Part shown: positions 1 through 27,724 of the stretch, in pieces | How positions within the stretch are numbered: position 1 is the stretch's first letter | Layout of the letters: every line of letters begins with the position of its first letter | Virus record (IMG/VR): IMGVR_UViG_2617270952_000002 | Location: 1 to 27,724 of that record | Origin: a virus | Lineage: Duplodnaviria > Heunggongvirae > Uroviricota > Caudoviricetes | Length of the DNA: 27,724 nucleotides | Strand: one strand, 5' to 3' | Position numbers and translations under genes: made by a program | The notes under the pieces: generated by a model | The model's database searches: none | What the model was told of the DNA's origin: nothing | The model's input: only the letters and a program-made list of their open reading frames with translations

Positions 1-549
1 CATGGCAACTGCAGTTCACTTACACCGCTTCTCAACCCGGTACGCACCAGAAAATCATTGATATGGCCATGAATGGCGTTGGATGCCGGGCAACTGCCCG
101 CATTATGGGCGTTGGCCTCAACACGATTTTACGTCACTTAAAAAACTCAGGCCGCAGTCGGTAACCTCGCGCATACAGCCGGGCAGTGACGTCATCGTCT
201 GCGCGGAAATGGACGAACAGTGGGGCTATGTCGGGGCTAAATCGCGCCAGCGCTGGCTGTTTTACGCGTATGACAGTCTCCGGAAGACGGTTGTTGCGCA
301 CGTATTCGGTGAACGCACTATGGCGACGCTGGGGCGTCTTATGAGCCTGCTGTCACCCTTTGACGTGGTGATATGGATGACGGATGGCTGGCCGCTGTAT
401 GAATCCCGCCTGAAGGGAAAGCTGCACGTAATCAGCAAGCGATATACGCAGCGAATTGAGCGGCATAACCTGAATCTGAGGCAGCACCTGGCACGGCTGG
501 GACGGAAGTCGCTGTCGTTCTCAAAATCGGTGGAGCTGCATGACAAAGG
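1..549 (+). mobile_element. IS1 fragment (3' part of insA plus insB; right terminus missing, abutting IS30 sequence)
   Basis: Frames translate to IS1 InsA C-terminus and InsB; A6C frameshift motif ttaaaaaac at 138..146; IS1-like sequence stops near 549 where reverse-complement IS30 sequence begins. Confidence 0.85.
3..164 (+). CDS. insA: IS1 InsA, C-terminal part (5' end outside window)
   Basis: Translation ...[46 protein letters not shown] matches remembered InsA C-terminus; stop at 162..164. Confidence 0.8.
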
Positions 550-565
550 GTTTTGTTCGCCTTAA
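83..565 (+). pseudogene. insB: IS1 InsB transposase with altered C-terminus (last codons read into IS30-derived sequence)
   Basis: ORF track 160 aa [21 protein letters not shown]...; matches InsB until ...SVELHDK then diverges (GFCSP*) at the IS1/IS30 junction. Confidence 0.8.
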
Positions 566-1015
566 CCATCCTGATATTTGCTCTGGAGACCATTTCATCT
601 CCAGCTTTTCCAGAACAAGCTTTCGCAATGGTAAATTTTGATCCAGTAAGCACGGTTTTGGCCTTTTCGCCATTCTGTTGGCTCGGTTATTAGCATCAAC
701 AGCTTTGTAATAGCGGCTGCCCCGATTACGCTGAACTTCACGTGAGATCGTCGAAGGACTGCGATTCAGCGCAGTAGCTATCGCACGAATGCTCATTTTG
801 GCTGACAAACCAGCTCGTATCTCCTCGCGCTCAGACAGTGTCAGGTGAGCTACAGCCCGCTTACGCTCATGGGGGTTTTATGCCGCCAGTATCCCTTAAA
901 CATAGTGAAGATCGGGTTTTGAACCCAGGATATTCGCTATTTCACTGAAGCCAGTTCCGTTCTTCCATAGTTCAAAAACAGAGGCTTTTTCCTCTGCTGT
1001 AAATGTTCGTCTCAT
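550..1015 (-). pseudogene. IS30 transposase, N-terminal ~130 codons only, frameshifted
   Basis: ATG at 1015 (minus); track ORF 521..808 covers the downstream part in another frame; C-terminal two thirds of the transposase absent. Confidence 0.75.
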
Positions 1016-1076
1016 TCAAAAAAACTCCGCAACCCCATGTTTTCACATAACTGTTGCGTTGACCAATTGAATCTAC
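550..1076 (-). mobile_element. IS30 fragment (left end and 5' part of transposase gene, inverted; 3' part missing)
   Basis: Minus-strand translation gives IS30 transposase N-terminal region ([17 protein letters not shown]... then ...LSAKMSIRAIATALNRSPSTISREVQRNRG...) with a frameshift near 880-900; terminal sequence ggtagattcaattggtcaacgcaacag (rc of 1050..1076) resembles the IS30 inverted repeat. Confidence 0.8.
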
Positions 1077-1340
1077 CGTAGCCTTTTTTAATATTTCATT
1101 CTCCATTTCAATGCGTTGTAGCTTTTTCCTCAGCTTACGTATTTCGATTTGTTCTGGTGTTATCGGAGAGGCTTTTTGTGTTTTTCCCTGACGCTCATCA
1201 CGCAGTTGTTTGACCCATCTTGTCATTGTGGAAAGGCCAACATCCATAGCTTTGGCGGCATCTGCCACCGTGTATTTCTGGTCAACAACCAGTTGAGCGG
1301 ATTCGCGTTTAAACTCTGCGCTAAAATTTCTTTTTTTCAT
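972..1340 (-). pseudogene. insN: IS911 OrfA (InsN-like) truncated by IS30 insertion; C-terminal residues are read-through into IS30 end
   Basis: [53 protein letters not shown]...; same IS911::IS30 arrangement I recall from the E. coli K-12 chromosome. Confidence 0.8.
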
Positions 1341-1412
1341 TGGAGCACCTGTGTTGTTCTGAGGTGAGCATATCACCTCTGTTCAGGTGGCCAAATTCAG
1401 TGTGCCACTTCA
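1077..1412 (-). mobile_element. IS911 left-end fragment interrupted by IS30
   Basis: rc of 1341..1412 matches remembered IS911 left inverted repeat (tgaagtggcacactgaatttggccacctgaacagaggtgatatgctcacctcag...); orfA follows. Confidence 0.8.
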
Positions 1413-1465
1413 ACGCACCAAAATTCGCAGCTGGTGAGGTATTTGGGCTTCAGGAGGCGTCCGGC

Positions 1466-1630
1466 ATGAAAGGCGTTCTTTTCCGTGCTAAAGACGCAAT
1501 CAAGGAAAAATTCGGCGCTCGCTGGCTGCCAGCGAAGGCGAAGAACAGCGATTTCCCGGGCAACTGGTGGATTATCGAGACAAAACACAACGTGGCGGAC
1601 GTTCTGGCCGTCATCCAACAATACGCATAA
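1466..1630 (+). CDS. hypothetical small protein (54 aa), first gene of a three-gene operon
   Basis: ATG at 1466 preceded by AGGAGG (7-8 nt spacing); the longer track ORF 1340..1630 starts inside the IS911 inverted repeat, so the internal start is preferred. Confidence 0.4.
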   Translation: MKGVLFRAKDAIKEKFGARWLPAKAKNSDFPGNWWIIETKHNVADVLAVIQQYA

Positions 1631-1663
1631 CAGGAGCGCCCGGTTCGCCGGGCGTCGCATAAT

Positions 1664-2104
1664 ATGGTCACACTATCTGATACAATAAAACCGAATAAAA
1701 CATATCTTGAGGCGGTACTCCGTACAGCGTTGTTAGGAAAAACAGAAGACGAATACGTTGATTTCTTCCTGTCAGGGCTACGCGGGCGATTACTAAAAAA
1801 CCCCCGCCTGTACCGCAGCTATGGTCCATACTGGCCGGAAATTAAAAAATTATTACTGGAGCGCGGTTATGGTAATTTCGGTCGTCTCGTTGACCGTGAC
1901 GTTCGCAAAATTTACCGTTATGACCGCCCGGCGCTAACACTCATAGCCGCGACGCTCTACAGCCAGGAGCGTTTTGATAATGGTCAGATATACTCAGCCT
2001 GGCATTTACTGCCAGTGCCTGAAGAAGTTGACGACCAGGACTATGAGTTTGAGTCTTACGATTTGGAAGTTGAAGCCTTAGCACAGGCTGGAGATAAAAC
2101 TTGA
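1664..2104 (+). CDS. hypothetical protein (146 aa) with acidic C-terminal tail
   Basis: Track ORF; 33-bp gap after upstream ORF; no motif recognised by eye. Confidence 0.5.
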   Translation: MVTLSDTIKPNKTYLEAVLRTALLGKTEDEYVDFFLSGLRGRLLKNPRLYRSYGPYWPEIKKLLLERGYGNFGRLVDRDVRKIYRYDRPALTLIAATLYSQERFDNGQIYSAWHLLPVPEEVDDQDYEFESYDLEVEALAQAGDKT

Positions 2105-2349
2105 AAAAGCGATACTACACAGTAAAGCATGGGACGCTACGAGCATTACAAGAGTTTGCTGACAAGCATAACGTTGAGGTGCGCAGGGAAGGGGGAAGTA
2201 AAGCTCTGCGCATGTACCGTCCTGACGGAAAATGGCGGACGGTCGTCGATTTCAAAACAAACAGCGTTCCCCAGGGCGTCCGCGACCGGGCATTCGAAGA
2301 ATGGGAGCAGATCATCATAGATAATGCTCTGCTACTAAATGCTGACTGA
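2101..2349 (+). CDS. hypothetical protein (82 aa), TTG start overlapping upstream stop (TTGA)
   Basis: Track ORF; 4-nt start/stop overlap suggests translational coupling with the 146-aa gene. Confidence 0.4.
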   Translation: MKKRYYTVKHGTLRALQEFADKHNVEVRREGGSKALRMYRPDGKWRTVVDFKTNSVPQGVRDRAFEEWEQIIIDNALLLNAD

Positions 2350-2387
2350 GTTTAATATTACAATATTATCTGGGAGATAAATGCATC

Positions 2388-3122
2388 TTATTTCCCAGAT
2401 GATAACTGATGTTTTGCATATTCACATGGTGTACAATTATAATACTGCCTAAATAGGTACACAAAGTACGATATACTACTAAAACCACAACTTTCTGATA
2501 CTTGTTTGAGGGGGCGGTTTTGCTTTAGTAATTTAATAGCAAAAGCCATCCGTGTATCAAGTAATAACTTACTGAAGGAGGTGTTTTCTAATAATAGTTT
2601 TTTCTTTATTAAACTCTCACTCATGTATAGATAATCAGTTAAATCTCTTAGTTTCCAATGTTTAGATACATCTGAAAGAAATATGCTGCGTACTTTCCCT
2701 GAGAAAGTAGGCATGCCAGACGTAAGAAAAGCTCTAAGGTTGTCAACATCACTAAAAATTGAAAGTAATGAAAAAGTTAAAGCATCCTTAAAATCAGGAT
2801 GTATATGATTCTGGTCACTTATATTATCGATCATCCTGATTAATAAATCAGGATAAGCAAAAGACTTTTTTAGCAAATGTGGGCATTTATCCAGAAGTTG
2901 CTTCCCTTGGTGATTGTGACAAGATAAATAGTTTCTTACAGCACTATCATTAAGTTCGAATTCGATATATTTATCTGAATAGGTTTGTAAGAATTCGCGT
3001 TCAGAATGTTTAAGCAACAGCACATCACCATAATTTAATATTAAGAAATCCTTAAGAAATTGAAAAATTATCGGTTTTTTTATTAGGATGAAGTAACAGA
3101 CTCCTGACATAGCTACCACCAT
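2388..3122 (-). CDS. AraC/XylS-family transcriptional regulator
   Basis: C-terminal tandem HTH region typical of AraC family (...WKLRDLTDYLYMSESLIKKKLL...LLDTRMAFAIKLLKQNRPLKQVSESCGFSSISYFVYLFRQYYNCTPCEY); gene is strongly AT-rich relative to flanks. Confidence 0.8.
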   Translation of the reverse strand: MVVAMSGVCYFILIKKPIIFQFLKDFLILNYGDVLLLKHSEREFLQTYSDKYIEFELNDSAVRNYLSCHNHQGKQLLDKCPHLLKKSFAYPDLLIRMIDNISDQNHIHPDFKDALTFSLLSIFSDVDNLRAFLTSGMPTFSGKVRSIFLSDVSKHWKLRDLTDYLYMSESLIKKKLLLENTSFSKLLLDTRMAFAIKLLKQNRPLKQVSESCGFSSISYFVYLFRQYYNCTPCEYAKHQLSSGK

Positions 3123-3345
3123 TCTAAAGAGGCTTTGAACAAGAATAGAGATACAGCAGCACTGAAATCAAGAAGTTGTGCAAAAAATAAAAATATTGAT
3201 TTGTGTCACAGTTGCTGTTTTTTTATTATTGAATTTTTATCAATTTCACTACAGATAAATAAATTGACATAGTGTGTAACCCCTGTAAATATAAAGGGCA
3301 CTTTATCTGCTAAAGCCAACCAATTTAAAAATAGAGGGTGGGAGC

Positions 3346-4035
3346 ATGGAAGTTATCTACATAGTAGAACCAATCATTTCCACAAGCACTAACAAGTTGA
3401 TAGCAGTGGAAGTGTTGAGCAGATTTTATTCCAACGAGGGGGCTATTCTTTCTACTCAGAAAGTATTGGGTATGTTTACAAGCAAGATGAAGATTAACTT
3501 GCTAAAATCTCAACTTAACACAATAATCAAATATAAGTATTTTTTTGAACGCCATAATATATTATGCTCTATCAATGTAGATTATGATACCTGTTTATAT
3601 ATATATGGCAATAAACAAATTCAAGAACTACTAATAAACAATAAATTTATAGCGATTGAAATATCAGAAAACTATCCTGATTTAAGCGATGAGGATTACA
3701 TCATATCCTTTCTACTGACTTTGACAGATAATGTTTGGCTTGATGATTTTGGAAGTGGTAACGCCACCATGAAAGCATTAATTAAAAATAAATATCATGC
3801 AATAAAACTTGATAAGTCATTTTTTCAAGAGCATATGATTAAGCCTCATTTTGATGTCATTATTAGCAATTTAAAAAAGTTATGTCCGAATATCATCGCT
3901 GAAGGCGTCGAAAACATTGATTGTCATAAGTTATCAAAAGGGATAGGACTATGGGGCGCTCAGGGATATTTTTTCCCATCAATTCCGCTGACGGAGATTG
4001 AGTCCATAGATAGTAAGTGGCTATCAGATTTATGA
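3346..4035 (+). CDS. standalone EAL-domain protein (putative c-di-GMP phosphodiesterase)
   Basis: EAL-fold signature residues visible: EVLSR, N in SINVD, EISE, DDFGSG, KLDK, EGVE, QGY; AT-rich; divergent from the AraC gene across an AT-rich 223-bp intergenic region. Confidence 0.8.
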   Translation: MEVIYIVEPIISTSTNKLIAVEVLSRFYSNEGAILSTQKVLGMFTSKMKINLLKSQLNTIIKYKYFFERHNILCSINVDYDTCLYIYGNKQIQELLINNKFIAIEISENYPDLSDEDYIISFLLTLTDNVWLDDFGSGNATMKALIKNKYHAIKLDKSFFQEHMIKPHFDVIISNLKKLCPNIIAEGVENIDCHKLSKGIGLWGAQGYFFPSIPLTEIESIDSKWLSDL

Positions 4036-4088
4036 GATGCAGAGAGTTAGGATATTGATATGAACATCTAAGCACCTCATTACTGTGC

Positions 4089-4760
4089 TTAAAAGATGTT
4101 ATCCTTACCTGTTAATTTACCTTGAGGAACTTTAGTGAGCTCCATCCGATAAAATGCTTTTATCATATTTACAAATGGCTCATATGGTGAATATTCGTTG
4201 TCTTGTTTAGTAACGGTGTCTGTCATTGTCCTGATGTAGTCTGCGCTTACCACGTTGTTGTATTCTGTTGCGAAGCAGCATAACAACGTCAGAACATGCT
4301 CTGTCGTTATTTCGCTCCAGTTGATGTTGAAAAACTCATCGCCTTTTTTATCGTGTTCGGAATCGAAGATGCTTTGGTGGAGGATGTATTTGCCGGATTC
4401 CTTGCGCGGTAACTTGATCGCTTTCTGGCGTTCCAACTCCTTGTAAATCTGCATTGCTTCAATTAGTACCGGCCTGCCGTTCATGAAGGGATCGCGCAAC
4501 CTTACACGCTGGCCAACTCGACCAGTAATAAAGCTGTTTTCCTCTTCCACCAGCACGATAAAACCCTTTTCCTCTTTTTCTCGCAATTCGCGCAGCAGCT
4601 GGAGTTCCATGTCGCGGCGGCGTTCAGGGTATCTGGTCCGCTCAGCCATTATCAGCTCGTTGTTGATCCATGCAGCAGTCATTGACGCCGGTTTGCCGAC
4701 GTTCATCGAAACAACGCATATTTTCTTATCCATAGCTCCCCCTACAAAAAGAAAAGCCAC
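4089..4760 (-). CDS. hypothetical protein (occupies the position of P1 mat, downstream of ref); alternative start at 4733
   Basis: Track ORF 223 aa; assignment by position only (from memory of P1 order cre-cra-ref-mat). Confidence 0.5.
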   Translation of the reverse strand: MAFLFVGGAMDKKICVVSMNVGKPASMTAAWINNELIMAERTRYPERRRDMELQLLRELREKEEKGFIVLVEEENSFITGRVGQRVRLRDPFMNGRPVLIEAMQIYKELERQKAIKLPRKESGKYILHQSIFDSEHDKKGDEFFNINWSEITTEHVLTLLCCFATEYNNVVSADYIRTMTDTVTKQDNEYSPYEPFVNMIKAFYRMELTKVPQGKLTGKDNIF

Positions 4761-4921
4761 CAGCGGCGGCTTAGCAATACAACTGAAGGTAGCGCCCGGT
4801 ACTCAGACTGTGCCGTCCATGGAATATTTGAAAAGGGATCCATCCGTACCGGGCATGTGATGATTCTGACTGAAGTCACTTGTCAGTTGTCAATTATTTC
4901 AGATTAAAAATAATATATTTA

Positions 4922-5482
4922 TTAGTGCATGATGTTTGCCATCTCATAGGCGTCAGCCAGCAATTCCATCTCTGACTTGTTCAGCAAGGTGAATTCTTTC
5001 TTGCCTCCAACCACACCATCGGCATGAACGGGGACCAGCCAGGGGTATTTTTCTCTTACTTCAGCCGGTGCTGCATGCTGGTGGTGCCATCTACAAAGGG
5101 GCAATTGCTTTTTGTGACAACCCTGCGCGGTACGACCGGAGATATGGTGCAGAGACACCTCTTCAGATATTACTCCATGCATGTAGCAGGCAATGCAGGG
5201 GAGAGTGCCAAGAGCATTGGCGATGGTCCGTTCCTCCGCCGTCGGTGTTCGCCCCTTCAAGCCACGAGATTTTATTTTTACCGCACTTTTCCGCGTTTTG
5301 CTGGCTGGTGGGCGCTCTTTCTGTTTAGCGATACGGCGGTCGATAGAATCCCGCATTTTCTGATATTGCGATTCTCGCCAGGCGGGGTCAGCCAACTTTT
5401 CCCGTTGCCGAGCGATCGCTCGTTCTCTGGCTGCCTTCTGCCACTCGCGGCGCTGTTCAAGTTTTTGTTCGATTGTTTTCAT
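4922..5482 (-). CDS. ref: Ref, recombination enhancement function (HNH-type nuclease)
   Basis: 186 aa; Cys/His HNH-like motif CIACYMHG...SLHHISGRT...CHKKQLPLCRWHHQ; adjacent to cre with a C1 operator upstream as in P1. Confidence 0.85.
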   Translation of the reverse strand: MKTIEQKLEQRREWQKAARERAIARQREKLADPAWRESQYQKMRDSIDRRIAKQKERPPASKTRKSAVKIKSRGLKGRTPTAEERTIANALGTLPCIACYMHGVISEEVSLHHISGRTAQGCHKKQLPLCRWHHQHAAPAEVREKYPWLVPVHADGVVGGKKEFTLLNKSEMELLADAYEMANIMH

Positions 5483-5579
5483 ATGGCAAAAAAAAGCGGC
5501 CTAATGGCCGCCAATGATGTCAAGGAGTGTAGTAATAGCAACGTCTTCGTAGTTGACAAAAACTGCGGTTAAATTATAT

Positions 5580-5596
5580 CAATCAATTAGAGCAAT
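5580..5596 (-). promoter_or_regulatory. C1 operator upstream of ref (overlapping a TATAAT -10 on the minus strand)
   Basis: caatcaattagagcaat; about 14/17 match to rc of ATTGCTCTAATAAATTT. Confidence 0.6.
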
Positions 5597-5729
5597 GGTA
5601 GGTATTTTTTTTATCGCGAATCACATTTTTTTACTTCAGTACCTGTGTGCTATACTCCTTCTTGATTGATTGGATGCGGAATACAAACCCGCTCTTTTGT
5701 GCAGCCTGGCTCCTTGCCAGGCTTTTTTT

Positions 5730-6041
5730 TTATTTCATCATGGAAGCTGTTAACGCTTTGGACCTTGCTGAACTGATTGAAAGGGCATTGTTTACCTTAC
5801 CCAGGAGTTCGCCAAATTCCGCCATCACTCTAGTAAGCCCGCGCCGCGCTTCCTCCTCCGTTGCATTCATCACAAAATGTTCAGCACTCCGCATGCTTTT
5901 AACGGGGAACGCAACAGATATCGAGTCGATATCAGGCATCCTATCGCTCAACTTTACGGTGACAATGACGGCTGGCGACTGAATATTAGTGCTTACAGAC
6001 AGCACTACATATTTTCCGTCGATGTTGAAATCCTTTCTCAT
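5730..6041 (-). CDS. hypothetical protein (103 aa) between cre and ref (position of P1 cra)
   Basis: Track ORF; C1 operator immediately upstream at 6058..6074. Confidence 0.5.
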   Translation of the reverse strand: MRKDFNIDGKYVVLSVSTNIQSPAVIVTVKLSDRMPDIDSISVAFPVKSMRSAEHFVMNATEEEARRGLTRVMAEFGELLGKVNNALSISSARSKALTASMMK

Positions 6042-6057
6042 ATGTCACCATAAATAT

Positions 6058-6074
6058 CAAAGAATTAGAGCAAT
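6058..6074 (-). promoter_or_regulatory. C1 operator-like site
   Basis: caaagaattagagcaat; about 13/17 to operator consensus. Confidence 0.45.
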
Positions 6075-6091
6075 AATTTACGCGTTAATGG

Positions 6092-7123
6092 CTAATCGCC
6101 ATCTTCCAGCAGGCGCACCATTGCCCCTGTTTCACTATCCAGGTTACGGATATAGTTCATGACAATATTTACGTTGGTCCAGCCACCAGCTTGCATGATC
6201 TCCGGTATTGAAACTCCGGCGCGGGCCATATCTCGCGCGGCTCCGACACGGGCACTGTGTCCAGACCAGGCCAGGTATCTCTGACCAGAGTCATCCTTAG
6301 CGCCGTAAATCAATCGATGAGTTGCTTCAAAAATCCCTTCCAGGGCGCGAGTTGATAGCTGGCTGGTGGATGATGGCGCGGCAACACCATTTTTTCTGAC
6401 GCGGCAAAACAGGTAGTTATTCGGATCATCAGCTACACCAGAGACAGAAATCCATCGCTCAACCAGTTTAGTTACCCCTAGGCTAAGTGCCTTCTCTACA
6501 CCAGCGGTGCTAACCAGCGTTTTCGTTCTGCCAATATGGATTAACATTCTCCCACCGTCAGTACGTGAGATATCTTTAACCCTGATCCTGGAAATTTCGG
6601 CTATACGTAACAGGGTGTTATAAGCAATCCCCAGAAATGCCAGATTACGTATATCCTGGCAGCGCTCACTATTTTCCATGAGTGAACGAACCAGGTCGAA
6701 ATCAGTGCGTTCGAACGCCAGCGCCTGTTTTGCACGCTCACCGGCATCAACGTTTTCTTTTCGGATCCGTCGCATGACCAGTGAAACAGCATTGCTGTCA
6801 CTTGGTCGTGGCAGCCCGGACCGACGATGAAGCATGTTTAGCTGGCCCAAATGTTGCTGGATAGTTTTTACTGCCAGACCGCGCGCCTGAAGATATAGAA
6901 GATAATCGCGAACATCTTCAGGTTCTGCGGGAAACCATTTCCGGTTATTCAACTTGCACCATGCCGCCCACGACCGGCAAACGGACAGAAGCATTTTCCA
7001 GGTATGCTCAGAAAACGCCTGGCGATCCCTGAACATGTCCATCAGGTTCTTGCGAACCTCATCACTCGTTGCATCGACCGGTAATGCAGGCAAATTTTGG
7101 TGTACGGTCAGTAAATTGGACAT
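6092..7123 (-). CDS. cre: Cre site-specific tyrosine recombinase
   Basis: 343 aa MSNLLTVHQNLPALPVDATSDEVRKNLMDMFRDRQAFSEHTWK...; matches remembered P1 Cre almost throughout; loxP lies about 420 bp upstream. Confidence 0.97.
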   Translation of the reverse strand: MSNLLTVHQNLPALPVDATSDEVRKNLMDMFRDRQAFSEHTWKMLLSVCRSWAAWCKLNNRKWFPAEPEDVRDYLLYLQARGLAVKTIQQHLGQLNMLHRRSGLPRPSDSNAVSLVMRRIRKENVDAGERAKQALAFERTDFDLVRSLMENSERCQDIRNLAFLGIAYNTLLRIAEISRIRVKDISRTDGGRMLIHIGRTKTLVSTAGVEKALSLGVTKLVERWISVSGVADDPNNYLFCRVRKNGVAAPSSTSQLSTRALEGIFEATHRLIYGAKDDSGQRYLAWSGHSARVGAARDMARAGVSIPEIMQAGGWTNVNIVMNYIRNLDSETGAMVRLLEDGD

Positions 7124-7130
7124 TTAACAC

Positions 7131-7352
7131 TCAGATAATGGTTTTAAGTAAAGTGTACAGGATCGGCTCTGCCTTTACCTGTTTATGGTTCTCGTCATAG
7201 AAACGCCAGCGACCACGCGTGCGTTCTATTTTCTCTTCACCGCGCGATAATGACAGTTGACAACTATCACGATCAAACCCTTTTGCCCGCCAGTAACCAC
7301 GGTTTTTCTCAAGCTCAATATGAGTGGACACTTTAGCAGCTGAATATCCCAT
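7131..7352 (-). CDS. hypothetical 73-aa ORF in the cre upstream region
   Basis: Track ORF; GAGGTG 8 nt before ATG; stop 8 bp before cre ATG. Confidence 0.35.
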   Translation of the reverse strand: MGYSAAKVSTHIELEKNRGYWRAKGFDRDSCQLSLSRGEEKIERTRGRWRFYDENHKQVKAEPILYTLLKTII

Positions 7353-7449
7353 TTTTCACCTCTGATTGATTGGTGGTGCTAAGTGCGCTACGCGAAATCT
7401 GGAGCACTAACACTGCCAACATTTCGCAGATTTTACGTAGCGCAACCTT

Positions 7450-7522
7450 GATCAAATGATCAAGTGATCACTATTTGACCTGATAAGGTATTTAACTGTA
7501 TGGATTTACAGGTAAATTGATC
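7450..7522 (-). promoter_or_regulatory. cluster of four GATC (TGATCA) Dam sites in the cre promoter region
   Basis: GATC at 7450, 7458, 7466 and 7519; cre promoters are known to be Dam-regulated. Confidence 0.55.
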
Positions 7523-7541
7523 ATGTTCAATAACCCTTAAG

Positions 7542-7575
7542 ATAACTTCGTATAATGTATGCTATACGAAGTTAT
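7542..7575. other. loxP: loxP recombination site
   Basis: Exact ATAACTTCGTATA-ATGTATGC-TATACGAAGTTAT. Confidence 0.97.
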
Positions 7576-7618
7576 TAGGTCCGAAGAGGAGTTTACGTCC
7601 AGCTGCGCATAAAAATCA

Positions 7619-7635
7619 AGAATTATTAGAGCAAT
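7619..7635 (-). promoter_or_regulatory. C1 operator
   Basis: agaattattagagcaat; 15/17 to rc consensus. Confidence 0.6.
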
Positions 7636-7694
7636 AAATTTTGAGAGAAAAATCCAACTCCACCAGCCAAAAACTGGATTGTTTTTCATAGTTG

Positions 7695-7722
7695 TTTGAC
7701 AATTGCTCTAATGAATTATAGT
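7695..7722 (+). promoter_or_regulatory. sigma70-like promoter (TTGACA-16-TATAGT) with embedded C1 operator 7702..7718, reading toward coi/c1
   Basis: ttgaca ATTGCTCTAATGAATTA tagt; operator 15/17. Confidence 0.65.
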
Positions 7723-7956
7723 TTTGCCGCCGTTTCGTAATACGACTTTGGATTCACTATTTAATGTGTCTTCAGCGTTGTAGAGCGGCTCAGAAGGAAA
7801 TGAGCAAACAGGGAAACCTTATACAACGGCATTACAGCTATGCATTGCTCATCTTACACACAGCGCAATGTTGTTAGATTACCCCAGCATGGATCATGGG
7901 TGAAACAGTAGGTCAGAGCTTCAGGCTCTGTGTTGTCAATACAGTGAGGCATAATT

Positions 7957-8166
7957 ATGGCTTTCATTCAACCAACCATCGACGACGTTAGACATTGCTC
8001 TAACGCTTTATCTGTAGACCCTGCCGAAACCGACGCTGCCCGCGCCATTGCTGAACACTACTCAAAGATATCCAATCAGGAGTACCGCATCACCCAAGAC
8101 GACCTGGATGACCTCACTGACACAATCGAATATCTCATGGCAACTAACCAGTTAGACTCACAATAA
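7957..8166 (+). CDS. coi: Coi, C1 inactivator
   Basis: 69 aa, immediately upstream of c1; size and position as in P1 immC. Confidence 0.85.
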   Translation: MAFIQPTIDDVRHCSNALSVDPAETDAARAIAEHYSKISNQEYRITQDDLDDLTDTIEYLMATNQLDSQ

Positions 8167-8182
8167 ATGCACTAATAAATCT
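8166..8182 (+). promoter_or_regulatory. weak C1 operator-like site between coi and c1
   Basis: aatgcactaataaatct; 14/17. Confidence 0.35.
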
Positions 8183-8276
8183 ATTATTTTTGTTTGATCC
8201 CTCTATAATATAGGTCAGTAATGACCGGTTTTCTCAGCCGGGCGTTATTGACCATGTCAATTCTGGAGGAGGATCA

Positions 8277-9128
8277 ATGATAAATTATGTCTACGGCGAA
8301 CAACTGTACCAGGAGTTCGTCAGCTTCAGGGATCTCTTTCTAAAAAAAGCTGTTGCACGCGCCCAACACGTTGATACAGCCAGCGACGGTCGTCCTGTAC
8401 GCCCGGTTGTCGTTCTACCGTTCAAAGAAACTGACAGCATTCAGGCTGAAATTGATAAATGGACTTTAATGGCGCGGGAACTGGAACAGTACCCAGACCT
8501 CAATATCCCAAAGACTATTTTATATCCAGTGCCTAACATCCTTCGCGGTGTGCGTAAGGTTACAACTTATCAGACAGAAGCTGTGAACAGCGTCAACATG
8601 ACCGCTGGCCGCATTATTCATCTGATTGATAAGGACATTCGCATCCAAAAAAGCGCGGGGATCAATGAGCACAGTGCGAAATACATAGAGAACCTGGAAG
8701 CAACAAAAGAGCTAATGAAGCAGTACCCGGAGGATGAAAAATTCCGTATGCGCGTACACGGCTTTAGCGAAACAATGCTGCGCGTCCACTACATTTCCAG
8801 TAGCCCTAACTACAATGATGGTAAATCAGTTAGTTACCATGTGCCACTGTGTGGCGTGTTTATCTGCGATGAAACTCTCCGTGATGGAATTATCATCAAC
8901 GGTGAATTCGAAAAAGCAAAATTTAGCCTTTATGACTCCATAGAACCGATCATCTGCGACCGCTGGCCGCAAGCAAAAATATATCGCCTGGCAGATATTG
9001 AAAATGTAAAAAAACAAATTGCCATCACTCGCGAAGAGAAAAAGGTTAAGTCAGCCGCATCAGTTACGCGCAGCCGTAAAACCAAGAAGGGGCAGCCAGT
9101 AAACGACAACCCCGAAAGCGCGCAATAA
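8277..9128 (+). CDS. c1: C1 repressor of lysogeny
   Basis: 283 aa MINYVYGEQLYQEFVSFRDLFLKKAVARAQHVD...; matches remembered P1 C1. Confidence 0.95.
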   Translation: MINYVYGEQLYQEFVSFRDLFLKKAVARAQHVDTASDGRPVRPVVVLPFKETDSIQAEIDKWTLMARELEQYPDLNIPKTILYPVPNILRGVRKVTTYQTEAVNSVNMTAGRIIHLIDKDIRIQKSAGINEHSAKYIENLEATKELMKQYPEDEKFRMRVHGFSETMLRVHYISSSPNYNDGKSVSYHVPLCGVFICDETLRDGIIINGEFEKAKFSLYDSIEPIICDRWPQAKIYRLADIENVKKQIAITREEKKVKSAASVTRSRKTKKGQPVNDNPESAQ

Positions 9129-9160
9129 ATTATGCCCGGCATCAACCGGGCATTCTTCCA

Positions 9161-10279
9161 TTATTCAGCCGCCACCGGTTTTAACAAGCCAGCATCGAGC
9201 AGTTTACGCGTCAACCACTGCTGGCCTTTACCCGTTAATTGAGGCGTCAACCGTATCTGGTAGCCATCTTCATCATCCAGCACCACTTCTTTCACCGTGA
9301 AATACCCCGCGTTGATGTACTGCTGGAACGGCACATTTTTACGTCCACCGGACGCTATCAGGATGCCGTTCTCCCGTAACCAGACAAACAGCGCGTTTTG
9401 TTTAAGTCCAACAACCTTTGCAAAATTCCCAATCAGGATCCCTTTAGCTACTGATACCCGGTCGGCAAAATCGACTTTAGGAGCGGCGGCCACCAGCTGC
9501 TGATTTAGCTGGTGGGCTTTCTGTTCCAGAAGTTGCTTTTGTTCAGCCAGTTCGGCAGCCAGGCGTAGGGCTTCAGGAAGCGTCTGGGGGATTGCGATCG
9601 GTTGCTGTTCTTTTTGTCGGAAGTAGCTGTCTTCCAGTTTTTCAAAGAATGCCCATGCCTGATCGGTTTCGAGCATTTTAGCGTGGCGGGCTGCGCCGCG
9701 TTCTGTCCAGAGGGGGAGTGAGCGAACATTGCGAGCAATTTTTACAGAGTAGTTTAAAGCTACTCTGTGCTTCAACTCGCGCAATGATTCTCCTTCAACT
9801 TTGAAAAAGTGCTTCCCTTCAACAAAGCGTACTTTGTTCTCATGATGATTTTGGCGAATACGGATTGTTTCTGTCCCATACCCTCTAGCAAGAGTCTCGG
9901 TTGTCACTACACGCACTCCCTGCCATTCCAGAACGGGAATTTCATCAGACTGATTCTGAACAACCACCAGCTCCGATTCTTGAACTGAAGGTGCATGAAT
10001 TTTTTCTGATTTAACGTTAGTTGCTTTCATTCTGTGTGCCTCCTTGCGTGCTTCGGCTGCGGCGGTTGCGTAATTCAGATGACCCTGTTCGAGCAGGTAT
10101 TCGCGGATATCAGACAACAGGATACGGTGAACCGCGTTCTTGTCCTTTCTCCGGTAAAGTTGTTTGGTGATCATGAAGTAGTTGGCAATAACGCCTGGTA
10201 TATCCCTGGTACTGATACAGGCAGTGTGCTGTTCAATTGCCTCGATCATCTCTTCACGGGTGACTAATGACGTTCTCAT
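9161..10279 (-). CDS. phage antirepressor-like protein (ORF6N-like central domain, KilA-C/ANT-like C-terminal domain)
   Basis: C-terminal ...VSVAKGILIGNFAKVVGLKQNALFVWLRENGILIASGGRKNVPFQQYINAGYFTVKE... resembles ANT C-terminal domain; central FVEGKHFFKVEGESL...LWTERGAARHAKMLETDQAWAFFEKL resembles ORF6N. Confidence 0.7.
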   Translation of the reverse strand: MRTSLVTREEMIEAIEQHTACISTRDIPGVIANYFMITKQLYRRKDKNAVHRILLSDIREYLLEQGHLNYATAAAEARKEAHRMKATNVKSEKIHAPSVQESELVVVQNQSDEIPVLEWQGVRVVTTETLARGYGTETIRIRQNHHENKVRFVEGKHFFKVEGESLRELKHRVALNYSVKIARNVRSLPLWTERGAARHAKMLETDQAWAFFEKLEDSYFRQKEQQPIAIPQTLPEALRLAAELAEQKQLLEQKAHQLNQQLVAAAPKVDFADRVSVAKGILIGNFAKVVGLKQNALFVWLRENGILIASGGRKNVPFQQYINAGYFTVKEVVLDDEDGYQIRLTPQLTGKGQQWLTRKLLDAGLLKPVAAE

Positions 10280-10497
10280 AGTCCCTCCTGAGCAGAAGCG
10301 TTAACAGGGAGGCACCAGTAACTGAGAGAATTGCGTGAATCAGTGGAAAAACGGGCAGAGAAAATACATGGGGCGTCAGGAAGCTGAGAGCGGGCCTCAT
10401 CTTCTGTCGGTGCAATAACGAAGTGATAGTGACGTTTTTGGCAGGAGTAAAAGCGCCAGATAAATTCAGGATGAGTTGGGATAGGGATAGTAGCCAT
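10276..10497 (-). CDS. hypothetical 73-aa protein immediately upstream of and overlapping the antirepressor start (Icd-like position)
   Basis: ATG at 10497 preceded by AAGGAGG; stop overlaps the antirepressor ATG (ATGA). Confidence 0.45.
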   Translation of the reverse strand: MATIPIPTHPEFIWRFYSCQKRHYHFVIAPTEDEARSQLPDAPCIFSARFSTDSRNSLSYWCLPVNASAQEGL

Positions 10498-10557
10498 ATT
10501 GGCAGCCTCCTTAGACGTTGGTATGTAACCACCGCAGAAGAGACCAATCTTGCTGGC

Positions 10558-10633
10558 GGTGGACTGTACGGAGTTGGCCTTACTGGCGTCCAAGGTAACC
10601 AGCCTACCCGAAGGTAGCCCCATACAGCCCACC
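10558..10633 (-). ncRNA. candidate structured regulatory RNA (c4-like antisense RNA position)
   Basis: 14-bp RNA duplex possible between 10620..10633 and 10558..10571 that includes two G-U wobbles (pairs only as minus-strand RNA), enclosing a CUACC-UUCG-GGUAG tetraloop hairpin at 10604..10617. Confidence 0.3.
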
Positions 10634-10661
10634 ATTGTAGAGGTGTGCGTGTACGCCGATA

Positions 10662-10686
10662 CAAAAAAAAGACGCGAGCGGCGTCT
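10662..10686 (-). terminator. rho-independent terminator downstream of pacB
   Basis: Hairpin gacgc-gagcg-gcgtc at 10671..10685 followed on the minus strand by a run of 8 T. Confidence 0.6.
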
Positions 10687-10816
10687 GTATCGCCTTAGAC
10701 TTAAGCGGGAGGCCAATCCCGGCACCCGTTTTAATGAGGTGCCTGATAAGCATAAACCGAAAATGCCTCAAGGCGCAAGAGGTCAGGCTCAATGTAACAT
10801 CGGTAGTTAAAAAACA

Positions 10817-10833
10817 CAATTTATTAGAGCAAA
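10817..10833 (-). promoter_or_regulatory. C1 operator
   Basis: caatttattagagcaaa; 15/17 to rc consensus. Confidence 0.6.
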
Positions 10834-10836
10834 TAT

Positions 10837-12321
10837 TCATTCATTAAGCCATGCCAGAGCTTCATCAACCTGCGCTTCGTCTTCGACGCTAAGCACTTCA
10901 TCCTGGGGAACATAATCCGCCAGCATAGCGAAACAATATGTATCCCAATGGTCTGGTGAGTGCAGGTTGAGTTTTTTCTTCATATCCTCCTTACTCATCA
11001 CCTTCCATTGACCTGCGGAGTTAATCCCTACAGGGATTTTCGACGCTTCCTCAATAGTTTCATTACCCTTATCCAGTCTCATACGACCAGATTTTACGGC
11101 CTCTGCGGCTTGAACGTTGGCATAAGCACGTTTATCAAAGTACAGGCTCTTATCTTCACGGCTATGCATCTTTTTACCCCAGCGTATACGCTGTACGGTA
11201 ATACCATAATACTCGTACATCAGATCCGCCGTTGCTTTACCCAGGCCATCGCCGTCTATCGCTATGGTGATATTTGGGAATCGCTCAGGATTACATTCTG
11301 CGAAAATTTTGGCGGCAAGCTGCGTTTCTGTAACGTCTGTGTATTCCAGCATTCGATAGTTGATTACACGGCGTTTATTTCGCTGGCCGGACACCATCAT
11401 GATATTGATAACGGACTTATCCCGTCCCGTACCACCAGCAACGTCCACACATGCAAGCCAGCCCCATCCTTTGGCAATCTTGACTTTCCGCCGCGTTGCA
11501 CGTTCAACCTCATCACGTCCAAGAAGGAAGCCATCCTGTGATTTAGGGAATAGGCCGCGTACCTTAATCATGTACATAGGGTTATCACGCCCGCCGTACT
11601 CCGCCAGCTTCATTTTGATAAATGCTGGCGTTACCAACGGTGATTCCTCACTGTTAAGCGTGATCGCCGTATAAACGCCATCAGGGTTACCAGGACGCTT
11701 GGCCAGTTTATGGTGTGTATCGTAGAAATAGCCGCTTGGGCGTGTAGGCTGTGACAGCAATAAGATGCGGTTATCCTGTCCGGTAAGAGCACCGGTGATG
11801 ATACCGAAAGCTCTATCACTGACACCGGAGGCTTCATCGATAATATACAGAAGATGATCTGCGTGTTCACCGGCGAGAGCTTCTTCACTTCCCAGACGAA
11901 AGCCCTTCGGTACTACAGTCCATACACCTTTACCAGTAACCTCATAGAAAGCGGTTTCTGTCAGAACAAAATAATCAGCAAGCCATGGAAAACGGCTGGT
12001 GGCAGTAGCCCAGTTTATCTTGATGTACTTGAATATACCGGTCATTACCTGCTGAATTTTGTTCGCAACGATAATGGCGCGGGCACCGGGATACATGATT
12101 ATGAACAACATGATCATGATAGAAGTCATGTCTGATTTCCCGGTACCGTGACCAGACGAAACAGATGTCTTGCTACCCTGTTCCTGCACAGACTCAATAA
12201 TCAGATCCTGCTGCCAGGTAGGTGTTTTGCCGAACAAAACATCAGCGGCAGCAATCCAGTCATAACGATATAGCGCCACCAGCTCGCGCCAACGTGGATC
12301 CGTTACGCAACTTCTGGCCAT
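10837..12321 (-). CDS. pacB: terminase large subunit (PacB-like)
   Basis: 494 aa; Walker [10 protein letters not shown], Walker [12 protein letters not shown]; same length as remembered P1 PacB. Confidence 0.8.
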
Positions 12322-12903
12322 TAATCATCATCCCCGTATAGCTTGCGGGTAACTTCTTCGTCTTCCTCCTCGTCTTCGTCCAGGTCTTGTTCCAGCCATG
12401 GGTCGTTTGATACACCTTCAGTATCAACATCTCCATAACCGCCTGTATCAACGATATCGGCGATTTCTTCCCTACGCTGCTCAATCCACAATGCGGCATC
12501 GGCGCGGCGGTTGGCGGCCCGTTCTCGCGCAACTTTGTCCAGATCTTCAAGAGAAGGGCCACCGACGGCTGTTTGCCTTTCCTCATCATCGGTATTGGTC
12601 TTAGGAGCACGCAGATCGGCTTTGATTTGCTCCAGCATCAGGGGCGGCACTTTTCCGCCATGCGCCTCGATGAATTCAGCTGCTTCCAGCACTGACCAGT
12701 TATTTTCACGCTTTCGTTCGTAAGCGCAGATAAACATCGCGCTTATCGACATCCAGATGCGGGTATTCCTTTTCAAGAATTGCTGCGAGTTCTTTCGCTG
12801 ATAGAAGAGATTTAGTGCGGATCATGTAATCCGCAATCTCGTACGATGTTATTCGTGAGTGATTTATTTCCATGAAGTGGCGTCCCTGCCAGTTAAGTAA
12901 CAT
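12321..12903 (-). CDS. putative terminase small subunit / DNA-binding protein region, split over two frames (12706..12903 and 12321..12776)
   Basis: Two overlapping ORFs related by a +1 shift; acidic C-terminal tail DEDEEEDEE abutting pacB start; C1 operator upstream. Confidence 0.4.
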
Positions 12904-12973
12904 CCTGTCACCTACTGATTAGCCCATGTCAACTAATCAACGTGAAATATAATACCCTCGATTAAAGAAATGG

Positions 12974-12990
12974 CAATACATTAGAGCAAT
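12974..12990 (-). promoter_or_regulatory. C1 operator
   Basis: caatacattagagcaat; 14/17. Confidence 0.5.
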
Positions 12991-12991
12991 T

Positions 12992-14035
12992 TTATCTAAC
13001 GCTCGACGAGTGACTTGTGATAGCGCCGACTCCAAGCGCGTAATCAAAGAACAATCGTTGATGCATCGCCAGCCTACCGTGCGTCTTCTCCCAATTATCG
13101 CGGTCACGCTCAATATCACGCTGGCATGACTGGCACAGAGGAATTGCGTAAATGTCATGCGCGTATAATCGACTATGACGAACGATATAAGGCGTAATGT
13201 GAGCGCCAGCTCCCGCCGCTCCACACCCACAGCATGGACGGGAAGCAACAAAGTCCATGTACTCAGGTAATTTTAGCGATTGCAGTTTTGGTATTTTGAA
13301 ATGCGCCATGCCAGGGTCGGAGTCAACATCCACAGGGCATACTTTTGCACGCATCGGCGCGGCGCGTTCTTCCATCATCTGAACATATGCTGTAGCGCGA
13401 TCGTCATACGGGCGAATATCCGCCTCTTTCAGAGGTCCGCTATCCTGCGTTGCGGCTTTCATCTTATTTATTGATATACGGCAAACTTCTTCCGGCATCA
13501 GGTGCATCATGTTGCGCATGAAAGCCCACCAGCACAGTTCCTGAATACTTAAATCATGGCCATCTGAAAGCCCCATTTCCTGACGGGCGACATCCAGTAT
13601 CCAGTTAACGCGATTATTATGCAGCGTTTCTTTCAGCTCATTAAAACCACGCATCCGGTAATGGTTATCGTGATGCCAGCACAACAACACCGCGCTATTG
13701 TCTCGTTCTGCGTGGACAATATGGTTGTCACACCAGCTACGATCTGCGGCCTGGCATTGCCCCTCTTTCCTGCGCAACCACGCCACCAGCGCGTCAATTC
13801 CACCAATACTGCGAAACAGTTCATCGCTGTTAAAAAACGGCTGCAACGCCTCATTTGTTGCCATAGTTTGCTCGGAAACAACGAGGCCGTCGTCCATGTG
13901 CTCGATTAACTCACGCGGCACCGGCTCCATAATAAATTTACGGCCAGCCTCCACCAGCTTTCTGACTTCCTGATCCACTTTGAATGTGGCGACGCCAAGC
14001 TCTTTTTGTACAAAGGGAGTAATTACGGCTTTCAC
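12992..14035 (-). CDS. hypothetical 347-aa protein with Cys/His-rich (Ref-like, HNH-like) motifs; GTG start
   Basis: Motifs [24 protein letters not shown] and [40 protein letters not shown]; the second resembles the Ref motif arrangement. Confidence 0.5.
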
Positions 14036-14062
14036 ATCACACCTTTCATCACTGATTGGGCT

Positions 14063-14242
14063 TTATCTGCTGCCCGGCATTCTCTGTTTAAGCACAACCA
14101 TTTCCTGACGGCATAACACAGCAATAGCGGTCCTGGCTCCAATTTGCTTACCAACCAGGTATTGCTTTACCTCGCGGCGACTCACGCCATCAAGAAGCAT
14201 CTTTAACGCTTCACGGGACAATTTGTTGTATTTGCGTGCCAT
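14063..14242 (-). CDS. hypothetical small HTH-like protein (59 aa)
   Basis: ATG at 14242 with GGAG 7 nt upstream; MARKYNKLSREALKMLLDGVSRREVKQYLVGKQIGARTAIAVL... Confidence 0.4.
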   Translation of the reverse strand: MARKYNKLSREALKMLLDGVSRREVKQYLVGKQIGARTAIAVLCRQEMVVLKQRMPGSR

Positions 14243-14246
14243 TAAT

Positions 14247-14627
14247 CTACTCCGCAGAACCATACAATCTACGTAACGTGTCGGCGACAGAAGATACAGA
14301 TATCTCGCCAGTCGCAGCGCCTACAGTAAGGTCTGCCAGTTCAGGTGAATCAAATACCTGCACCCCGTTACGGCGTAGAAATAGCAGCGCGCTGTTTAGC
14401 GCGGTACGCTTATTGGCATCATTGAATATATGCCCTCTCGCTGTAGCCACCAGGTAGGTGGCGGAGACTTCGAAAAGGTCGGTGATCTCTTCGTAGGCAA
14501 CTCTGGCCTGAACTCTCCCGATAATGGCCTCTGCCCTACCCGGATCTGACATTCCCGGCAAGCCGCCGTAGCGGTTTATATTCGCATCATGAAGCGCAAT
14601 AAGTTCTTCCGGTGATATATGCCTCAT
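14247..14627 (-). CDS. doc: Doc toxin (Fic-fold kinase)
   Basis: 126 aa; Fic motif [10 protein letters not shown]; overlaps phd stop. Confidence 0.95.
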
Positions 14628-14848
14628 TATCGGTTAACCAGTTCCTTGTTGGTGGAGTCCAGGGTGTCAAACAGGGATGCAAATTCAGCATCCAGCGCCG
14701 CTTTTTTGTAGGCTTCGAAAGTAGCCTTGCTGACAATTACTGCTGGCTCACGGCCTCTGCGGGTGATTTCAACCTCTTCCCCGGCCTCAACATTGTTGAG
14801 CACTTCAGAAAGGTTGCCGCGCGCGGTACGGAAGTTAATGGATTGCAT
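14627..14848 (-). CDS. phd: Phd antitoxin
   Basis: 73 aa [49 protein letters not shown]... Confidence 0.95.
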
Positions 14849-14852
14849 AAAT

Positions 14853-14890
14853 ACCTCATGTACTCGTTATGTGTACACAATTATAAACTT
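14853..14890 (-). promoter_or_regulatory. phd-doc promoter with palindromic Phd-binding sites
   Basis: TATAAT (rc of 14880..14885) adjacent to palindrome GTGTACAC at 14871..14878, about 20 nt upstream of phd ATG. Confidence 0.6.
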
Positions 14891-15024
14891 CACAGGCATA
14901 AAGCACCAGCACTTTGCGGCTTAACAAACCTCTAGGCAGGTCATTCGTAGCCTAATGTCCGAACTGCTAAAGCATCCAAGTTGCTGTAGAATCACATCCA
15001 ATTACATAAGCCTGAAATAAGTGG

Positions 15025-16587
15025 ATGAAAATGACAAGTATTCAACAACGTGCAGAGCTTCATCGTCAAATCTGGCAAATTGCTAACGATGTCAGGGGTT
15101 CGGTCGATGGATGGGATTTTAAGCAATACGTTCTGGGCGCACTTTTCTACCGTTTTATCAGCGAAAATTTTTCCAGTTATATTGAAGCCGGTGATGACAG
15201 TATCTGTTATGCGAAACTGGATGACAGCGTAATTACTGATGACATTAAAGACGATGCCATCAAAACTAAAGGCTACTTCATCTACCCCAGTCAGCTTTTC
15301 TGCAACGTAGCTGCGAAAGCAAATACTAATGACAGACTGAATGCAGATTTAAACAGCATCTTCGTTGCTATCGAAAGTTCTGCTTACGGTTATCCTTCAG
15401 AAGCTGACATCAAAGGTTTGTTTGCTGATTTCGATACTACCAGTAACCGCCTGGGTAACACCGTTAAAGATAAAAATGCCCGCCTGGCTGCGGTTCTGAA
15501 AGGGGTTGAAGGGTTAAAACTTGGTGACTTCAACGAACATCAGATTGACCTGTTCGGTGACGCCTATGAGTTCCTGATTTCTAACTATGCGGCGAATGCC
15601 GGTAAGTCAGGCGGCGAGTTCTTTACACCGCAACACGTCTCTAAGCTGATTGCACAACTGGCTATGCACGGGCAGACCCACGTTAACAAAATCTACGACC
15701 CGGCAGCAGGATCCGGTTCGCTGTTGTTGCAGGCTAAAAAACAGTTTGATGACCATATCATCGAAGAAGGCTTTTTTGGTCAGGAAATCAACCATACAAC
15801 CTATAACCTGGCACGTATGAACATGTTTTTGCACAACATCAACTACGACAAGTTTGATATCAAGCTGGGTAATACACTGACTGAGCCACACTTCAGAGAT
15901 GAAAAACCGTTTGATGCCATCGTTTCTAACCCGCCGTATTCGGTGAAATGGATTGGCAGCGATGACCCGACGCTGATTAACGATGAACGTTTTGCCCCGG
16001 CTGGCGTTCTGGCCCCCAAATCCAAAGCTGACTTTGCGTTTGTATTACATGCGCTGAACTATCTTTCTGCCAAAGGTCGTGCTGCGATTGTTTGCTTCCC
16101 GGGTATTTTTTACCGTGGCGGCGCGGAGCAGAAAATCCGTCAGTATCTGATTGACAATAACTATGTCGAAACCGTAATTTCACTGGCACCGAACCTGTTC
16201 TTTGGCACCACCATTGCAGTAAACATTCTGGTTCTGTCCAAACATAAAACGGATACCAACGTTCAGTTTATTGACGCCAGCGAACTGTTCAAAAAAGAGA
16301 CTAACAACAATATCCTGACCGATGCCCATATCGAACAGATTATGCAGGTATTTGCCAGCAAGGAAGATGTTGCTCATCTGGCGAAATCTGTCGCGTTTGA
16401 GACCGTTGTTGCTAATGACTATAACCTGTCGGTGAGCAGCTATGTGGAAGCGAAAGATAACCGCGAAATTATCGATATTGCTGAGCTGAATGCTGAGCTG
16501 AAAACCACGGTCAGCAAAATCGACCAGTTGCGCAAAGATATTGATGCGATTGTGGCTGAAATTGAAGGCTGCGAGGTGCAGAAATGA
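15025..16587 (+). CDS. hsdM: type I restriction-modification system methyltransferase subunit HsdM
   Basis: 520 aa; AdoMet motif DPAAGSGS and catalytic NPPY. Confidence 0.95.
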
Positions 16588-17798
16588 GCGAGATGAGTTA
16601 TCTGGAAAAATTGCTGGATGGGGTTGAAGTTGAGTGGTTGCCATTGGGGGAAATAACCAAATATGAACAGCCAACAAAGTATTTGGTAAAAGCAAAAGAT
16701 TATCACGACACATATACCATACCGGTTCTTACTGCCGGAAAAACATTTATTCTTGGATACACAAATGAGACTCATGGTATTTATCAGGCATCAAAGGCAC
16801 CTGTAATAATTTTTGATGATTTCACCACCGCTAATAAATGGGTGGATTTTGACTTTAAGGCAAAATCATCGGCCATGAAAATGGTTACATCATGTGATGA
16901 TAATAAAACCTTACTGAAATATGTTTACTATTGGCTCAATACATTACCAAGTGAATTCGCAGAGGGAGACCATAAACGCCAATGGATTAGTAATTATTCT
17001 CAAAAAAAAATCCCAATCCCCTGCCCGGATAATCCGGAAAAATCCCTTGCCATCCAGTCTGAAATCGTTCGGATTCTGGATAAATTTACTGCACTTACCG
17101 CTGAGCTTACCGCTGAGCTTAACATGCGTAAAAAACAGTACAACTACTATCGCGACCAGTTGTTGAGTTTTAAAGAGGGTGAGGTTGAGTGGAAGACTTT
17201 GGGAGAGATCGGAAAATGGTATGGGGGAGGGACACCATCAAAAAATAAAATTGAATTTTGGGAAAATGGAAGCATTCCATGGATTTCCCCGAAAGATATG
17301 GGCCGAACACTTGTAGACTCTTCGGAAGACTATATAACTGAGGAGGCTGTTCTACAATCGTCAACAAAACTGATTCCAGCAAACTCGATTGCAATCGTTG
17401 TTCGCTCAAGCATATTGGATAAAGTATTACCAAGTGCATTAATAAAAGTACCTGCTACGCTCAATCAAGATATGAAAGCAGTCATTCCTCATGAAAACAT
17501 CTTGGTTAAATATATTTATCATATGATTGGGTCTAGGGGGAGTGATATTCTGCGAGCAGCGAAAAAGACAGGAGGGTCCGTAGCTTCTATTGACAGTAAA
17601 AAATTATTTTCATTTAAAATTCCGGTTCCTAACATCAATGAACAACAACGAATTGTCGAAATACTCGACAAATTCGACACACTGACTAACTCCATCACCG
17701 AAGGTCTTCCGCGTGAAATCGAGTTGCGCCAGAAACAATACGAGTACTATCGTGATTTACTGTTCAGTTTCCCGAAACCTGAAACTGTCAGTAATTAA
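16584..17798 (+). CDS. hsdS: type I R-M specificity subunit HsdS (type IC-like, TAEL repeat in central conserved region)
   Basis: 404 aa; two target-recognition domains separated by ...[23 protein letters not shown]...; overlaps hsdM stop. Confidence 0.9.
17094..17117 (+). repeat. 2x tandem 12-bp repeat (cttaccgctgag) encoding TAEL-TAEL in hsdS
   Basis: Direct tandem duplication read in sequence. Confidence 0.85.
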
Positions 17799-17919
17799 TT
17801 GATCATTGCTACCGATCGGACCACCTTAACACCCGGTCAGTATATAGACTATTTTTTACGCGCCGGAAGTCACCATTACCCCCCTTCCGGCCCTTGCCAG
17901 ACGGCACAAAGGATGCGCT

Positions 17920-20900
17920 ATGACTCATCAGACACACACCATTGCTGAATCCAATAACTTTATCGTTCTTGATAAGTACATCAAAGCTGAGCCAACAGGC
18001 GACAGCTACCAGAGCGAATCGGACCTGGAACGCGAACTGATACAGGACCTACGGAATCAGGGCTATGAATTTATATCCGTAAAATCACAGTCGGCGATGC
18101 TGGCCAATGTTCGGGAACAGCTTCAGAACCTCAATGGTGTGGTGTTTAATGACAGCGAGTGGCGGCGTTTCACGGAGCAGTATCTGGATAACCCGAGCGA
18201 TGGCATTCTGGATAAGACCCGTAAAATCCATATCGACTATATTTGCGACTTTATTTTTGATGACGAGCGTCTTGAGAACATCTATTTGATAGATAAAAAG
18301 AATCTCATGCGCAATAAGGTGCAGATTATCCAGCAGTTTGAACAGGCGGGTTCTCACGCTAACCGTTATGACGTAACTATCCTGGTTAATGGCTTACCGC
18401 TGGTACAAATCGAACTGAAAAAACGCGGCGTGGCGATTCGTGAGGCTTTCAACCAGATACATCGTTACAGTAAAGAGAGTTTTAACAGCGAAAATTCCCT
18501 GTTTAAGTATCTGCAGCTGTTCGTCATTTCCAACGGCACTGATACCCGTTATTTTGCCAACACGACAAAGCGCGATAAAAACAGTTTTGACTTCACCATG
18601 AACTGGGCGAAATCAGACAATACGCTGATTAAAGACCTCAAAGACTTTACCGCCACCTTTTTCCAGAAACATACTCTGCTTAATGTTCTGGTGAACTACA
18701 GCGTTTTTGACAGCAGTCAGACACTACTGGTAATGCGACCGTACCAGATTGCCGCCACCGAGCGCATTCTGTGGAAAATTAAGAGTTCCTTTACAGCGAA
18801 GAACTGGTCAAAACCGGAAAGCGGTGGGTATATCTGGCACACTACCGGTTCTGGTAAAACCCTCACCAGCTTTAAAGCCGCGCGTCTGGCAACAGAGCTG
18901 GACTTTATTGATAAAGTCTTCTTTGTGGTCGACAGGAAAGACCTCGATTACCAGACCATGAAGGAATATCAGCGTTTTTCGCCAGACAGCGTCAACGGCT
19001 CGGAAAATACCGCAGGCCTTAAACGAAATCTGGATAAGGACGATAACAAAATTATCGTCACTACTATTCAGAAACTCAATAACCTGATGAAAGCAGAAAG
19101 CGATCTGCCTGTATATAATCAGCAAGTGGTGTTTATATTTGATGAATGCCACCGCAGCCAGTTTGGAGAAGCGCAGAAAAACCTGAAGAAGAAATTCAAA
19201 CGCTATTATCAGTTTGGTTTTACCGGCACCCCTATTTTCCCGGAAAACGCCTTAGGCTCAGAAACAACCGCCAGCGTATTTGGTCGTGAATTGCATTCGT
19301 ATGTAATTACCGATGCGATTCGTGACGAAAAAGTGCTCAAATTCAAGGTGGACTACAACGATGTGCGGCCACAGTTTAAGTCTTTAGAGACAGAAACTGA
19401 CGAGAAAAAACTGAGTGCGGCTGAAAATCAGCAGGCGTTTCTTCATCCCATGCGTATTCAGGAAATCACGCAATATATTCTGAATAATTTCCGCCAGAAA
19501 ACCCACCGTACCTTCCCTGGCTCAAAAGGTTTTAATGCTATGTTGGCAGTGAGCAGCGTGGATGCCGCGAAAGCCTATTATGCGACGTTTAAACGGTTAC
19601 AAGAAGAAGCCGCTAATAAATCGGCTACCTATAAACCGCTGCGTATTGCGACAATCTTCTCCTTTGCCGCCAATGAAGAACAAAATGCCATTGGTGAAAT
19701 TTCCGATGAAACTTTTGATACCAGCGCAATGGACAGCAGTGCTAAAGAGTTTCTGGACGCTGCAATTCGTGAATATAACAGCCATTTTAAAACTAACTTT
19801 AGCACCGACAGTAACGGTTTTCAGAACTACTATCGTGATTTAGCCCAGCGGGTTAAAAATCAGGATATCGATCTGCTAATTGTCGTGGGGATGTTCTTAA
19901 CCGGCTTCGATGCTCCAACATTGAACACGCTATTCGTCGATAAAAACTTACGTTATCACGGCCTGATGCAGGCATTTTCCCGCACCAACCGCATTTATGA
20001 CGCCACTAAAACCTTCGGTAATATCGTCACTTTCCGGGATCTGGAACGCTCAACTATTGATGCCATAACGCTGTTTGGTGACAAAAACACCAAAAATGTG
20101 GTGTTAGAAAAGAGTTATACAGAGTATATGGAAGGCTTTACTGATGCTGCTACAGGTGAAGCTAAACGCGGCTTCATGACAGTAGTTTCAGAACTGGAAC
20201 AACGGTTCCCTGACCCTACCAGTATTGAAAGTGAAAAAGAGAAGAAAGACTTCGTTAAACTGTTTGGCGAATACCTGCGTGCCGAGAACATCCTGCAAAA
20301 CTATGATGAATTTGCCACGCTAAAAGCCCTGCAACAAATCGATCTTAGCGATCCTGTTGCGGTAGAAAAATTCAAAGCAGAACATTATGTGGATGATGAA
20401 AAGTTCGCTGAATTGCAAACAATTCGTCTCCCTGCTGATCGCAAGATTCAGGATTATCGTTCTGCCTATAACGATATTCGCGACTGGCAGCGCCGTGAGA
20501 AAGAAGCTGAGAAAAAAGAGAAATCAACCACTGACTGGGATGACGTAGTTTTTGAGGTCGATTTGCTGAAGTCTCAGGAAATAAACCTGGATTATATCCT
20601 TGGACTGATTTTCGAACACAACAGACAAAATAAAGGCAAGGGCGAAATGATCGAAGAGGTCAAACGCTTAATTCGTTCAAGCCTGGGAAACCGTGCTAAA
20701 GAGGGCCTGGTGGTCGATTTTATTCAGCAAACGAACCTGGATGATTTACCGGACAAAGCCAGCATCATTGACGCATTCTTTACGTTTGCTCAACGCGAAC
20801 AGCAACGTGAAGCAGAAGCATTGATAAAAGAAGAAAATCTCAATGAAGATGCAGCAAAACGCTATATTCGCACGTCTTTAAAACGCGAATATGCCACCGA

Positions 20901-21036
20901 AAATGGCACAGAATTAAACGAAACATTACCAAAACTTAGTCCGTTAAATCCGCAATATAAAACGAAAAAACAGGCAGTTTTCCAGAAAATCGTCTCGTTT
21001 ATTGAGAAGTTTAAAGGCGTAGGCGGAAAAATATAG
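17920..21036 (+). CDS. hsdR: type I R-M endonuclease/translocase subunit HsdR
   Basis: 1038 aa; PD-(D/E)xK-like IELKK, Walker A TGSGKT, DEAH-like FDECH. Confidence 0.95.
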
Positions 21037-21115
21037 CCCAATTCGTGTTTTTCTTGCGGGTTCTTAATTAAACCCGCAAGAGACCGTGGGGTTCCAAATG
21101 GCTAATATACTCCCC

Positions 21116-21202
21116 TTACCCATGTGCGACGATATCGCCAAAAGTGATAGAGAACAGCCAGAAATAGATCGCGGCCATAATGATTTTGAATGCCGTGTTC
21201 AT
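21116..21202 (-). CDS. hypothetical 28-aa hydrophobic peptide
   Basis: MNTAFKIIMAAIYFWLFSITFGDIVAHG; AGGAG 7 nt upstream of ATG; C1 operator 83 bp upstream; not in the ORF track (below size cut-off). Confidence 0.35.
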   Translation of the reverse strand: MNTAFKIIMAAIYFWLFSITFGDIVAHG

Positions 21203-21230
21203 ATTTTCAGCTCCTGTGATTGATTGGATA

Positions 21231-21261
21231 CATGCCGCGCCTTGCGGCATGTTTTTATTTT
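21231..21261 (+). terminator. rho-independent terminator-like hairpin (plus strand, downstream of hsdR)
   Basis: catgccgc-gcctt-gcggcatg followed by tttttatttt. Confidence 0.5.
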
Positions 21262-21284
21262 CACTTTCTCTGCTTTAAAAATAA

Positions 21285-21301
21285 ATATTTATTAGAGCAA
21301 T
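21285..21301 (-). promoter_or_regulatory. C1 operator
   Basis: atatttattagagcaat; 16/17 to rc consensus. Confidence 0.65.
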
Positions 21302-21807
21302 TATTGTTGATGGAGAAGCGCGTTTTCATACTCCCTGACCATTAACGTAAGCACGCCGTGCCTCCTGAAAACACGCGCCACTTCAATCTTATCTTCCAGC
21401 GCGAACGCGATTTTACTTAGACCAATTTTCTTAAGGAGATCAATCTTTGCTGGGCCGTCATTTCTGTCATCGGTGGCAGGACGCATAGATAGCAAAGGCT
21501 CAGCCCCGTTTGTTACGTACTTCCGCAGCCAGGCTCGTGTTTTATCCCTTGCGATCTCACAGCGCCCGGTTACAAACCAGACCGTGTAAACGTTAAATAA
21601 CTGGCGCACAATATCAATAACTGGAGTTATGGGAGTATCAGTGTCACAGGCGAGATTAAACTCGTTCCAGTCCTTTGTTAATGCACCTTTACCTGGTGGC
21701 GGAAGCAAATGCAGTCTGTCTTCAGTTGCCTCTGATATTGTTCCATCAATATCAACTATGACGATATACGGACGTTCCTGGTGTGCGTGTTTATTGAAAA
21801 TACTCAA
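21301..21807 (-). CDS. HAD-superfamily phosphatase-like protein
   Basis: N-terminal IVIVDIDGTIS (DxDGT motif I); 168 aa. Confidence 0.6.
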   Translation of the reverse strand: MSIFNKHAHQERPYIVIVDIDGTISEATEDRLHLLPPPGKGALTKDWNEFNLACDTDTPITPVIDIVRQLFNVYTVWFVTGRCEIARDKTRAWLRKYVTNGAEPLLSMRPATDDRNDGPAKIDLLKKIGLSKIAFALEDKIEVARVFRRHGVLTLMVREYENALLHQQ

Positions 21808-21879
21808 ATGCCCTCCTCATTGGACGAAAAAAATGCTGGTGGGCGCACTCCACCAGCATCAAAAGTGACACTGTAACTG

Positions 21880-23142
21880 TCAGCGAACGTAAATAGTGCC
21901 GCCGTTCTCTTTTTCCCATGCATCGCTACGTGCATAGCAAACATCGAGAAGTCTTCTTGCCGCTGTTTCCTCTAAACCCAATTCGACAACCAACTGCTCA
22001 TGACGGCGGGTAACCACATCAAACAGGGTATGCAGCCCTTTAGCTGCCAGATCATCAATAAATTCCGGTTCGAACGGCAGCTCTGCCTCTGCCAACATAA
22101 CCTCTTGCGCCCACTCAACTCGACGGACCAGTTCCGGGCGGCGGCTTTCCATCTCTTTACAGATCAATTCATGGAAGAACTCTACCCAACCTTCCGGCTG
22201 GAACTCGCGGAAAATGGCCAACGGCTGGAAGTTTGGCATCAACCATTCGTTGATTCGGATATCAATGGCATAGCCCATGTCGCAGCAGAACTGATAAGCA
22301 AAGTCCAGCTTAGAAACGATATAAGGACGCTCGTTATTGAACTCTTTAGGCGATGAGATCCCATAAGCCAGGAGGCGCGGGAAGAAGGAGATTTGCCCTA
22401 ACGTCGGATGAAGTTTGCTTGCAGGGAAACGTCGCTCAGTAATGCCATACATTTCCTTCTTGAGCGTCGCAAATTTGGCATTCTCATTAACCAGCGCGGT
22501 AACCTCTGCTTTTTTATTAGCAAATGCCACGCGCGCCTCACTTGCATCTTTAATAGTCTTTTTGAGCTGTTGGTTAAGGTCGGCGACCTGCTTACGCAGT
22601 TCCTGTCGCTCACTTTTGGCTTTGTTATAGCGTTTCTCAAGGTTAAAAGGATCAAGTTTCATGATCTCTTTATATTGAGATTTTAGCGTTGAAATCTGTG
22701 AGTTCCGCAGTTCAACCATCGCGGTCACTTCATTGAGTTTTGTTTCCAGCTCAATGCTTATACGTTCGGCATTATCAGCACGCTGGTTGGCGTCATGCGT
22801 CGCATCGTCGATCGCGTCCTGTTGCTGGCGTTTCAAATGTTCAATTTGCAGCTGAAGCTCTTCAATTTCTTTACCCTTCAGACCGAGATCCAACTGCATA
22901 TTTTCAGCTGCATCTACCAGGGAGTTATGGCTATCAGCTTCTGCGTTATAAACATCAATAAGCTGTGCGTGAAGCATCTCCGCTGACTGAACCGCATTAT
23001 CAAAAAAACGTGCTGTGAGGTCATCACAACTAACGCGGCGTTGCGCGGCCCGGATGTTCTGGATAATGGCCGGGATACCGGCATTCAGGACATCAGGGAT
23101 AGATACATTTTCGATTGATTGGTTTTGTGCTGAAGTGCTCAT
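21880..23142 (-). CDS. hypothetical protein with long coiled-coil N-terminal half (420 aa)
   Basis: Track ORF; heptad-rich Q/E/K/L sequence in residues ~90-230; start immediately after upstream stop. Confidence 0.55.
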   Translation of the reverse strand: MSTSAQNQSIENVSIPDVLNAGIPAIIQNIRAAQRRVSCDDLTARFFDNAVQSAEMLHAQLIDVYNAEADSHNSLVDAAENMQLDLGLKGKEIEELQLQIEHLKRQQQDAIDDATHDANQRADNAERISIELETKLNEVTAMVELRNSQISTLKSQYKEIMKLDPFNLEKRYNKAKSERQELRKQVADLNQQLKKTIKDASEARVAFANKKAEVTALVNENAKFATLKKEMYGITERRFPASKLHPTLGQISFFPRLLAYGISSPKEFNNERPYIVSKLDFAYQFCCDMGYAIDIRINEWLMPNFQPLAIFREFQPEGWVEFFHELICKEMESRRPELVRRVEWAQEVMLAEAELPFEPEFIDDLAAKGLHTLFDVVTRRHEQLVVELGLEETAARRLLDVCYARSDAWEKENGGTIYVR

Positions 23143-23143
23143 T

Positions 23144-23362
23144 TCAAAGTTCCGTATTAGCTTGTGCTTCGGTCATTTTTCCTAAGTATGAAGGAGGAAG
23201 GACTACGCAATTTGTATCCAGTCCCTCACCTATGGCAGCCTGTAAAATTCTGGCTAAGGTGAGTCTCTTGTTGCGATACCTGGTGATGACATGCCTGATA
23301 CCGCCGGTCGGCGTAACAAAGGCGATCAGCCAGTAGTGATATTTCCGTCGGAATGGCCACAT
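23144..23362 (-). CDS. hypothetical 72-aa protein
   Basis: Track ORF; stop adjacent to downstream ATG (coupling); operator pair upstream. Confidence 0.4.
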   Translation of the reverse strand: MWPFRRKYHYWLIAFVTPTGGIRHVITRYRNKRLTLARILQAAIGEGLDTNCVVLPPSYLGKMTEAQANTEL

Positions 23363-23376
23363 AGTGCACCCTGTAG

Positions 23377-23442
23377 ATTGCTCTAATAAAAAACGTGATA
23401 AGTGTACATCACGTTTTAAAAATATGGAATTATTAGAGCAAT
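23377..23442. promoter_or_regulatory. pair of inverted C1 operators (23377..23393 and 23426..23442)
   Basis: ATTGCTCTAATAAAAAA and ggaattattagagcaat; each 14/17. Confidence 0.6.
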
Positions 23443-23443
23443 A

Positions 23444-24145
23444 TTATTCTGATTCTCGCTCAAAAAACGAGCTGATAAGGGGAAGCCAATCCTCTGACAC
23501 TTCGCGAGGTCGCGGTTTGCCGTGGAAAAAGATTATTCGGCAGTCTTTTGGTAATGCCCCATTCCCCCTGGAGTAACGCGCGCTCGCATATTTCGAACCA
23601 GGTTCCACAACATCGGCCTTGTAACTTACAAACCATCCCGGATACAGATCCTGAAATGCTGGTGTATCATCACCCATAACCTTCCGCAAAAACCCCTGCT
23701 CACCCCAGCATTCAGTAGTAACACAACGAGCAACCCAACCTTCCGGATCTTGCCAGAATGCACTCCAGATATGCGCTTTTACACTATTTGGTATCCACAG
23801 GGCACCGCTACCACGATATTGTGGATGGTAAAAATCCCTAAGCATGGTGAAGCTGGTTGGTGGATTCTCAAGGATTGGGCGTATATCACCGGCAATAACT
23901 GTGTCCAAATCCAGATAGAACAGATCATCTGTTATATCCGGTCGGAACAACTCTATTTTCGCCCACCAGCCACGGCACTTTTGCCACTGGTTGATCAATG
24001 GGACAACTTTGACGCCAGGTACATGTAAACGCTTCAGGTCTGTCAGGCAAATAATTTCATAGCCTTTTGGCAGTTGATTAACCAGCCACTGCACATCGGA
24101 AGCGTTATAGTCACCACCAGAGCGAAAAACTAAAGCAATCTTCAT
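23444..24145 (-). CDS. hypothetical protein with DxD motif (possible GT-A-like nucleotide-sugar transferase fold)
   Basis: 233 aa; ...[12 protein letters not shown]...; assignment weak. Confidence 0.4.
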
Positions 24146-24834
24146 GCTGCACCATCACCTTTCACTTTCATCAATGTCAGGTTTCCGCAAAATACGGCAC
24201 CAGTGTCGATATACTGCTGATTCCAGAATGTCTTCGGGCTTTTCACCGGAGTGTGACCAAAGATAAAACGATCTGCGCCCGAAATTTCGCCACCAATATC
24301 ATCCATCGAATCACTGATACGCTCGCGCGCCCAGACAACGTTGAAAAGCGGCACCTCCTTACCGAATTGGTATTCATTATCCGGATAGTCGGCATGGGCT
24401 ATAACGATAGTTTCTTGCCCGGTGTTCAACTCAATGATATAGGGCAGTCGTCTTACCAACTCCACCAGCGCCCAGGCTAATATTTCCTGCTCAGTGTCCA
24501 GCATGAAGAACCATTGTCCGCCATTCATTAGCCAGTTATTCACGTTGCCATCTGGACTTAACGCATCAATCATCAGCCGCTCATGGTTACCCATGACCGC
24601 TCTGAACCAGGGCATCTGCAATAGTTCCAGACATTCGACATTTTCAGTACCGCGATCGATAAGGTCGCCGACCGATATCAGTAAATCCTGCGCCGGGTCA
24701 AAATCCACACGATGGAGTTCGGACATCAGTCTGGTGTAGCAACCATGCAGATCACCAACAACCCAGACATTCCTGTATTTGGTACCGTCGATACGGTGAT
24801 AAATTGTGGGTGCCATCATGTATTCTTCAGCCAT
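24142..24834 (-). CDS. Ser/Thr protein phosphatase-family metallophosphoesterase (lambda PPase-like)
   Basis: Motifs GDLHGC, GDLIDRG, GNHE. Confidence 0.85.
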
Positions 24835-25442
24835 TCTTTAAGAGTCATCTGCGGAATACCTCCCATTCTCCCGCATGAAACAACGTCAATCTGTTCACGC
24901 GCAGACTGGAATAACAAAGGCAGGTGACTTAGATTTTTTGGCGTGCCGCCGGAGTGAACGCGTGGTTCTTGTGTAGCGTCAACGCCCACCAGGGCGACAT
25001 GTTTGAATCCGATATGGAAAGCCAGGTTCAGAGCGCCATATGCACTATTGCCGCTGGCAATTTCATTCTCATCTTCGCAAAGTCCGAAATGTGCGGACCA
25101 GCGCCACGCCCACCACTCGGGAGAATTCGTATTTTTTGGCTCCATGCCACGTTCAGCCACACGACGGAAGCACAGAACGCCGTCTCTGACTTCACGTTCT
25201 TTAACATCGGGTAGTGCCATGCAATAACAAACACCACGGCGACGGCGGCCACGACCAACGCGCCGCATATTGTCTGGCGATGGATCAAGTGTGAAAAAAT
25301 AAGAAGCGCGGTTCAGCCAGTCGATGGCCCCATTGACCGCTATAATCGGCACTCCGCGCGGCGCAACAAAGTTTGCGGCGCTTGGGCCACTGCCGACGAT
25401 AATAACGCGATCACTGCCTCTAAATTTATTCTTGGGAAACAT
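24816..25442 (-). CDS. hypothetical protein, GxGPS Rossmann-like motif (paralog 1)
   Basis: VIIVGSGPS...IIAVNGA; paralogous to next gene. Confidence 0.5.
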
Positions 25443-26002
25443 TGAATTGCACTGCTCCTACTTGCATTCAAAATATGTAAATCTGCGTGTTTTTTGCGGG
25501 TATCCAGGAACTGCTGTTGCCATTTTGAAATAGACACCTGCGTTGGATTCCGTAGGGCTTGAGGGTGTGCTCCATGCCAATGAAGGCCGTTTTGCAGAGA
25601 ACAGTCATAGCCGACTAATACAACTACTTCAGCCCCTGATTCAGCCGCCAGACTGATAGCCTGCGCGCCGCTATTAACCCCTTCAGCCGGTCCACAATAT
25701 CGCCTGTACTCCAACGAAAATGATTTCGCCGCCGCCAGGTTGGCTGTCACTTTGCGGAATCTCCCTCCCGGTATGGTGGATCCGTATTGCTTCCACCATG
25801 ACAAATCACCGGCGTATAAGGCATAAATGTCATCGAACATCTGCCAGGAATTGTTAACCGCGATGATTGAACAGCCAGTTTTTTCTATAGCAGCACAGTC
25901 CTCACGAGTGAGTGACGGACCGCTACCGACACAAAAAACAGTCCTAGTCGCCCTGGGTGGTATGTTCATTCTCAGCTGCAAATTCAGCCTCCAGGCGAGC
26001 AT
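25340..26002 (-). CDS. hypothetical protein, GxGPS Rossmann-like motif (paralog 2); start may be internal Met at ~25969
   Basis: VFCVGSGPS...IIAVNNS; shares LVG-D and HxG blocks with paralog 1. Confidence 0.5.
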   Translation of the reverse strand: MLAWRLNLQLRMNIPPRATRTVFCVGSGPSLTREDCAAIEKTGCSIIAVNNSWQMFDDIYALYAGDLSWWKQYGSTIPGGRFRKVTANLAAAKSFSLEYRRYCGPAEGVNSGAQAISLAAESGAEVVVLVGYDCSLQNGLHWHGAHPQALRNPTQVSISKWQQQFLDTRKKHADLHILNASRSSAIQCFPRINLEAVIALLSSAVAQAPQTLLRRAECRL

Positions 26003-26165
26003 TCATTTCAGCGATTACCGGGTCCACTACAGCATCTGCTTCCTGTTCATTACGCGGCATGATCGATGCCAGCGATTCATAATTAGCCTTGGATGACACG
26101 ATTATTCTCCCGATGTTAATGTGCGCTATATCAAAGAGCACACATGCACTAATTAATTTATTATT

Positions 26166-26744
26166 TCACGTAGCGTACAACCACTTGTCACCGTTCAATA
26201 CATGCTCAATAGCCTCACCCTTTTTAAGGCTCATGTATTCCAGGATGGCGGTTATCGCTTGTTCTGCACCATACGCAAGAACGACGTAGTAACCTTCCTC
26301 TCTAAGCCTGCGCATCCAGGCGATCTGCTCTTTCGTCGGGGCTTTACCATTTGGTTCTTTAAGCTCAATTCGCATGCCGTGATAAATACCGCATGCTTTA
26401 TCGAGACTCATGTCCGGATAACCTTTTTTCTGCCCTTCAGCCTTCATTTTCCCGGCGGTTGCTTTTGAACGTTTCCCTCCGTTAGGCGTTGCATGCAACA
26501 GCTCATAGATGTCAGGGTGCTTGCGTTCGAAGTAATCAAAAATGAAAACCTGCTCGAAGTGCTCGCAATTTCCGTCGCGCAGGTCGGGGTTCTTTGCCAG
26601 TGCTGCAAGTGCCTTCGCATGTGGAGAAACTTCTTTTACCGGCGCAAGCGATAAGAATGGATCCTTTTTGGTTTTTGGCCTGGACCGCCCCTTATTTCGA
26701 CGCTCACTAAAAGCCTGAAACTCTTCCTCAGTAAAGCGCAACAT
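26166..26744 (-). CDS. VRR-NUC domain nuclease-like protein
   Basis: ...HATPNGGKRSKATAGKMKAEGQKKGYPDMSLDKACGIYHGMRIELKEPNGKAPTKEQIAWMRRL... (PD-(D/E)xK-like D...ELK). Confidence 0.65.
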   Translation of the reverse strand: MLRFTEEEFQAFSERRNKGRSRPKTKKDPFLSLAPVKEVSPHAKALAALAKNPDLRDGNCEHFEQVFIFDYFERKHPDIYELLHATPNGGKRSKATAGKMKAEGQKKGYPDMSLDKACGIYHGMRIELKEPNGKAPTKEQIAWMRRLREEGYYVVLAYGAEQAITAILEYMSLKKGEAIEHVLNGDKWLYAT

Positions 26745-26746
26745 AA

Positions 26747-26992
26747 TCAGTCAAATCCTGCCGGTCGCATGCTATATTTACGCTGTTTTGCAGCCTGCTC
26801 TTCCCTGTGCCATTGCGCACATTCAGCGTCACAATAAATGCCTGATTCAATCGATTCATTGCAGTAACGACACTTCCCTGTAAATACCTGGCTCACGACC
26901 TGTGCCTGCTTTCTGATGTTATCGATGGCCATGTCTTTGAGAGCTTCTAACTGATTCATGCTCAGCTCTGCATCATCAACACGTTCTGCCAA
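26747..26992 (-). CDS. TraR/DksA-family C4 zinc-finger protein
   Basis: 81 aa; CRYCNESIESGIYCDAEC. Confidence 0.6.
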   Translation of the reverse strand: MAERVDDAELSMNQLEALKDMAIDNIRKQAQVVSQVFTGKCRYCNESIESGIYCDAECAQWHREEQAAKQRKYSMRPAGFD

Positions 26993-27049
26993 TTTTGTTT
27001 CCTCGTGAAGAACCTACTTAAGGGCAGAATGATACATTTCACAATCAAA

Positions 27050-27066
27050 ATTGCACTAATAATTTT
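27050..27066 (+). promoter_or_regulatory. C1 operator-like site in divergent intergenic region
   Basis: attgcactaataatttt; 15/17. Confidence 0.5.
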
Positions 27067-27138
27067 CTTTTATTGAGTTAAATAATCAACAAATGACTAG
27101 CGGTAGAATCACCATCATCTATTTCTGGCAGGCTGACT

Positions 27139-27525
27139 ATGGCTACATCAATCACTACAACCCAAAGCACCCGGCAATATCCTCTGTCGCGGTATGACGA
27201 CCGCAACATAGCCGATCCAATACTCAGGGCAGAGCTACGCAAAGAGGTGATGCTTATGTGTGAATCGAACGACAAGAATCTGACGATTTATTACGTTCTT
27301 CCCGATGAGCAATATCGCCCGGATTTGCTGGCTTACCGTATGTGGGGCATAGCAGAGCTACGCTGGGTTGTGACGCTCGCCGCCGGGCTTGAGGATGAGT
27401 CTCAGGGTATGACTGTTGGCAAAAAATTAAAACTCCCACCTGCCACCTGGATCCGCGAAATGATTCGCCATTTCCAATACGACGGCCAGGTAATAGTGAA
27501 CCGCCCCGGGAATCCTGGAGACTAA
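27139..27525 (+). pseudogene. hypothetical gene whose 3' end is replaced by IS3-family element sequence
   Basis: ORF runs across the IS left end at 27496; last ~10 codons (VNRPGNPGD*) are IS-derived. Confidence 0.5.
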
Positions 27526-27724
27526 ACTTCCTGAGAAAGAGGTAAACAGGATGACTAAAAATACTCGTTTTTCCCCCGAAGTCCGTCAACGGGCAGTCCG
27601 TATGGTTCTGGAAAGTCAGAGCGAATATGACTCACAATGGGCGACAATTTGTTCCATTGCTCCAAAGATTGGCTGTACGCCGGAGACTCTGCGTGTCTGG
27701 GTTCGCCAGCATGAGCGGGATACC
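27496..27724 (+). mobile_element. IS3-family insertion sequence (IS629/IS1203-like), left end only (continues beyond window)
   Basis: Terminal tgaaccgccccgggaatcctggagactaaacttcc and OrfA N-terminus [58 protein letters not shown]. Confidence 0.8.
27550..27724 (+). CDS. IS3-family OrfA transposase component (partial)
   Basis: ATG at 27550 after GAGG; HTH-like N-terminus; truncated by window end. Confidence 0.8.

Follow-up and report, generated by a model that had tools for sequence, protein, structure and literature searches.

The truncated darB-ulx-lxc block of a probable P1-derived plasmid prophage

Three open reading frames lie in tandem on the plus strand near the left end of the window, that is, the whole 27,724-nt stretch of DNA that was analyzed. 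They occupy positions 1466-1630 (ATG start, 54 aa), 1664-2104 (ATG start, 146 aa), and 2101-2349 (TTG start, 82 aa). A 33-bp spacer (1631-1663) separates the first two, and the TTGA at 2101-2104 forms an overlap of the ulx stop with the lxc start. The ORF lengths, strand, 33-bp gap, and TTGA overlap reported in an initial annotation of this DNA were all reproduced. The flanks it described were also found, with a mosaic of IS1, IS30, and IS3-family pieces to the left and AT-rich cargo to the right, where GC content falls from approximately 49% to 31-33% across ~2400-4000. The same annotation counted three genes; the 54-aa ORF is the last part of a longer darB frame and represents a pseudogene fragment. 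The features of the locus and its flanks are listed below.

83-565: IS1 insB fragment, part of the left-flank IS mosaic
521-808, minus strand: N-terminal fragment of an IS30 transposase, part of the left-flank IS mosaic
972-1412, minus strand: terminal part of an IS3-family element (NCBIfam NF033516; PGAP 'transposase, incomplete' in a sibling plasmid), with orfA at 972-1376, which we take to be IS911-like
1415-1630, plus strand: 3' remnant of darB, codons 2185-2255 of 2255 and the stop (tblastn, PHROG, and PGAP)
1636-1655, plus strand: GC-rich hairpin
1664-2104, plus strand: ulx, encoding the 146-aa Ulx (P1 identity, PHROG 1629, and P1 annotation)
1707-1733, plus strand: promoter P3lxc, -35 TTGAGG kept, -10 CATTGT changed to CGTTGT (one change)
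1850-1878, plus strand: promoter P2lxc, TTATTA ... TAATTT, identical to P1 including the spacer
2028-2056, plus strand: promoter P1lxc, TTGACG ... GAGTCT, identical to P1 including the spacer
2101-2349, plus strand: lxc (= bof), encoding an 82-aa C1 corepressor (P1 identity, PHROG 2160, and P1 annotation)
2346-4223: the res/mod slot proper, AT-rich non-P1 cargo (GC 31-33%, break in P1 homology)
2388-3122, minus strand: AraC-family regulator, most like YdeO/GadX (NCBIfam)
3346-4035, plus strand: EAL-only protein, putative c-di-GMP phosphodiesterase (NCBIfam)

Window 1413-2345 aligned without gaps to positions 9754-10686 of phage P1 at 96.6% DNA identity, an interval annotated as darB/ulx/lxc in P1. 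The order in the P1 reference is PdarB - darB (2255 aa) - ulx (146 aa) - lxc (82 aa) - mod - res - mat - ref - c8 - cre, with the lxc promoters P3, P2, and P1 annotated within ulx and an IS5 interrupting the mod region of the reference record. At the protein level, window 1415-1627 (+) encodes DarB residues 2185-2255 (71 aa, 98.6% identity by tblastn), 1664-2101 (+) encodes Ulx (97.3% identity to P1 over 146 aa), and 2101-2346 (+) encodes Lxc (98.8% identity by tblastn). Profile searches agreed: PHROG 1629, 'Ulx-like anti-restriction', matched the 146-aa ORF (E 4.5e-66), PHROG 2160 matched the 82-aa ORF (E 7.8e-57), and the 54-aa ORF aligned at the extreme C-terminus of DNA-methyltransferase/DarB profiles. 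The 97-100% identity to P1 proteins, together with pN/pS values against P1 of 0.07 for the darB tail, 0.13 for ulx, and 0 for lxc, indicates that the three ORFs are not chance frames.

Identification rested on PHROGs and direct DNA and protein comparison with P1. Neither Pfam nor NCBIfam returned a match for any of the three ORFs. No PADLOC defense model matched any of the three, no Rfam RNA family was found within 1413-2349, and a sequence search of the PDB gave only insignificant matches for Ulx and Lxc. Single-sequence AlphaFold2 models were poor (mean pLDDT of 42.9 for Ulx and 61.5 for Lxc). A megablast search with 1400-2360 matched 704 plasmid records, mostly from E. coli and many of them IncY or non-mobilizable, as well as 18 phage records, all P1-like. 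Query coverage of at least 80% in one place was reached in 648 of these plasmid records and in every phage record, the latter including P1, P7, RCS47, SJ46, and phi456, in which darB, ulx, and lxc (bof, 'modulator protein') are annotated. Co-occurrence of the three genes, which the initial annotation had proposed as a check, is therefore widespread across plasmid and phage records, and the genes are co-directional behind PdarB in P1. The locus is already known and explained as a darB'-ulx-lxc backbone block. Its members, put forward as an uncharacterized operon, are the 3' remnant of P1 darB, ulx, and lxc/bof, all with annotation and published functions (PMC8546580, PMC9024508, PMC12810830, PMC10695390), and this confident homology to known genes refutes the claim of novelty on the very criterion set in the initial annotation.

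P1 homology starts at 1413, the IS3-family element having its outer end at 1412. Within the darB frame, the 54-aa ORF begins at an internal Met (1466), and the open frame extends upstream into the IS end (ORF 1340-1630). PGAP annotated the stub in a sibling plasmid as 'darB domain protein, incomplete, missing N-terminus'. In P1, darB encodes a 2255-aa methyltransferase/helicase anti-restriction protein; its last 71 codons and stop are retained here, followed by an identical 33-bp spacer, whereas codons 1-2184 and the promoter are absent, leaving a pseudogene remnant and no functional member. No further DarB-coding DNA was detected elsewhere in the 27.7-kb window, and no other DarB sequence was detected in the complete 96-kb sibling plasmid NZ_CP061751.1, which shares the junction and lacks most phage structural genes. 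Because this complete sibling plasmid carries no DarB sequence elsewhere, darB appears to have been deleted rather than moved; the absence was seen in one sibling plasmid only, and DNA beyond the window could still include another darB copy or the hdf-darA operon.

The identical IS/darB junction was present in at least 19 plasmids, with 99.6-99.7% identity in the block. We infer that IS activity caused the loss of darB: an IS3-family element and an associated deletion would have removed 97% of the gene (codons 1-2184) along with PdarB. The IS1/IS30/IS3-family mosaic itself (window 1-1412) also occurs on E. coli chromosomes, beside a tyrosine recombinase gene, and on plasmids, so that it had probably been assembled before it was acquired as a unit.

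Downstream of ulx, lxc has been maintained without protein change. Codon by codon comparison with P1 over 82 codons revealed 10 synonymous differences and no amino acid changes, the tblastn value of 98.8% being due solely to the TTG initiator read as Leu. In P1, Lxc is a corepressor of the C1 repressor; it makes C1 bind more tightly and blocks its antirepressor, Coi, and lxc is expressed constitutively from promoters that are not under C1 control (PMC8546580). The promoter positions listed above are those annotated in the P1 record, mapped via the ungapped alignment, our own consensus scan having missed them. A c1 gene is present in the same element, its product identical to P1 C1 at 281 of 283 residues (99%), and the window holds 10 C1-operator-like sites against 0.18 expected by chance. 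The P1 arrangement is thus retained in the full-length 82-aa match, the TTG overlapping the ulx stop, the place 3' of ulx, the gene's own promoters within ulx (P1lxc and P2lxc), and the presence of C1 and its operators. It differs in the synonymous changes, in the altered -10 of P3lxc, and in the DNA 3' of the stop, which shows no relation to P1, AT-rich cargo having taken the place of mod and its promoters P2mod/P1mod. Since P1lxc, P2lxc, and the protein are unchanged from P1, and since C1 and many operators are present, lxc is probably still working, keeping the remaining C1-controlled genes silent; its corepressor biochemistry would follow from the unchanged protein sequence. Just 3' of the lxc stop, in the non-P1 cargo, lies a terminator-like hairpin (2364-2404, 17-bp stem), a plausible bidirectional terminator for lxc and the AraC-family gene, which converge on it.

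The remainder of the window contains the following features.

4089-4844, minus strand: mat, frameshifted relative to P1
8277-9128, plus strand: c1 repressor gene
9128-10838: immI-like module
9161-10279, minus strand: Ant-type antirepressor, 372 aa, in the immI-like module
10552-10639, minus strand: C4 antisense RNA, 75.9 bits, in the immI-like module
10665-10742, minus strand: isrK RNA, in the immI-like module
12721-12736 (approximate): deletion junction, lpa to pacA
15025-16587: hsdM, in region 14925-21111
16584-17798: hsdS, in region 14925-21111
17920-21036: hsdR, in region 14925-21111

Lpa is the late-promoter activator, and LPpac is a late promoter. At the deletion junction, P1 ~90175-91308 is missing: lpa has lost its 3' part and pacA its 5' two-thirds, LPpac and the pac site are gone, and the 5' part of lpa is joined directly to the last third of pacA. 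Neither late-gene activation nor DNA packaging should consequently be possible for the element. What remains of pacA/pacB has only 83% identity to P1. The immI-like module separates c1 from pacB, an interval that is empty in P1, and also contains a 149-aa regulator-like ORF. The P1 record notes flank similarity to the EcoDXXI/R124 hsd loci, making region 14925-21111 a known exchange point. Measured against the 251-aa P1 Mat, mat has a frameshift within a T-run at ~4750-4760, after approximately codon 32, and its last ~44 codons are also unlike those of P1, since homology to P1 does not begin until 4224. The frameshift could be a homopolymer sequencing error or a real pseudogene, and it would be harmless if the Met at P1 Mat residue 38 (MDKKICVV) is the real start.

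The remaining member of the block, ulx, is full length, with four conservative substitutions relative to P1 (A2V, F83I, H101Q, and E144D). Four reports describe Ulx as a P1 head protein, packaged in the virion, that aids localization and incorporation of DarB; DarB as protecting injected P1 DNA from EcoK/EcoB type I restriction; and Ulx, DarB, and DdrB as required for protection against EcoB/EcoK type I restriction (PMC9024508, PMC10695390, PMC12810830, PMC12707154). For a working Dar system of this kind, an intact Ulx was found (146 aa, 97.3%, PHROG 1629). Of DarB only residues 2185-2255 are encoded, the PdarB region has been replaced by IS sequence, and virion production for co-injection would fail with the lpa-pacA deletion. 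The P1 locus of hdf, darA, ddrA, and ddrB falls outside the 27.7-kb window. Relative to P1, length, identity, and synteny between darB and lxc are kept, whereas the partner DarB is deleted, PdarB is lost, and the element is defective in late transcription and packaging. With DarB and PdarB gone, no annotated promoter upstream, and lpa, pac, and pacA deleted, Ulx has neither client nor virion, and ulx is for this reason probably an intact, recently orphaned, non-functional relic. The consensus scan found no promoter 5' of ulx, and this is weak evidence either way, as the scan also missed the P1-annotated lxc promoters; P3lxc sits 3' of the codon at which ulx begins. Transcription running in from the IS mosaic could nevertheless reach the darB stub and ulx, the expression state being deduced here from sequence.

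Taken as a whole, we consider it highly probable that window 1413-2349 represents the 3' end of the darB-ulx-lxc block of phage P1, carried in a P1-derived (IncY-type) plasmid prophage, in which darB has been truncated by an IS3-family end and deletion, ulx is an orphaned relic, and lxc is working. The lack of decay in ulx fits recent loss of function and fits continued use equally well. A ulx that still functions, serving a DarB supplied from beyond the window or by a co-resident P1-like phage, or acting in a DarB-independent role, would account for the intact gene, its pN/pS of 0.13 against P1, and its retention in at least 19 plasmids with the same darB truncation, and the window shows just part of the replicon. 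However, the sibling plasmid that shares this junction carries no DarB sequence beyond the stub, ulx has lost PdarB and starts 5' of P3lxc, and the lpa-pacA deletion disables late-gene activation and packaging, which would leave a head-packaged protein without a destination. The junction-sharing plasmids are also near-identical in the block (99.6-99.7%), so that retention of ulx among them is little evidence of selection. Continued function of ulx is accordingly regarded as improbable.

Less probable again is that the 54-aa ORF encodes a genuine small protein (RefSeq WP_000679356.1), for example a DarB C-terminal peptide kept as a Ulx-binding or capsid-targeting module. An AGGAGG sits 9 nt 5' of its ATG at 1466, and PGAP called it as a CDS in several plasmids; the AGGAGG and ATG are, however, plain DarB codons (LQEASGM), and P1 reads AGGAAG at this place. 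The frame is open upstream into the IS end, as expected of a cut gene, another PGAP run called it a darB pseudogene, and no promoter was found for it by the consensus scan. The reading as a darB remnant is therefore preferred.

The GC-rich hairpin (fold of -18.4 kcal/mol, z -1.8) lies within the darB-ulx spacer, between an AGGAG (1632-1636) and the ulx ATG, which otherwise lacks a Shine-Dalgarno sequence at normal spacing. The hairpin may form part of a split ribosome-binding site or influence the stability or processing of the RNA. The 33-bp spacer with its hairpin is identical in P1, a comparison of two sequences that carries no covariation evidence. Retention of ulx for a second role independent of DarB and of the virion, in one version with Ulx acting together with the 71-residue DarB C-terminal peptide and the hairpin serving as a split ribosome-binding site that couples both, is regarded as very improbable. 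The orphaned relic remains the preferred reading of ulx.

Whether the block occupies or borders variable DNA is settled by the extent of P1 homology, which ends at 2345 (the end of lxc) and restarts at 4224 within mat; in P1, mod and res are placed between lxc and mat. The initial annotation had put the three ORFs in the res/mod slot. They instead fall within the P1-homologous 1413-2345, so that they are neither between lxc and mat nor non-homologous to P1, and the slot is the adjacent 2346-4223. Because homology breaks there, at the P1 mod/res interval, the three ORFs are conserved backbone that flanks the variable slot without occupying it. The AraC-family/EAL pair in the slot is interrupted by IS5 in sibling plasmids. 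P1-like plasmids that have lost res-mod and taken up other DNA at this low-GC hot spot have been described (PMC6906374). The present element resembles those P1-like IncY phage-plasmids in the replacement of res-mod by other cargo and in IS-mediated backbone rearrangement, and differs in its AraC/YdeO-like and EAL cargo and in its particular IS/darB junction. PLSDB matches to the window were mosaic, and no record there was colinear with the whole of it.

Of the functions first guessed for the ORFs, anti-restriction held, since ulx belongs to the P1 Dar system, and toxin-antitoxin or abortive infection did not, as PADLOC gave no match and nothing points that way. A novel, self-contained three-gene toxin-antitoxin, abortive-infection, or defense cassette carried as res/mod cargo, which the small size and tight linkage of the ORFs beside a variable region and the lack of Pfam/NCBIfam matches might have suggested, has almost no probability given that all three ORFs have 97-100% identity to P1 backbone genes of known role, that one is a fragment of a 2255-aa protein, that the variable slot begins only past the lxc stop, and that P1 can do without lxc, ulx, or darB singly, no toxicity having been reported for them (PMC10695390); it was ruled out by the P1 homology and the lack of a PADLOC match.

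Beyond correct annotation, the significance of the locus is small. RefSeq 'hypothetical protein' labels in many P1-like plasmids should be replaced by Ulx, Lxc (C1 corepressor), and darB pseudogene. The locus provides an example of decay in a P1-derived plasmid, where a virion-borne anti-restriction gene appears to have been lost to IS activity and the neighboring res/mod slot has been refilled with regulatory cargo. In contrast, the immunity corepressor gene lxc, with its own promoters, is under strict purifying selection.

Follow-up and report, generated by a model that had tools for sequence, protein, structure and literature searches.

Two divergent genes, encoding an AraC/XylS-family regulator and a compact stand-alone EAL protein, lie at positions 2388-4035 of the window, that is, the whole stretch of 27,724 nucleotides that was analysed. 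The window is a P1-like phage-plasmid. An initial annotation of this DNA had spoken of a phage-plasmid, and its P1-like nature is now borne out by the presence of the backbone genes cre, c8, ref, mat, lxc, ulx and c1 together with the C4 RNA and 10 C1-operator-like sites; the element also encodes a type I hsdMSR system at 15025-21036. The divergent regulator/EAL pair described in that annotation was recovered as two ORFs (2388-3122 and 3346-4035) that are 223 bp apart, and both of them have Pfam matches.

Limits and composition of the cassette

The pair resides in an AT-rich accessory cassette of 1,878 bp (2346..4223, GC 0.323) that occupies the slot between lxc and mat. Indeed, blastn homology to P1 (NC_005856) covers only window positions 1413-2345 and 4224-7558, and P1 coordinates 3337-9753, which comprise res, mod and the 3' end of mat, represent the stretch replaced by the cassette. 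The lxc-mat slot corresponds to variable region 1 of P1-like phage-plasmids (PMC9603915). In P1 itself it is filled by the type III res/mod genes (the EcoP1I restriction-modification genes), which share the slot and a low GC with the cassette but are unrelated to it in sequence and function. The left backbone flank is represented by lxc (bof; 2101..2349, + strand), convergent with the regulator gene, and the right one by the P1-homologous part of mat (4224..4760, - strand), convergent with the EAL gene. A terminator-like hairpin with a 17-bp stem (2364..2404), identified by a terminator scan and from the sequence, is placed between the convergent lxc and regulator genes, over the stop codon of the latter and at the left boundary of the cassette.

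The composition of the cassette is distinct from that of the backbone. In the windowed calculation, GC is 0.30-0.33 over 2500-4000 and 0.44-0.54 in the flanks, and the exact values are 0.321 for the regulator gene, 0.314 for the intergenic region and 0.323 for the EAL gene against 0.499 (1413-2345) and 0.475 (4224-7558) on either side. Similarly, GC3 is 0.27-0.33 in the cassette genes and 0.49-0.55 in cre, mat and ref. No other window of equal size in the 27.7 kb is as low in GC as the 1,878-bp block (z = -6.0; the other windows have a mean GC of 0.466, a standard deviation of 0.024 and a minimum of 0.414). Thus, the initial impression that the pair is far more AT-rich than its surroundings was confirmed by calculation (32% against 47-50% GC), although the AT-rich, non-P1 block proved slightly wider than the span first assigned to it, as it also takes in the last ~45 codons of mat. 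This diverged, cassette-linked 3' end of mat (4089..4223, - strand, GC 0.333) is colinear with P1 Mat in protein comparison and far less similar to it, the homology to P1 DNA ending at 4224. The horizontal acquisition that had been proposed for the pair gains further ground from its standing in place of P1 res/mod and from its occurrence as a unit on IncFII plasmids. The cassette is foreign accessory (variable-region) cargo, an alternative to other cargo at one backbone site. It belongs among known kinds, and nothing suggests a new kind of system.

Control region and transcriptional context

The two genes diverge from a shared AT-rich control region (3111..3345), delimited from the sequence and from the alignment of P1-type with IncFII-type cassettes, between which blocks of sequence are kept. 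A ribosome-binding site (GAGGGTGGGAG) stands ahead of the EAL ATG. A sigma-70 promoter scan returned 12 sites where 10.2 were expected, which is not above chance, and a search of the control region by repeats gave weak AT-rich repeats only and no convincing operator; Rfam returned no RNA family within the cassette. C1 operators are absent from the cassette, as compared to 10 elsewhere in the window, so that expression may be possible in the plasmid-prophage (lysogenic) state. In addition, since each cassette gene is convergent on a backbone gene, the cassette appears insulated from phage transcription.

The AraC/XylS-family regulator

The regulator (2388..3110, - strand) is YdeO/Rns-like, as assessed by Pfam, NCBIfam, PDB profile search and dN/dS. 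Its ORF is open to 3122 (2388-3122, 244 aa), and the start is probably at 3110, giving a protein of 240 aa, since homologues begin at the fifth codon (MSGVCY...). Pfam assigns HTH_18 (1.1e-11, 45.2 bits, cut-off 33.6) and HTH_AraC (3.9e-9, 36.9 bits, cut-off 26.6), in line with a C-terminal double helix-turn-helix DNA-binding domain that is also recognized in the PDB profile search, where the GadX DNA-binding domain (2.9e-28) and Rns (2.9e-27, nearly full length) are matched along with CsvR and ToxT. Among the NCBIfam models, YdeO (PRK09940) is matched over the full length at 1.5e-43 and GadX at 6e-28. An identification as YdeO was rejected because the score of 149.2 bits is far under the equivalog cut-off of 348. 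In size (~240-265 aa for the group), AT-richness, horizontal acquisition and C-terminal double helix-turn-helix, the regulator resembles the YdeO/GadX/Rns-CsvR-ToxT group, with full-length similarity to YdeO and Rns, yet it falls under every equivalog cut-off. The AF2 model has a pLDDT of 63, with no confident model of the N-terminal domain, and was for this reason left out of the fold search. Regarding its relatives, a homologue at 58% identity adjoins K88-type fimbrial genes on IncFII plasmids, and lambdoid phages carry homologues at 28-33% identity. The 206-aa neighbour of a chromosomal homologue at 49% identity was tested as a hidden EAL protein and is not one.

The EAL protein

The EAL gene (3346..4035, + strand) encodes a compact stand-alone EAL protein of 229 aa, a predicted c-di-GMP phosphodiesterase according to Pfam, NCBIfam, AF2, Foldseek and dN/dS. 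The match to the Pfam EAL family (PF00563; 2.3e-18) spans profile positions 18-233 of 236, and the AF2 model (pLDDT 93.3) has a confident EAL fold, with Foldseek TM scores of 0.72-0.88 to EAL structures and of ~0.8 to the active EALs YahA, TBD1265 and RocR. The residues that the initial annotation had associated with activity (EVL, ExxE, DDFG, K, EGVE, QGY) are all found. In particular, the motifs read E22-V-L-S-R26, N77, E105-I-S-E108, D133-D134-F-G, K154, E186-G-V-E189 and Q206-G-Y, and none of the catalytic and metal-binding residues (E22, R26, N77, E105, E108, D133, D134, K154, E186, E189 and Q206) is missing, each aligning with its counterpart in YahA. This set is invariant or nearly so in relatives down to 23% identity, and the ~25 top full-length clusters from a search of 1.84 billion representatives likewise retain its core.

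With respect to the consensus string for active EAL domains given in the supplement of PMC5635171, the N-terminal 'QP' is replaced by 'EP' (residues 8-9) and the 'AE' that follows EVLSR is absent. Moreover, loop 6 (DFGSGNATMKAL) keeps DFG-x-G and differs in its remainder from the canonical DFG(T/A)GYSS. 'EP' is found in SfaY too, and 'AE' is likewise missing from the PdeH-like protein P0025, so that these two departures do not rule out activity; the loop-6 variant is shared with SfaY, for which activity has been reported. Judging from these sequence features, the EAL protein is probably a catalytically active c-di-GMP phosphodiesterase.

SfaY (PdeY), which is encoded at the end of an ExPEC S-fimbrial operon, is described as a functional stand-alone phosphodiesterase in PMC6385356 and PMC5635171, each with reference to Sjostrom 2009. 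The two proteins are alike in being compact, EAL-only and from Enterobacterales; in both, the catalytic set is intact, 'EP' replaces 'QP' and loop 6 has DDFGSGNA. They differ in sequence (23-24% identity) and context, as the gene in the window is outside a fimbrial operon, paired with an AraC gene and borne on a phage-plasmid. Closer EAL relatives, at 46-50% and 35% identity, also stand at the ends of chaperone-usher fimbrial operons; no PapX/SfaX-like gene was found upstream of these fimbria-linked relatives. PdeU1-3, EAL proteins already named in E. coli, were considered as a possible identity and rejected, since their motif strings (EVLIR/ELTE/DDFGTGYAT) differ and mark them as different proteins.

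A further comparison is offered by PdeH (YhjH), which in E. coli is the principal c-di-GMP phosphodiesterase associated with motility and which is likewise a stand-alone EAL protein; its gene belongs to the flagellar regulon. PdeH (PRK11596) is the best NCBIfam model for the EAL protein, matched over nearly the full length at 1.3e-27; as the match scores 96.7 bits, short of the cut-off of 190, the protein was rejected as a PdeH equivalog. Although both P0025 and the EAL protein lack the 'AE' motif, the latter is ~27% identical to the PdeH-like Pantoea protein and has no N-terminal extension, and its gene, unlike that of PdeH, is on a mobile element.

Among solved structures, the closest are STM1697 (8e-29) and YdiV (RflP; 1.4e-19), with Foldseek TM scores of 0.84-0.88 and an rmsd of ~2 A. 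Both are anti-FlhD4C2 factors that share the compact architecture of the EAL protein, STM1697 being in the same clade, and neither binds nor hydrolyses c-di-GMP (PMC5622320). The catalytic site reads EIHNQEGDKGEQ in STM1697 and EIHNLEGNMGDQ in YdiV as opposed to ELRNEEDDKEEQ in the EAL protein, so that three and five core positions, respectively, are changed in the former two and none of the eight in the latter. For this reason the ydiV label that the EAL gene bears in one GenBank record is unsupported. The initial annotation had held that closeness to degenerate YdiV-type proteins would speak against an active enzyme; such closeness is found among solved structures, of which STM1697 and YdiV are the best matches, but not among sequences, where ~25 closer clusters are intact. 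The nearest relatives of STM1697 (P0061 at 42% and Pantoea P0069 at 37% identity) come from this compact clade too and retain their catalytic residues, and judged by sequence STM1697 seems to have branched from an intact compact EAL clade and then degenerated.

Of the 11 residues listed for the STM1697-FlhD interface (PMC5622320), F160, L172, L173, V147 and K167 correspond to F159, V171, I172, I146 and K166 in the EAL protein, while K175, H176, V115 and L116 are replaced by S174, N175, S114 and D115. As to the key YdiV residues, F155 corresponds to I146 and A184 to V171, and F181 lies opposite a gap. Ordinary active EALs, YahA for one, conserve the retained hydrophobic interface positions as well, so that these are not diagnostic of FlhD binding.

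Distribution, selection and decay

The cassette is present in 146 of 5,426 complete E. coli genomes, and the P1 ulx-lxc backbone in 699. Thus, ~13% of the complete genomes have a P1-like element and around one fifth of these elements carry the cassette. In PLSDB, 183 plasmids contain it, and the pair is already annotated and common in E. coli plasmids. The same divergent pair is found on IncFII plasmids with protein identities of 83% (AraC) and 67% (EAL), the intergenic blocks being kept. In the literature on P1-like elements and phage-plasmids, nothing specific on the AraC-EAL pair was found. Both proteins fall exclusively in PHROGs families of unknown function, and as a PADLOC scan of the two gave no match, the pair is not classed as a defence system.

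Both genes are under purifying selection, with dN/dS of 0.08-0.11 for AraC and 0.12-0.29 for EAL at dS up to ~1.6, and intact copies are kept in ~120 complete genomes. Disrupted copies are also frequent, with insertions of IS5, IS1, IS3, IS903B and ISKpn26. In one plasmid lineage, IS5 and a 335-bp deletion have removed the 5' end of AraC and the shared control region, leaving EAL intact; phage SJ1 has kept EAL alone, without AraC; EAL is frameshifted in phage Ro157c2YLVW, and AraC has a 7-aa deletion in OP279344. The lineages in which AraC is lost or truncated and EAL is kept argue against an obligatory link between the two genes.

Interpretation

The reading that we favour, at roughly even odds of being right, is that of a cargo cassette expressed in the lysogen, in which the regulator switches on the gene of a c-di-GMP phosphodiesterase. 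A self-contained two-gene unit would have been acquired horizontally into the variable lxc-mat slot, with the AraC and EAL genes transcribed outward from their shared AT-rich control region. Under some condition, the regulator may turn on transcription of EAL and probably also of the AraC gene itself, most likely by countering H-NS silencing of AT-rich DNA. The EAL protein would then convert c-di-GMP to pGpG and the host pool would fall, which in E. coli may favour motility and reduce the curli/cellulose matrix.

A different role for the EAL protein has a real though clearly smaller chance, namely that of an anti-FlhD4C2 factor of the STM1697/YdiV type, whether as its main function or as an added one. 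It would bind FlhD and repress flagellar class II genes, so that lysogens would be less motile and catalysis dispensable or secondary. STM1697 (8e-29) and YdiV (1.4e-19) are its best PDB matches in both sequence and structure, and the intact nearest relatives of STM1697 imply that FlhD binding could predate the loss of catalysis. K167 and the hydrophobic residues at the core of the interface between STM1697 and FlhD are kept or conservatively replaced; these hydrophobic positions are, however, shared with ordinary active EALs such as YahA, the polar contacts K175 and H176 as well as V115/L116 are replaced, and YdiV F181 falls in a gap. In Pantoea ananatis, PdeS is described as YdiV-like with conserved active-site residues, and several EAL-only proteins lower motility, rather than raising it, upon overexpression (bioRxiv 10.64898/2026.05.12.724576). 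The deeper EAL relatives at the ends of fimbrial operons, where repression of motility is the expected logic, point the same way, but the clear clade-wide constraint on the catalytic residues is unexpected for a pure binding protein. It is unlikely that the regulator is instead the real payload, as a YdeO/GadX/Rns-type activator of host or co-resident plasmid regulons (acid resistance, fimbriae) with EAL as a target or passenger. This would agree with its full-length YdeO match (1.5e-43), with those to GadX (6e-28) and Rns/CsvR (~1e-27), with its stronger conservation (dN/dS ~0.1; 83% against 67% between P1-type and IncFII-type cassettes), and with the 58% homologue beside K88-type fimbrial genes and the 28-33% homologues in lambdoid phages. 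EHEC prophage-encoded AraC-like proteins, PatE and PsrA/PsrB, are indeed known to control the GAD system. Nevertheless, the regulator is missing or truncated in several plasmid lineages in which EAL is intact, the promoter and repeat scans of the control region identified no target sites, and the YdeO score is far under the equivalog cut-off (149 against 348 bits).

The frequent IS insertions, the frameshifted EAL of Ro157c2YLVW and the 7-aa AraC deletion of OP279344 could also be signs that the cassette is hitch-hiking, neutrally or in decay, as what is left of a fimbrial regulatory locus from a plasmid, and at present does nothing for the phage-plasmid; relatives of both genes are in fimbrial loci, and the cassette context has no fimbrial genes. 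Given dN/dS of 0.08-0.29 over dS up to ~1.6, fully conserved catalytic residues and intact copies in ~120 complete genomes, this is very improbable. Hardly credible is a counter-defence enzyme that degrades cyclic-dinucleotide immune signals (e.g., CBASS) rather than housekeeping c-di-GMP: the slot is flanked by anti-restriction functions (ulx, darB) and is otherwise home to a defence system, and there is a weak match (2.7e-4) to PDB 6ifq, a 'cyclic di nucleotide phosphodiesterase', but PADLOC gives no match, the module is also on non-phage IncFII plasmids and its relatives are in fimbrial operons, it has its own lysogeny-type regulator with no phage promoter or operator, and nothing indicates a substrate other than c-di-GMP.

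Should the regulated phosphodiesterase be active, a widespread transducing phage-plasmid would alter the host c-di-GMP pool, motility, curli/cellulose biofilm and possibly colonisation, a lysogenic-conversion trait apart from the antibiotic-resistance cargo usually surveyed in P1-like elements. The two leading readings, phosphodiesterase and anti-FlhD4C2 factor, predict opposite motility phenotypes, and the EAL protein is a handy test case for the origin of STM1697/YdiV anti-FlhD4C2 factors from active compact EAL enzymes. More speculatively, and rather improbably, the protein may belong to the STM1697 lineage, have kept its catalytic site and combine c-di-GMP hydrolysis with binding of FlhD4C2; through it, a P1-like element would switch host flagella and matrix on or off under a Rns/YdeO-type sensor. 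Such a dual-function EAL would represent an extant link from PdeH-like enzymes to degenerate anti-FlhD4C2 factors, and could serve to exclude flagellotropic or matrix-dependent competitors or to tune the gut colonisation of the lysogen.

Genomic setting and limits of the cassette

The window is a P1-like phage-plasmid. The setting proposed in the initial annotation is borne out by the P1-type genes cre (6092-7123), c8 (5730-6041), ref (4922-5482; Pfam RecA_dep_nuc, 3.2e-49) and mat (4089-4760) on the minus strand and lxc/bof (2101-2349), ulx (1664-2104) and c1 (8277-9128) on the plus strand, together with a C4 RNA and C1-operator sites. In particular, Rfam places the P1 C4 antisense RNA (75.9 bits) and, directly beside it, isrK (60.8 bits) at 10552-10742 (minus strand), and the P1 C1-operator consensus matches the window 10 times, against 0.18 matches expected by chance, with none of the matches in the cassette. 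The C4/isrK site lies in the immI region, upstream of an antirepressor-like gene (9161-10279).

Both open reading frames of the divergent pair are real and lie where they had been placed, an AraC/XylS regulator with a double helix-turn-helix at 2388-3122 (minus) and a protein with a single EAL domain at 3346-4035 (plus). The regulator probably starts at 3110, giving 240 aa, because its homologues open with MSGVCY. The pair had been described as far more AT-rich than the backbone, and calculation agrees: GC is 0.32 in the regulator, spacer and EAL gene, whereas the backbone on either side has 0.50 and 0.475, and GC3 is 0.27-0.33 versus 0.49-0.55 for cre, mat and ref. DNA homology to P1 (NC_005856) is limited to 1413-2345 and 4224-7558, so the foreign block spans 2346-4223 (1,878 bp), which has the lowest GC among all equal-sized windows of the 27.7 kb (z = -6.0). 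The lack of P1 homology, the deviant GC and the presence of the same pair on IncFII plasmids uphold the suggested horizontal acquisition.

The block stands in place of P1 coordinates 3337-9753, which comprise the type III res and mod genes (the reference has an IS5 there as well) plus the final ~45 codons of mat; the res-mod region of P1-like phage-plasmids is already known as the low-GC "variable region 1" (PMC9603915). The left junction is the lxc stop codon, followed by a hairpin with a 17-bp stem that overlaps the AraC stop codon. On the right, the final ~45 codons of mat (4089-4223, minus), AT-rich at a GC of 0.33, run colinear to P1 Mat despite strong divergence; thus the junction looks like a recombination end-point within mat, cassette exchange bringing its own Mat C-terminus. 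Each of the two cassette genes is convergent with a backbone gene.

In RefSeq the two products carry the routine names "EAL domain-containing protein" and "helix-turn-helix domain-containing protein", their PHROG families are of unknown function, and no paper on either was found in the literature searched, whose coverage excludes most subscription journals. The pair is an uncharacterised new member of well-known kinds and not a new type of system; it is of interest mainly for how commonly it fills the res/mod slot of P1-like elements and for the closeness of the EAL protein to the STM1697 lineage.

The EAL protein and its relatives

The residues expected for activity are retained, as had been claimed. 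Indeed, E22 and R26 (EVLSR), N77, E105/E108 (EISE), D133-D134 (DDFG), K154, E186/E189 (EGVE) and Q206 (QGY), which cover all core catalytic and metal-binding positions, line up with the corresponding residues of active YahA/PdeL. In a family alignment of 21 sequences, with identity down to 23%, sixteen columns do not vary, the core residues among them. When 1.84 billion cluster representatives were scanned exhaustively with HMMER, 5,958 matched; ELRNEEDDKEEQ, a pattern that permits conservative changes at non-core positions, is found in the query and in every one of its ~25 best full-length relatives. The AlphaFold2 model has a pLDDT of 93.3 and a pTM of 0.89. The best NCBIfam model is PdeH (1.3e-27, under the equivalog cut-off). 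Three non-canonical features, "EP" for "QP", the missing "AE" glutamate and a loop 6 reading DFGSGNAT, are common to SfaY/PdeY and/or a PdeH-like protein; SfaY is a functional stand-alone phosphodiesterase according to two reports, both citing Sjostrom 2009 (PMC6385356, PMC5635171).

Closest kinship to degenerate YdiV-type proteins, together with inactivity, had been named as what would refute the proposal. Such kinship holds among solved structures, both by sequence (STM1697 8e-29, YdiV 1.4e-19, YahA merely 1e-8) and by fold (YdiV TM 0.88, STM1697 0.84/0.91, then active EALs at ~0.8), a ranking that partly mirrors which proteins were crystallised. Across full sequence space, the STM1697 cluster (P0088, Salmonella) comes no higher than about 31st among the HMMER matches (102.7 bits), and about 25 closer clusters are catalytically intact. 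The nearest relatives of STM1697 include intact proteins also close to the query (P0061, 42% identity; Pantoea P0069, 37%), while those of YdiV are all degenerate. From these sequence relationships it is concluded that the protein is a member of a compact clade of EAL-only proteins specific to Enterobacterales, mostly catalytically intact and found on E. coli plasmids and in Klebsiella, Brenneria and Pantoea, and that STM1697 looks like a degenerate offshoot of this clade. The "ydiV" label given to the EAL gene in GenBank OQ595196 is therefore unsupported.

The regulator and an adhesin-locus origin

The regulator matches the NCBIfam model of YdeO over its full length (1.5e-43; 149 bits, cut-off 348) and those of GadX (6e-28, query 112-238) and HilD/HilC (3.6e-23/9.5e-19, from query ~115-120) in part. 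A PDB search with a family profile matches it to the GadX DNA-binding domain (2.9e-28), Rns (2.9e-27, profile positions 33-232) and, nearly over their full length, CsvR (1.6e-26) and ToxT (2.9e-13). These matches place it in the AT-rich, horizontally acquired AraC/XylS group for acid resistance or pili. A homologue at 58% identity adjoins K88-type fimbrial genes on IncFII plasmids, another at 49% is chromosomal, and lambdoid phages hold homologues at 28-33%. The chromosomal homologue (loci L012/L014, 5001-5708) has a motA gene (TIGR03818, 1.6e-115) about 3.5 kb off, a possible link of the group to flagellar loci, and an unannotated 206-aa ORF without family match upstream.

Relatives of the EAL protein at 46-50% and 35% identity are encoded at the end of chaperone-usher fimbrial operons; on E. 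coli plasmids, a relative at 43% (P0059; loci L020/L021, 2161-4872) lies between two Rob-like AraC/XylS genes, beside an autotransporter. Thus, both cassette genes go back to regulatory genes in adhesin loci. Their mutual linkage is confined to P1-type and IncFII-type cassettes. Both Rob-like genes encode GyrI-like domains, and the P0059 locus is a second, independent case in which AraC/XylS regulators accompany this EAL clade.

Distribution and exchange

The pair is present in 183 PLSDB plasmids (179 from Escherichia), in 4 phage records and in 146 of 5,426 complete E. coli genomes, with 148 plasmid and 6 chromosomal locations. As 699 of these genomes contain the P1 ulx-lxc backbone, about 1 in 5 P1-like elements carries the cassette. 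On IncFII plasmids the same divergent pair (83% protein identity for AraC, 67% for EAL, with conserved spacer blocks) adjoins RelB/ParE and repA. By the Nei-Gojobori method the regulator has a dN/dS of 0.08-0.11 and the EAL gene one of 0.12-0.29 (dS up to ~1.6), so purifying selection maintains both genes. Compared with plasmid p88_1577-1 (NZ_CP074805.1, locus L019), dS is 0.07 for the EAL gene versus 0.45 for the regulator, so the cassette is a mosaic with recombination between alleles inside 1.9 kb. The record OP279344.1 (L001), titled "Escherichia phage P1 isolate del res del mod", has a 98% identical AraC-EAL cassette in its res/mod slot, and resembles a natural P1 relative of the cassette type more than a simple deletion.

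Proposed mode of action and alternatives

Lower c-di-GMP in E. coli, as through PdeH, favours motility and reduces curli and cellulose. The cassette is probably an autonomous accessory module expressed in lysogeny, in which the divergent promoters are probably switched on by the regulator, most likely by overcoming H-NS silencing, as AT-rich DNA and the usual behaviour of this regulator group suggest. The EAL protein probably degrades c-di-GMP, which should promote motility and lower curli and cellulose. The likeliest rival, binding of FlhD4C2, predicts the opposite motility phenotype. STM1697 and YdiV neither bind nor cleave c-di-GMP and repress flagella via FlhD (PMC5622320). The 11 FlhD-contacting STM1697 residues from that study were mapped by phmmer alignment (V115 to S114, L116 to D115, L136 to F135, V147 to I146, F160 to F159, K167 to K166, L172 to V171, L173 to I172, K175 to S174, H176 to N175, Y180 to L179): the hydrophobic core is retained, yet its positions are likewise hydrophobic in ordinary EALs, and polar contacts are lost. 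According to a recent preprint, overexpression of several EAL-only proteins from Pantoea ananatis lowers swimming (bioRxiv 10.64898/2026.05.12.724576), thus motility repression is a serious rival to c-di-GMP degradation.

Next in likelihood, the regulator itself would be the main effector, acting on host regulons. The cassette as a decaying remnant ranks third: the EAL gene is frameshifted in phage vB_EcoM-Ro157c2YLVW, the OP279344 regulator has an internal deletion of 7 aa, and many cassette-bearing plasmids have IS insertions; the purifying selection on both genes speaks against this reading. In the AW1.7/2273-PO3 lineage, IS5 and a 335-bp deletion (window 2975-3309) have removed the regulator 5' end and nearly the whole control region, leaving the EAL ORF intact. 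The IS5 insertions may represent decay or, alternatively, a means by which the IS activates the EAL gene. Least likely is an anti-defence enzyme hydrolysing cyclic dinucleotides.

Further features of the element

On the AW1.7 plasmid (NZ_CP073625.1, locus L023, 9312-10506; also L022) IS5 lies 36 bp upstream of the intact EAL gene, and IS5-family insertions between or within the two genes recur in several further plasmids (matches H6, H23, H54-H56). A complete type I restriction-modification system at 15025-21036 (plus; HsdM 520 aa, HsdS 404 aa, HsdR 1038 aa with an EcoR124_C domain) has somewhat reduced GC (~0.39-0.45); thus the element has a type I system elsewhere while the type III slot holds the AraC-EAL cassette. 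Finally, a cluster of IS remnants at 1-1412, with IS1 InsB (83-565), an IS30-like HTH fragment (521-808, minus) and an IS3-family OrfA (972-1376, minus), truncates darB, of which the last ~217 bp alone are left, P1 homology beginning at 1413. This IS/darB junction is also found in plasmids of strains AW1.7 and 2273-PO3.

What the first reader, a model, noticed from the sequence alone, without database searches (positions are those of the whole stretch)
5580..27066. Dense C1 operator network spanning backbone and cargo junctions
At least ten matches (13-16 of 17) to ATTGCTCTAATAAATTT occur in intergenic positions at 5580, 6058, 7619, 7702, 8166, 10817, 12974, 21285, 23377/23426 and 27050. Several overlap -35/-10 elements. 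Together they define which operons are prophage-repressed, including the small-peptide gene beside hsdR and the right-arm operon.
Basis: partly seen in the sequence, partly recalled or inferred. Interest (0 to 1): 0.45.

Follow-up and report, generated by a model that had tools for sequence, protein, structure and literature searches.

The report
Phage P1 repressor operator set
The repeated 17-base motif is the well-known set of binding sites for the C1 repressor of a phage P1-like plasmid, so the finding is real but ordinary. One extra site heads a second, little-described antirepressor operon next to the repressor gene.

Summary
Ten matches with at most 3 mismatches occur against 0.18 expected. 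A PWM built only from P1 operators outside this region gives 14 hits of at least 12 bits against 0.49 expected, and 12 of them lie in the 12% of the window that is non-coding.

The window is a P1-family phage-plasmid. Its C1 is 99% identical to P1 C1, Lxc is 100% identical and Coi 97%. All 13 C1 operators curated in this arm of the P1 reference sit at orthologous positions. The network itself is therefore already known.

Two sites are not curated in P1:
- **10817-10833** heads a complete second immI-type operon between c1 and pacB: operator, promoter, a1b1/isrK leader, C4 antisense RNA, icd, ant. Its antisense loops and their targets co-vary across relatives.
- **6058-6074**, upstream of c8, has the perfect operator core in most natural relatives but is degenerate in lab P1 and P7.

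Two target operons are altered. A 1.13-kb deletion truncates lpa and pacA. An EcoR124-type hsd cassette replaces pmgT, leaving Op88 in front of a 28-codon ORF only. There are no operators inside the foreign cargo.

The parts
2101..2349 (+). lxc, co-repressor that enhances C1 binding to its operators
   Evidence: 82/82 aa identical to P1 Lxc
4914..4931 (-).
   Evidence: Identical to the curated P1 operator. 17.4 bits with the independent PWM.
5580..5596 (-). Oref (former Op2a), lying between the -35 and -10 of P2ref
   Evidence: Identical to the curated P1 operator. P2ref -10 TATAAT is conserved at 5573-5578.
6058..6074 (-). Candidate operator upstream of c8 (ATTGCTCTAATTCTTTG); not annotated in P1 or P7
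   Evidence: 14.1 and 18.6 bits with the two PWMs. P1 and P7 carry ATTGCTATAATTATTTG here. 41 of 44 IMG/VR contigs with P1-type flanks carry the window's variant.
7619..7635 (-). Oc1e (former Op99e), abutting the -35 of P4cre
   Evidence: Identical to P1
7702..7718 (+). Oc1d (former Op99d), between the -35 and -10 of P1coi; controls coi, imcBA and c1
   Evidence: One difference from P1, at position 12
7957..8166 (+). coi, C1 inactivator
   Evidence: 67/69 aa identical to P1 Coi
7994..8010 (+).
   Evidence: Identical to P1
8166..8193 (.). Bivalent operator Oc1ab (Oc1a 8166-8182 +, Oc1b 8177-8193 -), overlapping the -35 of Pc1; c1 autoregulation
   Evidence: Oc1a is identical to P1 and Oc1b differs at one base
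8277..9128 (+). c1, the repressor that reads the operators
   Evidence: 281/283 aa identical to P1 C1.100
10817..10833 (-). Operator of the second immI-type operon (TTTGCTCTAATAAATTG), starting 4 bp after the pacB stop codon and overlapping the -35 of a TGn-extended -10 promoter
   Evidence: 21.1 bits with the independent PWM. Sequence context. Positionally homologous to P1 Oc4/P2c4. An operator-like 17-mer is present in all 43 IMG/VR copies of the module.
10665..10742 (-). Leader RNA of immI-2 (isrK / c4-a1b1 type) carrying decoy targets a1 TTGGCCT and b1 GTCTAAGG, ending in a hairpin plus U-run
   Evidence: Rfam isrK 60.8 bits against a gathering score of 50. Terminator-like site. Complementarity.
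10552..10639 (-). C4-type antisense RNA of immI-2, with loops b' CCTTGGAC and a' AGGCCAA
   Evidence: Rfam C4 75.9 bits against a gathering score of 45. Loops and targets co-vary among the window, JL22 and RCS47.
10276..10497 (-). icd-2, Icd-like 73-aa gene; its Shine-Dalgarno sequence is covered by target b2
   Evidence: 53/66 aligned residues (80%) identical to P1 Icd. PHROG and Pfam Ash/Icd hits.
9161..10279 (-). ant-2, antirepressor (ORF6N + KilAC domains); its start overlaps the icd-2 stop (ATGA)
   Evidence: 55% identical to P1 Ant1, with a near-identical C-terminus. Pfam ANT and ORF6N. PHROG anti-repressor.
12974..12990 (-). Olpa (former Op94), overlapping the -35 of Plpa
   Evidence: Identical to P1. 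Promoter-like site 12976-12949.
12706..12903 (-). lpa', truncated late-promoter activator (62 native residues plus 3), fused by a 1.13-kb deletion to the 3' end of pacA
21285..21301 (-). OpmgT (former Op88), overlapping the predicted PpmgT promoters; pmgT itself is replaced by the hsd cassette
   Evidence: One difference from P1. Highest PWM score in the window, 27.8 bits.
21116..21202 (-). 28-codon hydrophobic ORF (MNTAFKIIMAAIYFWLFSITFGDIVAHG) with an AGGAG Shine-Dalgarno sequence; the only ORF left downstream of OpmgT
   Evidence: Conserved in P1 upstream of pmgT. Annotated by PGAP in a relative as a 44-aa hypothetical protein.
23377..23393 (+). OpmgRb (former Op86b)
   Evidence: Identical to P1
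23426..23442 (-). OpmgRa (former Op86a), overlapping the -35 of PpmgR; controls pmgR and pmgS
   Evidence: Identical to P1
26143..26159 (+).
   Evidence: Identical to P1. 17.4 bits.
27050..27066 (+). O26 (former Op82), in the divergent pmgL / gene 26 control region
   Evidence: Identical to P1. 24.2 bits.

Best explanation
The sites are the C1 repressor operators of a P1-family phage-plasmid. C1 is encoded at 8277-9128. It binds asymmetric 17-bp sites (consensus ATTGCTCTAATAAATTT) that overlap or abut the -35/-10 hexamers of sigma-70 promoters, and so keeps early and lytic operons shut in the plasmid prophage. Lxc (2101-2349) strengthens binding. Coi and Ant-type antirepressors inactivate C1.

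Thirteen sites in this window are positional orthologues of curated P1 operators. They control mat, ref, cre/cra, coi-imcBA-c1, c1 autoregulation, lpa, pmgT, pmgR-pmgS, ppp/pmgN and pmgL/gene 26.

A fourteenth site (10817) is the operator of a second immI-type operon inserted between c1 and pacB. From the operator-overlapped promoter a transcript runs through a leader with decoy sites a1/b1, a C4-type antisense RNA, icd-2 and ant-2. The processed C4 RNA pairs with a2/b2 (b2 covers the icd-2 Shine-Dalgarno sequence) and blocks antirepressor synthesis.

A fifteenth site (6058) may be a C1 site in front of c8.

Shown here: the sequences, their orthology, enrichment over chance, intergenic placement, intact regulator genes, RNA family membership and antisense/target covariation. 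Inferred: actual C1 binding and repression in this element.
For: - **Identity of the element:** the window is a Punavirus-like element at 95-98% identity to P1, SJ46, RCS47 and others.
- **Orthology:** the curated protein_bind features of AF234172 map one-to-one onto window sites with 0-1 differences. Most annotated promoter hexamers are also conserved.
- **Enrichment:** the independent 7-operator PWM gives 14 hits of at least 12 bits against 0.49 in shuffles, with 12 of 14 in the 12% non-coding DNA.
- **Regulators:** C1 281/283, Lxc 82/82 and Coi 67/69 residues identical to P1.
- **Polymorphism among 22-28 IMG/VR relatives:** the 11-bp operator core varies at 2 of 88 columns, against 122 of 895 for other non-coding columns (Fisher p = 0.0007). 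Changes cluster in the degenerate 3' half of the operators.
- **Site 10817:** 21.1 bits. Rfam C4 75.9 bits and isrK 60.8 bits immediately downstream. Icd-2 80% and Ant-2 55% identical to P1 Icd and Ant1. The alignment to P1 Oc4/P2c4/c4 has the same geometry. P1's own immI gives the same Rfam pattern. The a'/b' loops and a1/a2/b1/b2 targets co-vary across the window, JL22 and RCS47, while the operator and promoter stay invariant. All 43 IMG/VR copies carry an operator-like 17-mer right after the pacB stop.
- **Literature:** 22 dispersed C1 operators and this consensus are established for P1 (PMC8546580).
Against: - There are no binding or expression data for this element.
- Several of the P1 promoters that the operators overlap are only 'predicted' in the reference record (PpmgT, PpmgR, PpmgN, PpmgL).
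- The simple sigma-70 scan did not pick up the immI-2 promoter. That promoter rests on positional homology to P1 P2c4 plus a TGn-extended -10.
- The 6058 site has a poor 3' half, lies downstream of the predicted Pc8, and has no precedent in P1 or P7.
- Over whole 17-mers the polymorphism deficit is only marginal (p = 0.07).
- The element lacks an intact lpa, the pacA 5' part and the pac site. Part of the network therefore controls a lytic programme that can no longer be completed.
Confidence: 0.9

Rival explanations
1. The matches are chance or compositional. On this view AT-rich intergenic DNA and promoter-like sequence simply resemble an AT-rich 17-mer.
For: The 3' half of the motif (TAATAAATTT) is AT-rich and promoter-like. 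One hit in coding DNA (21410, 12.4 bits) looks like such a chance match.
Against: Whole-window dinucleotide shuffles give 0.18 matches against 10 observed and 0.49 against 14. Shuffling the intergenic DNA alone gives 0.12. The GC-containing core ATTGCTCTAAT is the invariant part. The sites coincide with curated operators of P1.
Confidence: 0.01
2. The operators are authentic by descent but largely vestigial here. The element is a defective, plasmid-locked P1 derivative. The network no longer decides between lysogeny and a productive lytic cycle, and it persists mainly to silence toxic early genes and antirepressors.
For: A 1.13-kb deletion removes the 3' 60% of lpa, the late promoter LPpac, the pac site and the 5' two-thirds of pacA. 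A near-identical deletion occurs in E. coli H15 plasmid A and two other genomes. darB is truncated next to IS sequences. pmgT, pmgU and pmgV are replaced by hsd.
Against: C1, Lxc and Coi are intact and the operators are unchanged. Repression of kilA/repL-type functions and of two ant operons still needs C1. The rest of the genome lies outside the window, so defectiveness cannot be fully judged. This reading modifies the output of the network, not the identity of the sites.
Confidence: 0.5
3. The 10817 and 6058 sites are not functional operators. On this view they are relics: 10817 is a scar of the recombination that copied an immI module next to pacB, and 6058 is a fortuitous half-site.
For: Neither site is annotated in P1 or P7. 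6058 matches only 13/17 and its 3' half is poor. One of 43 IMG/VR copies of the 10817 site has a core change, TTTCC.
Against: 10817 scores 21.1 bits, higher than 9 of the 13 curated orthologues. It overlaps the -35 exactly as Oc4 does in P1. It stays invariant while the adjacent antisense determinants diversify. The 6058 core is fixed in 41 of 44 natural relatives with P1-type flanks. Curated P1 operators Orlf and Oc1c have equally poor 3' halves.
Confidence: 0.15

Closest known systems
C1 operator regulon of bacteriophage P1 (Op sites, curated in GenBank AF234172 / NC_005856; P7 AF503408)
   Same: Same 17-bp asymmetric consensus and the same repressor (99% identity). Thirteen sites lie at orthologous positions with 0-1 changes. 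The overlap with promoter hexamers is the same, and the bivalent Oc1ab arrangement is retained.
   Different: There are two extra sites (10817, 6058). Olpa now precedes a truncated lpa'-'pacA fusion. OpmgT precedes only a 28-codon ORF, because an EcoR124-type hsdMSR cassette replaces humD...pmgT.
immI operon of P1/P7 (Oc4/Op51 - P51a/b - a1b1 leader - c4 antisense RNA - icd - ant1/2)
   Same: The order of parts is identical, with an operator overlapping the -35 of a TGn-extended -10 promoter. Rfam C4 and isrK/a1b1 hits are present. A 73-aa Icd is 80% identical over 66 aligned residues. The icd-ant junction is an ATGA overlap, and target b2 lies over the icd Shine-Dalgarno sequence.
   Different: The module sits between c1 and pacB, not beside sim/kilA. 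It occurs in addition to the canonical immI in 673R5, JL22 and RCS47. The a'/b' loops are unrelated to those of P1 or P7, and at least 4 specificity types exist. The central domain of Ant is replaced by ORF6N. The literature I could search mentions only 'an antirepressor (ant) inserted between pacB and c1' (PMC6906374).
IsrK / C4-family antisense control of antirepressors in other prophages (Rfam RF01394, RF01695, RF03163)
   Same: The leader and antisense RNA reach the gathering scores of these families.
   Different: Here the module is wired to a P1 C1 operator. I did not examine non-P1 members.
Type IC hsd loci (EcoR124, EcoDXXI) flanked by P1 DNA
   Same: HsdR is 1038 aa and essentially identical to EcoR124 HsdR (PDB 2w00, 2309 bits). 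The cassette boundaries coincide with the stretches the P1 record marks as identical to EcoDXXI/R124 flanks, and these include Op88. The hsdR-Op88-pap junction occurs in 258 PLSDB plasmids.
   Different: Nothing notable. This shows that the 'operator beside hsdR' juxtaposition is itself already on record.

Membership tests
P1 C1-controlled operators | Match to the asymmetric 17-bp consensus ATTGCTCTAATAAATTT, far above chance | tested here: met
   10 sites with at most 3 mismatches against 0.18 expected. 14 sites of at least 12 bits against 0.49 with an independent PWM.
P1 C1-controlled operators | Positional orthology to experimentally defined or curated P1 operators | tested here: met
   13 of 13 curated operators of this arm are found at orthologous positions. 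This feature is not met for 10817 and 6058, which have no counterpart annotated in P1 or P7.
P1 C1-controlled operators | Cognate repressor C1, co-repressor Lxc and inactivator Coi encoded by the same element | tested here: met
   C1 281/283, Lxc 82/82 and Coi 67/69 residues identical to P1
P1 C1-controlled operators | Placement in non-coding DNA, overlapping or abutting sigma-70 promoter hexamers | tested here: met
   12 of 14 PWM hits lie in the 12% non-coding DNA. P1's annotated -35/-10 hexamers map next to or onto the sites and are mostly conserved. Several of those promoters are only predicted in the P1 record.
P1 C1-controlled operators | C1 binding (footprint or EMSA) and C1-dependent repression | not testable with these tools
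   Inferred from identity of the sites and of the repressor to P1
immI-type antisense-controlled antirepressor operon (c4-icd-ant) | C4 antisense RNA and a1b1/isrK-type leader | tested here: met
   Rfam C4 75.9 bits (gathering score 45) at 10552-10639. isrK 60.8 bits (gathering score 50) at 10665-10742. P1 immI gives the same pattern.
immI-type antisense-controlled antirepressor operon (c4-icd-ant) | Loops a'/b' complementary to a1/b1 (leader) and a2/b2 (over the icd Shine-Dalgarno sequence) | tested here: met
   a' AGGCCAA pairs with TTGGCCT and TTGGTCT. b' CCTTGGAC pairs with GTCTAAGG at both positions, each with one G-U pair. Compensatory changes are seen in JL22 and RCS47 and 4 loop types exist in IMG/VR.
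immI-type antisense-controlled antirepressor operon (c4-icd-ant) | icd homologue translationally coupled to an ant homologue | tested here: met
   Icd-2 80% and Ant-2 55% identical to P1. The stop and start codons overlap at 10276-10279.
immI-type antisense-controlled antirepressor operon (c4-icd-ant) | C1 operator overlapping the upstream promoter (Op51/P51a arrangement) | tested here: met
   TTTGCTCTAATAAATTG is followed by TTGTGT-17 nt-TACATT with a TGn, aligned to P1 Oc4/P2c4. The promoter is not detected by the generic scan.
immI-type antisense-controlled antirepressor operon (c4-icd-ant) | Ant protein inactivates C1 | not testable with these tools
   Homology only. The central domain differs from P1 Ant1.

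The most novel reading that the evidence does not exclude
Many natural P1-like plasmids, this one included, carry a second, complete, C1-operator-controlled immI-type operon wedged between c1 and pacB. Its C4 antisense RNA has diversified into at least four specificities, each with co-varying targets, and all are orthogonal to the canonical immI C4. That would make it a second, so far uncharacterised heteroimmunity and antirepressor circuit. In addition, most natural relatives would have a C1 operator in front of c8 that the laboratory P1 and P7 strains have lost through a C-to-A change that creates a TATAAT.
Probability: 0.4. Interest if true: 0.45.

Novelty: already known. Interest (0 to 1): 0.22.

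Why it matters
For the finding as stated, it matters little. It re-identifies the classical P1 C1 regulon in a P1-like plasmid, and that mainly helps annotation.

- **Defective element.** The mapping shows which operons are still wired to C1 in a derivative that has lost lpa, part of pacA and the pac site and has gained an EcoR124-type restriction system. This bears on whether such widespread plasmids can still be induced and transduce.
- **Second immI operon.** This is the more useful by-product. It lies next to c1, and its invariant operator and promoter contrast with rapidly diversifying antisense specificity. If functional, it adds a second layer to superinfection immunity and to prophage-prophage cross-talk among P1-like plasmids, which carry resistance genes in Enterobacteriaceae.

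Tried and rejected
- **Operators inside the cargo.** I looked in hsdMSR (15025-21036) and the AraC-like/EAL pair (2388-4035). The best PWM scores were 7.5 and 7.1 bits, which is background. The idea that cargo carries its own C1 sites is rejected.
- **Site 21410-21426 in pap.** It scores 12.4 bits with the 7-site PWM but 7.1 with the 20-site PWM and has core mismatches. I treat it as chance.
- **Generic sigma-70 scan of 5400-13200.** It found no more promoter-like sites than shuffles did (12 against 11.7) and missed the immI-2 promoter. Promoter claims therefore rest on P1's annotation and on homology.
- **Whole-operator polymorphism test.** It was only marginal (p = 0.07). Only the 11-bp core test is significant.
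- **Hairpin between the 28-codon ORF and hsdR (about 21051-21083).** It has no U-run on either strand, so I do not call it a terminator. The only terminator-like site there is on the + strand at 21230-21252.
- **Łobocka et al. 2004 (P1 genome paper).** It is not held in the library. I used the GenBank record's own curated features instead.
- **Literature searches for a described second immI.** They returned only the remark in PMC6906374. Subscription-journal papers (RCS47, D6) could not be checked.
- **mat.** It looked frameshifted relative to P1's annotated start, but an internal ATG (MDKKIC...) gives an intact ORF. I do not count it as a pseudogene.

Full report

Yes. The 17-mer ATTGCTCTAATAAATTT has 10 matches with at most 3 mismatches in the 27.7-kb window. 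The expectation is 0.18, and none of 100 dinucleotide shuffles reached 10. The eleventh site, 6058-6074 (-), is ATTGCTCTAATTCTTTG: 13/17, with the first 11 bases perfect.

To avoid circularity I built a PWM from only the seven curated P1 operators that lie outside the part of P1 homologous to this window: Ossb, Oc4, OrepL, Orlf, Odmt, Obana and Obanb. It gives 14 hits of at least 12 bits, against a mean of 0.49 and a maximum of 3 in 500 shuffles. Twelve of the 14 lie in the 12.3% of the window that is non-coding. Shuffling the intergenic DNA alone gives 0.12.

**2. What is the window?**

It is a P1-family (Punavirus) phage-plasmid, in reverse orientation relative to the P1 reference. It is 95-98% identical to P1, P7, SJ46, RCS47, JL22 and vB_EcoM-673R5. 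The layout is:

| Window coordinates | Content |
|---|---|
| 1-548 | IS1 fragment |
| 972-1376 | IS3-type transposase ORF |
| 1413-1630 | Truncated darB |
| 1664-2349 | ulx, lxc |
| 2388-4035 | AraC-like and EAL-domain genes in place of res/mod |
| 4089-7352 | mat, ref, c8, cre, cra |
| 7541-9128 | lox, immC (imcA, imcB, coi, c1) |
| 9129-10836 | 1.7-kb insert |
| 10837-14848 | pacB, a deletion junction, pdcB, pdcA, doc, phd |
| 15025-21036 | hsdM, hsdS, hsdR |
| 21301-27525 | pap, pmgS...pmgL, gene 26 |

C1 is 281/283 identical to P1 C1.100, Lxc 82/82 and Coi 67/69.

**3. Mapping onto known operators.**

The P1 reference record AF234172 carries curated 'protein_bind: phage repressor C1' features. 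All 13 that lie in this arm are present at orthologous window positions with 0-1 base changes:

| Operator | Window position |
|---|---|
| Omat | 4914-4931 |
| Oref | 5580-5596 |
| Oc1e | 7619-7635 |
| Oc1d | 7702-7718 |
| Oc1c | 7994-8010 |
| Oc1a | 8166-8182 |
| Oc1b | 8177-8193 |
| Olpa | 12974-12990 |
| OpmgT | 21285-21301 |
| OpmgRb | 23377-23393 |
| OpmgRa | 23426-23442 |
| Oppp | 26143-26159 |
| O26 | 27050-27066 |

Omat, Oc1c, Oc1b and Oppp were missed because they are weaker matches.

P1's annotated promoter hexamers map next to or onto the operators and are mostly conserved. Examples are Oref between the -35 and -10 of P2ref, Oc1d between those of P1coi, and Oc1a, Olpa, OpmgT, OpmgRa and O26 over -35 boxes. 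The statement that several sites overlap -35/-10 elements therefore holds, with the caveat that several of those promoters are only predicted in the P1 record.

The literature states that C1 binds 22 dispersed operators with exactly this asymmetric consensus, helped by Lxc and antagonised by Coi and Ant (PMC8546580). The network is therefore already known.

**4. Conservation.**

Among 22-28 IMG/VR relatives fetched by a flank pattern, operator columns vary less than other non-coding columns: 10 of 130 against 122 of 895, p = 0.07. The 11-bp core ATTGCTCTAAT varies at only 2 of 88 columns (p = 0.0007). The changes that do occur fall in the degenerate 3' half.

**5. The site at 10817-10833: a second immI operon.**

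P1 and P7 have c1 and pacB almost abutting. The window has 1.7 kb between them.

On the minus strand, starting 4 bp after the pacB stop, lies TTTGCTCTAATAAATTG (21.1 bits, better than 9 of the 13 curated orthologues). It is followed by TTGTGT-17 nt-TACATT with a TGn. Then come:
- an isrK/a1b1-type leader at 10742-10665 (Rfam 60.8 bits, ending in a hairpin and U-run);
- a C4 antisense RNA at 10639-10552 (75.9 bits);
- a 73-aa Icd homologue, 80% identical to P1 Icd over 66 aligned residues;
- an Ant homologue with ORF6N and KilAC domains, overlapping by ATGA, 55% identical to Ant1 with a near-identical C-terminus.

P1's own immI gives the same Rfam pattern and aligns with the same geometry, including an operator overlapping the -35 of the TGn-extended P2c4.

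The antisense determinants are different. P1 has a' CTGTCAA and b' TCACTAAC. The window has a' AGGCCAA and b' CCTTGGAC. The four targets match them: a1 TTGGCCT, a2 TTGGTCT, and b1 and b2 both GTCTAAGG, with b2 over the icd-2 Shine-Dalgarno sequence.

JL22 and RCS47 carry the same module at the same place, with identical operator, promoter and 5' leader. Their loops are again different (GTCTCAA with CCTTTTGC, and GTCTCAA with CCTTTGAC), with fully compensating targets. These phages and 673R5 also keep a canonical immI with P1/P7-type loops, so there are two orthogonal circuits per element.

In IMG/VR, 43 copies of the module all sit right after the pacB stop and all keep an operator-like 17-mer. 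Four loop combinations occur. In PLSDB, 242 plasmids cover at least 80% of a query spanning this module.

[quoted passage not shown] RCS47' (PMC6906374). It mentions no operator and no C4 RNA. I rate this a new member of a known kind, not a new kind.

**6. The site at 6058-6074.**

It lies between the cre stop and the c8 start. P1 and P7 have ATTGCTATAATTATTTG here, where a C-to-A change at position 7 creates TATAAT. No operator is annotated there.

The window has the full core. So do 41 of 44 IMG/VR contigs with P1-type flanks. The pattern excluded P7-type flanks, so this is not an unbiased census.

Its 3' half is poor, but no poorer than those of the curated Orlf and Oc1c. It is a reasonable but unproven C1 site. 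I give it about 0.4.

**7. What has changed downstream of the operators.**

(a) Olpa and Plpa are intact, but a 1,134-bp deletion has occurred (P1 locus L001 3494-4627 is missing). It removes the 3' 60% of lpa, LPpac, the pac cleavage region and the 5' two-thirds of pacA. What remains is a 65-codon lpa' fused to 'pacA-pacB. The best plasmid relatives have the intact region. E. coli H15 plasmid A and two other genomes have a deletion with the same pacA-side breakpoint and 49 bp more of lpa. Without Lpa and pac, the element should be unable to activate late promoters or to package.

(b) OpmgT (Op88) is the best-scoring site at 27.8 bits. It now precedes only a 28-codon hydrophobic ORF with an AGGAG Shine-Dalgarno sequence (21202-21116). 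P1 homology stops a few bases after that ORF's stop codon, where P1 continues into pmgT and the window into the 3' flank of hsdR. PGAP annotates the ORF in a relative as a 44-aa hypothetical protein.

HsdR is essentially EcoR124 HsdR (PDB 2w00). The cassette boundaries are those the P1 record itself marks as identical to the flanks of the EcoDXXI/R124 hsd loci, including Op88. The junction occurs in 258 PLSDB plasmids.

**8. Mechanism, with shown and inferred steps.**

Shown: motif enrichment, intergenic placement, orthology to curated operators, intact c1, lxc and coi, RNA family hits, and antisense/target covariation.

Inferred from established P1 biology: C1 monomers bind each 17-mer. Lxc stabilises the complex. 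RNA polymerase is excluded from the overlapped promoters. Coi and Ant proteins release repression. C4-type RNA blocks icd/ant translation by pairing at a2/b2.

**9. Verdict.**

The only modestly new elements are the operator-headed second immI operon with diversifying antisense specificity and the candidate c8 operator. Interest is 0.22.

Noticed in passing
window 12706-12776 (junction near 12722-12724); compare L001 3494-4627: A 1,134-bp deletion fuses the first 62 codons of lpa to the last ~134 codons of pacA. It removes LPpac and the pac cleavage site, so the element is probably unable to run late transcription or to package. A deletion with the same pacA-side breakpoint but 49 bp more of lpa occurs in E. 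coli H15 plasmid A (NZ_CP010179.1) and two other complete genomes. The window's exact junction was not seen elsewhere.
   Followed up: yes
window 9161-10833: A complete second immI-type operon lies between c1 and pacB: C1 operator, isrK/a1b1 leader, C4 RNA, icd-like gene and ORF6N-KilAC ant. The C4 loops are unrelated to those of P1 or P7. At least four loop types with co-varying targets exist among relatives, while the operator and promoter stay invariant.
   Followed up: yes
window 6058-6074; L002 3336-3352; L056 187-203: Laboratory P1 and P7 carry ATTGCTATAATTATTTG (a perfect TATAAT) upstream of c8. The window and 41 of 44 IMG/VR relatives with P1-type flanks carry ATTGCTCTAATTCTTTG, which has the full C1 operator core. 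The lab strains may have lost an operator or gained a -10 element.
   Followed up: partly
window 21116-21202 (-): A 28-codon hydrophobic ORF (MNTAFKIIMAAIYFWLFSITFGDIVAHG) with an AGGAG Shine-Dalgarno sequence lies downstream of Op88. It is conserved in P1 just upstream of pmgT but is not annotated in AF234172. PGAP calls a 44-aa version a hypothetical protein. The P1 / hsd-cassette breakpoint lies a few bases after its stop codon. No PHROG match.
   Followed up: partly
window 15025-21036: hsdM (520 aa), hsdS (404 aa) and hsdR (1038 aa) form a type IC restriction-modification cassette. HsdR is essentially identical to EcoR124 HsdR (PDB 2w00). The cassette replaces P1 humD-lxr-hot-upfMNO-pmgVUT at the junctions already noted in the P1 record.
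   Followed up: partly
window 2388-4035: A low-GC (32-38%) pair of genes, an AraC-family regulator (244 aa, - strand) and an EAL-domain protein (229 aa, + strand), occupies the place of the EcoPI res/mod genes between lxc and mat.
   Followed up: partly
window 1-1630: An IS1 fragment (1-548, 98.5% identical to P1's IS1) and an IS3-family transposase OrfA-like ORF (972-1376) abut a darB remnant. Only the last ~220 bp of darB are present.
   Followed up: partly
window 21230-21252 (+): A 10-bp GC-rich hairpin followed by TTTTATTTTC on the + strand is terminator-like for transcripts coming from hsdR. It lies between the 28-codon ORF and Op88, and is also conserved in P1.
   Followed up: no
window 4761-4843: Relative to P1's annotated mat start there is a 1-bp deletion after codon ~31. 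An internal ATG (MDKKIC...) gives an intact ORF, so P1's annotated N-terminus may be over-extended. The last ~45 codons of mat diverge from P1.
   Followed up: partly

Follow-up and report, generated by a model that had tools for sequence, protein, structure and literature searches.

A candidate ~68-nucleotide regulatory RNA and complementary boxes at gene starts of P1-like phage-plasmids

The 11-nucleotide box TGATTGATTGG, which is conserved in P1-like phage-plasmids, is best explained as part of a previously undescribed system, in which a candidate regulatory RNA of approximately 68 nucleotides is complementary to boxes at the starts of phage genes. The analyzed DNA (27,724 nucleotides, referred to as the window) belongs to a P1-like plasmid prophage, and its minus strand corresponds to the plus strand of P1. 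We consider it probable that the boxes constitute a small regulon made of a phage-encoded, trans-acting antisense RNA and its complementary target sites. The boxes and their number, the promoter and terminator signals, the predicted fold, the conservation in three lineages, and the covariation of a stem are features of the sequences, from which we infer that the RNA is produced and pairs with the boxes, repressing rather than activating its targets. Few phages have been studied as much as P1, from which Cre-lox derives, and the locus of the candidate RNA carries no annotation. If the RNA is real, it would add post-transcriptional control to the cra-cre operon and several C1-controlled early genes, and it would give a function to the conserved, unannotated gene of a 28-residue peptide. 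The regulon would be compact, with one seed and three to five boxes, and easily testable by compensatory mutation. Many P1-like phage-plasmids bear resistance genes, and the control of their lysogeny is therefore of practical interest.

The window contains three exact copies of the box on its plus strand, starting at positions 5663, 7363, and 21217, compared with 0.03 expected, and none of 100 shuffled sequences reached three copies. The sole copy with one mismatch, CGATTGATTGG, starts at 23112 and is oriented like the three exact copies. The proposal of the initial annotation that the 11-mer occurs non-randomly, favors one strand, and is associated with translation-initiation regions is borne out. 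The suggested search of P1-like genomes recovered the same three exact boxes and no others in reference P1 (94.8 kb, 0.05 expected). In Cronobacter phage JK004, whose Cra is only 54% identical, it found five exact boxes and one with ten of eleven matches against 0.03 expected, all on one strand and at gene starts.

The box had been described as preceding a Shine-Dalgarno (SD) sequence and a start codon in three cases, which holds for the copies at 7363 and 21217. On the minus strand, the former ends 10 nucleotides before the ATG (7352) of cra, the first gene of the cra-cre operon, and the latter ends 14 nucleotides before the ATG of the 28-residue ORF; GAGGTG and GGAG, respectively, follow the boxes. 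The description does not apply to the copy at 5663, where AGGAG follows and a start codon is absent: the next ATG is 28 nucleotides on, with TGA directly after it, and no ORF lies behind the box. The near-copy at 23112 is conserved, being exact in JK004 and the Salmonella plasmids, but it has no nearby SD and lies inside pmgS. The reported near-copy at 14049 has only the seven nucleotides CCAATCA in common with the box, its predicted pairing energy was matched by 9% of shuffles, and it does not recur in relatives. Therefore, we rejected this copy and treat it as a chance match. The gap between box and ATG is 10, 14, or 15 nucleotides, the box abuts the ATG of ref in JK004, where there is no SD, it lies at +21 in pmgS, and one copy lacks an ORF. 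The position of the box relative to the SD or start codon is not constant, and spacing that ranges from 0–15 nucleotides upstream out to +21 is therefore a poor fit to a promoter element or a translational enhancer of fixed geometry. Of the shared control element proposed initially, the shared control is retained, and post-transcriptional control is its best reading, whereas a single class of elements placed 5′ of SD sequences is not.

Table 1. Positions in the window of the candidate RNA gene, the boxes, and associated features.
Feature	Position	Strand	Remarks
Predicted extended −10 element (TGcTATACT) of candidate sRNA	5648..5656	+	Read from sequence
Candidate ~68-nt sRNA	5664..5731	+	5′ end inferred at G5664 (or T5663); 3′ end in T-run
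Seed GATTGATTGG (5663-5673 copy minus first base)	5664..5673	+	Invariant in 8/8 aligned versions, three lineages
Intrinsic terminator, stem 5703-5723 followed by nine T	5703..5732	+	Terminator scan: 8 pairs, 6 G-C
Predicted target box, cra-cre leader	7363..7373	−	Between leader hairpin (7384-7444) and SD GAGGTG
Unannotated 28-aa hydrophobic ORF, MNTAFKIIMAAIYFWLFSITFGDIVAHG	21116..21202	−	Peptide conserved in 109 loci
Predicted target box, 28-aa ORF leader	21217..21227	−	After hairpin 21230-21252, before GGAG 21211-21214
C1 repressor operator (OpmgT/Op88 in P1)	21285..21301	−	Upstream of small-ORF leader
Probable third target CCAATCAATCg, pmgS codons 7-10 (+21 to +31)	23112..23122	−	10/11 match

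Read from the opposite strand, the copy at 5663 looks like the gene of the regulator itself. A predicted extended −10 element precedes it, TGnTATACT, which shows no variation among the P1-type, JK004, L252, L308, and Salmonella-plasmid versions, and whose spacing to GATTGATTGG is always seven nucleotides, although these seven nucleotides vary. The candidate promoter has no good −35 element, and a generic promoter scan made no call there. On the minus strand, the terminator hairpin has an A-run before it and no U after it, and therefore it can terminate plus-strand transcription only. Judged from these signals, a promoter and a Rho-independent terminator enclose a short non-coding stretch, as in a separate transcription unit. 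The unit contains no conserved ORF, and the AUG of the P1-type RNA is missing from the JK004 version. In P1, the candidate RNA corresponds to the complement of 1827–1896. Its predicted fold has an energy of −23.2 kcal/mol (z = −3.5), which none of 200 shuffles equaled. The minimum-energy structure consists of the 5′-terminal seed formed by the first ten nucleotides, which is unpaired, a small stem-loop (5672–5695), and the terminator.

The locus is an island of conservation relative to its flanks. Among 58 unique P1-type sequences, the segment 5645–5723 is near-invariant with minor-allele fractions of 0.2–1.9%, a low variation that is partly forced by the use of 27 of these nucleotides as the search anchor, while the fraction is 8.6% in the upstream region and 5.7% in the 3′ coding end of c8. 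The 11-mer and adjacent bases are unchanged in 91 of 96 loci of the candidate sRNA, which came from an IMG/VR scan and a further set of loci. The AGGAG next to the box is variable (AAGAG in four loci, GAATGAG in JK004), unlike the −10 element. In JK004 and the Salmonella plasmids, the unit is located downstream of a c8-like gene and retains TGnTATACT, the seven-nucleotide spacing, GATTGATTGG, and the terminator. The assignment of the classical ‘c8’ lysogeny-establishment locus to the neighboring ORF is only putative. The first stem-loop is swapped in the relatives for other sequences that still pair, with changes on both sides in three pairs, and the terminator is kept with one U-A to C-G exchange and G-U changes. 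The eight versions combine a conserved unpaired seed with a scaffold that varies while keeping its structure. An Hfq-type module comprises an internal U-rich or ARN site and a 3′ U tail. Here, the internal U-rich stretch is not conserved, the P1-type CUCUUUUGUG being replaced by CCAUGUGUG or CCAUAGUG in relatives, and a 3′ U tail is present in all versions. A covariance model gave one strong match per genome, scoring 93.9 bits in the window and 63–91 bits in P1, JK004, and two Salmonella plasmids. Among 5,426 complete E. coli genomes, 615 carry the unit, which is nearly always located on a plasmid. Phage D6, a relative of P1, lacks the unit and any exact box, and the box is missing at its pmgS and in its dre leader.

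The closely related P1-type sequences are 88–100% identical, and high conservation within that group alone proves little. The boxes could be functionless repeats left by chance or shared ancestry, for example by duplication of leader segments. Such an origin is highly improbable, since the counts are far above chance and the 10–11-mer is intact while its flanks diverge among P1, JK004, and the Salmonella plasmids. Furthermore, the copies have no extended similarity to each other beyond the box itself, and the genes downstream of them encode unrelated products.

The box in the cra leader is unpaired in the predicted fold, and its 11-mer is invariant in all 75 related loci. The box persists in the homologous leaders of JK004 and the Salmonella plasmids despite diverged flanks and extra genes inserted before cra. 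The predicted energy of the duplex between the sRNA and the cra leader was reached by 2.9% of shuffles. The box of the 28-residue ORF, which is also unpaired in the predicted leader fold, is intact in 100 of 109 loci and recurs beside a different hairpin in JK004 and the Salmonella plasmids. Its duplex with the 5′ end of the sRNA has a predicted energy of −27.5 kcal/mol, and none of 1000 shuffles was as good. The ORF is followed by pmgT in P1 and faces the end of hsdR in the window; it has a diverged homologue in pCFSAN058588 and no match to a Pfam or PHROG family. The C1 operator upstream of its leader, ATTGCTCTAATAAATAT, matches the operator annotated in P1 at 84293–84309. The box in pmgS has the identical sequence with ten of eleven matches in P1 and is exact at the same place in JK004 and both Salmonella plasmids, in which the surrounding N-terminal codons differ. 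The predicted energy of its duplex with the sRNA was equaled by 1.7% of shuffles. Pairing is usually thought to block initiation within the first five codons, and the location of the pmgS box beyond them counts against the regulation by an sRNA. The diverged genomes have boxes at orthologous starts in the cre-operon leader, at the small hydrophobic ORF, at +21 of pmgS, at a 50-residue ORF behind a C1 operator, and, in JK004, at ref. The complementary sites in several mRNAs exceed chance, are all in the sense orientation between −25 and +31 relative to the start codons, and persist even where the gene order of the genomes differs.

Based on these predictions, a mechanism of regulation can be proposed. 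The RNA would be transcribed from the plus strand of the window (minus strand of P1) between c8 and ref, starting at the extended −10 promoter and ending at the intrinsic terminator. Its seed, GAUUGAUUGG, which is predicted to be unpaired, is complementary to the CCAAUCAAUC boxes on the other strand and may pair 5′ of the SD of cra, 5′ of the SD of the C1-controlled 28-residue ORF, and with codons 7–10 of pmgS. The most likely effect of the pairing would be a block of 30S binding or decay of the mRNA, and the RNA may thereby hold down expression of the Cre operon and leaky expression of early genes. It is a speculative and rather improbable extension of this mechanism that the sRNA beside c8 is constitutive, silences translation of the Cre operon and several C1-controlled early transcripts, including those of small hydrophobic peptides that act like type I toxins, constitutes a new RNA layer of lysogenic control, and could itself be the classical ‘c8’ locus.

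After the seed, P1 has A, JK004 has C, and the Salmonella plasmids have U; immediately 5′ of the box, there is G in all five JK004 targets and A in four of four targets of pCFSAN058588 and five of five of Salmonella L305. This match is the pattern predicted not only by pairing but also by concerted evolution or by a shared motif on the sense strand. The boxes could be an RNA element of the sense strand, a hairpin followed by CCAAUCAAUCA, which is recognized by a protein in every copy, including that after c8, with no antisense RNA involved. The protein might be a translational repressor of the phage or host, a ribonuclease, or the ribosome via protein S1. The extended box, including the −1 base, changes in concert within each lineage like a shared recognition site, and every copy lies in a transcribed region and reads in the same sense direction. 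A hairpin precedes most of them, even the c8-side copy when read in the sense direction. The targets conserve A as the last base of the box (position 11) although the RNAs of JK004 and the Salmonella plasmids have C opposite, and the antisense RNA does not account for this conservation in the absence of a pairing partner. Two further observations weigh against the antisense RNA. In P1 and the window, a single one of the three targets can pair with the base that follows the seed, and the last base of the seed is changed in three P1-type loci (G to A in two and G to T in one), with cra uncompensated. Nevertheless, we regard the sense-strand element as unlikely. It does not explain why, in three lineages, the c8-side copy alone has the complement of TGnTATACT at a fixed distance of seven nucleotides, or why its hairpin is a U-tailed terminator for the opposite strand only. 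Furthermore, only the c8-side copy deviates at position 11, the variable distance to the start codon is awkward for an enhancer of fixed geometry, and the analysis yielded no candidate for the binding protein.

Several copies are close to C1-controlled promoters, as OpmgT is in the window and Oref adjoins the c8-side copy, and one is located where the window differs from P1 by an insertion of a type I restriction-modification system. The box could therefore be a DNA site, either an operator for a DNA-binding protein of the phage or host or a recombination or module-junction sequence, that is near gene starts only incidentally. This is very unlikely, because the box is non-palindromic, strictly oriented relative to the downstream gene, and always downstream of the promoter within the transcript, and one conserved copy is within the reading frame of pmgS. 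The box also differs in sequence from the C1 operator (ATTGCTCTAATAAATTT type) and from the −22 box of Lpa promoters, and the same sites are kept despite the different gene order among genomes.

An antisense RNA that pairs with the boxes remains our preferred explanation, and it can be compared with known systems. Rfam 15 has no match at the gathering score at 5664–5731, the best sub-threshold match being SorX with 22.6 bits versus a gathering score of 46.6. The unit has no description in Rfam families, RefSeq annotation, or the literature, and a preprint on RNA-seq of P1, with results on annotated genes and c4, mentions none here. The Lpa-dependent late promoters of P1 similarly have a short sequence recurring upstream of several genes, and the comparison with them suggested in the initial annotation was negative. 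The eleven annotated P1 late promoters share a −22 box close to AAGTGACTT together with a −10 element, and a promoter of this kind is defined by such a −22 box about 10 nucleotides before a −10 hexamer, whereas the boxes described here are unrelated in sequence, lack this arrangement, and are inside transcripts beside start codons.

The C4 RNA of P1 and P7 (immI, RF01695) is also a P1-encoded antisense RNA, which prevents translation through pairing to short boxes near a ribosome-binding site and forms an RNA layer of immunity. However, C4 is processed from the transcript of its own targets (icd-ant) and has two recognition sequences carried in loops, whereas the candidate RNA would be a separate unit with dispersed targets 1.7–17 kb away. 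The C4 target sites in P1, a2 and b2, are TTGACAG and TGTTAGTG, which are unrelated to the box, and Rfam places C4 at 10552–10639 of the window.

The pairs tisB/istR-1, shoB/ohsC, and zorO/orzO are type I toxin-antitoxin systems with a trans-encoded antitoxin RNA. In common with them, one predicted target of the candidate RNA is a very hydrophobic peptide of 28 residues with a structured leader and a predicted pairing site beside the SD, and a further target in relatives is a 50-residue ORF with a hydrophobic C-terminal half. In contrast, the candidate RNA gene is not at the locus of the peptide gene but 15.5 kb from it (5664 versus 21202; approximately 10.4 kb in circular P1), and the RNA also matches the non-toxin genes cra, pmgS, and ref.

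RybB, OmrA/OmrB, and MicC are enterobacterial trans-acting sRNAs with a 5′-terminal seed. The candidate RNA has no sequence or Rfam relationship to them, and it is encoded by a phage-plasmid, with genes of the phage itself as predicted targets. However, it resembles them in its length of approximately 70 nucleotides, in the succession of a conserved 5′-terminal seed that is predicted to be unpaired, a variable stem-loop, and a Rho-independent terminator with a U tail, and in having several predicted mRNA targets with about 10 complementary nucleotides in or close to the ribosome-binding site.

The repetition of the 11-mer box TGATTGATTGG in the window, a P1-like (Punavirus) plasmid prophage, is real and significant. 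The three exact copies listed in the initial annotation, at 5663, 7363 and 21217, are all on the plus strand and compare with 0.03 expected from shuffled sequences. The complete genome of reference P1 contains the same three copies only (186, 1885 and 84367), in a single orientation, against an expectation of 0.05 from base composition. Two near-copies had also been proposed. The plus-strand one at 23112, which covers positions +21 to +31 of pmgS, is the sole addition when one mismatch is allowed. The one at 14049 has only CCAATCA in common with the box and is predicted to pair no better than shuffled sequences do; we regard it as a chance match. In minus-strand sense, the sequence after the 7363 copy is gaGGTGaaaaATG, where cra starts, and that after the 21217 copy is caGGAGctgaaaatATG, the ATG of which opens a 28-codon hydrophobic ORF. 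The reported succession of box, Shine-Dalgarno sequence and start codon thus holds for these two copies but fails at 5663, where AGGAG leads to no usable start codon. Nine box bases are also found in TCAATCAAT (5579–5588, +), in the orientation opposite to the other copies, inside the C1 operator Oref, in its variable 3′ part, and about 75 nt upstream of the start of the candidate small RNA (sRNA) at 5663. P1 has ATTGATTGC at this position, and the partial box is probably a coincidence.

Described elements do not account for the box. The annotated −22 boxes of the Lpa-dependent late promoters, with which a comparison had been suggested, are close to AAGTGACTT. Additional target sites of C4 RNA were rejected, since the a2 and b2 sequences of P1 are unrelated to the box, and so was a C1 operator, since the nearby ATTGCTCTAAT sequences are separate operators that are annotated already.

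The outline of the predicted unit at 5663 is that of a standard bacterial trans-acting sRNA with its seed at the 5′ end. The candidate sRNA of about 68 nt (minus strand, 1827–1896 in NC_005856) would start at or beside the G of GAUUGAUUGG, and a short stem-loop separates the seed, its first ten nucleotides, from the terminator. Its promoter has no recognisable −35 element. The AGGAG that had been taken for a Shine-Dalgarno sequence overlaps the complement of the 3′ end (CT) of the −10 hexamer and the next three bases; its plus-strand counterpart is CTCCT at 5655–5659. The 71-nt stretch 5662–5732 folds with −23.2 kcal/mol (z = −3.5, none of 200 shuffles as good), and its first ten bases are unpaired in the predicted fold. 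No Rfam family reached the threshold at this locus, and among the 615 complete E. coli genomes with the unit, none has an RNA gene annotated in RefSeq at this position. Literature searches on P1 sRNAs, which extended neither to the publication of the P1 genome nor to that of 1988 on ref, returned no paper on the locus, and a full-text search for the box returned unrelated papers only.

Features of the window and of the Cronobacter phage JK004 discussed in the text
Feature	Position	Strand	Remarks
Predicted extended −10, TGcTATACT	5648–5656	+	7 nt before the 5663 box copy
Intrinsic terminator	stem 5703–5723, then nine T	+	strong; 6 of 8 pairs G-C
hsdM, hsdS, hsdR type I restriction-modification locus	15025–21036	+	stands in for P1 pmgT–humD segment
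Small hydrophobic ORF, MNTAFKIIMAAIYFWLFSITFGDIVAHG	21116–21202 (P1 84390–84476)	−	good Shine-Dalgarno sequence; behind C1 operator OpmgT
JK004 box 1	cre-operon leader		now preceding an extra gene
JK004 box 2	before homologue of small hydrophobic ORF		
JK004 box 3	pmgS +21		
JK004 box 4	before another short ORF		preceded by C1 operator and hairpin
JK004 box 5	abutting ATG of ref homologue		

Conservation within the P1 type was evaluated in a total of 96 loci, those of an IMG/VR scan and additional ones. Of these, 91 have an unchanged seed region and 95 an unchanged −10 hexamer; the AGGAG after the 5663 box is not retained throughout. Among 58 unique sequences, positions 5645–5723 are nearly invariant, with minor-allele fractions of 0.2–1.9%, although 27 nt of this island served as the search anchor. 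The 84 nt upstream, with Oref and the region where a −35 would lie, have a fraction of 8.6%, and the 3′ end of c8 has one of 5.7%. The box in the cra leader is intact in all 75 loci and that of the small ORF in 100 of 109. Two substitution variants of the latter, from C to U (three loci) and from A to G (one locus), would retain pairing through G-U, a sample too small to serve as a test, and three seed-end variants are uncompensated at cra. At two loci on IMG/VR contigs, CCTGTGTGCTATACT directly follows a join to unrelated DNA, apparently a mobile-element junction, and the unit is intact; another contig has vector-like sequence in place of the seed. Such contigs represent natural deletion end-points around the unit.

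The unit is also present, on the strand opposite a c8-like gene, in JK004, whose Cra is only 54% and whose Cre is 79% identical, and in a third lineage, the Salmonella plasmids pCFSAN058588 and p21-SA00706-0. In these relatives it consists of TGaTATACT, 7 nt, GATTGATTGG, a stem-loop entirely different in sequence, GTGCAGCCCGGCgaaaGCTGGGCT and a U-rich tail. The invariant blocks in an alignment of eight versions are the 10-nt seed and the terminator, and RNAalifold identified three pairs with changes on both sides. The window, P1, JK004 and the two Salmonella plasmids each contain exactly one strong match (63–94 bits) to the covariance model built from this alignment; phages D6 and SSU5 have no match. 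SSU5-type phages, which have a distant cra homologue, are uninformative because it lacks the cre context. Among species-representative bacterial genomes with Cre, a scan yielded two near-identical E. coli loci only. The model also gave a weak match (18 bits) on the plus strand at 21216–21259. It was rejected as another sRNA gene: there is no good −10, and the hairpin-plus-T-run appearance is specific to the P1 type and absent from pCFSAN058588. This plasmid encodes a protein of the ProQ/FinO family (NZ_CP077703.1 84602–85132; 37203–37733 in sequence L304), a class of RNA chaperones, which could be relevant to plasmid-borne sRNAs.

Five exact boxes and a 10/11 copy in the RNA gene occur in JK004, all on one strand, against 0.03 expected. 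The Salmonella plasmids contain the same set minus ref, and one of them has an additional box ahead of the second cre-operon gene. The flanks of the boxes have diverged among the lineages, but the 10–11-mer has not. Phage D6, without the unit, has no exact box, three one-mismatch matches against 2.5 expected by chance, and no box in pmgS or in the leader of its recombinase gene. A 50-residue ORF with a hydrophobic C-terminal half (MKDFVIQRHRMARISHDKPTLRQVVTFCAQAFCVSFTLIYILSLIYQHAR; 3660–3812 in sequence L213, about 70250–70405 in JK004) follows a C1 operator, a hairpin and an exact box; the PLSDB gene table of the Salmonella plasmid, which is incomplete, has no entry for it. The ref gene has a terminator-like hairpin and U-run directly 5′ and no Shine-Dalgarno sequence (JK004, L209 10320–10370; P1 2040–2080; window 5480–5515), and in JK004 the box is inserted between this hairpin and the ATG. 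Attenuator control at ref was reportedly proposed in 1988, as the title of that paper has it.

The P1 type has A directly after the seed, JK004 has C and the Salmonella plasmids have U. The nucleotide that adjoins the box on its 5′ side is G in each of the five JK004 targets, A in the four targets of pCFSAN058588 and the five of p21-SA00706-0, and U, A and A in those of the window. This seed-adjacent covariation fits a predicted extended duplex; it amounts to all same-strand copies of a genome having an extended box in common. The same pattern would be expected from a common factor recognising the sense strand or from concerted evolution of the copies. The asymmetry of the c8-side copy separates the models: no other copy has the conserved complement of TGnTATACT at a fixed distance or a terminator that serves the opposite strand only, no other is without an ORF, and in JK004 and the Salmonella plasmids no other deviates at box position 11. 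The A at position 11 is conserved in the targets and has no partner in two lineages.

In a megablast search with window positions 5000–25000, vB_EcoM-673R5 matched with 97.8% identity over 96% of the query, and P1, P7, SJ46 and RCS47 gave partial matches. The P1 plus strand corresponds to the window minus strand. From right to left, pmgQ, pmgR, pmgS, pap and a C1-controlled leader are followed by the restriction-modification locus on the opposite strand, by phd-doc, pdcA, pdcB, lpa, pacA, pacB and an extra icd/roi module, and by c1, coi, lox, cra, cre, c8 and ref. According to notes in the P1 record, the flanks 84263–84482 and 87969–88647 match sequences beside the EcoDXXI and R124/3 hsd loci; in the window, this arrangement is thus seen in a P1-type plasmid. 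Adjacent C4 antisense RNA (75.9 bits) and IsrK-family RNA (60.8 bits) lie between c1 and pacB (10552–10742, −), upstream of an icd-like and a Roi/antirepressor-like gene (ORFs 9161–10279 and 10604–10840). The immI module (c4-icd-ant) of P1 has another location, at 48 kb, and the c1–pacB interval of P1 is empty.

The small ORF lies directly before pmgT in P1, is unannotated in the reference record and is conserved in 109 related loci. It has no match in Pfam or PHROG, and protein families gave no informative match for the small ORFs or Cra; the very hydrophobic 28-residue product could be a membrane-active peptide. The boxes of the cra and small-ORF leaders are predicted to be unpaired; each has a leader hairpin on its 5′ side and the Shine-Dalgarno sequence on its 3′ side. 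With the 5′-terminal 30 nt of the RNA, predicted duplexes reach −27.5 kcal/mol for the small ORF (matched by none of 1000 shuffles), −20.6 for cra (matched by 2.9%) and −18.8 for pmgS (1.7%). Pairing of the seed with the exposed box would cover the sites where ribosomes bind at cra and at the small ORF; in the case of pmgS, pairing would be within the early coding region, outside the usual initiation window. C1 operators precede predicted targets in the window (OpmgT), at pmgR-pmgS (OpmgR) and in JK004 (Oref). Since several predicted targets are behind such operators, the RNA may back up repressor control in the lysogen. The shared control element postulated in the initial annotation is upheld in spirit, and its anatomy is revised. 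By analogy with established enterobacterial sRNAs, the likely outcome of pairing is repression. The best-supported model, which we consider probable, is a new, undescribed sRNA and its targets; systems of this kind are known, and the phage is a classic one.

Follow-up and report, generated by a model that had tools for sequence, protein, structure and literature searches.

A P1-like phage-plasmid very probably carries a complete extra immI-type unit with its own RNA pairing specificity between pacB and c1

Phage P1 is a textbook model, and there is growing recognition that resistance genes are carried by phage-plasmids of the P1 type. In immI of the P1/P7 type, a complex of Ant1 and Ant2 inactivates C1. 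The C4 RNA of P1 is an experimentally defined 77-nt molecule whose 5′ end is made by RNase P, and the dependence of P1 ant on icd translation includes Rho-dependent polarity. Similar elements occur in other immunity systems. The P4 immunity region (seqA, CI RNA/seqB and seqC) and the C4/Icd cassettes of P4-like satellites and PICIs belong to the same Rfam clan as the C4 RNA described below. However, P4 CI acts by premature transcription termination of the replication operon, whereas C4 acts by a translational block of the icd-ant pair, and the cassette of P4-like satellites is followed by primase and replication genes, without Ant. Relatives of CI and seqA are picked up by the C4 and isrK models (PMC10111431). 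In Salmonella, the isrK-orf45-anrP locus of Gifsy-1 combines an IsrK-family element and its terminator, a structured RNA, a short ORF and a coupled antirepressor gene; the mRNA arises by read-through of the IsrK terminator, and the short IsrK RNA activates orf45-anrP translation in trans (Hershko-Shalev et al. 2016, PMC4825925). This trans-activation of an ORF-antirepressor mRNA by isrK RNA, together with Hfq binding, is known only for Gifsy-1, where a stable downstream RNA, STnc1160, was also detected and likened to P4 CI; a CI-like termination role could not be shown (PMC4825925).

In the window, by which we mean the whole stretch of 27,724 nt analysed here, positions 9132–10836 stand in place of the 24-bp pacB-c1 spacer of P1. 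This segment contains on its minus strand, in order, a C1-operator-like site, an a1/b1 element with an intrinsic terminator, a C4 RNA gene, the a2/b2 sites, icd and ant. The original prediction had recognised here the c4-icd-ant architecture of P1 immI, and the sequence-level tests applied to this reading all support it. They concerned the RNA family, the complementarity to the targets, the homology of Icd and Ant, the overlap of the two genes, the Ant2 start, and the operator match. We consider it very probable that the locus is a complete extra immI-type unit of a P1-like phage-plasmid, with its own RNA pairing specificity. The span first assigned to it (9161–10686) was too short; the elements listed are all present on the minus strand, but the unit extends to about 10836 upstream and to 9132 downstream. 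The stretch upstream of 10686 adds the a1/b1 element and the operator, and the downstream limit is a GC-rich terminator hairpin (9132–9153, assigned to neither strand) located between the ant and c1 stop codons. Its 9-bp stem has six G-C pairs and is followed on the minus strand by AATTTATT, and it probably terminates transcription in both directions, ant and c1 being convergent. As stated in the prediction, P1 immI is far from c1 (48.1–49.7 kb and 93.2–94.1 kb, respectively). Comparison with the P1 reference also showed that the arrangement differs there: immI lies between sim and kilA-repL, and c1 is only 24 bp from pacB.

The highly structured leader noticed ahead of the short ORF is a C4 antisense RNA gene (10552–10639, minus strand), which matches Rfam RF01695 with 75.9 bits (E = 2e-13; gathering score 45 bits). 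It folds with an MFE of −41.6 kcal/mol (z = −3.5), and compensatory changes are found in 16 of the 24 stem pairs when eight homologues are considered. By analogy with the 77-nt C4 of P1, the mature RNA is predicted to span approximately 10555–10633. The b′ sequence, CCTTGGAC (10588–10595), is located in the loop of hairpin 2, and the a′ sequence, AGGCCAA (10574–10580), in an unpaired bulge. Upstream, the a1/b1 target element (10665–10742, minus strand) is IsrK-like and scores 60.8 bits with isrK RF01394 (gathering score 50) and 20.5 bits with c4-a1b1 RF03163; positions 1–77 of the isrK model are matched, including the terminator stem and the U-tract. It contains a1, TTGGCCT (10710–10716), and b1, GTCTAAGG (10693–10700), and between a1/b1 and C4 lies a strong intrinsic terminator, with a 6-bp stem (10670–10686) followed by a run of eight U; it may limit transcription into C4, icd, and ant, which is a point against the model. 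The a1/b1 region of P1 itself also matches isrK and c4-a1b1. On the other side of C4, the target sites in the icd leader (10506–10547, minus strand), identified from motif and duplex energies and laid out as the annotated a2/b2 of P1, comprise a2, TTGGTCT (10541–10547), and b2, again GTCTAAGG (10509–10516). The latter overlaps the icd Shine-Dalgarno sequence AAGGAGG (10506–10512).

The loop and the bulge of this C4 pair with both of its own sets of sites. The duplex energies are −11.3 kcal/mol for a′-a1, −12.4 kcal/mol for b′-b1, −8.6 kcal/mol for a′-a2 (7 bp), and −13.9 kcal/mol for b′-b2 (9 bp including one G-U). One G-U pair each in a′-a2 and in b′-b1/b2 counts against the model. In the 27.7-kb window, there are three occurrences of the composite motif TTGGYCT-N5-35-GTCYAAGG, all at this locus: two are the targets and one is the complement inside C4. 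It was found in 0 of 100 shuffles.

The icd homolog (10276–10497, minus strand) encodes a 73-aa protein that is 80% identical to P1 Icd and matches NCBIfam NF033153 (phage_ICD_like) with 49.8 bits. It is the short overlapping ORF with a strong Shine-Dalgarno sequence that had been pointed out ahead of the antirepressor gene: AAGGAGG lies 8 nt before the ATG, and the icd stop overlaps the ant start as ATGA. The protein is probably an Icd-like cell-division inhibitor and also a translational coupler required for ant expression. The 372-aa ORF first described as antirepressor-like (9161–10279, minus strand) is an ant1 homolog. Along its whole length, the product shares 55% identity with P1 Ant1, and Pfam detects in it an ANT/KilAC domain (E = 6e-31) and an ORF6N domain (E = 6.5e-19). 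P1 Ant1 is conserved in its first ~85 aa and in its last ~150 aa, the latter with about 90% identity, whereas its central third is replaced by the ORF6N domain, which is related to Roi/Ant proteins of lambdoid phages. Because of this replacement, the target of the protein could be other than C1. An in-frame ant2 start is present at codon 84 (ATG at 10028–10030), with AAGGAGG ahead of it and a context nearly identical to that of P1.

The C1 operator proposed further upstream corresponds to a putative site, TTTGCTCTAATAAATTG (10817–10833, minus strand), which matches 15 of the 17 positions of the consensus ATTGCTCTAATAAATTT. It begins 3 nt past the pacB stop codon, where P1 has Oc4/Op51, and can be aligned with the Oc4 annotated in P1. 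Ten C1-operator-like sites are present in the window compared to 0.18 expected, and the operator region is 97–98% conserved among the modules found at this second site. The adjoining region (10743–10816, minus strand) is the putative equivalent of P2c4/P1c4, judging by its position relative to the annotated P1 promoters. We infer the promoters from the alignment to P1, since a sigma-70 consensus scan of the coding (minus) strand gave no strong match. The best candidates read by hand, TTGTGT-17-TACATT and TTGCGC-18-TATGCT, each agree with the consensus hexamers at 7 of 12 positions.

The prediction had allowed for either a rearranged or a second immunity region, and the relatives decide for the second. 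The closest full-length relative, NZ_CP027133.1, harbors both a window-type module and a canonical immI beside kilA-repL, with two C4 genes, and the module is thus an additional immI and not a relocated one. In addition, RCS47, JL22, and 673R5 each contain one Ant-like locus more than P1, and a rearrangement of immI can be discarded. The canonical immI position is outside the window, so that the second copy is seen in relatives and not in this exact replicon. The window C4 does not pair with the sites of P1, P7, or the canonical immI of NZ_CP027133.1. Across seven modules, a′/a1/a2 and b′/b1/b2 covary; cognate b′-b2 duplexes have energies of −11 to −14 kcal/mol, compared to −1 to −8 kcal/mol for most non-cognate ones, the exceptions being the RCS47 b′ on the window target (−10.0 kcal/mol) and the JL22-D6 combination (−12.4 kcal/mol), where b′/b2 is shared. 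Given that the window C4 and the canonical immI use different pairing sequences, orthogonality is predicted for the two modules, which would provide the element with a second immunity and anti-immunity specificity.

With P1 and P7 immI, the unit shares the element order and strand logic, the Rfam C4 family, the position of b2 over the icd Shine-Dalgarno sequence, the putative C1 operator upstream, the 73-aa Icd, the ATGA overlap, and the Ant2 start. It differs in location, in the central third of Ant, and in its isrK-type a1/b1 with a strong terminator, a segment that is only 37–39% identical to that of P1/P7. The a′/b′ pair also differs: AGGCCAA/CCTTGGAC in the window, CTGTCAA/TCACTAAC in P1, and CTGCTAA/TCACAATC in P7. 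A simple duplication of the resident immI is ruled out, as the leader is only 34–53% identical to those of P1, P7, and the canonical immI. The leader is closer to the cassettes of phage D6 and of P4-like satellites than to P1's own immI: the a1/b1 and a2-b2 segments are 63–79% identical to those of the D6, RCS47, and JL22 modules but 34–41% identical to those of P1, P7, and the canonical immI, and there is hardly any difference between its C4 scaffold and that of P4-like satellites. The chromosomal satellites of E. coli ETEC1731 and O157:H7 E32511 almost match the window in both the C4 scaffold and the a site, and differ only in b′/b1/b2. The unit is therefore a mosaic, P1-like only in icd and at the two ends of ant. 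Its layout resembles that of the Gifsy-1 locus, but in the window the RNA downstream of the IsrK-like element is clearly a C4, and an Icd homolog takes the place of the short ORF.

The D6, RCS47, and JL22 modules have the same succession of isrK-type leader, C4, icd, and ant, although the D6 module adjoins ref and has no c1 gene beside it. RCS47, JL22, and 673R5 use the identical pacB-c1 site and are 93–100% identical to the window in the flanks, in icd, and over most of ant. However, the C4/target segment of RCS47, JL22, and D6 is only 35–75% identical to that of the window, and a′/b′ is GTCTCAA/CCTTTGAC in RCS47 and GTCTCAA/CCTTTTGC in JL22 and D6. Among second-site modules, divergence is concentrated in the RNA/target segment (35–75% identity versus 93–100% in almost all the rest, with a further variable patch in ant), which is the pattern expected of an immunity-specificity determinant. 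At least three C4 specificities occur at the pacB-c1 site. An ant insertion between pacB and c1 was already mentioned by Venturini et al. 2019 (PMC6906374), and the locus is not discussed in the JL22 paper (PMC9603915). The arrangement is real but common in sequenced P1-like plasmids and already in print, and comes as no surprise. In current annotation pipelines, the RNA is labelled as an ‘ash family protein’ pseudogene and C4 is left unannotated.

Homology with P1/P7 suggests how the unit would work. Transcription would start downstream of the C1-operator-like site and proceed through a1/b1 and its leaky terminator, C4, a2/b2, icd, and ant. C4 would be excised from the icd-ant transcript, with its 5′ end possibly made by RNase P as in P1, and its b′ loop and a′ bulge would then pair with a2/b2 on transcripts of this kind. 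We propose that icd is left untranslated because b2 covers its Shine-Dalgarno sequence. As ant would depend on icd translation through the ATGA overlap, perhaps with Rho-dependent coupling as in P1, no Ant1/Ant2 would be made in the lysogen. With C4 limiting or absent, Icd and Ant would be produced, and Ant may counteract the C1 repressor. Possible triggers include infection of a cell without this C4 type, or titration of C4 by a short a1/b1 (IsrK-like) RNA. More tentatively, and with some doubt on our part, the second module might serve as an independent immunity channel, with a specificity segment that P1-like plasmids, D6-like plasmids, and P4-like satellites exchange with one another and with a1/b1 as a possible decoy.

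It could be argued that regulation proceeds in this way but that Ant is a trans antirepressor of the Bro/Roi/KilAC type directed at other prophages or satellites, or that the unit is mainly a vehicle for Icd and its inhibition of cell division. Residues ~94–367 of Ant, with ORF6N in the middle, are about 59–63% identical to Roi/AntB of lambdoid and Stx phages, the closest relatives of the leader cassette are in D6 and chromosomal P4-like satellites rather than in P1 immI, and a 180-bp patch within ORF6N is hypervariable among second-site modules, as expected of a partner-recognition surface. We nevertheless find this unlikely, as the Ant1-specific N-terminal 85 aa, the Ant2 start and its Shine-Dalgarno sequence, and the C-terminal 150 aa (about 90% identity) have all been kept with respect to P1, the putative C1-type operator upstream would tie the unit to the C1 circuit, and the module directly adjoins c1 in hundreds of P1-like plasmids.

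The leader might also be read as coding, either for an Ash-family protein or, together with icd, for a single 149-aa protein with an Icd C-terminus (10276–10725). In the window, an ORF is indeed open from a GTG at 10725 across C4 into icd, its translation matches Pfam Phage_ASH (PF10554, 39.1 bits, cut-off 26), and RefSeq places an ‘ash family protein’ (pseudo)gene at the same position in identical plasmids. However, the frame is not conserved as a coding ORF, with stops on both sides of C4 in RCS47, JL22, and D6 and a stop inside the loop in P1. In addition, icd has its own strong Shine-Dalgarno sequence and ATG, and the substitutions compensate the RNA stems and covary with distant targets, which a protein would leave unexplained. 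A coding leader is in our opinion highly improbable, and the Phage_ASH family most likely reflects the translation of a conserved RNA. We give even less credence to the module being hitch-hiking DNA, an inert recombination remnant with no present function. The window element is without lpa-3′/pac/pacA-5′ and may be unable to go lytic; if so, antirepression would lead to nothing productive in this one element, which also speaks against the main reading. The lpa-pacA deletion junction as one piece is in no record of PLSDB or of the E. coli complete genomes. In some relatives, ant is frameshifted or IS-interrupted. Against this, the ORFs and RNA elements of the window are all intact, the module shows 99% conservation across more than 100 plasmids whose hosts and countries of origin are unrelated, and complementarity between target and antisense sequences is kept in each of the three divergent specificity types.

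Approximately 268 PLSDB records harbor the module at the pacB-c1 site, compared to 315 with the P1-type junction, and it is also found in phages RCS47, JL22, and vB_EcoM-673R5. On the basis of these records, an extra immI unit appears to be present in about four of every ten sequenced P1-like plasmids, and the immunity circuitry of the group is therefore only partly represented by the P1 reference. If the second module is indeed an independent immunity channel, as tentatively suggested above, two orthogonal C4/Ant pairs would protect a lysogen from the Ant anti-immunity of more superinfecting relatives, and the phage could break the immunity of lysogens with only one C4 type. Terminated a1/b1 RNA from a C1-sensitive promoter might titrate C4 as a decoy, in which case a drop in C1 would lead to amplified synthesis of Ant; this would be a switch with positive feedback, located right beside c1. 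A second orthogonal pair would also bear on which P1-like elements co-exist or displace one another, on the triggers of induction, and on the interplay with the D6-like plasmids and P4-like satellites that share the RNA scaffold.

The window is a segment of a P1-like phage-plasmid, with cre (6092-7123, minus strand), c1 (8277-9128, plus strand), pacB (10837-12321, minus strand) and, beyond pacB, phd/doc, a type I restriction-modification system, and more P1 genes. Whereas pacB and c1 of P1 itself are convergent and separated by a 24-bp spacer, here they lie 1708 bp apart, and similarity to P1 ends exactly at the stop codons of pacB on one side and c1 on the other. The original prediction had placed a c4-icd-ant unit, the architecture of P1 immI, between these two genes; it is indeed there, and P1 does not share the arrangement. 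Downstream of phd/doc, the restriction-modification operon (15025-21036, plus strand; hsdM 520 aa, hsdS 404 aa, hsdR 1038 aa) contains an hsdS stretch (~16640-17660) not alignable to NZ_CP027133.1, a plasmid otherwise 97-98% identical, which suggests different target-recognition specificities.

Judged by homology, all parts of immI are present, and a canonical immI co-occurs in relatives. The module (9132-10836, minus strand) starts with a C1-operator-like site (10817-10833, minus strand), three bases past the pacB stop, which matches the consensus at 15/17 positions and lines up with Oc4/Op51 as annotated in P1, as expected from the operator proposed upstream. The window holds 10 matches to this consensus with ≤3 mismatches (5580-27066; 0.18 expected), such as 21285-21301 (1 mismatch), 7619-7635 and 7702-7718 near lox/cre, 8166-8182 before c1, and 12974-12990, the counterpart of Olpa, upstream of a truncated lpa. 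The operator is followed by an isrK-type a1/b1 element (10665-10742, minus strand; Rfam isrK 60.8 bits, gathering score 50), which also scores 20.5 bits, below threshold, for the Rfam family "a1, b1 targets of C4" and ends 3′ in a GC-rich 6-bp stem and eight U. The P1 a1/b1 region shows the reverse pattern (c4-a1b1 51 bits, isrK 35 bits), so the two families cover one kind of element; C4 and isrK models also pick up relatives of P4 CI and seqA (PMC10111431). The structured leader noticed originally is the C4 antisense RNA (10552-10639, minus strand; RF01695, 75.9 bits, E 2e-13), which adopts the family fold at -41.6 kcal/mol (z = -3.5) and has compensatory double changes at 16/24 stem pairs among eight homologues. 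The icd leader with a2/b2 lies between C4 and icd on the same strand, and a hairpin terminator (9132-9153) stands between ant and c1. The 73-aa Icd (10276-10497, minus strand) is 80% identical to P1 Icd, matches NCBIfam phage_ICD_like, and overlaps the 372-aa ant (9161-10279, minus strand) by ATGA. Ant is 55% identical overall to P1 Ant1, conserved in the N-terminal ~85 and C-terminal ~150 residues (KilAC/ANT domain), with an ORF6N domain in place of the P1 sequence in the middle; at codon 84 it retains P1's in-frame start for Ant2, in a near-identical context (AAGGAGGCACAYAGAATG).

According to the P1 annotation, C4 uses its bulge (a′) and its loop (b′) to pair with upstream a1/b1 and downstream a2/b2, b2 overlying the icd ribosome-binding site. 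The window C4 (a′ AGGCCAA, b′ CCTTGGAC) finds its complements, with one G-U each allowed, in a1 TTGGCCT and b1 GTCTAAGG (10693-10716) and in a2 TTGGTCT and b2 GTCTAAGG (10509-10547), where b2 extends into the icd Shine-Dalgarno AAGGAGG. The 27.7-kb window has three copies of the composite a-b motif, all at the module, and 100 shuffles had none. When seven modules were aligned (window, RCS47 and JL22 second-site, P1, P7, NZ_CP027133.1 canonical immI, and D6), the a and b sequences varied between modules, covarying at all three places. Cognate b′-b2 pairs had unconstrained duplex energies of -11 to -14 kcal/mol, whereas most non-cognate ones fell between -1 and -8 kcal/mol, with two departures: -10.0 kcal/mol for RCS47 b′ on the window target, and -12.4 kcal/mol for JL22 and D6, whose b′/b2 are identical, on each other. 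Computed pairing shows cognate-specific complementarity between C4 and its targets.

An open reading frame across C4 into icd could instead encode a Phage_ASH-type protein: the translation of 10498-10725 (minus strand) matches Pfam PF10554 at 39 bits, and RefSeq, which labels the proteins "Icd-like" and "antirepressor KilAC", annotates the C4 region of identical plasmids and of P4-like satellites with "ash family protein" (pseudo)genes. We rejected this reading, as the frame is interrupted in P1, RCS47, JL22, and D6 and the substitutions are of RNA type; because of the broken frame, the Phage_ASH match at C4 loci may reflect an RNA read in translation, not a gene for a protein. The ORF6N middle of Ant, similar to lambdoid Roi/AntB, might point to the repressors of other prophages as its targets, but the P1-specific N-terminus, the conserved Ant2 start, and the C1-operator-like site upstream make this less likely. 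That the module is a dead remnant is unlikely, given that it is intact and conserved.

The original prediction left open a rearranged or a second immunity region, and only the latter stands. The closest full-length relative, NZ_CP027133.1 (99.9% identity over the locus, 96-99% over most of the window), carries both the module adjoining c1 and a canonical c4-icd-ant adjoining kilA-repL, with two separate C4 matches. The pacB-c1 site is likewise occupied by the module in RCS47, JL22, and vB_EcoM-673R5, each with one Ant-like locus more than P1. The module is thus, by comparison with relatives, a second immI copy and not a relocated one; the window stops short of the canonical immI position. The canonical C4 of NZ_CP027133.1 (a′ CTGCTAA, b′ TCATTCGT) is unrelated to that of the window, and no cross-reaction between the two is therefore predicted. 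In NZ_CP074805.1 (54071-61533), a window-type leader and C4 plus a 5′ portion of icd occupy the pacB-c1 space, joined to a segment of the simA region; next comes a canonical-type c4-icd-ant with a hybrid C4 (P7 a′, P1 b′). This arrangement is evidence that the two copies can recombine with each other.

The module is a well-formed case of a known type, common in databases and briefly mentioned in the literature. In PLSDB, 268 records match at least 80% of the 1.8-kb query at a single location and 315 have an uninterrupted P1-type pacB-c1 junction; leader and icd occur in 260/5426 complete E. coli genomes. Venturini et al. (PMC6906374) mention an ant insertion between pacB and c1, naming RCS47, and in our literature search no paper described the insert as a complete c4-icd-ant module that has a specificity of its own. 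Elsewhere in the window, at 12721-12736 (region 12700-12780), 1134 bp are missing relative to P1 and the closest plasmid; with them go the 3′-terminal 270 nt of lpa, LPpac (the late promoter), the site of pac cleavage, and 780 nt from the start of pacA, and the sequences on either side overlap by 16 bp. If the gap is not an artefact of assembly, neither late-gene activation nor DNA packaging should be possible for the element. Among PLSDB and complete E. coli records, none has this junction in one piece, and three contain a similar version that is ~49 bp longer.

P1 immI regulation was reportedly worked out in papers by Citron, Heinrich and Schuster, from which our proposal partly derives. Its other bases are the P1 annotation and a summary of the mechanism (PMC8546580). 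By homology, C4 would be freed from the operon transcript and pair with a2/b2, stopping icd translation; translational coupling and polarity would then prevent ant expression, leaving the lysogen without Ant. Where cognate C4 is absent, Icd and Ant1/Ant2 would be produced, and Ant would counteract C1. We infer by homology that ant expression depends on icd being translated and that C1 is the target of Ant, as well as module promoters, terminator read-through, and RNA processing; a sigma-70 consensus scan found no good promoter on the coding strand. In Gifsy-1, terminated IsrK RNA can act in trans, turning on translation of a downstream ORF-antirepressor mRNA (PMC4825925), and the a1/b1 transcript of the module could plausibly serve as a comparable decoy.

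Second-site modules are 93-100% identical in almost all 60-column bins, save two patches: 10500-10720 (a1/b1, C4, a2/b2; 35-75%) and 9720-9900 (42-68%). The latter (minus strand, residues ~127-187, inside ORF6N; compared among window, RCS47, and JL22) could be where Ant recognizes a partner, or could be a mosaic left by recombination. The pacB-c1 site hosts at least three C4 specificities (window, RCS47, and JL22 types); the JL22-type a′/b′ and targets are those of D6, the two C4 genes being one stem base apart. The window leader is only 34-53% identical to those of P1, P7, and canonical immI, whereas identity to the D6, RCS47, and JL22 leaders is 59-79% in its a1/b1 and a2-b2 segments. Chromosomal P4-like satellites have a C4 scaffold and a site near-identical to the window's, differing only in b′/b1/b2, which covary; those compared (E. 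coli ETEC1731 and O157:H7 E32511 chromosomes; integrase, AlpA-type regulator, AntA/AntB, primase) have b′ loops unlike the window's, with matching b1/b2. With a leader and C4 closer to D6, second-site, and satellite types, and P1-like icd and ant ends, the module is a mosaic around a horizontally exchanged specificity cassette, and partial cross-talk between satellites and P1-like plasmids through the common a site is conceivable.

Follow-up and report, generated by a model that had tools for sequence, protein, structure and literature searches.

The interval between pacB and c1

The window, i.e., the whole stretch of 27,724 nucleotides analysed here (IMG/VR virus record IMGVR_UViG_2617270952_000002, positions 1 to 27,724), belongs to a Punavirus (P1-like) genome. 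On its minus strand, pacB is followed by a C1 operator-like site, an isrK-like leader with a terminator, a predicted C4 antisense RNA gene, icd and ant, while c1 lies beyond ant in convergent orientation. The locus is 99.4% identical to that of phage vB_EcoM-673R5 and about 86% identical to that of RCS47. Since pacB and c1 are separated by only 24 nt in P1, the block of about 1.7 kb found between them in the window is an insertion; P1 has no module at this place, whereas relatives of the window carry one besides their canonical immI. In the passages of Venturini et al. 2019 (PMC6906374) found by a term search, ant and two short ORFs are described as inserted there in pTZ20_1P and RCS47, and these passages make no mention of RNA genes at that insertion. 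From pacB towards ant, the features of the interval are the following:

10817–10833, minus strand: C1-repressor operator-like site TTTGCTCTAATAAATTG, directly after the pacB stop codon, with two mismatches to the P1 C1 consensus
10819–10814 (TTGTGT) and 10796–10791 (TACATT), minus strand: weaker upstream putative promoter, aligning with the C1-controlled P2c4
10749–10778, minus strand: putative promoter with hexamers TTGCGC and TATGCT 18 nt apart, placed where P1 has its promoter P1c4
10665–10742, minus strand: isrK-type leader RNA (Rfam RF01394, 60.8 bits against a threshold of 50)
10552–10639, minus strand: predicted C4 antisense RNA gene, given with its Rfam extent and supported by the fold, the covariation and the annotated limits of P1 c4
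10618–10633, minus strand: 5′ strand of the closing stem, acceptor-like; G10633, preceded by U10634, is where RNase P is predicted to create the 5′ end
10604–10617, minus strand: hairpin 1 (CUACC-UUCG-GGUAG), from the minimum free energy (MFE) fold, with four of its five pairs covarying
10582–10603, minus strand: hairpin 2 with a 12-nt loop, from Rfam and the fold; b′ is CCUUGGACG at 10595–10587
10574–10579, minus strand: a′ (GGCCAA), in a single-stranded joint, complementary to a1 and a2 and covarying with both
10558–10573, minus strand: 3′ strand of the closing stem, acceptor-like, pairing with 10633–10618
10554–10557, minus strand: tRNA-like 3′ tail G-C-C-A, directly after the stem
10542–10548, minus strand: a2 target AUUGGUC, forming 6 bp with a′, one of them G-U
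10509–10517, minus strand: b2 target CGUCUAAGG, overlapping the icd Shine-Dalgarno sequence AAGGAGG (10512–10506)
10276–10497, minus strand: icd, 73 aa (NCBIfam phage_ICD_like, 49.8 bits), 80% identical to P1 and P7 Icd
9161–10279, minus strand: ant, antirepressor of 372 aa with Pfam ORF6N and ANT/KilAC domains

The icd stop codon overlaps the ant start codon in an ATGA, and the ant product is 55% identical to P1 Ant1 (E = 8e-129). Its N- and C-terminal parts are near-identical to those of P1 Ant1, whereas the centre (residues 110–230, approximately) is replaced by ORF6N; by its domain composition, the antirepressor of the window is a domain-swapped Ant. In the record of 673R5 (ON470615, 4619–6618), the counterparts of ant and c1 carry shorter or broken-up CDS annotations (Roi of 257 aa; C1 in pieces), unlike the genes of the window, which are complete (372 and 283 aa); the difference could stem from errors in that sequence or from real decay.

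The operator-like site at 10833–10817 aligns with the annotated P1 operator Oc4. When the C1 operator consensus was searched with up to three mismatches, ten sites were recovered across the window (5580–27066, including 21285–21301, 7619–7635 and 7702–7718), for 0.18 expected, which would be consistent with a P1-type C1 regulon. The promoters are assigned only from alignment with the P1 promoters and from the better hexamers that Stx2 phage F039 and D6 show in the same columns: the putative promoter has weak hexamers (3/6 and 4/6 matches), and a consensus promoter scan returned none on the minus strand at its threshold. The isrK-type leader ends in an intrinsic terminator (6-bp stem at 10686–10670, then a U8 run), and with so strong a terminator between promoter and C4, C4 output depends on read-through. 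The leaders of RCS47, D6 and the Stx phages likewise match isrK, with a1/b1 sites and a terminator, in contrast to those of P1 and P7, which are of the terminator-less c4-a1b1 type (RF03163), while in the window the intrinsic terminator stands between b1 and C4. At its gathering score, RF03163 finds no match in the window, whereas P1, P7 and Gifsy-1 do match it. The window leader nevertheless carries functional-looking a1/b1 sites and may work like a c4-a1b1 leader.

Fold, family and maturation of the RNA element

A sequence-only reading of this DNA had proposed that the minus-strand transcript forms a 14-bp duplex with two G-U wobbles, enclosing a UUCG hairpin, just upstream of the Shine-Dalgarno sequence of a 73-aa ORF. 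Checked base by base, the duplex does consist of 14 pairs, from G10633-C10558 through G10620-C10571, with wobbles at G10628-U10563 and U10622-G10569; the enclosed hairpin is present as well (C10617–C10613, UUCG at 10612–10609, G10608–G10604), and the element lies 43 nt upstream of the Shine-Dalgarno sequence of that ORF, i.e., icd (ATG at 10497). The MFE fold of 10639..10552 on the minus strand reaches −41.6 kcal/mol (z = −3.53), a value that none of 200 dinucleotide shuffles equals, while the plus strand of the element reaches −31.6 kcal/mol (z = −1.15; 26/200 shuffles as good). Because the plus strand folds poorly and is mismatched at the wobble positions, the structure is strand-specific, as had been claimed. 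The MFE fold further lengthens the closing duplex by G10619-U10572 and G10618-C10573, and includes two parts absent from the sequence-only reading, namely a second hairpin inside the duplex (G10603–G10599, 12-nt loop at 10598–10587, C10586–U10582) and an 8-nt single-stranded joint (10581–10574). It is these two parts that carry the target-recognition segments.

An Rfam scan of the whole window yielded two matches that exceed their curated thresholds, and both lie on the minus strand: RF01394 (the leader) and RF01695, C4 antisense RNA, at 10639–10552. The latter scores 75.9 bits for a threshold of 45 (E = 2.1e-13) and covers the full model (1–87); P1 c4 itself scores 68.8 bits against the same model. 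We consider, with a probability of about 0.9, that the duplex first noted is the closing stem, and the hairpin the first of two, in an antisense RNA gene of the C4 family. The c4-like control of the antirepressor operon that had been suggested is supported by the Rfam match, the covariation, the complementarity between loops and targets and the homology of Icd and Ant. Its description as a cis-encoded antisense element fails in the usual sense of a transcript from the opposite strand, as C4 is read from the same strand as its target, upstream of it and in the same transcript.

For the study of covariation, a covariance model seeded from five homologs yielded 69 matches (56 of them distinct) in 100 sources, spanning 34–106 bits and 56–71% G+C. 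A scan of genome contigs with Icd recovered only five loci, and the diverse set of homologs was collected by scanning viral contigs for a DNA pattern. This pattern prescribed the UUCG loop and a portion of hairpin 2, so that the columns concerned are conserved partly by construction, while it placed no constraint on the closing stem. In the alignment of the 56 distinct homologs, standard pairs make up 99.1% of cells, and both partners have changed in 19 of the 27 pairs (in the closing stem, 14/17 model pairs). The covariation score is 0.623, compared to 0.03–0.11 when partners are slid by one to three columns, and is reached by none of 500 shuffles. Since an alignment fitted to a model favours that model, we also aligned 15 diverse members, P1 and Gifsy-1 among them, with plain MAFFT and submitted the alignment to RNAalifold; the three-way fold was recovered again, with 16/27 compensatory pairs. 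Plain MAFFT of the P1/P7 and isrK-type C4 sequences shifted hairpin 2 by one column, hence the use of the covariance-model alignment, cross-checked with RNAalifold.

The borders of the closing stem are conserved too, with U(−1) in 46/56 homologs and G(+1) in 55/56, the latter being equivalent, at G10633, to the annotated 5′ end of P1 c4. After the stem, the homologs keep N (A in 39/55), C (48/55) and C (53/55), where the window has G-C-C-A. The U(−1)/G(+1) pair of positions and the N-C-C tail would fit maturation by RNase P as in P1/P7 C4, and the mapped 77-nt C4 of P1 leads one to expect, by homology, a mature RNA at about 10633..10555 (79 nt). Maturation of the P1 and P7 C4 RNAs by RNase P is reported by Hartmann et al. 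1995, as cited in PMC11143913.

Target recognition and proposed control of icd and ant

Within the whole 590-nt transcript, the two best partners of the hairpin 2 loop are b2, at the icd Shine-Dalgarno sequence, and b1 (GUCUAAGG, 10700–10693), in isrK. The b′-b2 duplex ranks first (9 bp, −13.9 kcal/mol); b2 is matched by 0.8% of shuffles, and b1 and b2 together by none of 1000. Along with a1 (AUUGGCC, 10717–10711, in an isrK hairpin loop), b1 makes up the candidate decoy sites of the leader; over the 230 nt upstream, no other sites form better duplexes with the C4 loops. By energy alone, sites as short as a1 and a2 do not reach significance. In a six-way alignment (window, RCS47, D6, Stx2 phage F039, P1 and P7), a1/a′/a2 and b1/b′/b2 show three-way covariation: in each of the six immunity types, an altered a′ or b′ is met by matching changes in the upstream and downstream partners. 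When extended to 43 a′/b′ types, the comparison shows C4 pairing with its own downstream flank at a mean of −12.8 kcal/mol, versus −7.0 for foreign flanks. At the level of sequence, such RNA-target covariation is the signature of an immunity-specifying antisense RNA, and the complementarity predicts that C4 represses Ant and sets immunity specificity.

The spacing of the sites follows the family as well, a2 lying at offset +4 after C4 (family range +1 to +6) and b2 at +34 (+25 to +38 across the 43 types). Despite extensive sequence divergence, nearly every isrK-type locus has precisely 138 nt from the 5′ AUG of C4 to the downstream start codon (10635 to 10497 in the window); by this measure, the C4-to-SD architecture of isrK-type loci is rigidly fixed in length.

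Among the closest known systems is immI of P1 and P7, which shares the three-way fold and the order C1 operator, promoter, a1, b1, C4, a2, b2/SD, icd, ant; in the GenBank record of P1, this order reads Oc4, two promoters, a1, b1, c4 (77 nt), a2, b2, icd and ant. Also in common are the position of a2 (3–4 nt after C4), that of b2 (10–11 nt before the ATG) and the ATGA overlap of icd and ant. The recognition segments differ, being CUGUCAA and UCACUAAC in P1, as opposed to the a′ and b′ of the window. In P1, icd and ant are translationally coupled and C4 is excised from its precursor by RNase P; this background, together with the P1 annotation, underlies the corresponding steps below.

By homology with P1/P7 immI, we infer the transcription, processing, repression and decoy steps as follows. 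A promoter just downstream of pacB, preceded by the C1 operator, would transcribe the isrK-type leader with its a1/b1 sites and terminator, and read-through transcripts would extend across C4 into icd and ant. RNase P would then cut between U10634 and G10633, and 3′ trimming would leave an RNA of about 79 nt with a tRNA-like acceptor stem and NCC tail. Its a′ (GGCCAA) and its b′ loop would pair with a2 (10548–10542) and b2 (10517–10509) of the mRNA. As b2 covers the icd Shine-Dalgarno sequence, icd would not be translated; as ant overlaps icd and depends on its translation, the antirepressor would not be made, and C1 repression, i.e., lysogeny, would hold. The terminated isrK-like RNA, or a1/b1 in cis, would titrate C4 and turn the operon on.

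This last step leans on the Salmonella prophage Gifsy-1, in which isrK, STnc1160/orf45 and anrP follow each other. The likeness extends to the isrK leader, its leaky terminator, a match to the C4 model, a2/b2 at the Shine-Dalgarno sequence and an antirepressor; Gifsy-1 differs in being a lambdoid prophage with the system next to antQ, in involving no C1 operator and in having no icd, the antirepressor following directly and a 45-codon ORF overlapping C4 having been proposed as the coupling ORF. In NC_010392 (34131–34329, minus strand), the C4 model matches orf45/STnc1160 directly after isrK with 69 bits, and a match to the c4-a1b1 model overlaps isrK. IsrK is known to bind Hfq and to activate the antirepressor in trans. 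Both properties are known only for Gifsy-1 (PMC4825925), where IsrK supplied in trans raises translation of the antirepressor by a factor of more than 100. Hershko-Shalev et al. 2016 (PMC4825925) do not describe the RNA downstream of IsrK as a C4. The compensatory mutant pairs published there, G28-C162 and G31-C159 (counted from the IsrK 5′ end), fall on a1 (UUGGCG) pairing with a′ (CGCCAA). These data support the view that the isrK-like leader of the window acts as a putative C4 decoy, and the published IsrK mechanism could be re-read as titration of C4. On the other hand, the a1 mutations also had an effect in cis, namely higher basal translation (PMC4825925), and cis effects of this kind do not fit a simple decoy model.

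One alternative is a cis-acting switch, following the published Gifsy-1 IsrK model, in which the C4 region of the read-through mRNA pairs with the leader (a1b1 with a′b′) and locks the message in a translationally silent state that the terminated isrK-like sRNA opens in trans; the same reading leaves little role to a processed, trans-acting C4 repressor. The leader of the window is of the isrK type with a terminator, like that of Gifsy-1 and unlike that of P1. Mutants of Gifsy-1 demonstrate a role in cis for the a1-a′ pairing and activation in trans by IsrK (PMC4825925), and in the centroid fold of the 351-nt transcript, the C4 stem persists while the leader pairs with downstream sequence. Yet a2/b2 at the Shine-Dalgarno sequence covary with a′/b′ in all 43 types, isrK-type loci included, and a switch made purely of leader and C4 needs no such covariation. 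Moreover, RNase P substrate features are conserved, and a stable processed RNA, STnc1160, has been reported downstream of IsrK in Gifsy-1 (PMC4825925). We therefore regard the cis-acting switch as unlikely, and a minor role for processed C4 as equally so, even though the switch and repression by processed C4 are largely compatible.

A second alternative concerns the step at which expression stops. Just as the CI RNA of phage P4 (seqA/seqC), a small RNA processed from a leader that pairs with upstream and downstream sites and keeps the prophage quiescent, C4 could act mainly through premature transcription termination upstream of ant rather than by blocking ribosomes. The maturation of CI RNA depends on RNase P. 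In P1, translational repression of icd reportedly leads to Rho-dependent termination before ant. Rfam clan CL00128 holds both C4 and c4-a1b1, and PMC4825925 likens IsrK to P4 seqA and STnc1160 to CI RNA. P4 CI differs, however, in that it causes premature termination of the transcription of replication genes, not occlusion of a Shine-Dalgarno sequence in an antirepressor operon. In the window, b2 directly overlaps the Shine-Dalgarno sequence and its distance to the start codon is conserved, which argues that ribosome occlusion is primary and that termination is a consequence rather than an alternative; we hold a mainly terminating C4 to be improbable.

Coding annotation, second module and distribution

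The element also has a protein-coding annotation. According to this reading, an ORF of the Ash family (orf45-like, 119 aa) would run from the AUG at 10635–10633 in frame into icd and the RNA structure would be incidental. Indeed, no stop codon interrupts the frame between this AUG and icd in the window, nor in 15 of 23 homologs of 88 nt, Pfam Phage_ASH (PF10554) matches the translation in the icd frame (39 bits for a threshold of 26), RefSeq carries an “ash family protein” pseudo-CDS at 10635–10522 (minus strand), and Gifsy-1 orf45 is reported to be translated from the equivalent AUG (PMC4825925). However, P1, whose C4 RNA has been defined experimentally, has a stop in this frame after 14 codons, and P7, RCS47 and D6 have one before icd. 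Conservation is not frame-specific, as amino-acid identity amounts to 0.62 in the AUG frame and 0.61 in frame +1, below that of icd at matched nucleotide identity, while substitutions are pairwise compensatory across the stem. The AUG lacks a Shine-Dalgarno sequence, whereas icd has AAGGAGG and its own ATG, and the in-frame state follows from the fixed 138-nt architecture. Codon-position periodicity discriminates little here, even icd having only a mild third-position excess. We thus rejected this ORF as a protein-coding gene and judge the coding reading very unlikely. The stretch annotated as Ash (10522–10635, minus strand) corresponds to the C4 RNA gene plus a2, and the annotation looks spurious, probably a translated RNA gene; the PF10554 family may itself be built on translated C4/CI RNA genes. 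The RefSeq pseudo-CDS was inspected in one record (plasmid NZ_CP033882), and the search table gives the same name under matches in other records. Finally, the acceptor-like stem with its GCCA tail, the UUCG hairpin and the position just downstream of pacB might suggest a tRNA-like gene, the remnant of one, or a pacB terminator; such a reading has a negligible chance of being correct, since ARAGORN finds no tRNA or tmRNA gene at the element, no U-run follows the C4 hairpins and the only intrinsic terminator is that of isrK (10686–10663).

With the C4 reading retained, the pacB-adjacent module can be compared to the canonical one. Phage 673R5, the closest relative, keeps its canonical immI (sim, c4, ant1, kilA, repL) 47 kb away, and the C4 of that immI has a′ CUGCUAA and b′ UCAUUCGU, matching its own targets. 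Three other pairs of modules, each pair from a single contig, strain or metagenome bin, were compared: pairing of a C4 with its own b site yields −11 to −14 kcal/mol, and with the b site of the other module −3 to −8 kcal/mol. The specificity of the canonical immI C4 is accordingly predicted to be unrelated to that of the pacB-adjacent C4, and the two not to cross-react. Two side observations touch on such pairs. One viral record (IMGVR_UViG_2874945390_000001, 10285–10850, minus strand) carries two complete C4 modules in tandem, about 390 nt apart, the first of the isrK type and followed by an icd-like ORF, the second of the P1 type with its own a1/b1 and a2/b2, and their specificities differ. 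Two contigs labelled “MAG: Bacillota bacterium” (JAFAFU010000035 and JAFAFU010000019) encode Icd proteins 94% and 81% identical to that of this E. coli P1-like phage and bear both types of C4 module; this metagenome bin is probably contaminated by an enterobacterial phage-plasmid.

Regarding the origin of the module, the closest C4 sequences are those of Stx-converting lambdoid phages (81%), closer than P1 and with an identical closing-stem sequence. In LC710660, “isrK Hfq binding RNA” and “C4 antisense RNA” are annotated upstream of Rha/antirepressor, with the same type of leader as in the window; these phages differ by their a′/b′ (GUCCUAA and CCUUGAUUG), by a different downstream gene, with no annotated Icd homolog, and by their lambdoid backbone. 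This closeness suggests that the pacB-adjacent module is a mosaic acquired from lambdoid phages. A broader proposition, which we put forward tentatively and consider possible rather than probable, is that the lineage carries two orthogonal C1-linked C4/Icd/Ant switches, the extra one being lambdoid-derived, with an isrK-type sRNA that sponges its own C4 (anti-antisense). If so, the plasmid prophage would gain a second, independently triggered route of induction or anti-immunity that P1 lacks, and the Gifsy-1 mechanism by which IsrK acts on its own mRNA would really be C4 RNA titration.

Some 130 complete E. coli records contain the exact element; most of these are plasmids of about 95–100 kb, as P1-like phage-plasmids are. 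The element is genuine yet ordinary, i.e., a new specificity allele of a well-known regulator of the P1 c4 type. Such a textbook-type regulator, detected automatically by its Rfam model, is of modest importance and brings no new principle; the new allele stands in an extra pacB-adjacent module with an isrK-type leader. In the one record that was checked, the element bears no other annotation than “ash family protein” pseudogene, which leaves the immunity circuitry mis-annotated. Beyond annotation, a second immunity-I module with an unrelated code would bear on superinfection immunity and on the co-residence of resistance-spreading P1-like elements, while the isrK sRNA family would be tied to the a1/b1 decoy of C4 systems, which may offer a simpler reading of the Gifsy-1 IsrK results.

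Follow-up and report, generated by a model that had tools for sequence, protein, structure and literature searches.

An EcoR124I-type restriction-modification cassette between phd/doc and pap on a P1-derived plasmid prophage

The stretch of viral DNA analysed here (27,724 nucleotides, referred to as the window) very probably contains the type IC restriction-modification system EcoR124I in functional-looking form; its carrier is a plasmid prophage derived from P1, in which it lies between the addiction genes phd/doc and pap and has replaced the P1 genes from pmgT to humD. The original prediction, a complete type IC cassette of EcoR124I size beside phd/doc on a P1-like element, was correct but ordinary: the enzyme is long-studied and the locus was known. 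It carries little weight beyond correct annotation, EcoR124I being among the best-characterised type I systems (crystal and cryo-EM structures).

Genes and identity of the cassette

Three genes made up the cassette:

15025-16587, + strand: hsdM, 520 aa, N6-adenine methyltransferase subunit (ORF list; TIGR00497, 648 bits)
16584-17798, + strand: hsdS, 404 aa, specificity subunit (ORF list; two Methylase_S domains)
17920-21036, + strand: hsdR, 1038 aa, ATP-dependent translocase/endonuclease subunit (TIGR00348, 775 bits)

The order hsdM-hsdS-hsdR, with hsdR apart from hsdMS, was the layout of family IC (EcoR124I, EcoDXXI and EcoprrI): hsdM and hsdS overlapped by 4 bp (ATGA) and a gap of 121 bp separated hsdS from hsdR. 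Each translation had one terminal stop, and HsdM, HsdS and HsdR were each matched over their full length in Pfam and NCBIfam, with E-values of 0, which excluded chance. Besides the matches listed above, HsdM contained N6_Mtase and HsdM_N domains, and HsdR contained HSDR_N, SWI2_SNF2/ResIII, T1R_D3-like and EcoR124_C (PF12008) domains. Every motif sought for type I catalytic competence was found: motifs I and IV in HsdM (DPAAGSG at 225 and NPPY at 302), and the PD-(D/E)xK nuclease motif (D151...E165-x-K167), QxxxY (QIHRY at 179), Walker A (GSGKT at 310) and DEAD-box (DECH at 408) in HsdR. The ORF list, stops and motifs therefore agreed with the three intact genes of 520, 404 and 1038 aa first reported.

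HsdS comprised two recognition domains plus a conserved central region in which TAEL occurred twice, at residues 172 and 176 (172-179; a 12-bp repeat at 17097-17120), and its conserved regions were internally duplicated (repeat families D2 and D6). In type IC HsdS subunits, the TAEL repeat sets the length of the spacer in the recognition site.

Type I systems are grouped into families by cross-hybridisation and by complementation between subunits. Judged by its sequence, the cassette is EcoR124I itself, which goes beyond the “type IC-like” system originally described. EcoR124I (a type IC system from the IncFIV plasmid R124; PDB 2W00, 7BST/7BTO) has the same gene order and subunit sizes (520/404/1038 aa), the same recognition domains and two TAEL copies. 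HsdM was identical to the EcoR124 HsdM chain 7bst_D at 518 of 520 positions (differences N243D and V376I). HsdS, whose recognition domains had been proposed for comparison with those of EcoR124, was identical to chain 7bst_A at 403 of 404 positions over its full length. HsdR was matched full-length to EcoR124I HsdR 2w00_A (2309 bits), with C247F as the sole difference in the printed part of the alignment, and C247F was also the sole difference with respect to HsdR of the IncF copy. High HsdM and HsdR identity together with EcoR124_C placed the system in family IC, and HsdS shared its two recognition domains and its spacer length with EcoR124I HsdS. Three amino-acid substitutions set the window's copy apart: N243D and V376I in HsdM, and C247F in HsdR, were present in none of the IncF and PDB reference copies or other P1-like alleles compared.

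Because the recognition domains and the two-copy TAEL are the same, the predicted recognition site is GAAN6RTCG, as in EcoR124I. On the strength of the identity with the enzyme already characterised, M2S1 would be expected to methylate the adenines of this site, and R2M2S1 to bind it where unmodified, to translocate DNA at the expense of ATP and to cleave at a distance. The outcome would be a lysogen or plasmid host shielded from unmodified incoming phage and plasmid DNA; the host strain is predicted to carry methylated GAAN6RTCG sites and to present a barrier against transformation. Avoidance of the site, which had been suggested for checking, was not seen in the window (8 GAAN6RTCG observed vs. 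7.55 expected; 5 GAAN7RTCG vs. 6.99 expected). This count gives no compositional sign of long co-residence, though an element that methylates its own DNA is not expected to show one.

The PDB label of 7bst_A reads “EcoR124II”, though a 404-aa HsdS with two repeats is the N6 form, as reportedly described by Price et al. (1989). A footnote in the literature describes the remaining IC members as 4 residues longer than EcoR124I.

Insertion site and P1-derived backbone

The cassette formed part of a replacement segment bordered by the following features:

14247-14627, - strand: doc, 126 aa, P1 addiction toxin in the left flank, collinear with P1 doc (97.6-97.9% nucleotide identity)
14627-14848, - strand: phd, antitoxin, divergent from hsdM (mapped from the P1 annotation)
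14880-14908, - strand: Pphd, P1-annotated promoter, divergent from hsdM (mapped through the collinear BLAST block)
14925-21111, + strand: replacement segment, 6187 bp, hsd cassette and the non-coding ends belonging to it
21116-21202, - strand: small hydrophobic ORF, 28 aa (MNTAFKIIMAAIYFWLFSITFGDIVAHG) and AGGAG ribosome-binding site, within the right flank of P1 origin
21301-21807, - strand: pap, first gene of the right P1-derived flank (97.7% identity to P1)
21880-23142: pmgS, after pap in the same flank (ORF list)

The flanks (12721-14924 and 21112-25000) were collinear with P1 (NC_005856) at approximately 97.7% identity, and the P1 annotation was mapped to the window via the collinear BLAST block (window 12721-14924, corresponding to L001 1722-3925). 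As the original prediction had it, phd and doc lay beside the cassette; they were immediately upstream of it. Homology to P1 ended at window 14924 (P1 87970) and restarted at 21112 (P1 84482), and the segment between them stood in for P1 84483-87969, the region of pmgT, pmgU, pmgV, upfM/N/O, hot, lxr and humD. In the P1 GenBank record, homology to the hsd flanks of EcoDXXI and R124/3 is annotated as ending at positions 87969 and 84482; the right junction of the window was exactly at the annotated limit and the left one within 1 bp. Transposon-like insertion was considered and rejected in favour of homologous replacement, since terminal direct or inverted repeats were not found at 14925 and 21111.

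The arrangement, initially presented as an apparent novelty, is a published and widespread configuration. The position of hsd beside phd/doc has been known since 1997, when a paper by Tyndall et al. (1997, Mol Microbiol 23:729) named the P1 DNA flanking type IC hsd loci in its title, and it is also recorded in the P1 reference entry.

The presence of c1, cre, ref, mat, pap, pmgS and C1 operators identified the backbone as P1-like (Punavirus). Several genes intact in P1 (lpa, pacA and darB, together with the pac site) were damaged in the window: a 1134-bp deletion (P1 90174-91307) cost the element its pac site, along with the 3' part of lpa and two-thirds of pacA from the 5' end, so that only a C-terminal PacA fragment was left, and darB was interrupted by IS elements at 1413. 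NZ_CP061751.1 is annotated with an identical lpa/pacA lesion. Since the lpa/pac/pacA functions are not intact, the element is better called a P1-derived, probably defective, plasmid. Loss of inducibility is predicted from the lpa/pacA deletion.

On such a decaying P1 derivative the cassette might itself be an inactive relic, silenced by N243D, V376I, C247F or the loss of a promoter. The degraded backbone would fit this explanation, as would the often disrupted hsd genes of relatives (an interruption in hsdS of phi456, split genes in the annotation of 673R5), but the three reading frames were full length with their catalytic motifs intact, and only 2 of the 32 nucleotide differences between hsdM and the R124-type IncF copy were amino-acid changing, which indicates purifying selection on hsdM. 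Moreover, active HsdR without modification would be lethal, and an intact hsdR therefore argues for a working hsdMS. A relic is very unlikely, and a functional-looking EcoR124I is the preferred reading.

Type III locus, transcription signals and C1 operators

The element had also been thought to have exchanged its restriction system. P1 carries type III res/mod genes between mat and lxc/ulx; in the window, no type III genes were found at this canonical place, which was occupied by an EAL-domain gene and an AraC-type gene, as also in the P1 isolate OP279344.1. PADLOC gave no defence match for the EAL gene, the AraC-type gene, mat, pdcB or pap. The absence of res/mod from its usual place was thus confirmed, but not the exchange: the res/mod locus is a separate variable region approximately 11 kb from hsd, and its independence follows from CP045689.1, a P1-like plasmid with hsdMSR and type III res/mod together. 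Both loci were likewise present in phi456, but there hsdS was broken by a 981-bp CDS (of IS5-like size).

The signals around the cassette were as follows:

14925-15024, + strand: cassette leader, cassette-specific, upstream of hsdM, the presumed PMOD region
17799-17919, + strand: hsdS-hsdR intergenic region, candidate separate hsdR promoter (consensus scan)
21053-21080, no strand assigned: inverted repeat, 10-bp stem just past the hsdR stop (read from the sequence)
21230-21262, + strand: terminator-like hairpin, intrinsic type with a T-run, first canonical terminator downstream of hsdR
21285-21301, - strand: C1 operator OpmgT (Op88), one mismatch to the consensus (mapped from the P1 annotation)

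The textbook organisation of EcoR124I consists of two transcription units. In the window, a promoter within the 100-bp leader, divergent from Pphd, probably serves hsdM and hsdS together; a consensus scan of this leader (14925-15024) returned no strong promoter, and the candidate is a TAGAAT -10-like hexamer spotted by eye at 14987-14992. After the 121-bp gap, hsdR may be transcribed from its own candidate promoter, TTAACA-18-TATTTT at 17826-17855, which is a pattern match only. The inverted repeat at 21053-21080 had no U-tract on either strand and was not called by the terminator scan.

Ten C1-operator matches were found in the window (vs. 0.18 expected) in a search allowing 3 mismatches, but none lay between 12991 and 21284, and none was upstream of hsdM or hsdR. 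The nearest (21285-21301) controls PpmgT, promoters predicted in the P1 record that read the - strand, convergent on the hsdR 3' end and antisense to it. These positions contradict the potential C1-linked control that had been proposed. The same evidence bears on the broader idea that a P1-like element gave up type III EcoP1I in exchange for a type I system under the C1 repressor, tying restriction to lysogeny. The missing res/mod genes and the operator approximately 250 bp past hsdR speak for such a swap, but the two loci vary independently, the only C1-controlled promoter nearby is antisense to hsdR, and the cassette works on IncF plasmids without the surrounding P1 backbone. The swap is largely refuted and extremely unlikely; an EcoR124I cassette placed by homologous replacement, with candidate promoters of its own, is retained.

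The 28-aa ORF at 21116-21202 is situated between PpmgT and the cassette and is unannotated in P1; at the equivalent place in NZ_CP061751.1, PGAP has a 135-bp CDS (44 aa). No canonical terminator was found on the - strand between PpmgT and hsdR. On an unlikely reading, the C1-repressed PpmgT would read across this ORF into the antisense strand of hsdR, and its derepression could lower hsdR expression or, alternatively, could express the ORF as a small membrane peptide. If true, the antisense or peptide reading would couple restriction to the lysogenic state.

Distribution and exchange of alleles

The same arrangement was found, at a coverage of at least 80%, in 290 PLSDB plasmids, in 177 of 5426 complete E. 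coli genomes and in the phages phi456 and vB_EcoM-673R5; the query was covered in full by none of the phage, plasmid or E. coli records searched. The hsdS gene of the window was 100% identical at the nucleotide level to that of the IncF plasmids NZ_LR882053 and NZ_CP103563, and the mismatch map revealed a tract of approximately 5 kb (16153-21124) with 99.96% identity to R124-type IncF plasmids, in surroundings of approximately 98%. The R124-type IncF copies have only a pdcB stub, pdcA, doc and phd in the left flank and 84 bp in the right, on a backbone unlike the long P1-derived plasmid of the window.

On a P1 backbone, the exact EcoR124I specificity allele is mildly new, being otherwise seen only on IncF plasmids. 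A search of the literature on P1-like elements with hsdR/hsdM found no specific report. The window may perhaps be the first exact EcoR124I allele in its presumed ancestral P1-type context, after a recent exchange of approximately 5 kb with R124-type IncF plasmids; that this holds jointly with a tie of restriction to lysogeny through PpmgT derepression is unlikely. An exact allele on this backbone is in line with an old proposal in which such systems are spread by P1-like phages. The cassette would have spread through homologous recombination, both in the flanks derived from P1 and inside the conserved hsd genes, and the window illustrates how type IC cassettes and specificity genes may move in this way between P1-like prophages and IncF plasmids.

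P1-like plasmid prophages (pSZL38.1 NZ_CP085986, NZ_CP061751, vB_EcoM-673R5 and phi456) and EcoDXXI used the same slot, from phd/doc to pap, with junction homology matching the P1 annotation and with hsdM and hsdR 96-99% identical to those of the window. Their HsdS recognition domains differed in one or both halves, as is typical of type IC systems, whose domains are shuffled as modules; pSZL38.1 had the second recognition domain alone in common with the window.

Genes of the hsd cassette and identity with EcoR124I

Three genes lay between the P1 addiction module (phd/doc) and pap, each closed by a single terminal stop in a mechanical ORF list:

15025-16587, plus strand, hsdM (520 aa)
16584-17798, plus strand, hsdS (404 aa)
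17920-21036, plus strand, hsdR (1038 aa)

The exact coordinates and sizes in this list bore out the original prediction of three intact reading frames with catalytic motifs. Full-length Pfam/NCBIfam matches (E-values from about 1e-34 for HsdS to 1e-233 for HsdR) were obtained for HsdM (TIGR00497, N6_Mtase and HsdM_N), HsdS (two Methylase_S domains) and HsdR (TIGR00348, HSDR_N, SWI2_SNF2/ResIII, T1R_D3-like and EcoR124_C), and PADLOC called the three proteins as type I methyltransferase, specificity subunit and restriction enzyme, respectively. Catalytic motifs were present in HsdM (DPAAGSG at 225, NPPY at 302) and HsdR (D151/E165/K167, QIHRY at 179, GSGKT at 310, DECH at 408). Only two of 32 nucleotide differences in hsdM were amino-acid-changing, and gene integrity is on this count consistent with selection for function.

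The predicted family, type IC and EcoR124I-like, was right: in PDB sequence searches all three subunits were near-identical to EcoR124I chains. HsdR aligned end-to-end with the 1038-aa EcoR124I HsdR (2w00_A, 2309 bits), with C247F as the single substitution within the printed portion of the alignment; HsdS was identical to 7bst_A at 403 of 404 residues, spanning both target-recognition domains, and HsdM to 7bst_D at 518 of 520. The hsdS DNA was 100% identical to hsdS on natural IncF plasmids. The HsdS central spacer contained TAEL twice (residues 172-179, DNA 17097-17120). Price et al. are said to have described, in 1989, two copies of TAEL for EcoR124I (GAAN6RTCG) and three for EcoR124II (N7); on that basis the spacer found here is the EcoR124I form. 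A footnote, as quoted in the literature, agrees, giving EcoR124I as four residues shorter than other IC members. Judged by sequence, the cassette is EcoR124I itself, beyond a mere type IC relative.

Given the identity with the characterized enzyme, M2S1 would methylate GAAN6RTCG, and R2M2S1 at an unmodified site would translocate DNA in an ATP-driven manner and then cleave at a distance; through these two activities the element would protect its host against foreign DNA. The adjoining phd/doc module would stabilize the plasmid.

Replacement of P1 genes and recombination with IncF plasmids

The window was P1-type DNA, in reverse orientation relative to the P1 reference NC_005856. BLAST gave collinear blocks of about 97.7% identity at 12721-14924 (P1 87970-90173) and 21112-25000 (P1 80594-84482). 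Because these blocks stop and resume at its ends, the 6187-bp segment 14925-21111 replaces 3487 bp of P1 (pmgT, pmgU, pmgV, upfM/N/O, hot, lxr and humD). No terminal repeats were found flanking 14925-21111, which fits replacement by homologous recombination and not transposition. In the P1 GenBank annotation, P1 87969-88647 is 98% identical to the upstream flank of the EcoDXXI hsd locus, and P1 84263-84482 and 84399-84482 are homologous to sequence downstream of EcoDXXI and R124/3 hsdR, respectively; the right-hand breakpoint of the window fell on these limits to the base, and the left-hand one differed by no more than 1 bp. This junction arrangement corresponds to Tyndall et al. (1997), by whose title type IC hsd loci have P1 DNA at their flanks, and a 2022 survey lists eight hypervariable regions in P1-like phage-plasmids, among them pmgT-humD and, separately, res-mod. 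The arrangement in P1-type DNA is already published and widespread.

The cassette arrangement was also common: 14000-22000 matched 1679 PLSDB plasmids (coverage at least 80% in 290) and phages phi456 and vB_EcoM-673R5, and among 5426 complete E. coli genomes 177 matched 12000-22000 at a coverage of at least 80%. In other P1-like plasmids hsdM and hsdR were 96-99% identical to the window, but the recognition domains differed; HsdS of pSZL38.1 had only the second in common.

The exact hsdS allele was rare (two PLSDB plasmids, six E. coli records), and the three carriers inspected were all IncF-type contexts with repE, sopAB and ccdAB. These kept only a pdcB stub, pdcA, doc and phd to the left of the cassette, and only 84 bp of P1-like DNA, followed by IS1, to the right. 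Against one such plasmid the window showed 51 mismatches at 13784-16152, only two at 16153-21124 (99.96% identity), followed by three more at 21125-21135. Within hsdM, the 5'-terminal 1.1 kb (15025-16152) was about 2.8% divergent from R124-type IncF plasmids, nearly all of it synonymous. From these alignments, the cassette is a mosaic: one breakpoint lies within hsdM, close to 16152, and a second at the right-hand junction of the cassette. The mismatch contrast points to recent recombination in which about 5 kb was exchanged, comprising hsdS, hsdR and the hsdM 3' end.

Transcription signals and GAAN6RTCG sites

phd/doc and hsdM were divergently oriented, and the 100-bp cassette leader held only a weak promoter-like candidate, picked by eye. 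The signals around the cassette were:

14880-14908, minus strand, Pphd, mapped from the P1 annotation, just outside the junction
Ahead of hsdR, plus strand, candidate hsdR promoter TTAACA-18-TATTTT (promoter scan)
21230-21262, plus strand, terminator-like hairpin with T-run, where hsdR transcripts would first meet a canonical terminator
21285-21301, minus strand, OpmgT/Op88, the nearest C1 operator; promoters predicted in the P1 record read the minus strand

Control linked to C1, the P1 repressor, had been proposed and was unsupported. A consensus search of the window gave 10 operator matches (0.18 expected), none of them between 12991 and 21284. The predicted promoters controlled by OpmgT run via a 28-aa ORF (21116-21202) towards the hsdR 3' end; as PpmgT reads the minus strand, any C1 linkage would be antisense. 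This hydrophobic ORF (MNTAFKIIMAAIYFWLFSITFGDIVAHG, minus strand, AGGAG ribosome-binding site), downstream of C1-controlled PpmgT, sits in the short P1-derived flank also kept on R124-type IncF plasmids; it is unannotated in the P1 reference, and PGAP annotated a 44-aa version in NZ_CP061751.1.

Recognition sites were not avoided in the window (GAAN6RTCG, 8 observed vs. 7.55 expected; GAAN7RTCG, 5 vs. 6.99). All eight GAAN6RTCG sites fell in 505-10255 or at 27642, leaving 17.4 kb (10256-27641, including the cassette) with none where about 5 were expected. This gap could be chance (roughly P = 0.01 if the interval were pre-specified, weaker allowing for its choice).

The type III site and other changes to the P1 backbone

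The canonical site of res/mod, the P1 type III genes, was occupied as follows:

1664-2104 and 2101-2349, ulx and lxc, one border
2388-3122, minus strand, AraC-type HTH gene, within 2350-4080
3346-4035, plus strand, EAL-domain gene, within 2350-4080
4089-4760, mat, the other border

The EAL/AraC-type pair was divergent, low in GC (about 32%) and without a PADLOC match for either gene, and the stretch was 99% identical to P1 isolate OP279344.1 (record title "del res del mod"). An exchange of restriction systems had been envisaged; type III genes were indeed absent from this site, but a coupled swap did not hold, as the P1-like plasmid CP045689.1 has both hsdMSR and type III res/mod annotated. 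Both loci were also present in phi456, its hsdS broken by a 981-bp CDS of IS5-like size. The res/mod site is a hypervariable region separate from the hsd site, and on this comparison the two changes are independent events.

The anti-restriction gene darB was cut at 1413, with just a 3' stub left before ulx, so this type I enzyme-encoding element lost part of P1's anti-type-I Dar system; upstream were fragments of an IS3-family element (972-1376) and of an IS1 transposase (83-565). Both lpa and pacA were truncated by a 1134-bp deletion relative to P1 (P1 90174-91307; junction 12721-12736, 16-bp overlap), affecting 12321-12903: lpa lacked its 3' part and pacA its 5' two-thirds, with only the C-terminal 151 aa of PacA remaining. 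Lost as well were the pac cleavage site and LPpac, a late promoter. Late-gene activation and DNA packaging are probably beyond this element. PGAP annotated the same lpa/pacA truncations in plasmid NZ_CP061751.1. Between c1 (8277-9128) and pacB (10837-12321), within 9161-10725, an antirepressor-like gene (ORF6N and KilAC, 372 aa) and a 149-aa regulator-like gene were preceded by a C1 operator (10817-10833); the P1 reference lacks both genes here, whereas RCS47 has "ant" annotated at this position.

Follow-up and report, generated by a model that had tools for sequence, protein, structure and literature searches.

The closest described relatives of the system reported here are the type IC restriction enzymes EcoR124I and EcoR124II. 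A specificity subunit (HsdS) with two TAEL units directs EcoR124I to GAAN6RTCG, whereas one with three units directs EcoR124II to GAAN7RTCG (PMC3874165; PMC7383803). In EcoR124I, the N-terminal target recognition domain (TRD) reads the GAA half-site (PMC3874165 Table 2), the C-terminal TRD reads the RTCG (CGAY) half-site, and the C-terminal conserved helix pairs with the central one in a coiled coil (PMC3874165). The change between EcoR124I and EcoR124II at the 12-bp repeat has been ascribed to unequal crossing-over (PMC3874165, section 'Gap length changes'), and in engineered type IC hybrids the spacer length changed exactly as predicted from the number of units (PMC3874165). Two further type IC enzymes, EcoDXXI and EcoPrrI, have three TAEL units each, and the target of EcoDXXI is TCAN7RTTC (PMC3874165). 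EcoR124 has been solved by cryo-EM (PDB 7BST), with chain 7bst_A as its specificity subunit. An earlier note on the DNA analysed here had given the TAEL rule (two versus three copies giving N6 versus N7), and the rule is as stated in both papers (PMC3874165; PMC7383803).

The window, that is, the whole 27,724-nt stretch of viral DNA that we analysed, was about 97-98% identical in alignment to Punavirus (P1-like) phage-plasmids. Its backbone genes include cre, c1, pacAB, lpa, pdcB, doc/phd, and pmgS, and a complete set of hsd genes lies between phd/doc and pmgS. The features of this region are as follows.

15025-21036: hsd operon, between phd/doc (about 14247-14935) and pmgS (21880-23142).
15025-16587, + strand: hsdM, 520 aa, overlapping the start of hsdS by 4 nt (Pfam N6_Mtase and HsdM_N; 7bst_D).
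16584-17798, + strand: hsdS, 404 aa, EcoR124I specificity subunit with Q258 for H258 (PDB 7bst_A; Pfam Methylase_S twice).
16644-17033, + strand: N-terminal TRD, approximately aa 21-150 (approximate bounds, from identity blocks among homologues).
17034-17183, + strand: central conserved region with the TAEL tract, approximately aa 151-200 (90-100% conservation across homologues whose TRDs differ).
17094-17121, + strand: perfect 12-bp tandem, CTTACCGCTGAG twice plus CTTA, 2.3 copies (Tandem Repeats Finder; sequence).
17097-17120, + strand: TAEL-TAEL, HsdS codons 172-179 (translation; role per PMC3874165).
17184-17648, + strand: C-terminal TRD, approximately aa 201-355, containing Q258 (identity blocks among homologues).
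17649-17795, + strand: C-terminal conserved helix region, approximately aa 356-404 (conservation; structural role per PMC3874165).
17920-21036, + strand: hsdR, 1038 aa, EcoR124I motor/nuclease subunit (Pfam EcoR124_C, T1R_D3-like, SWI2_SNF2, and HSDR_N; 2w00_A).

HsdS of the window was identical to 7bst_A at 403 of 404 residues over its whole length (E 7e-274) and contained two Pfam Methylase_S domains. The sole difference was residue 258 (codon at 17355-17357), which is Q here and H in the reference. The Q258 form was present on 108 natural contigs in a collection of ~15 billion proteins; among the matches listed, the H258 form was represented by a UniRef/nr reference entry only, with no contig on record. 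The protein has the layout of a type IC HsdS, with two variable TRDs, a central region bearing TAEL twice at aa 172-179, and a conserved C-terminal region. In the block identity pattern, the TRDs ranged from 22% to 100% identity among homologues, and the conserved regions from 90% to 100%.

The other two subunits gave the same picture. HsdM matched 7bst_D, the EcoR124 M protein, with 1164 bits over residues 1-520, and HsdR matched 2w00_A, the EcoR124I HsdR, with 2309 bits over residues 1-1038; HsdR also contained Pfam EcoR124_C (E 1.9e-71). The gene order hsdM-hsdS-hsdR and the 121-bp gap between hsdS and hsdR are as expected for type IC. The classical tests for such families are complementation, cross-hybridisation, and antibody cross-reaction; the sequence identity that places HsdM and HsdR in type IC serves as a proxy for these family criteria. 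The assignment of HsdS to type IC in the earlier note was thus borne out by the 403/404 match to 7bst_A together with the full-length matches of HsdM and HsdR to EcoR124I chains. Because HsdS differs at one residue and the other two subunits match end to end, the locus is an intact EcoR124I allele and more than a type IC relative. In type IC operons, hsdR has a promoter of its own. A promoter-like site was located at 17826-17855, but the promoter/terminator scan of the operon as a whole returned 9 sites against 12.2 expected from shuffling, i.e., not above chance.

In a P1 reference genome, the interval between phd and pmgS is taken up by humD and about 10 kb of accessory genes; the operon of the window therefore lies at an accessory position that varies in the P1-like backbone. 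The phage vB_EcoM-673R5 (ON470615.2) has the same annotated order, cre, c1, pac, lpa, pdcB/A, doc, phd, hsdM-hsdS-hsdR, and pmgS, and its hsdS has three units and different TRDs. In this record (L002 15259-21210), the annotation splits hsdM into two pieces and hsdR into HsdR2 and HsdR1, which could mean that the system has decayed or that the record contains sequencing errors. EcoR124I-type hsdS is carried on a P1-like phage-plasmid here, and it is carried on ST540 chromosomes too.

The repeat consists of CTTACCGCTGAG twice in perfect tandem at 17094-17117, in the context ...ACTGCA CTTACCGCTGAG CTTACCGCTGAG CTTAAC..., and the periodicity continues to 17121. Tandem Repeats Finder reported 17094..17121 with period 12, 2.3 copies, 100% matches, and the unit CTTACCGCTGAG. 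Position 17094 is a codon start in the ORF 16584..17798 (+), and the repeat is in frame. The coordinates 17094-17117 split the units as LTAE-LTAE, a trivial offset from TAEL-TAEL at 17097-17120. Both the perfect 12-bp TAEL tandem in hsdS and its two-copy state, as described in the earlier note, were confirmed by Tandem Repeats Finder and by the sequence. A second perfect 12-bp tandem, TGCTGAGCTGAA twice at 16479-16502 (+), lies in hsdM and encodes (I)AELNAELK near the C-terminus of HsdM. Across about 70 related loci, this hsdM tandem had no whole-unit length change and varied by substitution only (e.g., GELNAELK); it is therefore not a length-variable tract.

As described in the literature for the same protein (PMC3874165), the TAEL tract lies in the first of two helices linking both TRDs; each four-residue unit adds about one helix turn, and the domains shift and rotate by roughly one base-pair step. 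Two units thus set GAAN6RTCG and three set GAAN7RTCG, the EcoR124II target. The window has two TAEL units, and its TRDs are those of EcoR124I but for Q258 versus H258 in TRD2. On this sequence identity, the two-copy allele of the window is predicted to recognise GAAN6RTCG, and the enzyme would methylate and restrict at that site. A literature search for the N6 and N7 motifs gave laboratory EcoR124 papers only; judging from titles and abstracts, none of the 9 hits was a natural-isolate methylome.

Misalignment of the identical 12-bp units could lead to the gain or loss of one in-frame unit and thereby to a different spacer length, either through slipped-strand replication or through unequal exchange between sister copies. 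In hsdS there are only two 12-bp copies, changes in their number are in frame, and there is no long simple-sequence repeat (SSR). A tract of just two units must switch rarely, and this is not classic high-frequency phase variation. We regard it as very probable that the repeat is the TAEL-TAEL tract of an EcoR124I HsdS (Q258 form) in an intact operon on a P1-like backbone, in which misalignment of units can switch the spacer of the inferred target GAAN6RTCG.

The copy number was uniform for the exact TRD pair of the window. All six full-length E. coli matches to hsdS were 100% identical 1215-bp two-copy alleles, located on three ST540 chromosomes and three plasmids, and two PLSDB plasmids also carried a 100% identical two-copy 1215-bp hsdS. 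In full-length DNA searches of plasmids and complete E. coli genomes, only two-copy alleles were found for this TRD pair. The close same-TRD proteins among the matches listed (P0001-P0010, which include the window's own sequence as P0001) were all 404 aa long with two units; exact TAEL-TAEL was present in eight of these listed proteins, and in P0010 the second unit was substituted (TAEL-TTEL). Synthetic one-, three-, and four-copy versions of the window's HsdS were absent from ~15 billion proteins in an exact look-up, in which the three-copy version was entered with both Q258 and H258; the two-copy protein was on 108 contigs. Since all synthetic alleles were absent, no natural EcoR124II twin of the window's exact allele was found. 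Judged from these sequences, the copy number for this TRD pair looks fixed at two in public data.

The family as a whole gave a different result. The earlier note had suggested looking for 12-bp length heterogeneity among related elements; such variation was found in the family (1, 2, 3, 4, 5, and 8 units) but not for the window's exact TRD pair, for which only two copies were seen. The note had named an invariant repeat number as grounds for refuting its reading, and the relatives do not show such invariance. We took an even-step sample of 60 from the 1368 E. coli records matching the hsdS central region. Of these 60, 31 were two-copy, 24 had an additional 12 bp, one had an additional 24 bp, and one had an additional 36 bp, so that about half of the sampled E. 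coli type IC hsdS genes were two-copy and about 40% were three-copy. At least 40 records matched a synthetic three-copy construct at full length, ungapped, with at least 97.7% identity, and the locus spans obtained with a one-copy construct imply 3, 4, 5, and 8 copies.

Otherwise identical alleles that differ by whole 12-bp units were also found in the family. The proteins P0084 (one unit) and P0059 (two) are identical outside the tract, as are P0103 (three) and P0074 (two); P0038 (three) and P0033 (two) have identical C-terminal flanks and ~99% identical N-terminal flanks, and a further pair, NC101/CUVET21, is described below. The most informative pair for the window involves HsdS of E. coli ET881 (WP_129327837.1), a 408-aa protein with three TAEL units that is encoded in an intact hsdMSR operon on the chromosome (L163 3501-4727). 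It equals P0018 (404 aa, two units, 21 contigs) at every other residue. The window's HsdS has its nearest sister allele in this pair, with TRD1 99% and TRD2 81% identical, and the diverged C-terminal TRD may correspond to a different half-site. At the level of protein sequence, ET881/P0018 is a natural counterpart of the EcoR124I/EcoR124II pair.

More distant relatives were also recovered. HsdS proteins with 50-64% full-length identity occurred in Chryseobacterium, Shewanella, Polynucleobacter, Paenibacillus, and many MAGs, their sequences indicating that these TRDs and the central helix are widely shared. In several distant hsdS loci on viral contigs (L068, L070-L074, and L076), a (GACA)n tract of 36-60 bp was located ~600-700 nt downstream of the TAEL region. 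These loci are IMG/VR contigs with unusually long tblastn matches, and the tract is at about 2200-2520 in each. They look like candidates for SSR phase-variable hsdS as in PMC7383803.

For the longest TAEL tracts, the sequence itself confirmed 8 copies in L001 and 5 in NC101; another four loci had 4 or 5 units. Their positions in E. coli are as follows.

L001 3071-3166; L157 4571-4630; L158-L161 near 4571-4630: long TAEL tracts of 4, 5, or 8 units.

In all six inspected loci with 4-8 units, hsdS or hsdM was broken by IS1, IS2, IS3, or ISEc45. NC101 (5 copies) and CUVET21-PYO5 (4 copies) have identical flanks and the same ISEc45 insertion; the tract therefore kept changing after inactivation. 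Among the 120 top homologues and the 154 viral and genomic loci, no tract had more than three TAEL units, and alleles from unbroken hsd loci had 1-3 units throughout our samples. We also compared the units at the DNA level in the 100 loci with at least two TAEL units among L003-L156, which are viral contigs and species-representative genomes from many phyla. The units were DNA-identical within the locus in 92 of the 100, and 18 codon spellings were found between loci. This combination of identity within loci and diversity between them points to repeated gain and loss of units (concerted evolution).

These comparisons show that units were gained and lost repeatedly in the family; working systems would keep to 1-3 units, and longer tracts would be found where the system had already been inactivated. 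A broader reading is that the TAEL repeat is a family-wide device for evolvability that is maintained, its length policed by selection on the working enzyme, that overgrowth marks lost function, and that EcoR124I is naturally carried on P1-like phage-plasmids; we give this broader reading an even chance of being correct. The comparative pattern (concerted evolution, 1-3 units in unbroken loci, and 4-8 units in IS-broken loci) slightly exceeds the textbook account and needs a full census, the present scope being 60 of roughly 1370 E. coli records sampled and 6 long-tract loci inspected.

These data bear on two readings that deny the repeat any role as a switch. The tandem duplication could be a matter of chance, without significance, and the one point in favour of this is that the repeat is short (24 bp). 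In 200 first-order Markov simulations of the window, 0.19 perfect two-copy tandems with a period of 9-30 were expected per window (maximum 2) versus 2 observed, both inside the hsd operon. In addition, the same in-frame tract was present in 115 of the 120 top homologues and across phyla. A chance origin, whose probability we consider negligible, was rejected on the simulations and on this recurrence; it is ruled out because the same repeat is conserved in hundreds of homologues. A subtler reading is that TAEL-TAEL is a static motif, a conserved piece of coiled coil that fixes N6, with no biologically meaningful switch in this lineage. It agrees with the uniformity of all natural alleles that have the window's TRD pair (six identical E. 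coli records, and 108 contigs with no 1-, 3-, or 4-copy form), and two 12-bp units are a poor slippage substrate compared with true simple-sequence repeats. However, switching from EcoR124I to EcoR124II has been documented for this very gene (PMC3874165), and the sister allele has a natural two-versus-three pair that is identical elsewhere (ET881/P0018). The homogenisation of units at the DNA level in 92/100 loci further indicates continual gain and loss, and the tracts of broken loci have grown to 4-8 units. We therefore consider a static motif very unlikely and retain the reading of a tract that can change by whole units.

For such a tract, the route by which units change is a separate matter, and here the evidence is finely balanced between RecA-independent replication slippage and unequal crossing-over. 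The misaligned units share only 12-16 bp. In E. coli, homology of about 25 bp or more is required for RecA-dependent exchange, and length changes in short tandem repeats are largely independent of RecA; both points argue for slippage. The change in copy number (5 versus 4) within one pseudogenised lineage is also as a replication-driven process predicts. On the other hand, unequal crossing-over is the route given in the review (PMC3874165) and also in the earlier note, and the present data do not separate the two routes. In our search of the literature on EcoR124, unequal crossing, and recA, nothing more specific than this review was found (PMC3874165).

The practical value of these results lies in annotation, as the phage-plasmid is predicted to encode EcoR124I-type restriction at GAAN6RTCG. 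A single 12-bp gain would retarget the predicted enzyme to GAAN7RTCG, with relevance to the host range of the phage-plasmid, plasmid uptake, and the interpretation of methylomes. The one-unit natural pairs, the overgrown tracts in dead loci, and the DNA homogenisation add modest population-level support for the classical model. That model is not new. The TAEL mechanism has reportedly been known since the 1980s and is said to have been established in 1987-1992 for the very gene studied here, so that nothing here is conceptually new. The observation made in the earlier note is real and its interpretation is correct, and the case is one already known in the gene of discovery.

Among known systems, EcoR124I, the type IC prototype from plasmid R124 (PDB 7BST/2W00), is the closest to the window, with 403 of 404 HsdS residues identical, two TAEL units, and the same subunit lengths and gene order. 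Unlike EcoR124I, the window's HsdS has Q258, and its carrier is a P1-like phage-plasmid backbone and not the R124 plasmid. EcoR124II (EcoR124/3) has the same TRDs and subunits as EcoR124I and differs only in the TAEL tract (PMC3874165); it has three units and the target GAAN7RTCG, whereas the window has two units. EcoDXXI and EcoPrrI share the type IC family and the TAEL-bearing central region with the window but have three units and different TRDs. In the SSR phase-variable type I systems (Atack et al., PMC7383803), a change in repeat number in hsdS alters the behaviour of the methyltransferase, as it would here. Those systems have long mono- to penta-nucleotide tracts and high-frequency on/off switching, whereas the window has a 12-bp in-frame unit in two copies, for which a low-frequency change of the target spacer is predicted.

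Follow-up and report, generated by a model that had tools for sequence, protein, structure and literature searches.

A conserved pmgO-pmgP-pmgQ cassette, possibly for protein glycosylation, within the P1-type pmgL-to-pap region of a phage element

The DNA analysed (27,724 nucleotides of phage record IMGVR_UViG_2617270952_000002, hereafter the window) carries ten co-directional minus-strand open reading frames at 21301-26992, a block that corresponds to pmgL to pap of phage P1, a stretch annotated long ago, and that is not a single operon. Within it, pmgP and pmgQ, usually joined by pmgO, belong to a conserved mobile cassette common to many unrelated phages. The reading that we favour, at slightly better than even odds (about 55%), is that this cassette glycosylates proteins, such as those of the virion, late in infection, possibly via CMP-Kdo, and that the rest of the block consists of independent passengers.

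Identity and organisation of the block

The gene order, pmgL-pmgM-pmgN-pmgO-pmgP-ppp-pmgQ-pmgR-pmgS-pap, is that of the known P1/P7 block. Comparison with the P1 pmg/ppp/pap region, which an earlier sequence-only reading of this DNA had proposed, showed that 21301-26992 is colinear with P1 (AF234172, 78602-84293) at 97.9% identity with zero indels, and block identity to P7, RCS47 and SJ46 was 98.3-98.6%. Set against P1 pmgL-pap and its P7 counterpart upf81.0-hdmA-D-ppp-shtA/B-pap (AF503408), the genes, their order, the operators and the promoters were identical in kind (97.9-98.3% identity, without indels), and the sole difference lay 3' of pap, where the present element has a type I hsdMSR cassette and P1 has pmgT-humD.

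All the protein families named in the sequence-only reading were present by open reading frames, profile searches and motifs. Its two phosphatases are Pap (Pfam HAD_PNKP 6.1e-12, over the cut-off) and Ppp (Pfam Metallophos 1e-15; NCBIfam protein-Ser/Thr phosphatase 1.8e-81), its DxD protein is PmgQ (DLD at residues 79-81, window 23903-23911), its two GxGPS paralogues are PmgP and PmgO (GSGPS in both), its VRR-NUC nuclease is PmgM (Pfam VRR_NUC 3e-4, just under the cut-off) and its TraR-like zinc finger is PmgL (four Cys; PHROG DksA-like 1.6e-12). The idea that the set is more enzymatic than structural is supported, in that most members are enzymes rather than virion parts, but it does not extend to pmgR, which is morphogenetic.

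A consensus search of the window gave 10 operator-like C1 sites, where 0.18 would be expected. The pair of C1 operators reported at 23377..23442 are both real and identical to P1 Op86b and Op86a, but a single operon under their control, as had been supposed, does not follow, as they are situated between pmgQ and pmgR, in a gap of 81 bp, and are therefore able to govern pmgR-pmgS(-pap) only, the genes 5' of them having their own Op82 and Op83. Read by eye, Op83 has 4 mismatches to the search consensus and was missed by the search for that reason, and Op88 differs at one position from its colinear counterpart in P1. These three further C1 operators (Op82, Op83 and Op88), together with a terminator-like hairpin, divide the block, which is best explained as a mosaic, not one machine, made up of three or more transcription units that C1 represses and that belong to the lytic phase.

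Table 1. Positions of genes and regulatory features in and around the block (window coordinates)
Feature	Position	Strand	Description	Basis or remark
C1 operator Op88 (OpmgT)	21285..21301	-	overlaps pap stop codon	one mismatch to consensus
pap	21301..21807	-	168 aa, HAD-superfamily polynucleotide-kinase/3'-phosphatase-type phosphatase	Pfam, PHROG
Terminator-like hairpin	21832..21860	-	pmgS/pap gap	11-bp stem, then T-run
pmgS (P7 shtB)	21880..23142	-	420 aa, coiled-coil protein, non-essential	PHROG 1660, 3e-195
pmgR	23144..23362	-		colinear with P1 pmgR
C1 operator Op86b	23377-23393	+		identical to P1
Predicted promoter PpmgR	23413-23441		within 23377..23442 operator region
C1 operator Op86a	23426-23442	-		identical to P1
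pmgQ (P7 hdmD)	23444..24145	-	233 aa, predicted GT8-like retaining GT-A glycosyltransferase	profile and fold
ppp	24142..24834	-	230 aa, lambda-type Ser/Thr protein phosphatase (PPP family)	Pfam, NCBIfam
pmgP (P7 hdmC)	24816..25442	-	208 aa, CstII/Maf-like (MptE-like fold) putative CMP-sugar glycosyltransferase
pmgO (P7 hdmB)	25340..26002	-	220 aa, pmgP paralogue	hhalign
pmgN (P7 hdmA)	25944..26141	-	small ORF, 65 aa as read	first gene after Op83
C1 operator Op83 (Oppp)	26143..26159	+	ahead of pmgN-pmgO-pmgP-ppp-pmgQ	identical to P1
pmgM	26166..26744	-	192 aa, VRR-NUC (PD-(D/E)xK) nuclease	Pfam, PHROG, motif
pmgL	26747..26992	-	81 aa, DksA/TraR-like C4 zinc-finger protein	PHROG 54, 1.6e-12
Operator Op82/O26	27050-27066		5' of pmgL	common to divergent gene 26
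Late promoter LPpmgL	27081-27099		5' of pmgL	common to divergent gene 26

The PmgO, PmgP and PmgQ proteins

By profile and predicted fold, PmgQ is a GT8-like retaining glycosyltransferase. In the family alignment its DxD and its His208 do not vary, the family profile reached Gat1 (1.6e-6) and GlyE (0.002) in the PDB, and the best 50 Foldseek matches of an AF2 model (pLDDT 93.7) were all GT8-type retaining GT-A enzymes, led by the protein-directed glycogenin and Gat1; PmgQ gave no match to Pfam Glyco_transf_8. It shares the GT-A fold and DxD with the protein-acting GT8 enzymes (glycogenin, Gat1 of the Skp1 pathway and Streptococcus GlyE) and has a conserved C-terminal His-Gly-x-Pro-x-Pro at the place of the GT8 H..KPW, but identity to these enzymes is just 12-16% and it is much smaller, without extra domains.

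PmgO and PmgP are paralogues (hhalign of family alignments, probability 97.5%, E 5.5e-12) which resemble the CMP-sugar transferases CstII and Maf, and PmgP is the most conserved member of the cassette. The true start of PmgO may be Met12; its homologues begin some 18-22 residues later. A broad PmgO/PmgP family profile matched CstII by sequence (E 0.003-0.005), and GxGPS, N37, S133 and GxD155, among which are the most conserved columns of the family, align with CstII. Compared with Campylobacter CstII/CstI (CAZy GT42) and the Maf flagellin nonulosonic-acid transferases (PF01973), both consist of a minimal domain (about 190-210 aa), with neither the CstII lid nor the flagellin-binding domains that Maf has on its flanks, and unlike those enzymes they are always paired with a GT8-like enzyme.

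A quite unlikely alternative makes PmgO and PmgP not glycosyltransferases but pyrophosphokinases akin to MptE and thiamine pyrophosphokinase, which would act with PmgQ to synthesise or alter a small molecule or a substrate bearing a hydroxymethyl group. The matched Pfam family (MptE-like, PF01973; PmgO under the cut-off, precomputed match in 18 of the 51 homologue clusters listed) takes its name from MptE, and two cassettes lie in nucleotide-metabolism regions; however, at the sequence level the profile reached only sialyltransferases (CstII, CstI and Lst-type) and no kinase, the best fold match is Maf, the constant partner, often fused, is a glycosyltransferase, and the accessory genes are sugar-tailoring in kind.

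Under the glycosylation reading, the Op83 unit would hold the functional core, pmgO-pmgP-pmgQ. PmgO and PmgP would use a CMP-activated ulosonic acid, most plausibly CMP-Kdo, to our knowledge the only donor of this kind made by an E. coli K-12 host. With a UDP-sugar as donor, PmgQ would attach a hexose, and acting jointly in the cytoplasm, at a late stage of infection, the three enzymes would build a short glycan on a protein. In E. coli, Maf enzymes have been found to modify Ser/Thr with Kdo (10.1101/2020.06.03.131540), and every host that is named is a diderm bacterium. In one divergent P1-like plasmid kdsB lies 2.3 kb from the cassette (equivalog score 254 bits, cut-off 155), and a second has a weaker copy under the cut-off (96 bits).

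Distribution and genomic context of the cassette

PmgP and PmgQ occurred together in 25/25 related loci long enough to judge, with PmgO-like genes in 18 of them, and natural fusions were found (O+P, P+Q, Q+P, Q+P+methyltransferase and methyltransferase+P). Beyond close P1 relatives only pmgO, pmgP and pmgQ travel together, ppp and pap being absent even from divergent P1-like plasmids, which argues against the ten genes forming one module; what stands of the modification module once suggested is this trio, recurring in unrelated phages and in fusions, and not the whole set or a DNA target, for which we found no evidence.

The cassette is immediately 3' of the major capsid gene in six of the 25 loci (L003, L005, L008, L009, L105 and L106) and within a structural cluster in L110. 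Five enterobacterial chromosomes carry it interleaved with genes for an inverse-autotransporter adhesin and other Big_1 (Ig-like) proteins, and in some loci sugar-type genes are added (SAM/FkbM methyltransferases, a cupin, a further glucosyltransferase). The decorated targets are probably proteins, not DNA, and in phages a head or other virion protein would be the most likely one.

Mycobacteriophages reportedly carry glycosyltransferases and methyltransferases by the capsid gene which are dispensable for growth (Freeman et al. 2023, Cell Host Microbe, as cited in PMC12801897 and genome announcements), and the position of the cassette in HK97-like prophages mirrors that of the capsid-adjacent glycosyltransferases in mycobacteriophage virion glycosylation. 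The present system differs in its enzyme families, its diderm hosts and its putative ulosonic acid.

Other contexts fit virion glycosylation less well. In P1 itself the cassette adjoins baseplate/tail genes, not the capsid gene; in the phage contigs L111 and L115 it is among DNA polymerase, RNR, ThyX and dNMP-kinase genes; in three loci it has the lysis genes on one side and terminase on the other, as is typical of morons; and in L114 it stands alone in a chromosome. Also on that side are the Pfam scores, P1 PmgO, PmgP and PmgQ all being under the cut-offs, the restriction of kdsB near the cassette to two P1-like plasmids, and the weak likeness to WaaZ.

Envelope, DNA or virion parts

Another reading is remodelling of LPS or the envelope. 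PmgQ would then act in the manner of WaaO/WaaJ, and PmgO/PmgP in that of a Kdo transferase (WaaZ, for example), and the LPS core, the P1 receptor, would be changed in the lytic phase, which would keep out superinfecting phage or save progeny from being lost on debris. The PmgQ fold matches include LgtC and LPS-type GT8 enzymes, kdsB belongs to the LPS pathway, PmgP and PmgO align weakly with the motif region of WaaZ, a faint precomputed WaaZ_KDO_III match is recorded on an O+P fusion protein, all named hosts are diderm and three cassettes occupy the lysis-terminase moron site. We nevertheless consider it unlikely: the WaaZ likeness is non-significant (hhalign probability 9-19%) and the faint Pfam match was not reproduced, the best PmgQ matches are protein-directed, and the chromosomal copies adjoin adhesin genes, not waa or O-antigen clusters. 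Moreover, the cassette is C1-repressed (Op83) in the lysogen, whereas the seroconversion genes known to date are expressed from the prophage, and elsewhere it lies within late head operons, too late to replace surface LPS.

Glycosylation of phage DNA to evade restriction has a precedent in WaaJ/WaaO-related phage GT-A enzymes that glycosylate 5hmC, some of whose clusters lie, like the cassette, near structural genes, but these pathways require a C5-methyltransferase and a 5mC dioxygenase, or a hydroxymethylase (Pyle et al., bioRxiv 10.1101/2023.12.21.572611). The L111 and L115 cassettes stand among replication and nucleotide genes, and a type I restriction system adjoins pap in the window. This explanation is nonetheless improbable, as no such partner genes were seen at the 14 related places with precomputed Pfam gene tables (the other loci were scanned with profiles of our own and a small Pfam sampling) and the chromosomal cassettes adjoin adhesins. 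In P1, we know of no C5-methyltransferase/5mC-dioxygenase pair and of no report of sugars on the DNA. Single deletions of pmgO, pmgP, pmgQ, ppp and pap left antirestriction unchanged (PMC9024508), and PADLOC gave no match save two weak coiled-coil ones of PmgS, so the DNA modification and anti-defence roles once suggested are not borne out.

In the databases these proteins are labelled as serving morphogenesis or structure (P1 'putative morphogenetic function'; P7 'head morphogenesis' and 'sheath', with hdmA-D and shtA/B so named), and pmgR is indeed essential for head-tail joining (PMC9024508) and in other phages the cassette has head genes as neighbours. Taken for the set as a whole this is very improbable: a morphogenetic phenotype is found in pmgR only, the virion proteome detects, of the pmg proteins discussed, PmgC and PmgG only (PMC9024508), and the folds of PmgO, PmgP and PmgQ are those of enzymes, with motifs of catalytic type conserved. 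Deletions of these three plaque normally (PMC9024508), and deletions and CRISPRi knock-downs are viable; a glycan made by them would not be needed to form plaques under laboratory conditions. No glycan on P1 virions has been reported, and two recent papers on P1 structure mention none.

Neighbouring genes

The best reading of ppp, pap, pmgM and pmgL is as passengers unrelated to the cassette. Ppp has the motifs GDLHG, GDLIDRG and GNHE, and its gene is an insertion between pmgP and pmgQ in the P1 lineage only, missing from all other cassettes. Pap (PHROG polynucleotide kinase family 2e-56; best solved relative Pnkp1 4xrp, 5.5e-4; HAD motif DIDGT at residues 19-23) would be a 3'-phosphatase-type enzyme, and its gene is non-essential, the deletion being viable. 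PmgM, with PD at 110-111 and ExK at 127-129, is probably a branched-DNA resolvase (PHROG Holliday junction resolvase 5.9e-27). PmgL, with Cys 41/44/54/58 and an acidic N-terminus, may act on RNA polymerase.

In published deletions pmgR is the only essential gene of the block, with deletion phenotype and complementation (PMC9024508), and its role in head-tail joining would be independent of the cassette; antirestriction stayed the same in all the other deletions. The published data on pmgN essentiality conflict; this gene is 156 nt in the P1 record and gave no family match in profile searches. The synteny of pmgS and pmgR is confined to P1-like plasmids, and outside PHROG 1660 PmgS gave coiled-coil-type matches only, its homologue in L014 having an HHH_5 match.

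Identity with P1 and published genetics

The ten minus-strand open reading frames at 21301-26992 are pmgL, pmgM, pmgN, pmgO, pmgP, ppp, pmgQ, pmgR, pmgS and pap of phage P1. Aligned to the P1 reference, the block stays colinear throughout its 5692 nt, with 97.9% identity and zero indels; over its full length it is matched, at 97.5-98.6%, by P1, P7, RCS47, SJ46 and other punaviruses. The window as such is a P1-like phage-plasmid of the IncY type from E. coli. The block is an already sequenced and annotated part of P1, and fold-level names for most of its members are already in public annotation. P1 features were transferred to the window by adding 18300 to their coordinates in L001, one of the related loci compared.

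Gonzales et al. (PMC9024508) deleted genes of the block one at a time and in frame, among them pmgN, pmgO, pmgP, pmgQ, pmgS, ppp and pap; infectious particles were lost only on deletion of pmgR, which left heads and tails unjoined, and the other deletion mutants of the block gave normal plaques and normal antirestriction (PMC9024508). Taken literally, the “morphogenetic” annotation of these genes holds for pmgR only. A dCas12a knock-down screen agrees with the deletions with two exceptions, in that pmgR was missed and pmgN was scored essential (PMC10695390). pmgN (25944-26141) scores as essential by CRISPRi, yet its deletion is viable, and as guides on the four genes directly downstream of it were all non-essential, simple polarity does not explain this discrepancy. 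Our literature search found no paper giving a function to pmgO, pmgP, pmgQ, pmgS, pmgL, pmgM or pap.

Operators and transcription units

A sequence-only reading had taken the block as a single co-directional operon under the C1 operators of the pmgQ-pmgR gap. Those operators are identical to Op86b and Op86a of P1 (as are Op82 and Op83 to their P1 counterparts, Op88 having 1 mismatch), but they lie in an 81-bp gap before pmgR and therefore can govern only pmgR-pmgS(-pap), not the whole block. The single-operon model was dropped, being contradicted by the operator positions, including the separate Op82, Op83 and Op88, by the 81-bp and 72-bp gaps and by a terminator-like hairpin; the operator layout and this hairpin therefore divide the block into at least three C1-repressed units, through which one late promoter possibly also reads. 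A consensus promoter scan was uninformative, giving fewer sites than in shuffled sequence.

Coordinates of features in the window and in related loci (L numbers)
Feature	Position	Strand	Remark
Type I R-M cassette	15025-21036	+	sits between phd/doc and pap
hsdM	15025-16587	+	
hsdS	16584-17798	+	
hsdR	17920-21036	+	
Strong terminator-like hairpin	21230-21252	+	in convergent pap/hsdR gap
Strong terminator-like hairpin	21832-21860	-	between pmgS and pap
C1 operators Op86b and Op86a	23377-23393 and 23426-23442		in 81-bp pmgQ-pmgR gap
Op83	26143-26159		in front of pmgN; placed from P1 record, conserved here
Op82 and late promoter	27050-27099		upstream of pmgL; placed from P1 record, conserved here
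Op88	on pap stop codon		placed from P1 record, conserved here
kdsB	L013 12654-13418; L014 12908-13564		divergent P1-like plasmids (Pantoea CP034366; Nissabacter-like contig)
Adhesin-interleaved cassette	L100 3345-13338 (also L099, L101-L103)		Pseudescherichia and related chromosomes

A recurrent three-gene cassette

Distant homologues and their neighbourhoods were gathered and then scanned with profiles of the PmgO, PmgP and PmgQ families. In every one of the 25 loci with enough sequence, homologues of pmgP and pmgQ stood side by side or almost so, and 18 of these loci also had a PmgO homologue, the hosts being Gamma-, Beta- and Alphaproteobacteria together with one Bacteroidota and one Gemmatimonadota genome. 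The slot between pmgP and pmgQ is occupied by ppp in the P1 lineage only; in other cassettes it contains either nothing or a gene for a SAM-dependent methyltransferase. Some cassettes carry extra genes for a cupin, an FkbM methyltransferase or a further glucosyltransferase. Natural fusions were found of PmgO with PmgP, of PmgP with PmgQ in either order, of PmgQ and PmgP with a SAM-methyltransferase, and of a methyltransferase with PmgP (homologous proteins P0088, P0219, P0287, P0303, P0267 and P0304). From the fusions a PmgO-PmgP(-PmgQ) complex would be expected. By this co-occurrence and these fusions, pmgO, pmgP and pmgQ work as one unit, outside which the other genes of the block lie. A ten-gene single module was rejected because, beyond P1-like elements, these three genes are the only ones found together; synteny of pmgL/M and of pmgR/S is confined to P1-like plasmids, and ppp and pap are missing from the divergent ones. 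At 50% identity the PmgP family forms 535 clusters in a set of 1.84 billion representatives, which is a modest size, and a scan of viral contigs with the PmgP alignment returned only loci near-identical to P1. As far as we could see, a glycosylation cassette of pmgO-pmgP-pmgQ(-methyltransferase) that recurs, is linked by fusions and is associated with capsid genes and Ig-like adhesins is new.

Predicted enzymes of the cassette

PmgQ, noted earlier as a DxD protein, has an invariant DLD (D79-L-D81-T, unchanged in 25 homologues), which in the alignment falls on the DxD of Gat1 and GlyE. Its model (pLDDT 93.7) has a GT-A fold closest to GT8 structures, and its best 50 Foldseek matches in the PDB were all of GT8 type (Gat1 at 3e-9, glycogenin, LgtC, GlyE, WbbM, XXYLT1 and UGGT), led by the protein-directed Gat1 and glycogenin, GT8-type retaining GT-A enzymes. 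The family profile likewise matched the GT8 enzymes Gat1 (1.6e-6), GlyE (0.002) and glycogenin. The GT8 relationship is visible only by this profile (1.6e-6) and by fold: a single-sequence PDB search with PmgQ gave nothing useful, and Pfam gave no hit at E <= 0.1, hence none reaching the Glyco_transf_8 gathering threshold. Residues invariant in the 25-member alignment are D36, WW..K, DLDT, D104, GDQ, SYK and HGxPxP; for the last (H208-G-x-P-x-P) HMMER gives an alignment shifted by two residues against the H..KPW motif of Gat1.

The two GxGPS proteins previously seen as paralogues are PmgO and PmgP, both of which start with GSGPS and which are indeed paralogous (hhalign 97.5%). Their fold is of the GT42/Maf (MptE-like) CMP-sugar transferase type; the PmgP model is confident (pLDDT 92), a fold by which alone transferase and kinase are not separable. 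The motifs of PmgP (GSGPS 17-21, S133, GVD 153-155) and PmgO (GSGPS 26-30, S111, GYD 131-133) align with GNGPS, ITSG and GID of CstII, positions that in CstII are reported to take part in CMP binding. The alignment with CstII covers GxGPS, a second-strand Asn, the Ser and GxD, among which are the most conserved columns of the family, and sequence-level matches of the broad family profile were to sialyltransferases only (CstII at 0.003-0.005). A reading of PmgO and PmgP as pyrophosphokinases is compatible with the fold but is disfavoured by this sequence evidence and by the constant glycosyltransferase partner, and we regard it as very unlikely. The P1 proteins score 21-23 bits against Pfam PF01973, below its cut-off of 34.6, which the family members P0088 and P0254 exceed at 44 bits. 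A single-sequence PDB search with PmgO and one with a narrow PmgP profile gave nothing useful, and a BFVD fold search matched only uncharacterised phage proteins. WaaZ (Kdo III transferase of LPS) was rejected as a close relative: its hhalign probability was 9-19%, so that direct similarity is not significant, and our own search did not reproduce a faint WaaZ Pfam match precomputed for P0088.

Two features invariant in the PmgO family, HWHGxH (PmgO residues 141-146; window 25565-25582) and the Cys (codon 134) of GYDCS, are lacking in PmgP and CstII; they may form a metal site.

Acceptor of the cassette

The major capsid gene directly precedes the cassette, and the head-tail adaptor genes follow it, in six prophages or phage contigs; in a seventh locus the cassette is inside the structural cluster, in three it is between lysis genes and terminase, and in P1 it adjoins the baseplate genes and pmgR. 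In five species-level enterobacterial genomes, chromosomal pmgO/P/Q-like genes are interleaved with genes for Big_1 (Ig-like) proteins, namely a 1166-residue inverse autotransporter adhesin (IAT_beta and seven Big_1 repeats) and two other Big_1 proteins, which suggests an undescribed adhesin glycosylation locus. Because the head setting and the adhesin setting both point there, we infer from gene neighbourhoods that the acceptor is a protein. Mycobacteriophage glycosyltransferases, with genes beside capsid genes, glycosylate capsid and tail proteins, an arrangement by capsid or tail genes that recurs here in the loci of the six relatives. Our literature search found no report of a glycan on P1 virion proteins, and the capsid proteins encoded next to the cassette, checked for Ser/Thr-rich C-terminal extensions, had only short ...GS ends, which are uninformative.

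Against a protein acceptor stand a lone PmgP-PmgQ pair on one chromosome and two phage contigs (L111 5-12095; L115 460-12640) in which the cassette lies among genes for DNA polymerase A, a MazG-like protein, ribonucleotide reductase, ThyX and dNMP kinase rather than among head genes. A nucleic-acid-related role is possible in these two contigs, where neither a hydroxymethylase nor a dioxygenase was seen. The sequence-only reading had leaned towards nucleic-acid or protein modification and anti-defence; neither a DNA-modifying nor an anti-defence role is supported here, and glycosylation of phage DNA by the cassette is the weakest of the alternatives weighed: known phage pathways of this kind first need enzymes making hydroxymethyl-pyrimidines (10.1101/2023.12.21.572611), of which none was found at the 14 related places with precomputed Pfam gene tables, and antirestriction is unaffected by the deletions (PMC9024508), a result that also speaks against anti-defence. 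PADLOC defence models found in the block only two weak coiled-coil matches, of PmgS to LmuB. Phage DNA glycosylation clusters have a companion C5-methyltransferase and 5mC dioxygenase, or a dNMP hydroxymethylase, whereas the 14 places, to which this comparison applies, had no 5mC dioxygenase; L007, a related locus, has a C5-methylase without a dioxygenase.

Donor sugar and proposed role

The donors of CstII and Maf are CMP-activated nine-carbon acids. To our knowledge, CMP-Kdo is the sole donor of that class made by E. coli K-12, the host of P1. Less firmly than the protein target, the donor can be suggested to be CMP-Kdo. Two divergent P1-like plasmids keep pmgL-pmgM-x-pmgO-pmgP-pmgQ-pmgR-pmgS without ppp and pap, and have a CMP-Kdo synthetase gene (kdsB) 2.3 kb further on, downstream of pmgS; one copy scores as an equivalog (254 bits against a cut-off of 155), that of L014 being N-terminally short and under the family cut-off. 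Transfer of a CMP-activated ulosonic acid by PmgO and PmgP is a putative activity, for which kdsB near the cassette in these two plasmids is the sole indirect support. In E. coli, Maf enzymes were shown to modify Ser/Thr residues of flagellin with Kdo (10.1101/2020.06.03.131540). Remodelling of LPS by the cassette would be consistent with the enzyme families and with kdsB, but is at odds with lytic-only late expression and with the adhesin context, and appears unlikely.

The most far-reaching reading, still tentative and given a probability of about 0.3, is that P1, as well as hundreds of phages with diderm hosts, attaches O-linked glycans to the proteins of its own virion by means of this hitherto unrecognised cassette. 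Its parts would be two CstII/Maf-like transferases and one GT8-like transferase, all of minimal size and in many cases joined by a methyltransferase; the glycan would contain Kdo, drawn from the CMP-Kdo pool of the host or of the phage itself, and in some enterobacteria the same cassette would glycosylate Ig-like adhesins.

P1 is among the most used phages in genetics, and this tenth of its late-gene region has stood under placeholder names for twenty years. For three of these placeholders, which form a unit also distributed across prophages of Proteobacteria, Bacteroidota and Gemmatimonadota, the analysis yields a specific and quickly testable hypothesis; in-frame deletion mutants already exist. 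Should the most far-reaching reading hold, phages of Gram-negative hosts would have their first virion glycosylation system, and protein-linked Kdo its first natural example. Confirmation of virion glycosylation would bear on how immune systems and bacterial surface receptors recognise Gram-negative phages (and so on phage therapy), on adhesin biology in enterobacteria, and on glyco-engineering with small soluble enzymes that add ulosonic acids to proteins in E. coli; if unconfirmed, the region is an ordinary, already annotated P1 accessory block.

Other genes of the block

The remaining protein features named from sequence alone are present in the block. Ppp, a lambda-phosphatase homologue in the variable slot of the cassette, has all three signature motifs (GDxHG, GDxxDRG, GNHE) and a Pfam Metallophos match, making it a PPP-family Ser/Thr phosphatase. 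Pap, the second phosphatase, matches Pfam HAD_PNKP (46.3 bits against a cut-off of 27.6; 6e-12), with DIDGT at 19-23 and no kinase domain, its best solved relative being PDB Pnkp1 (5.5e-4); it resembles the 3'-phosphatase half of RNA/DNA end-healing enzymes. The idea that Pap supplies the cassette as a KdsC-like enzyme acting on sugar phosphates was rejected, its matches being PNKP-type and kdsB replacing, not accompanying, pap in relatives. PmgM, noted as a VRR-NUC nuclease, has a PD...ExK motif, a Pfam VRR_NUC score just under the cut-off (21.2 against 23.8 bits) and a PHROG resolvase family match (5.9e-27), and would most simply be a resolvase clearing branched DNA ahead of headful packaging. 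PmgL, noted as a TraR-like zinc finger, is a four-cysteine, probably DksA/TraR-like protein (PHROG 54, 1.6e-12) with a shorter spacing (Cx2Cx9Cx3C) and an acidic N-terminus (MAERVDDAE); it had no zf-dskA_traR match in Pfam, and would, like TraR, modulate the RNA polymerase of the host. PmgS is a coiled coil, with a helix-hairpin-helix match in one homologue and nothing useful from a single-sequence PDB search.

A misspelling in the pmgM note of the P1 record, “norphogenetic”, has spread as “norphogenetic protein” to hundreds of records in several genera, and the name is carried in databases by homologues of PmgM, PmgN, PmgO and PmgP. Beyond pap, hsdMSR takes the place of P1 humD-lxr-hot-upfO/N/M-pmgV/U/T, with the junction near 21105-21112, and colinearity with P1 ends at the very point for which the P1 record reports sequence identical to the flanks of the EcoDXXI and R124 type IC hsd loci.
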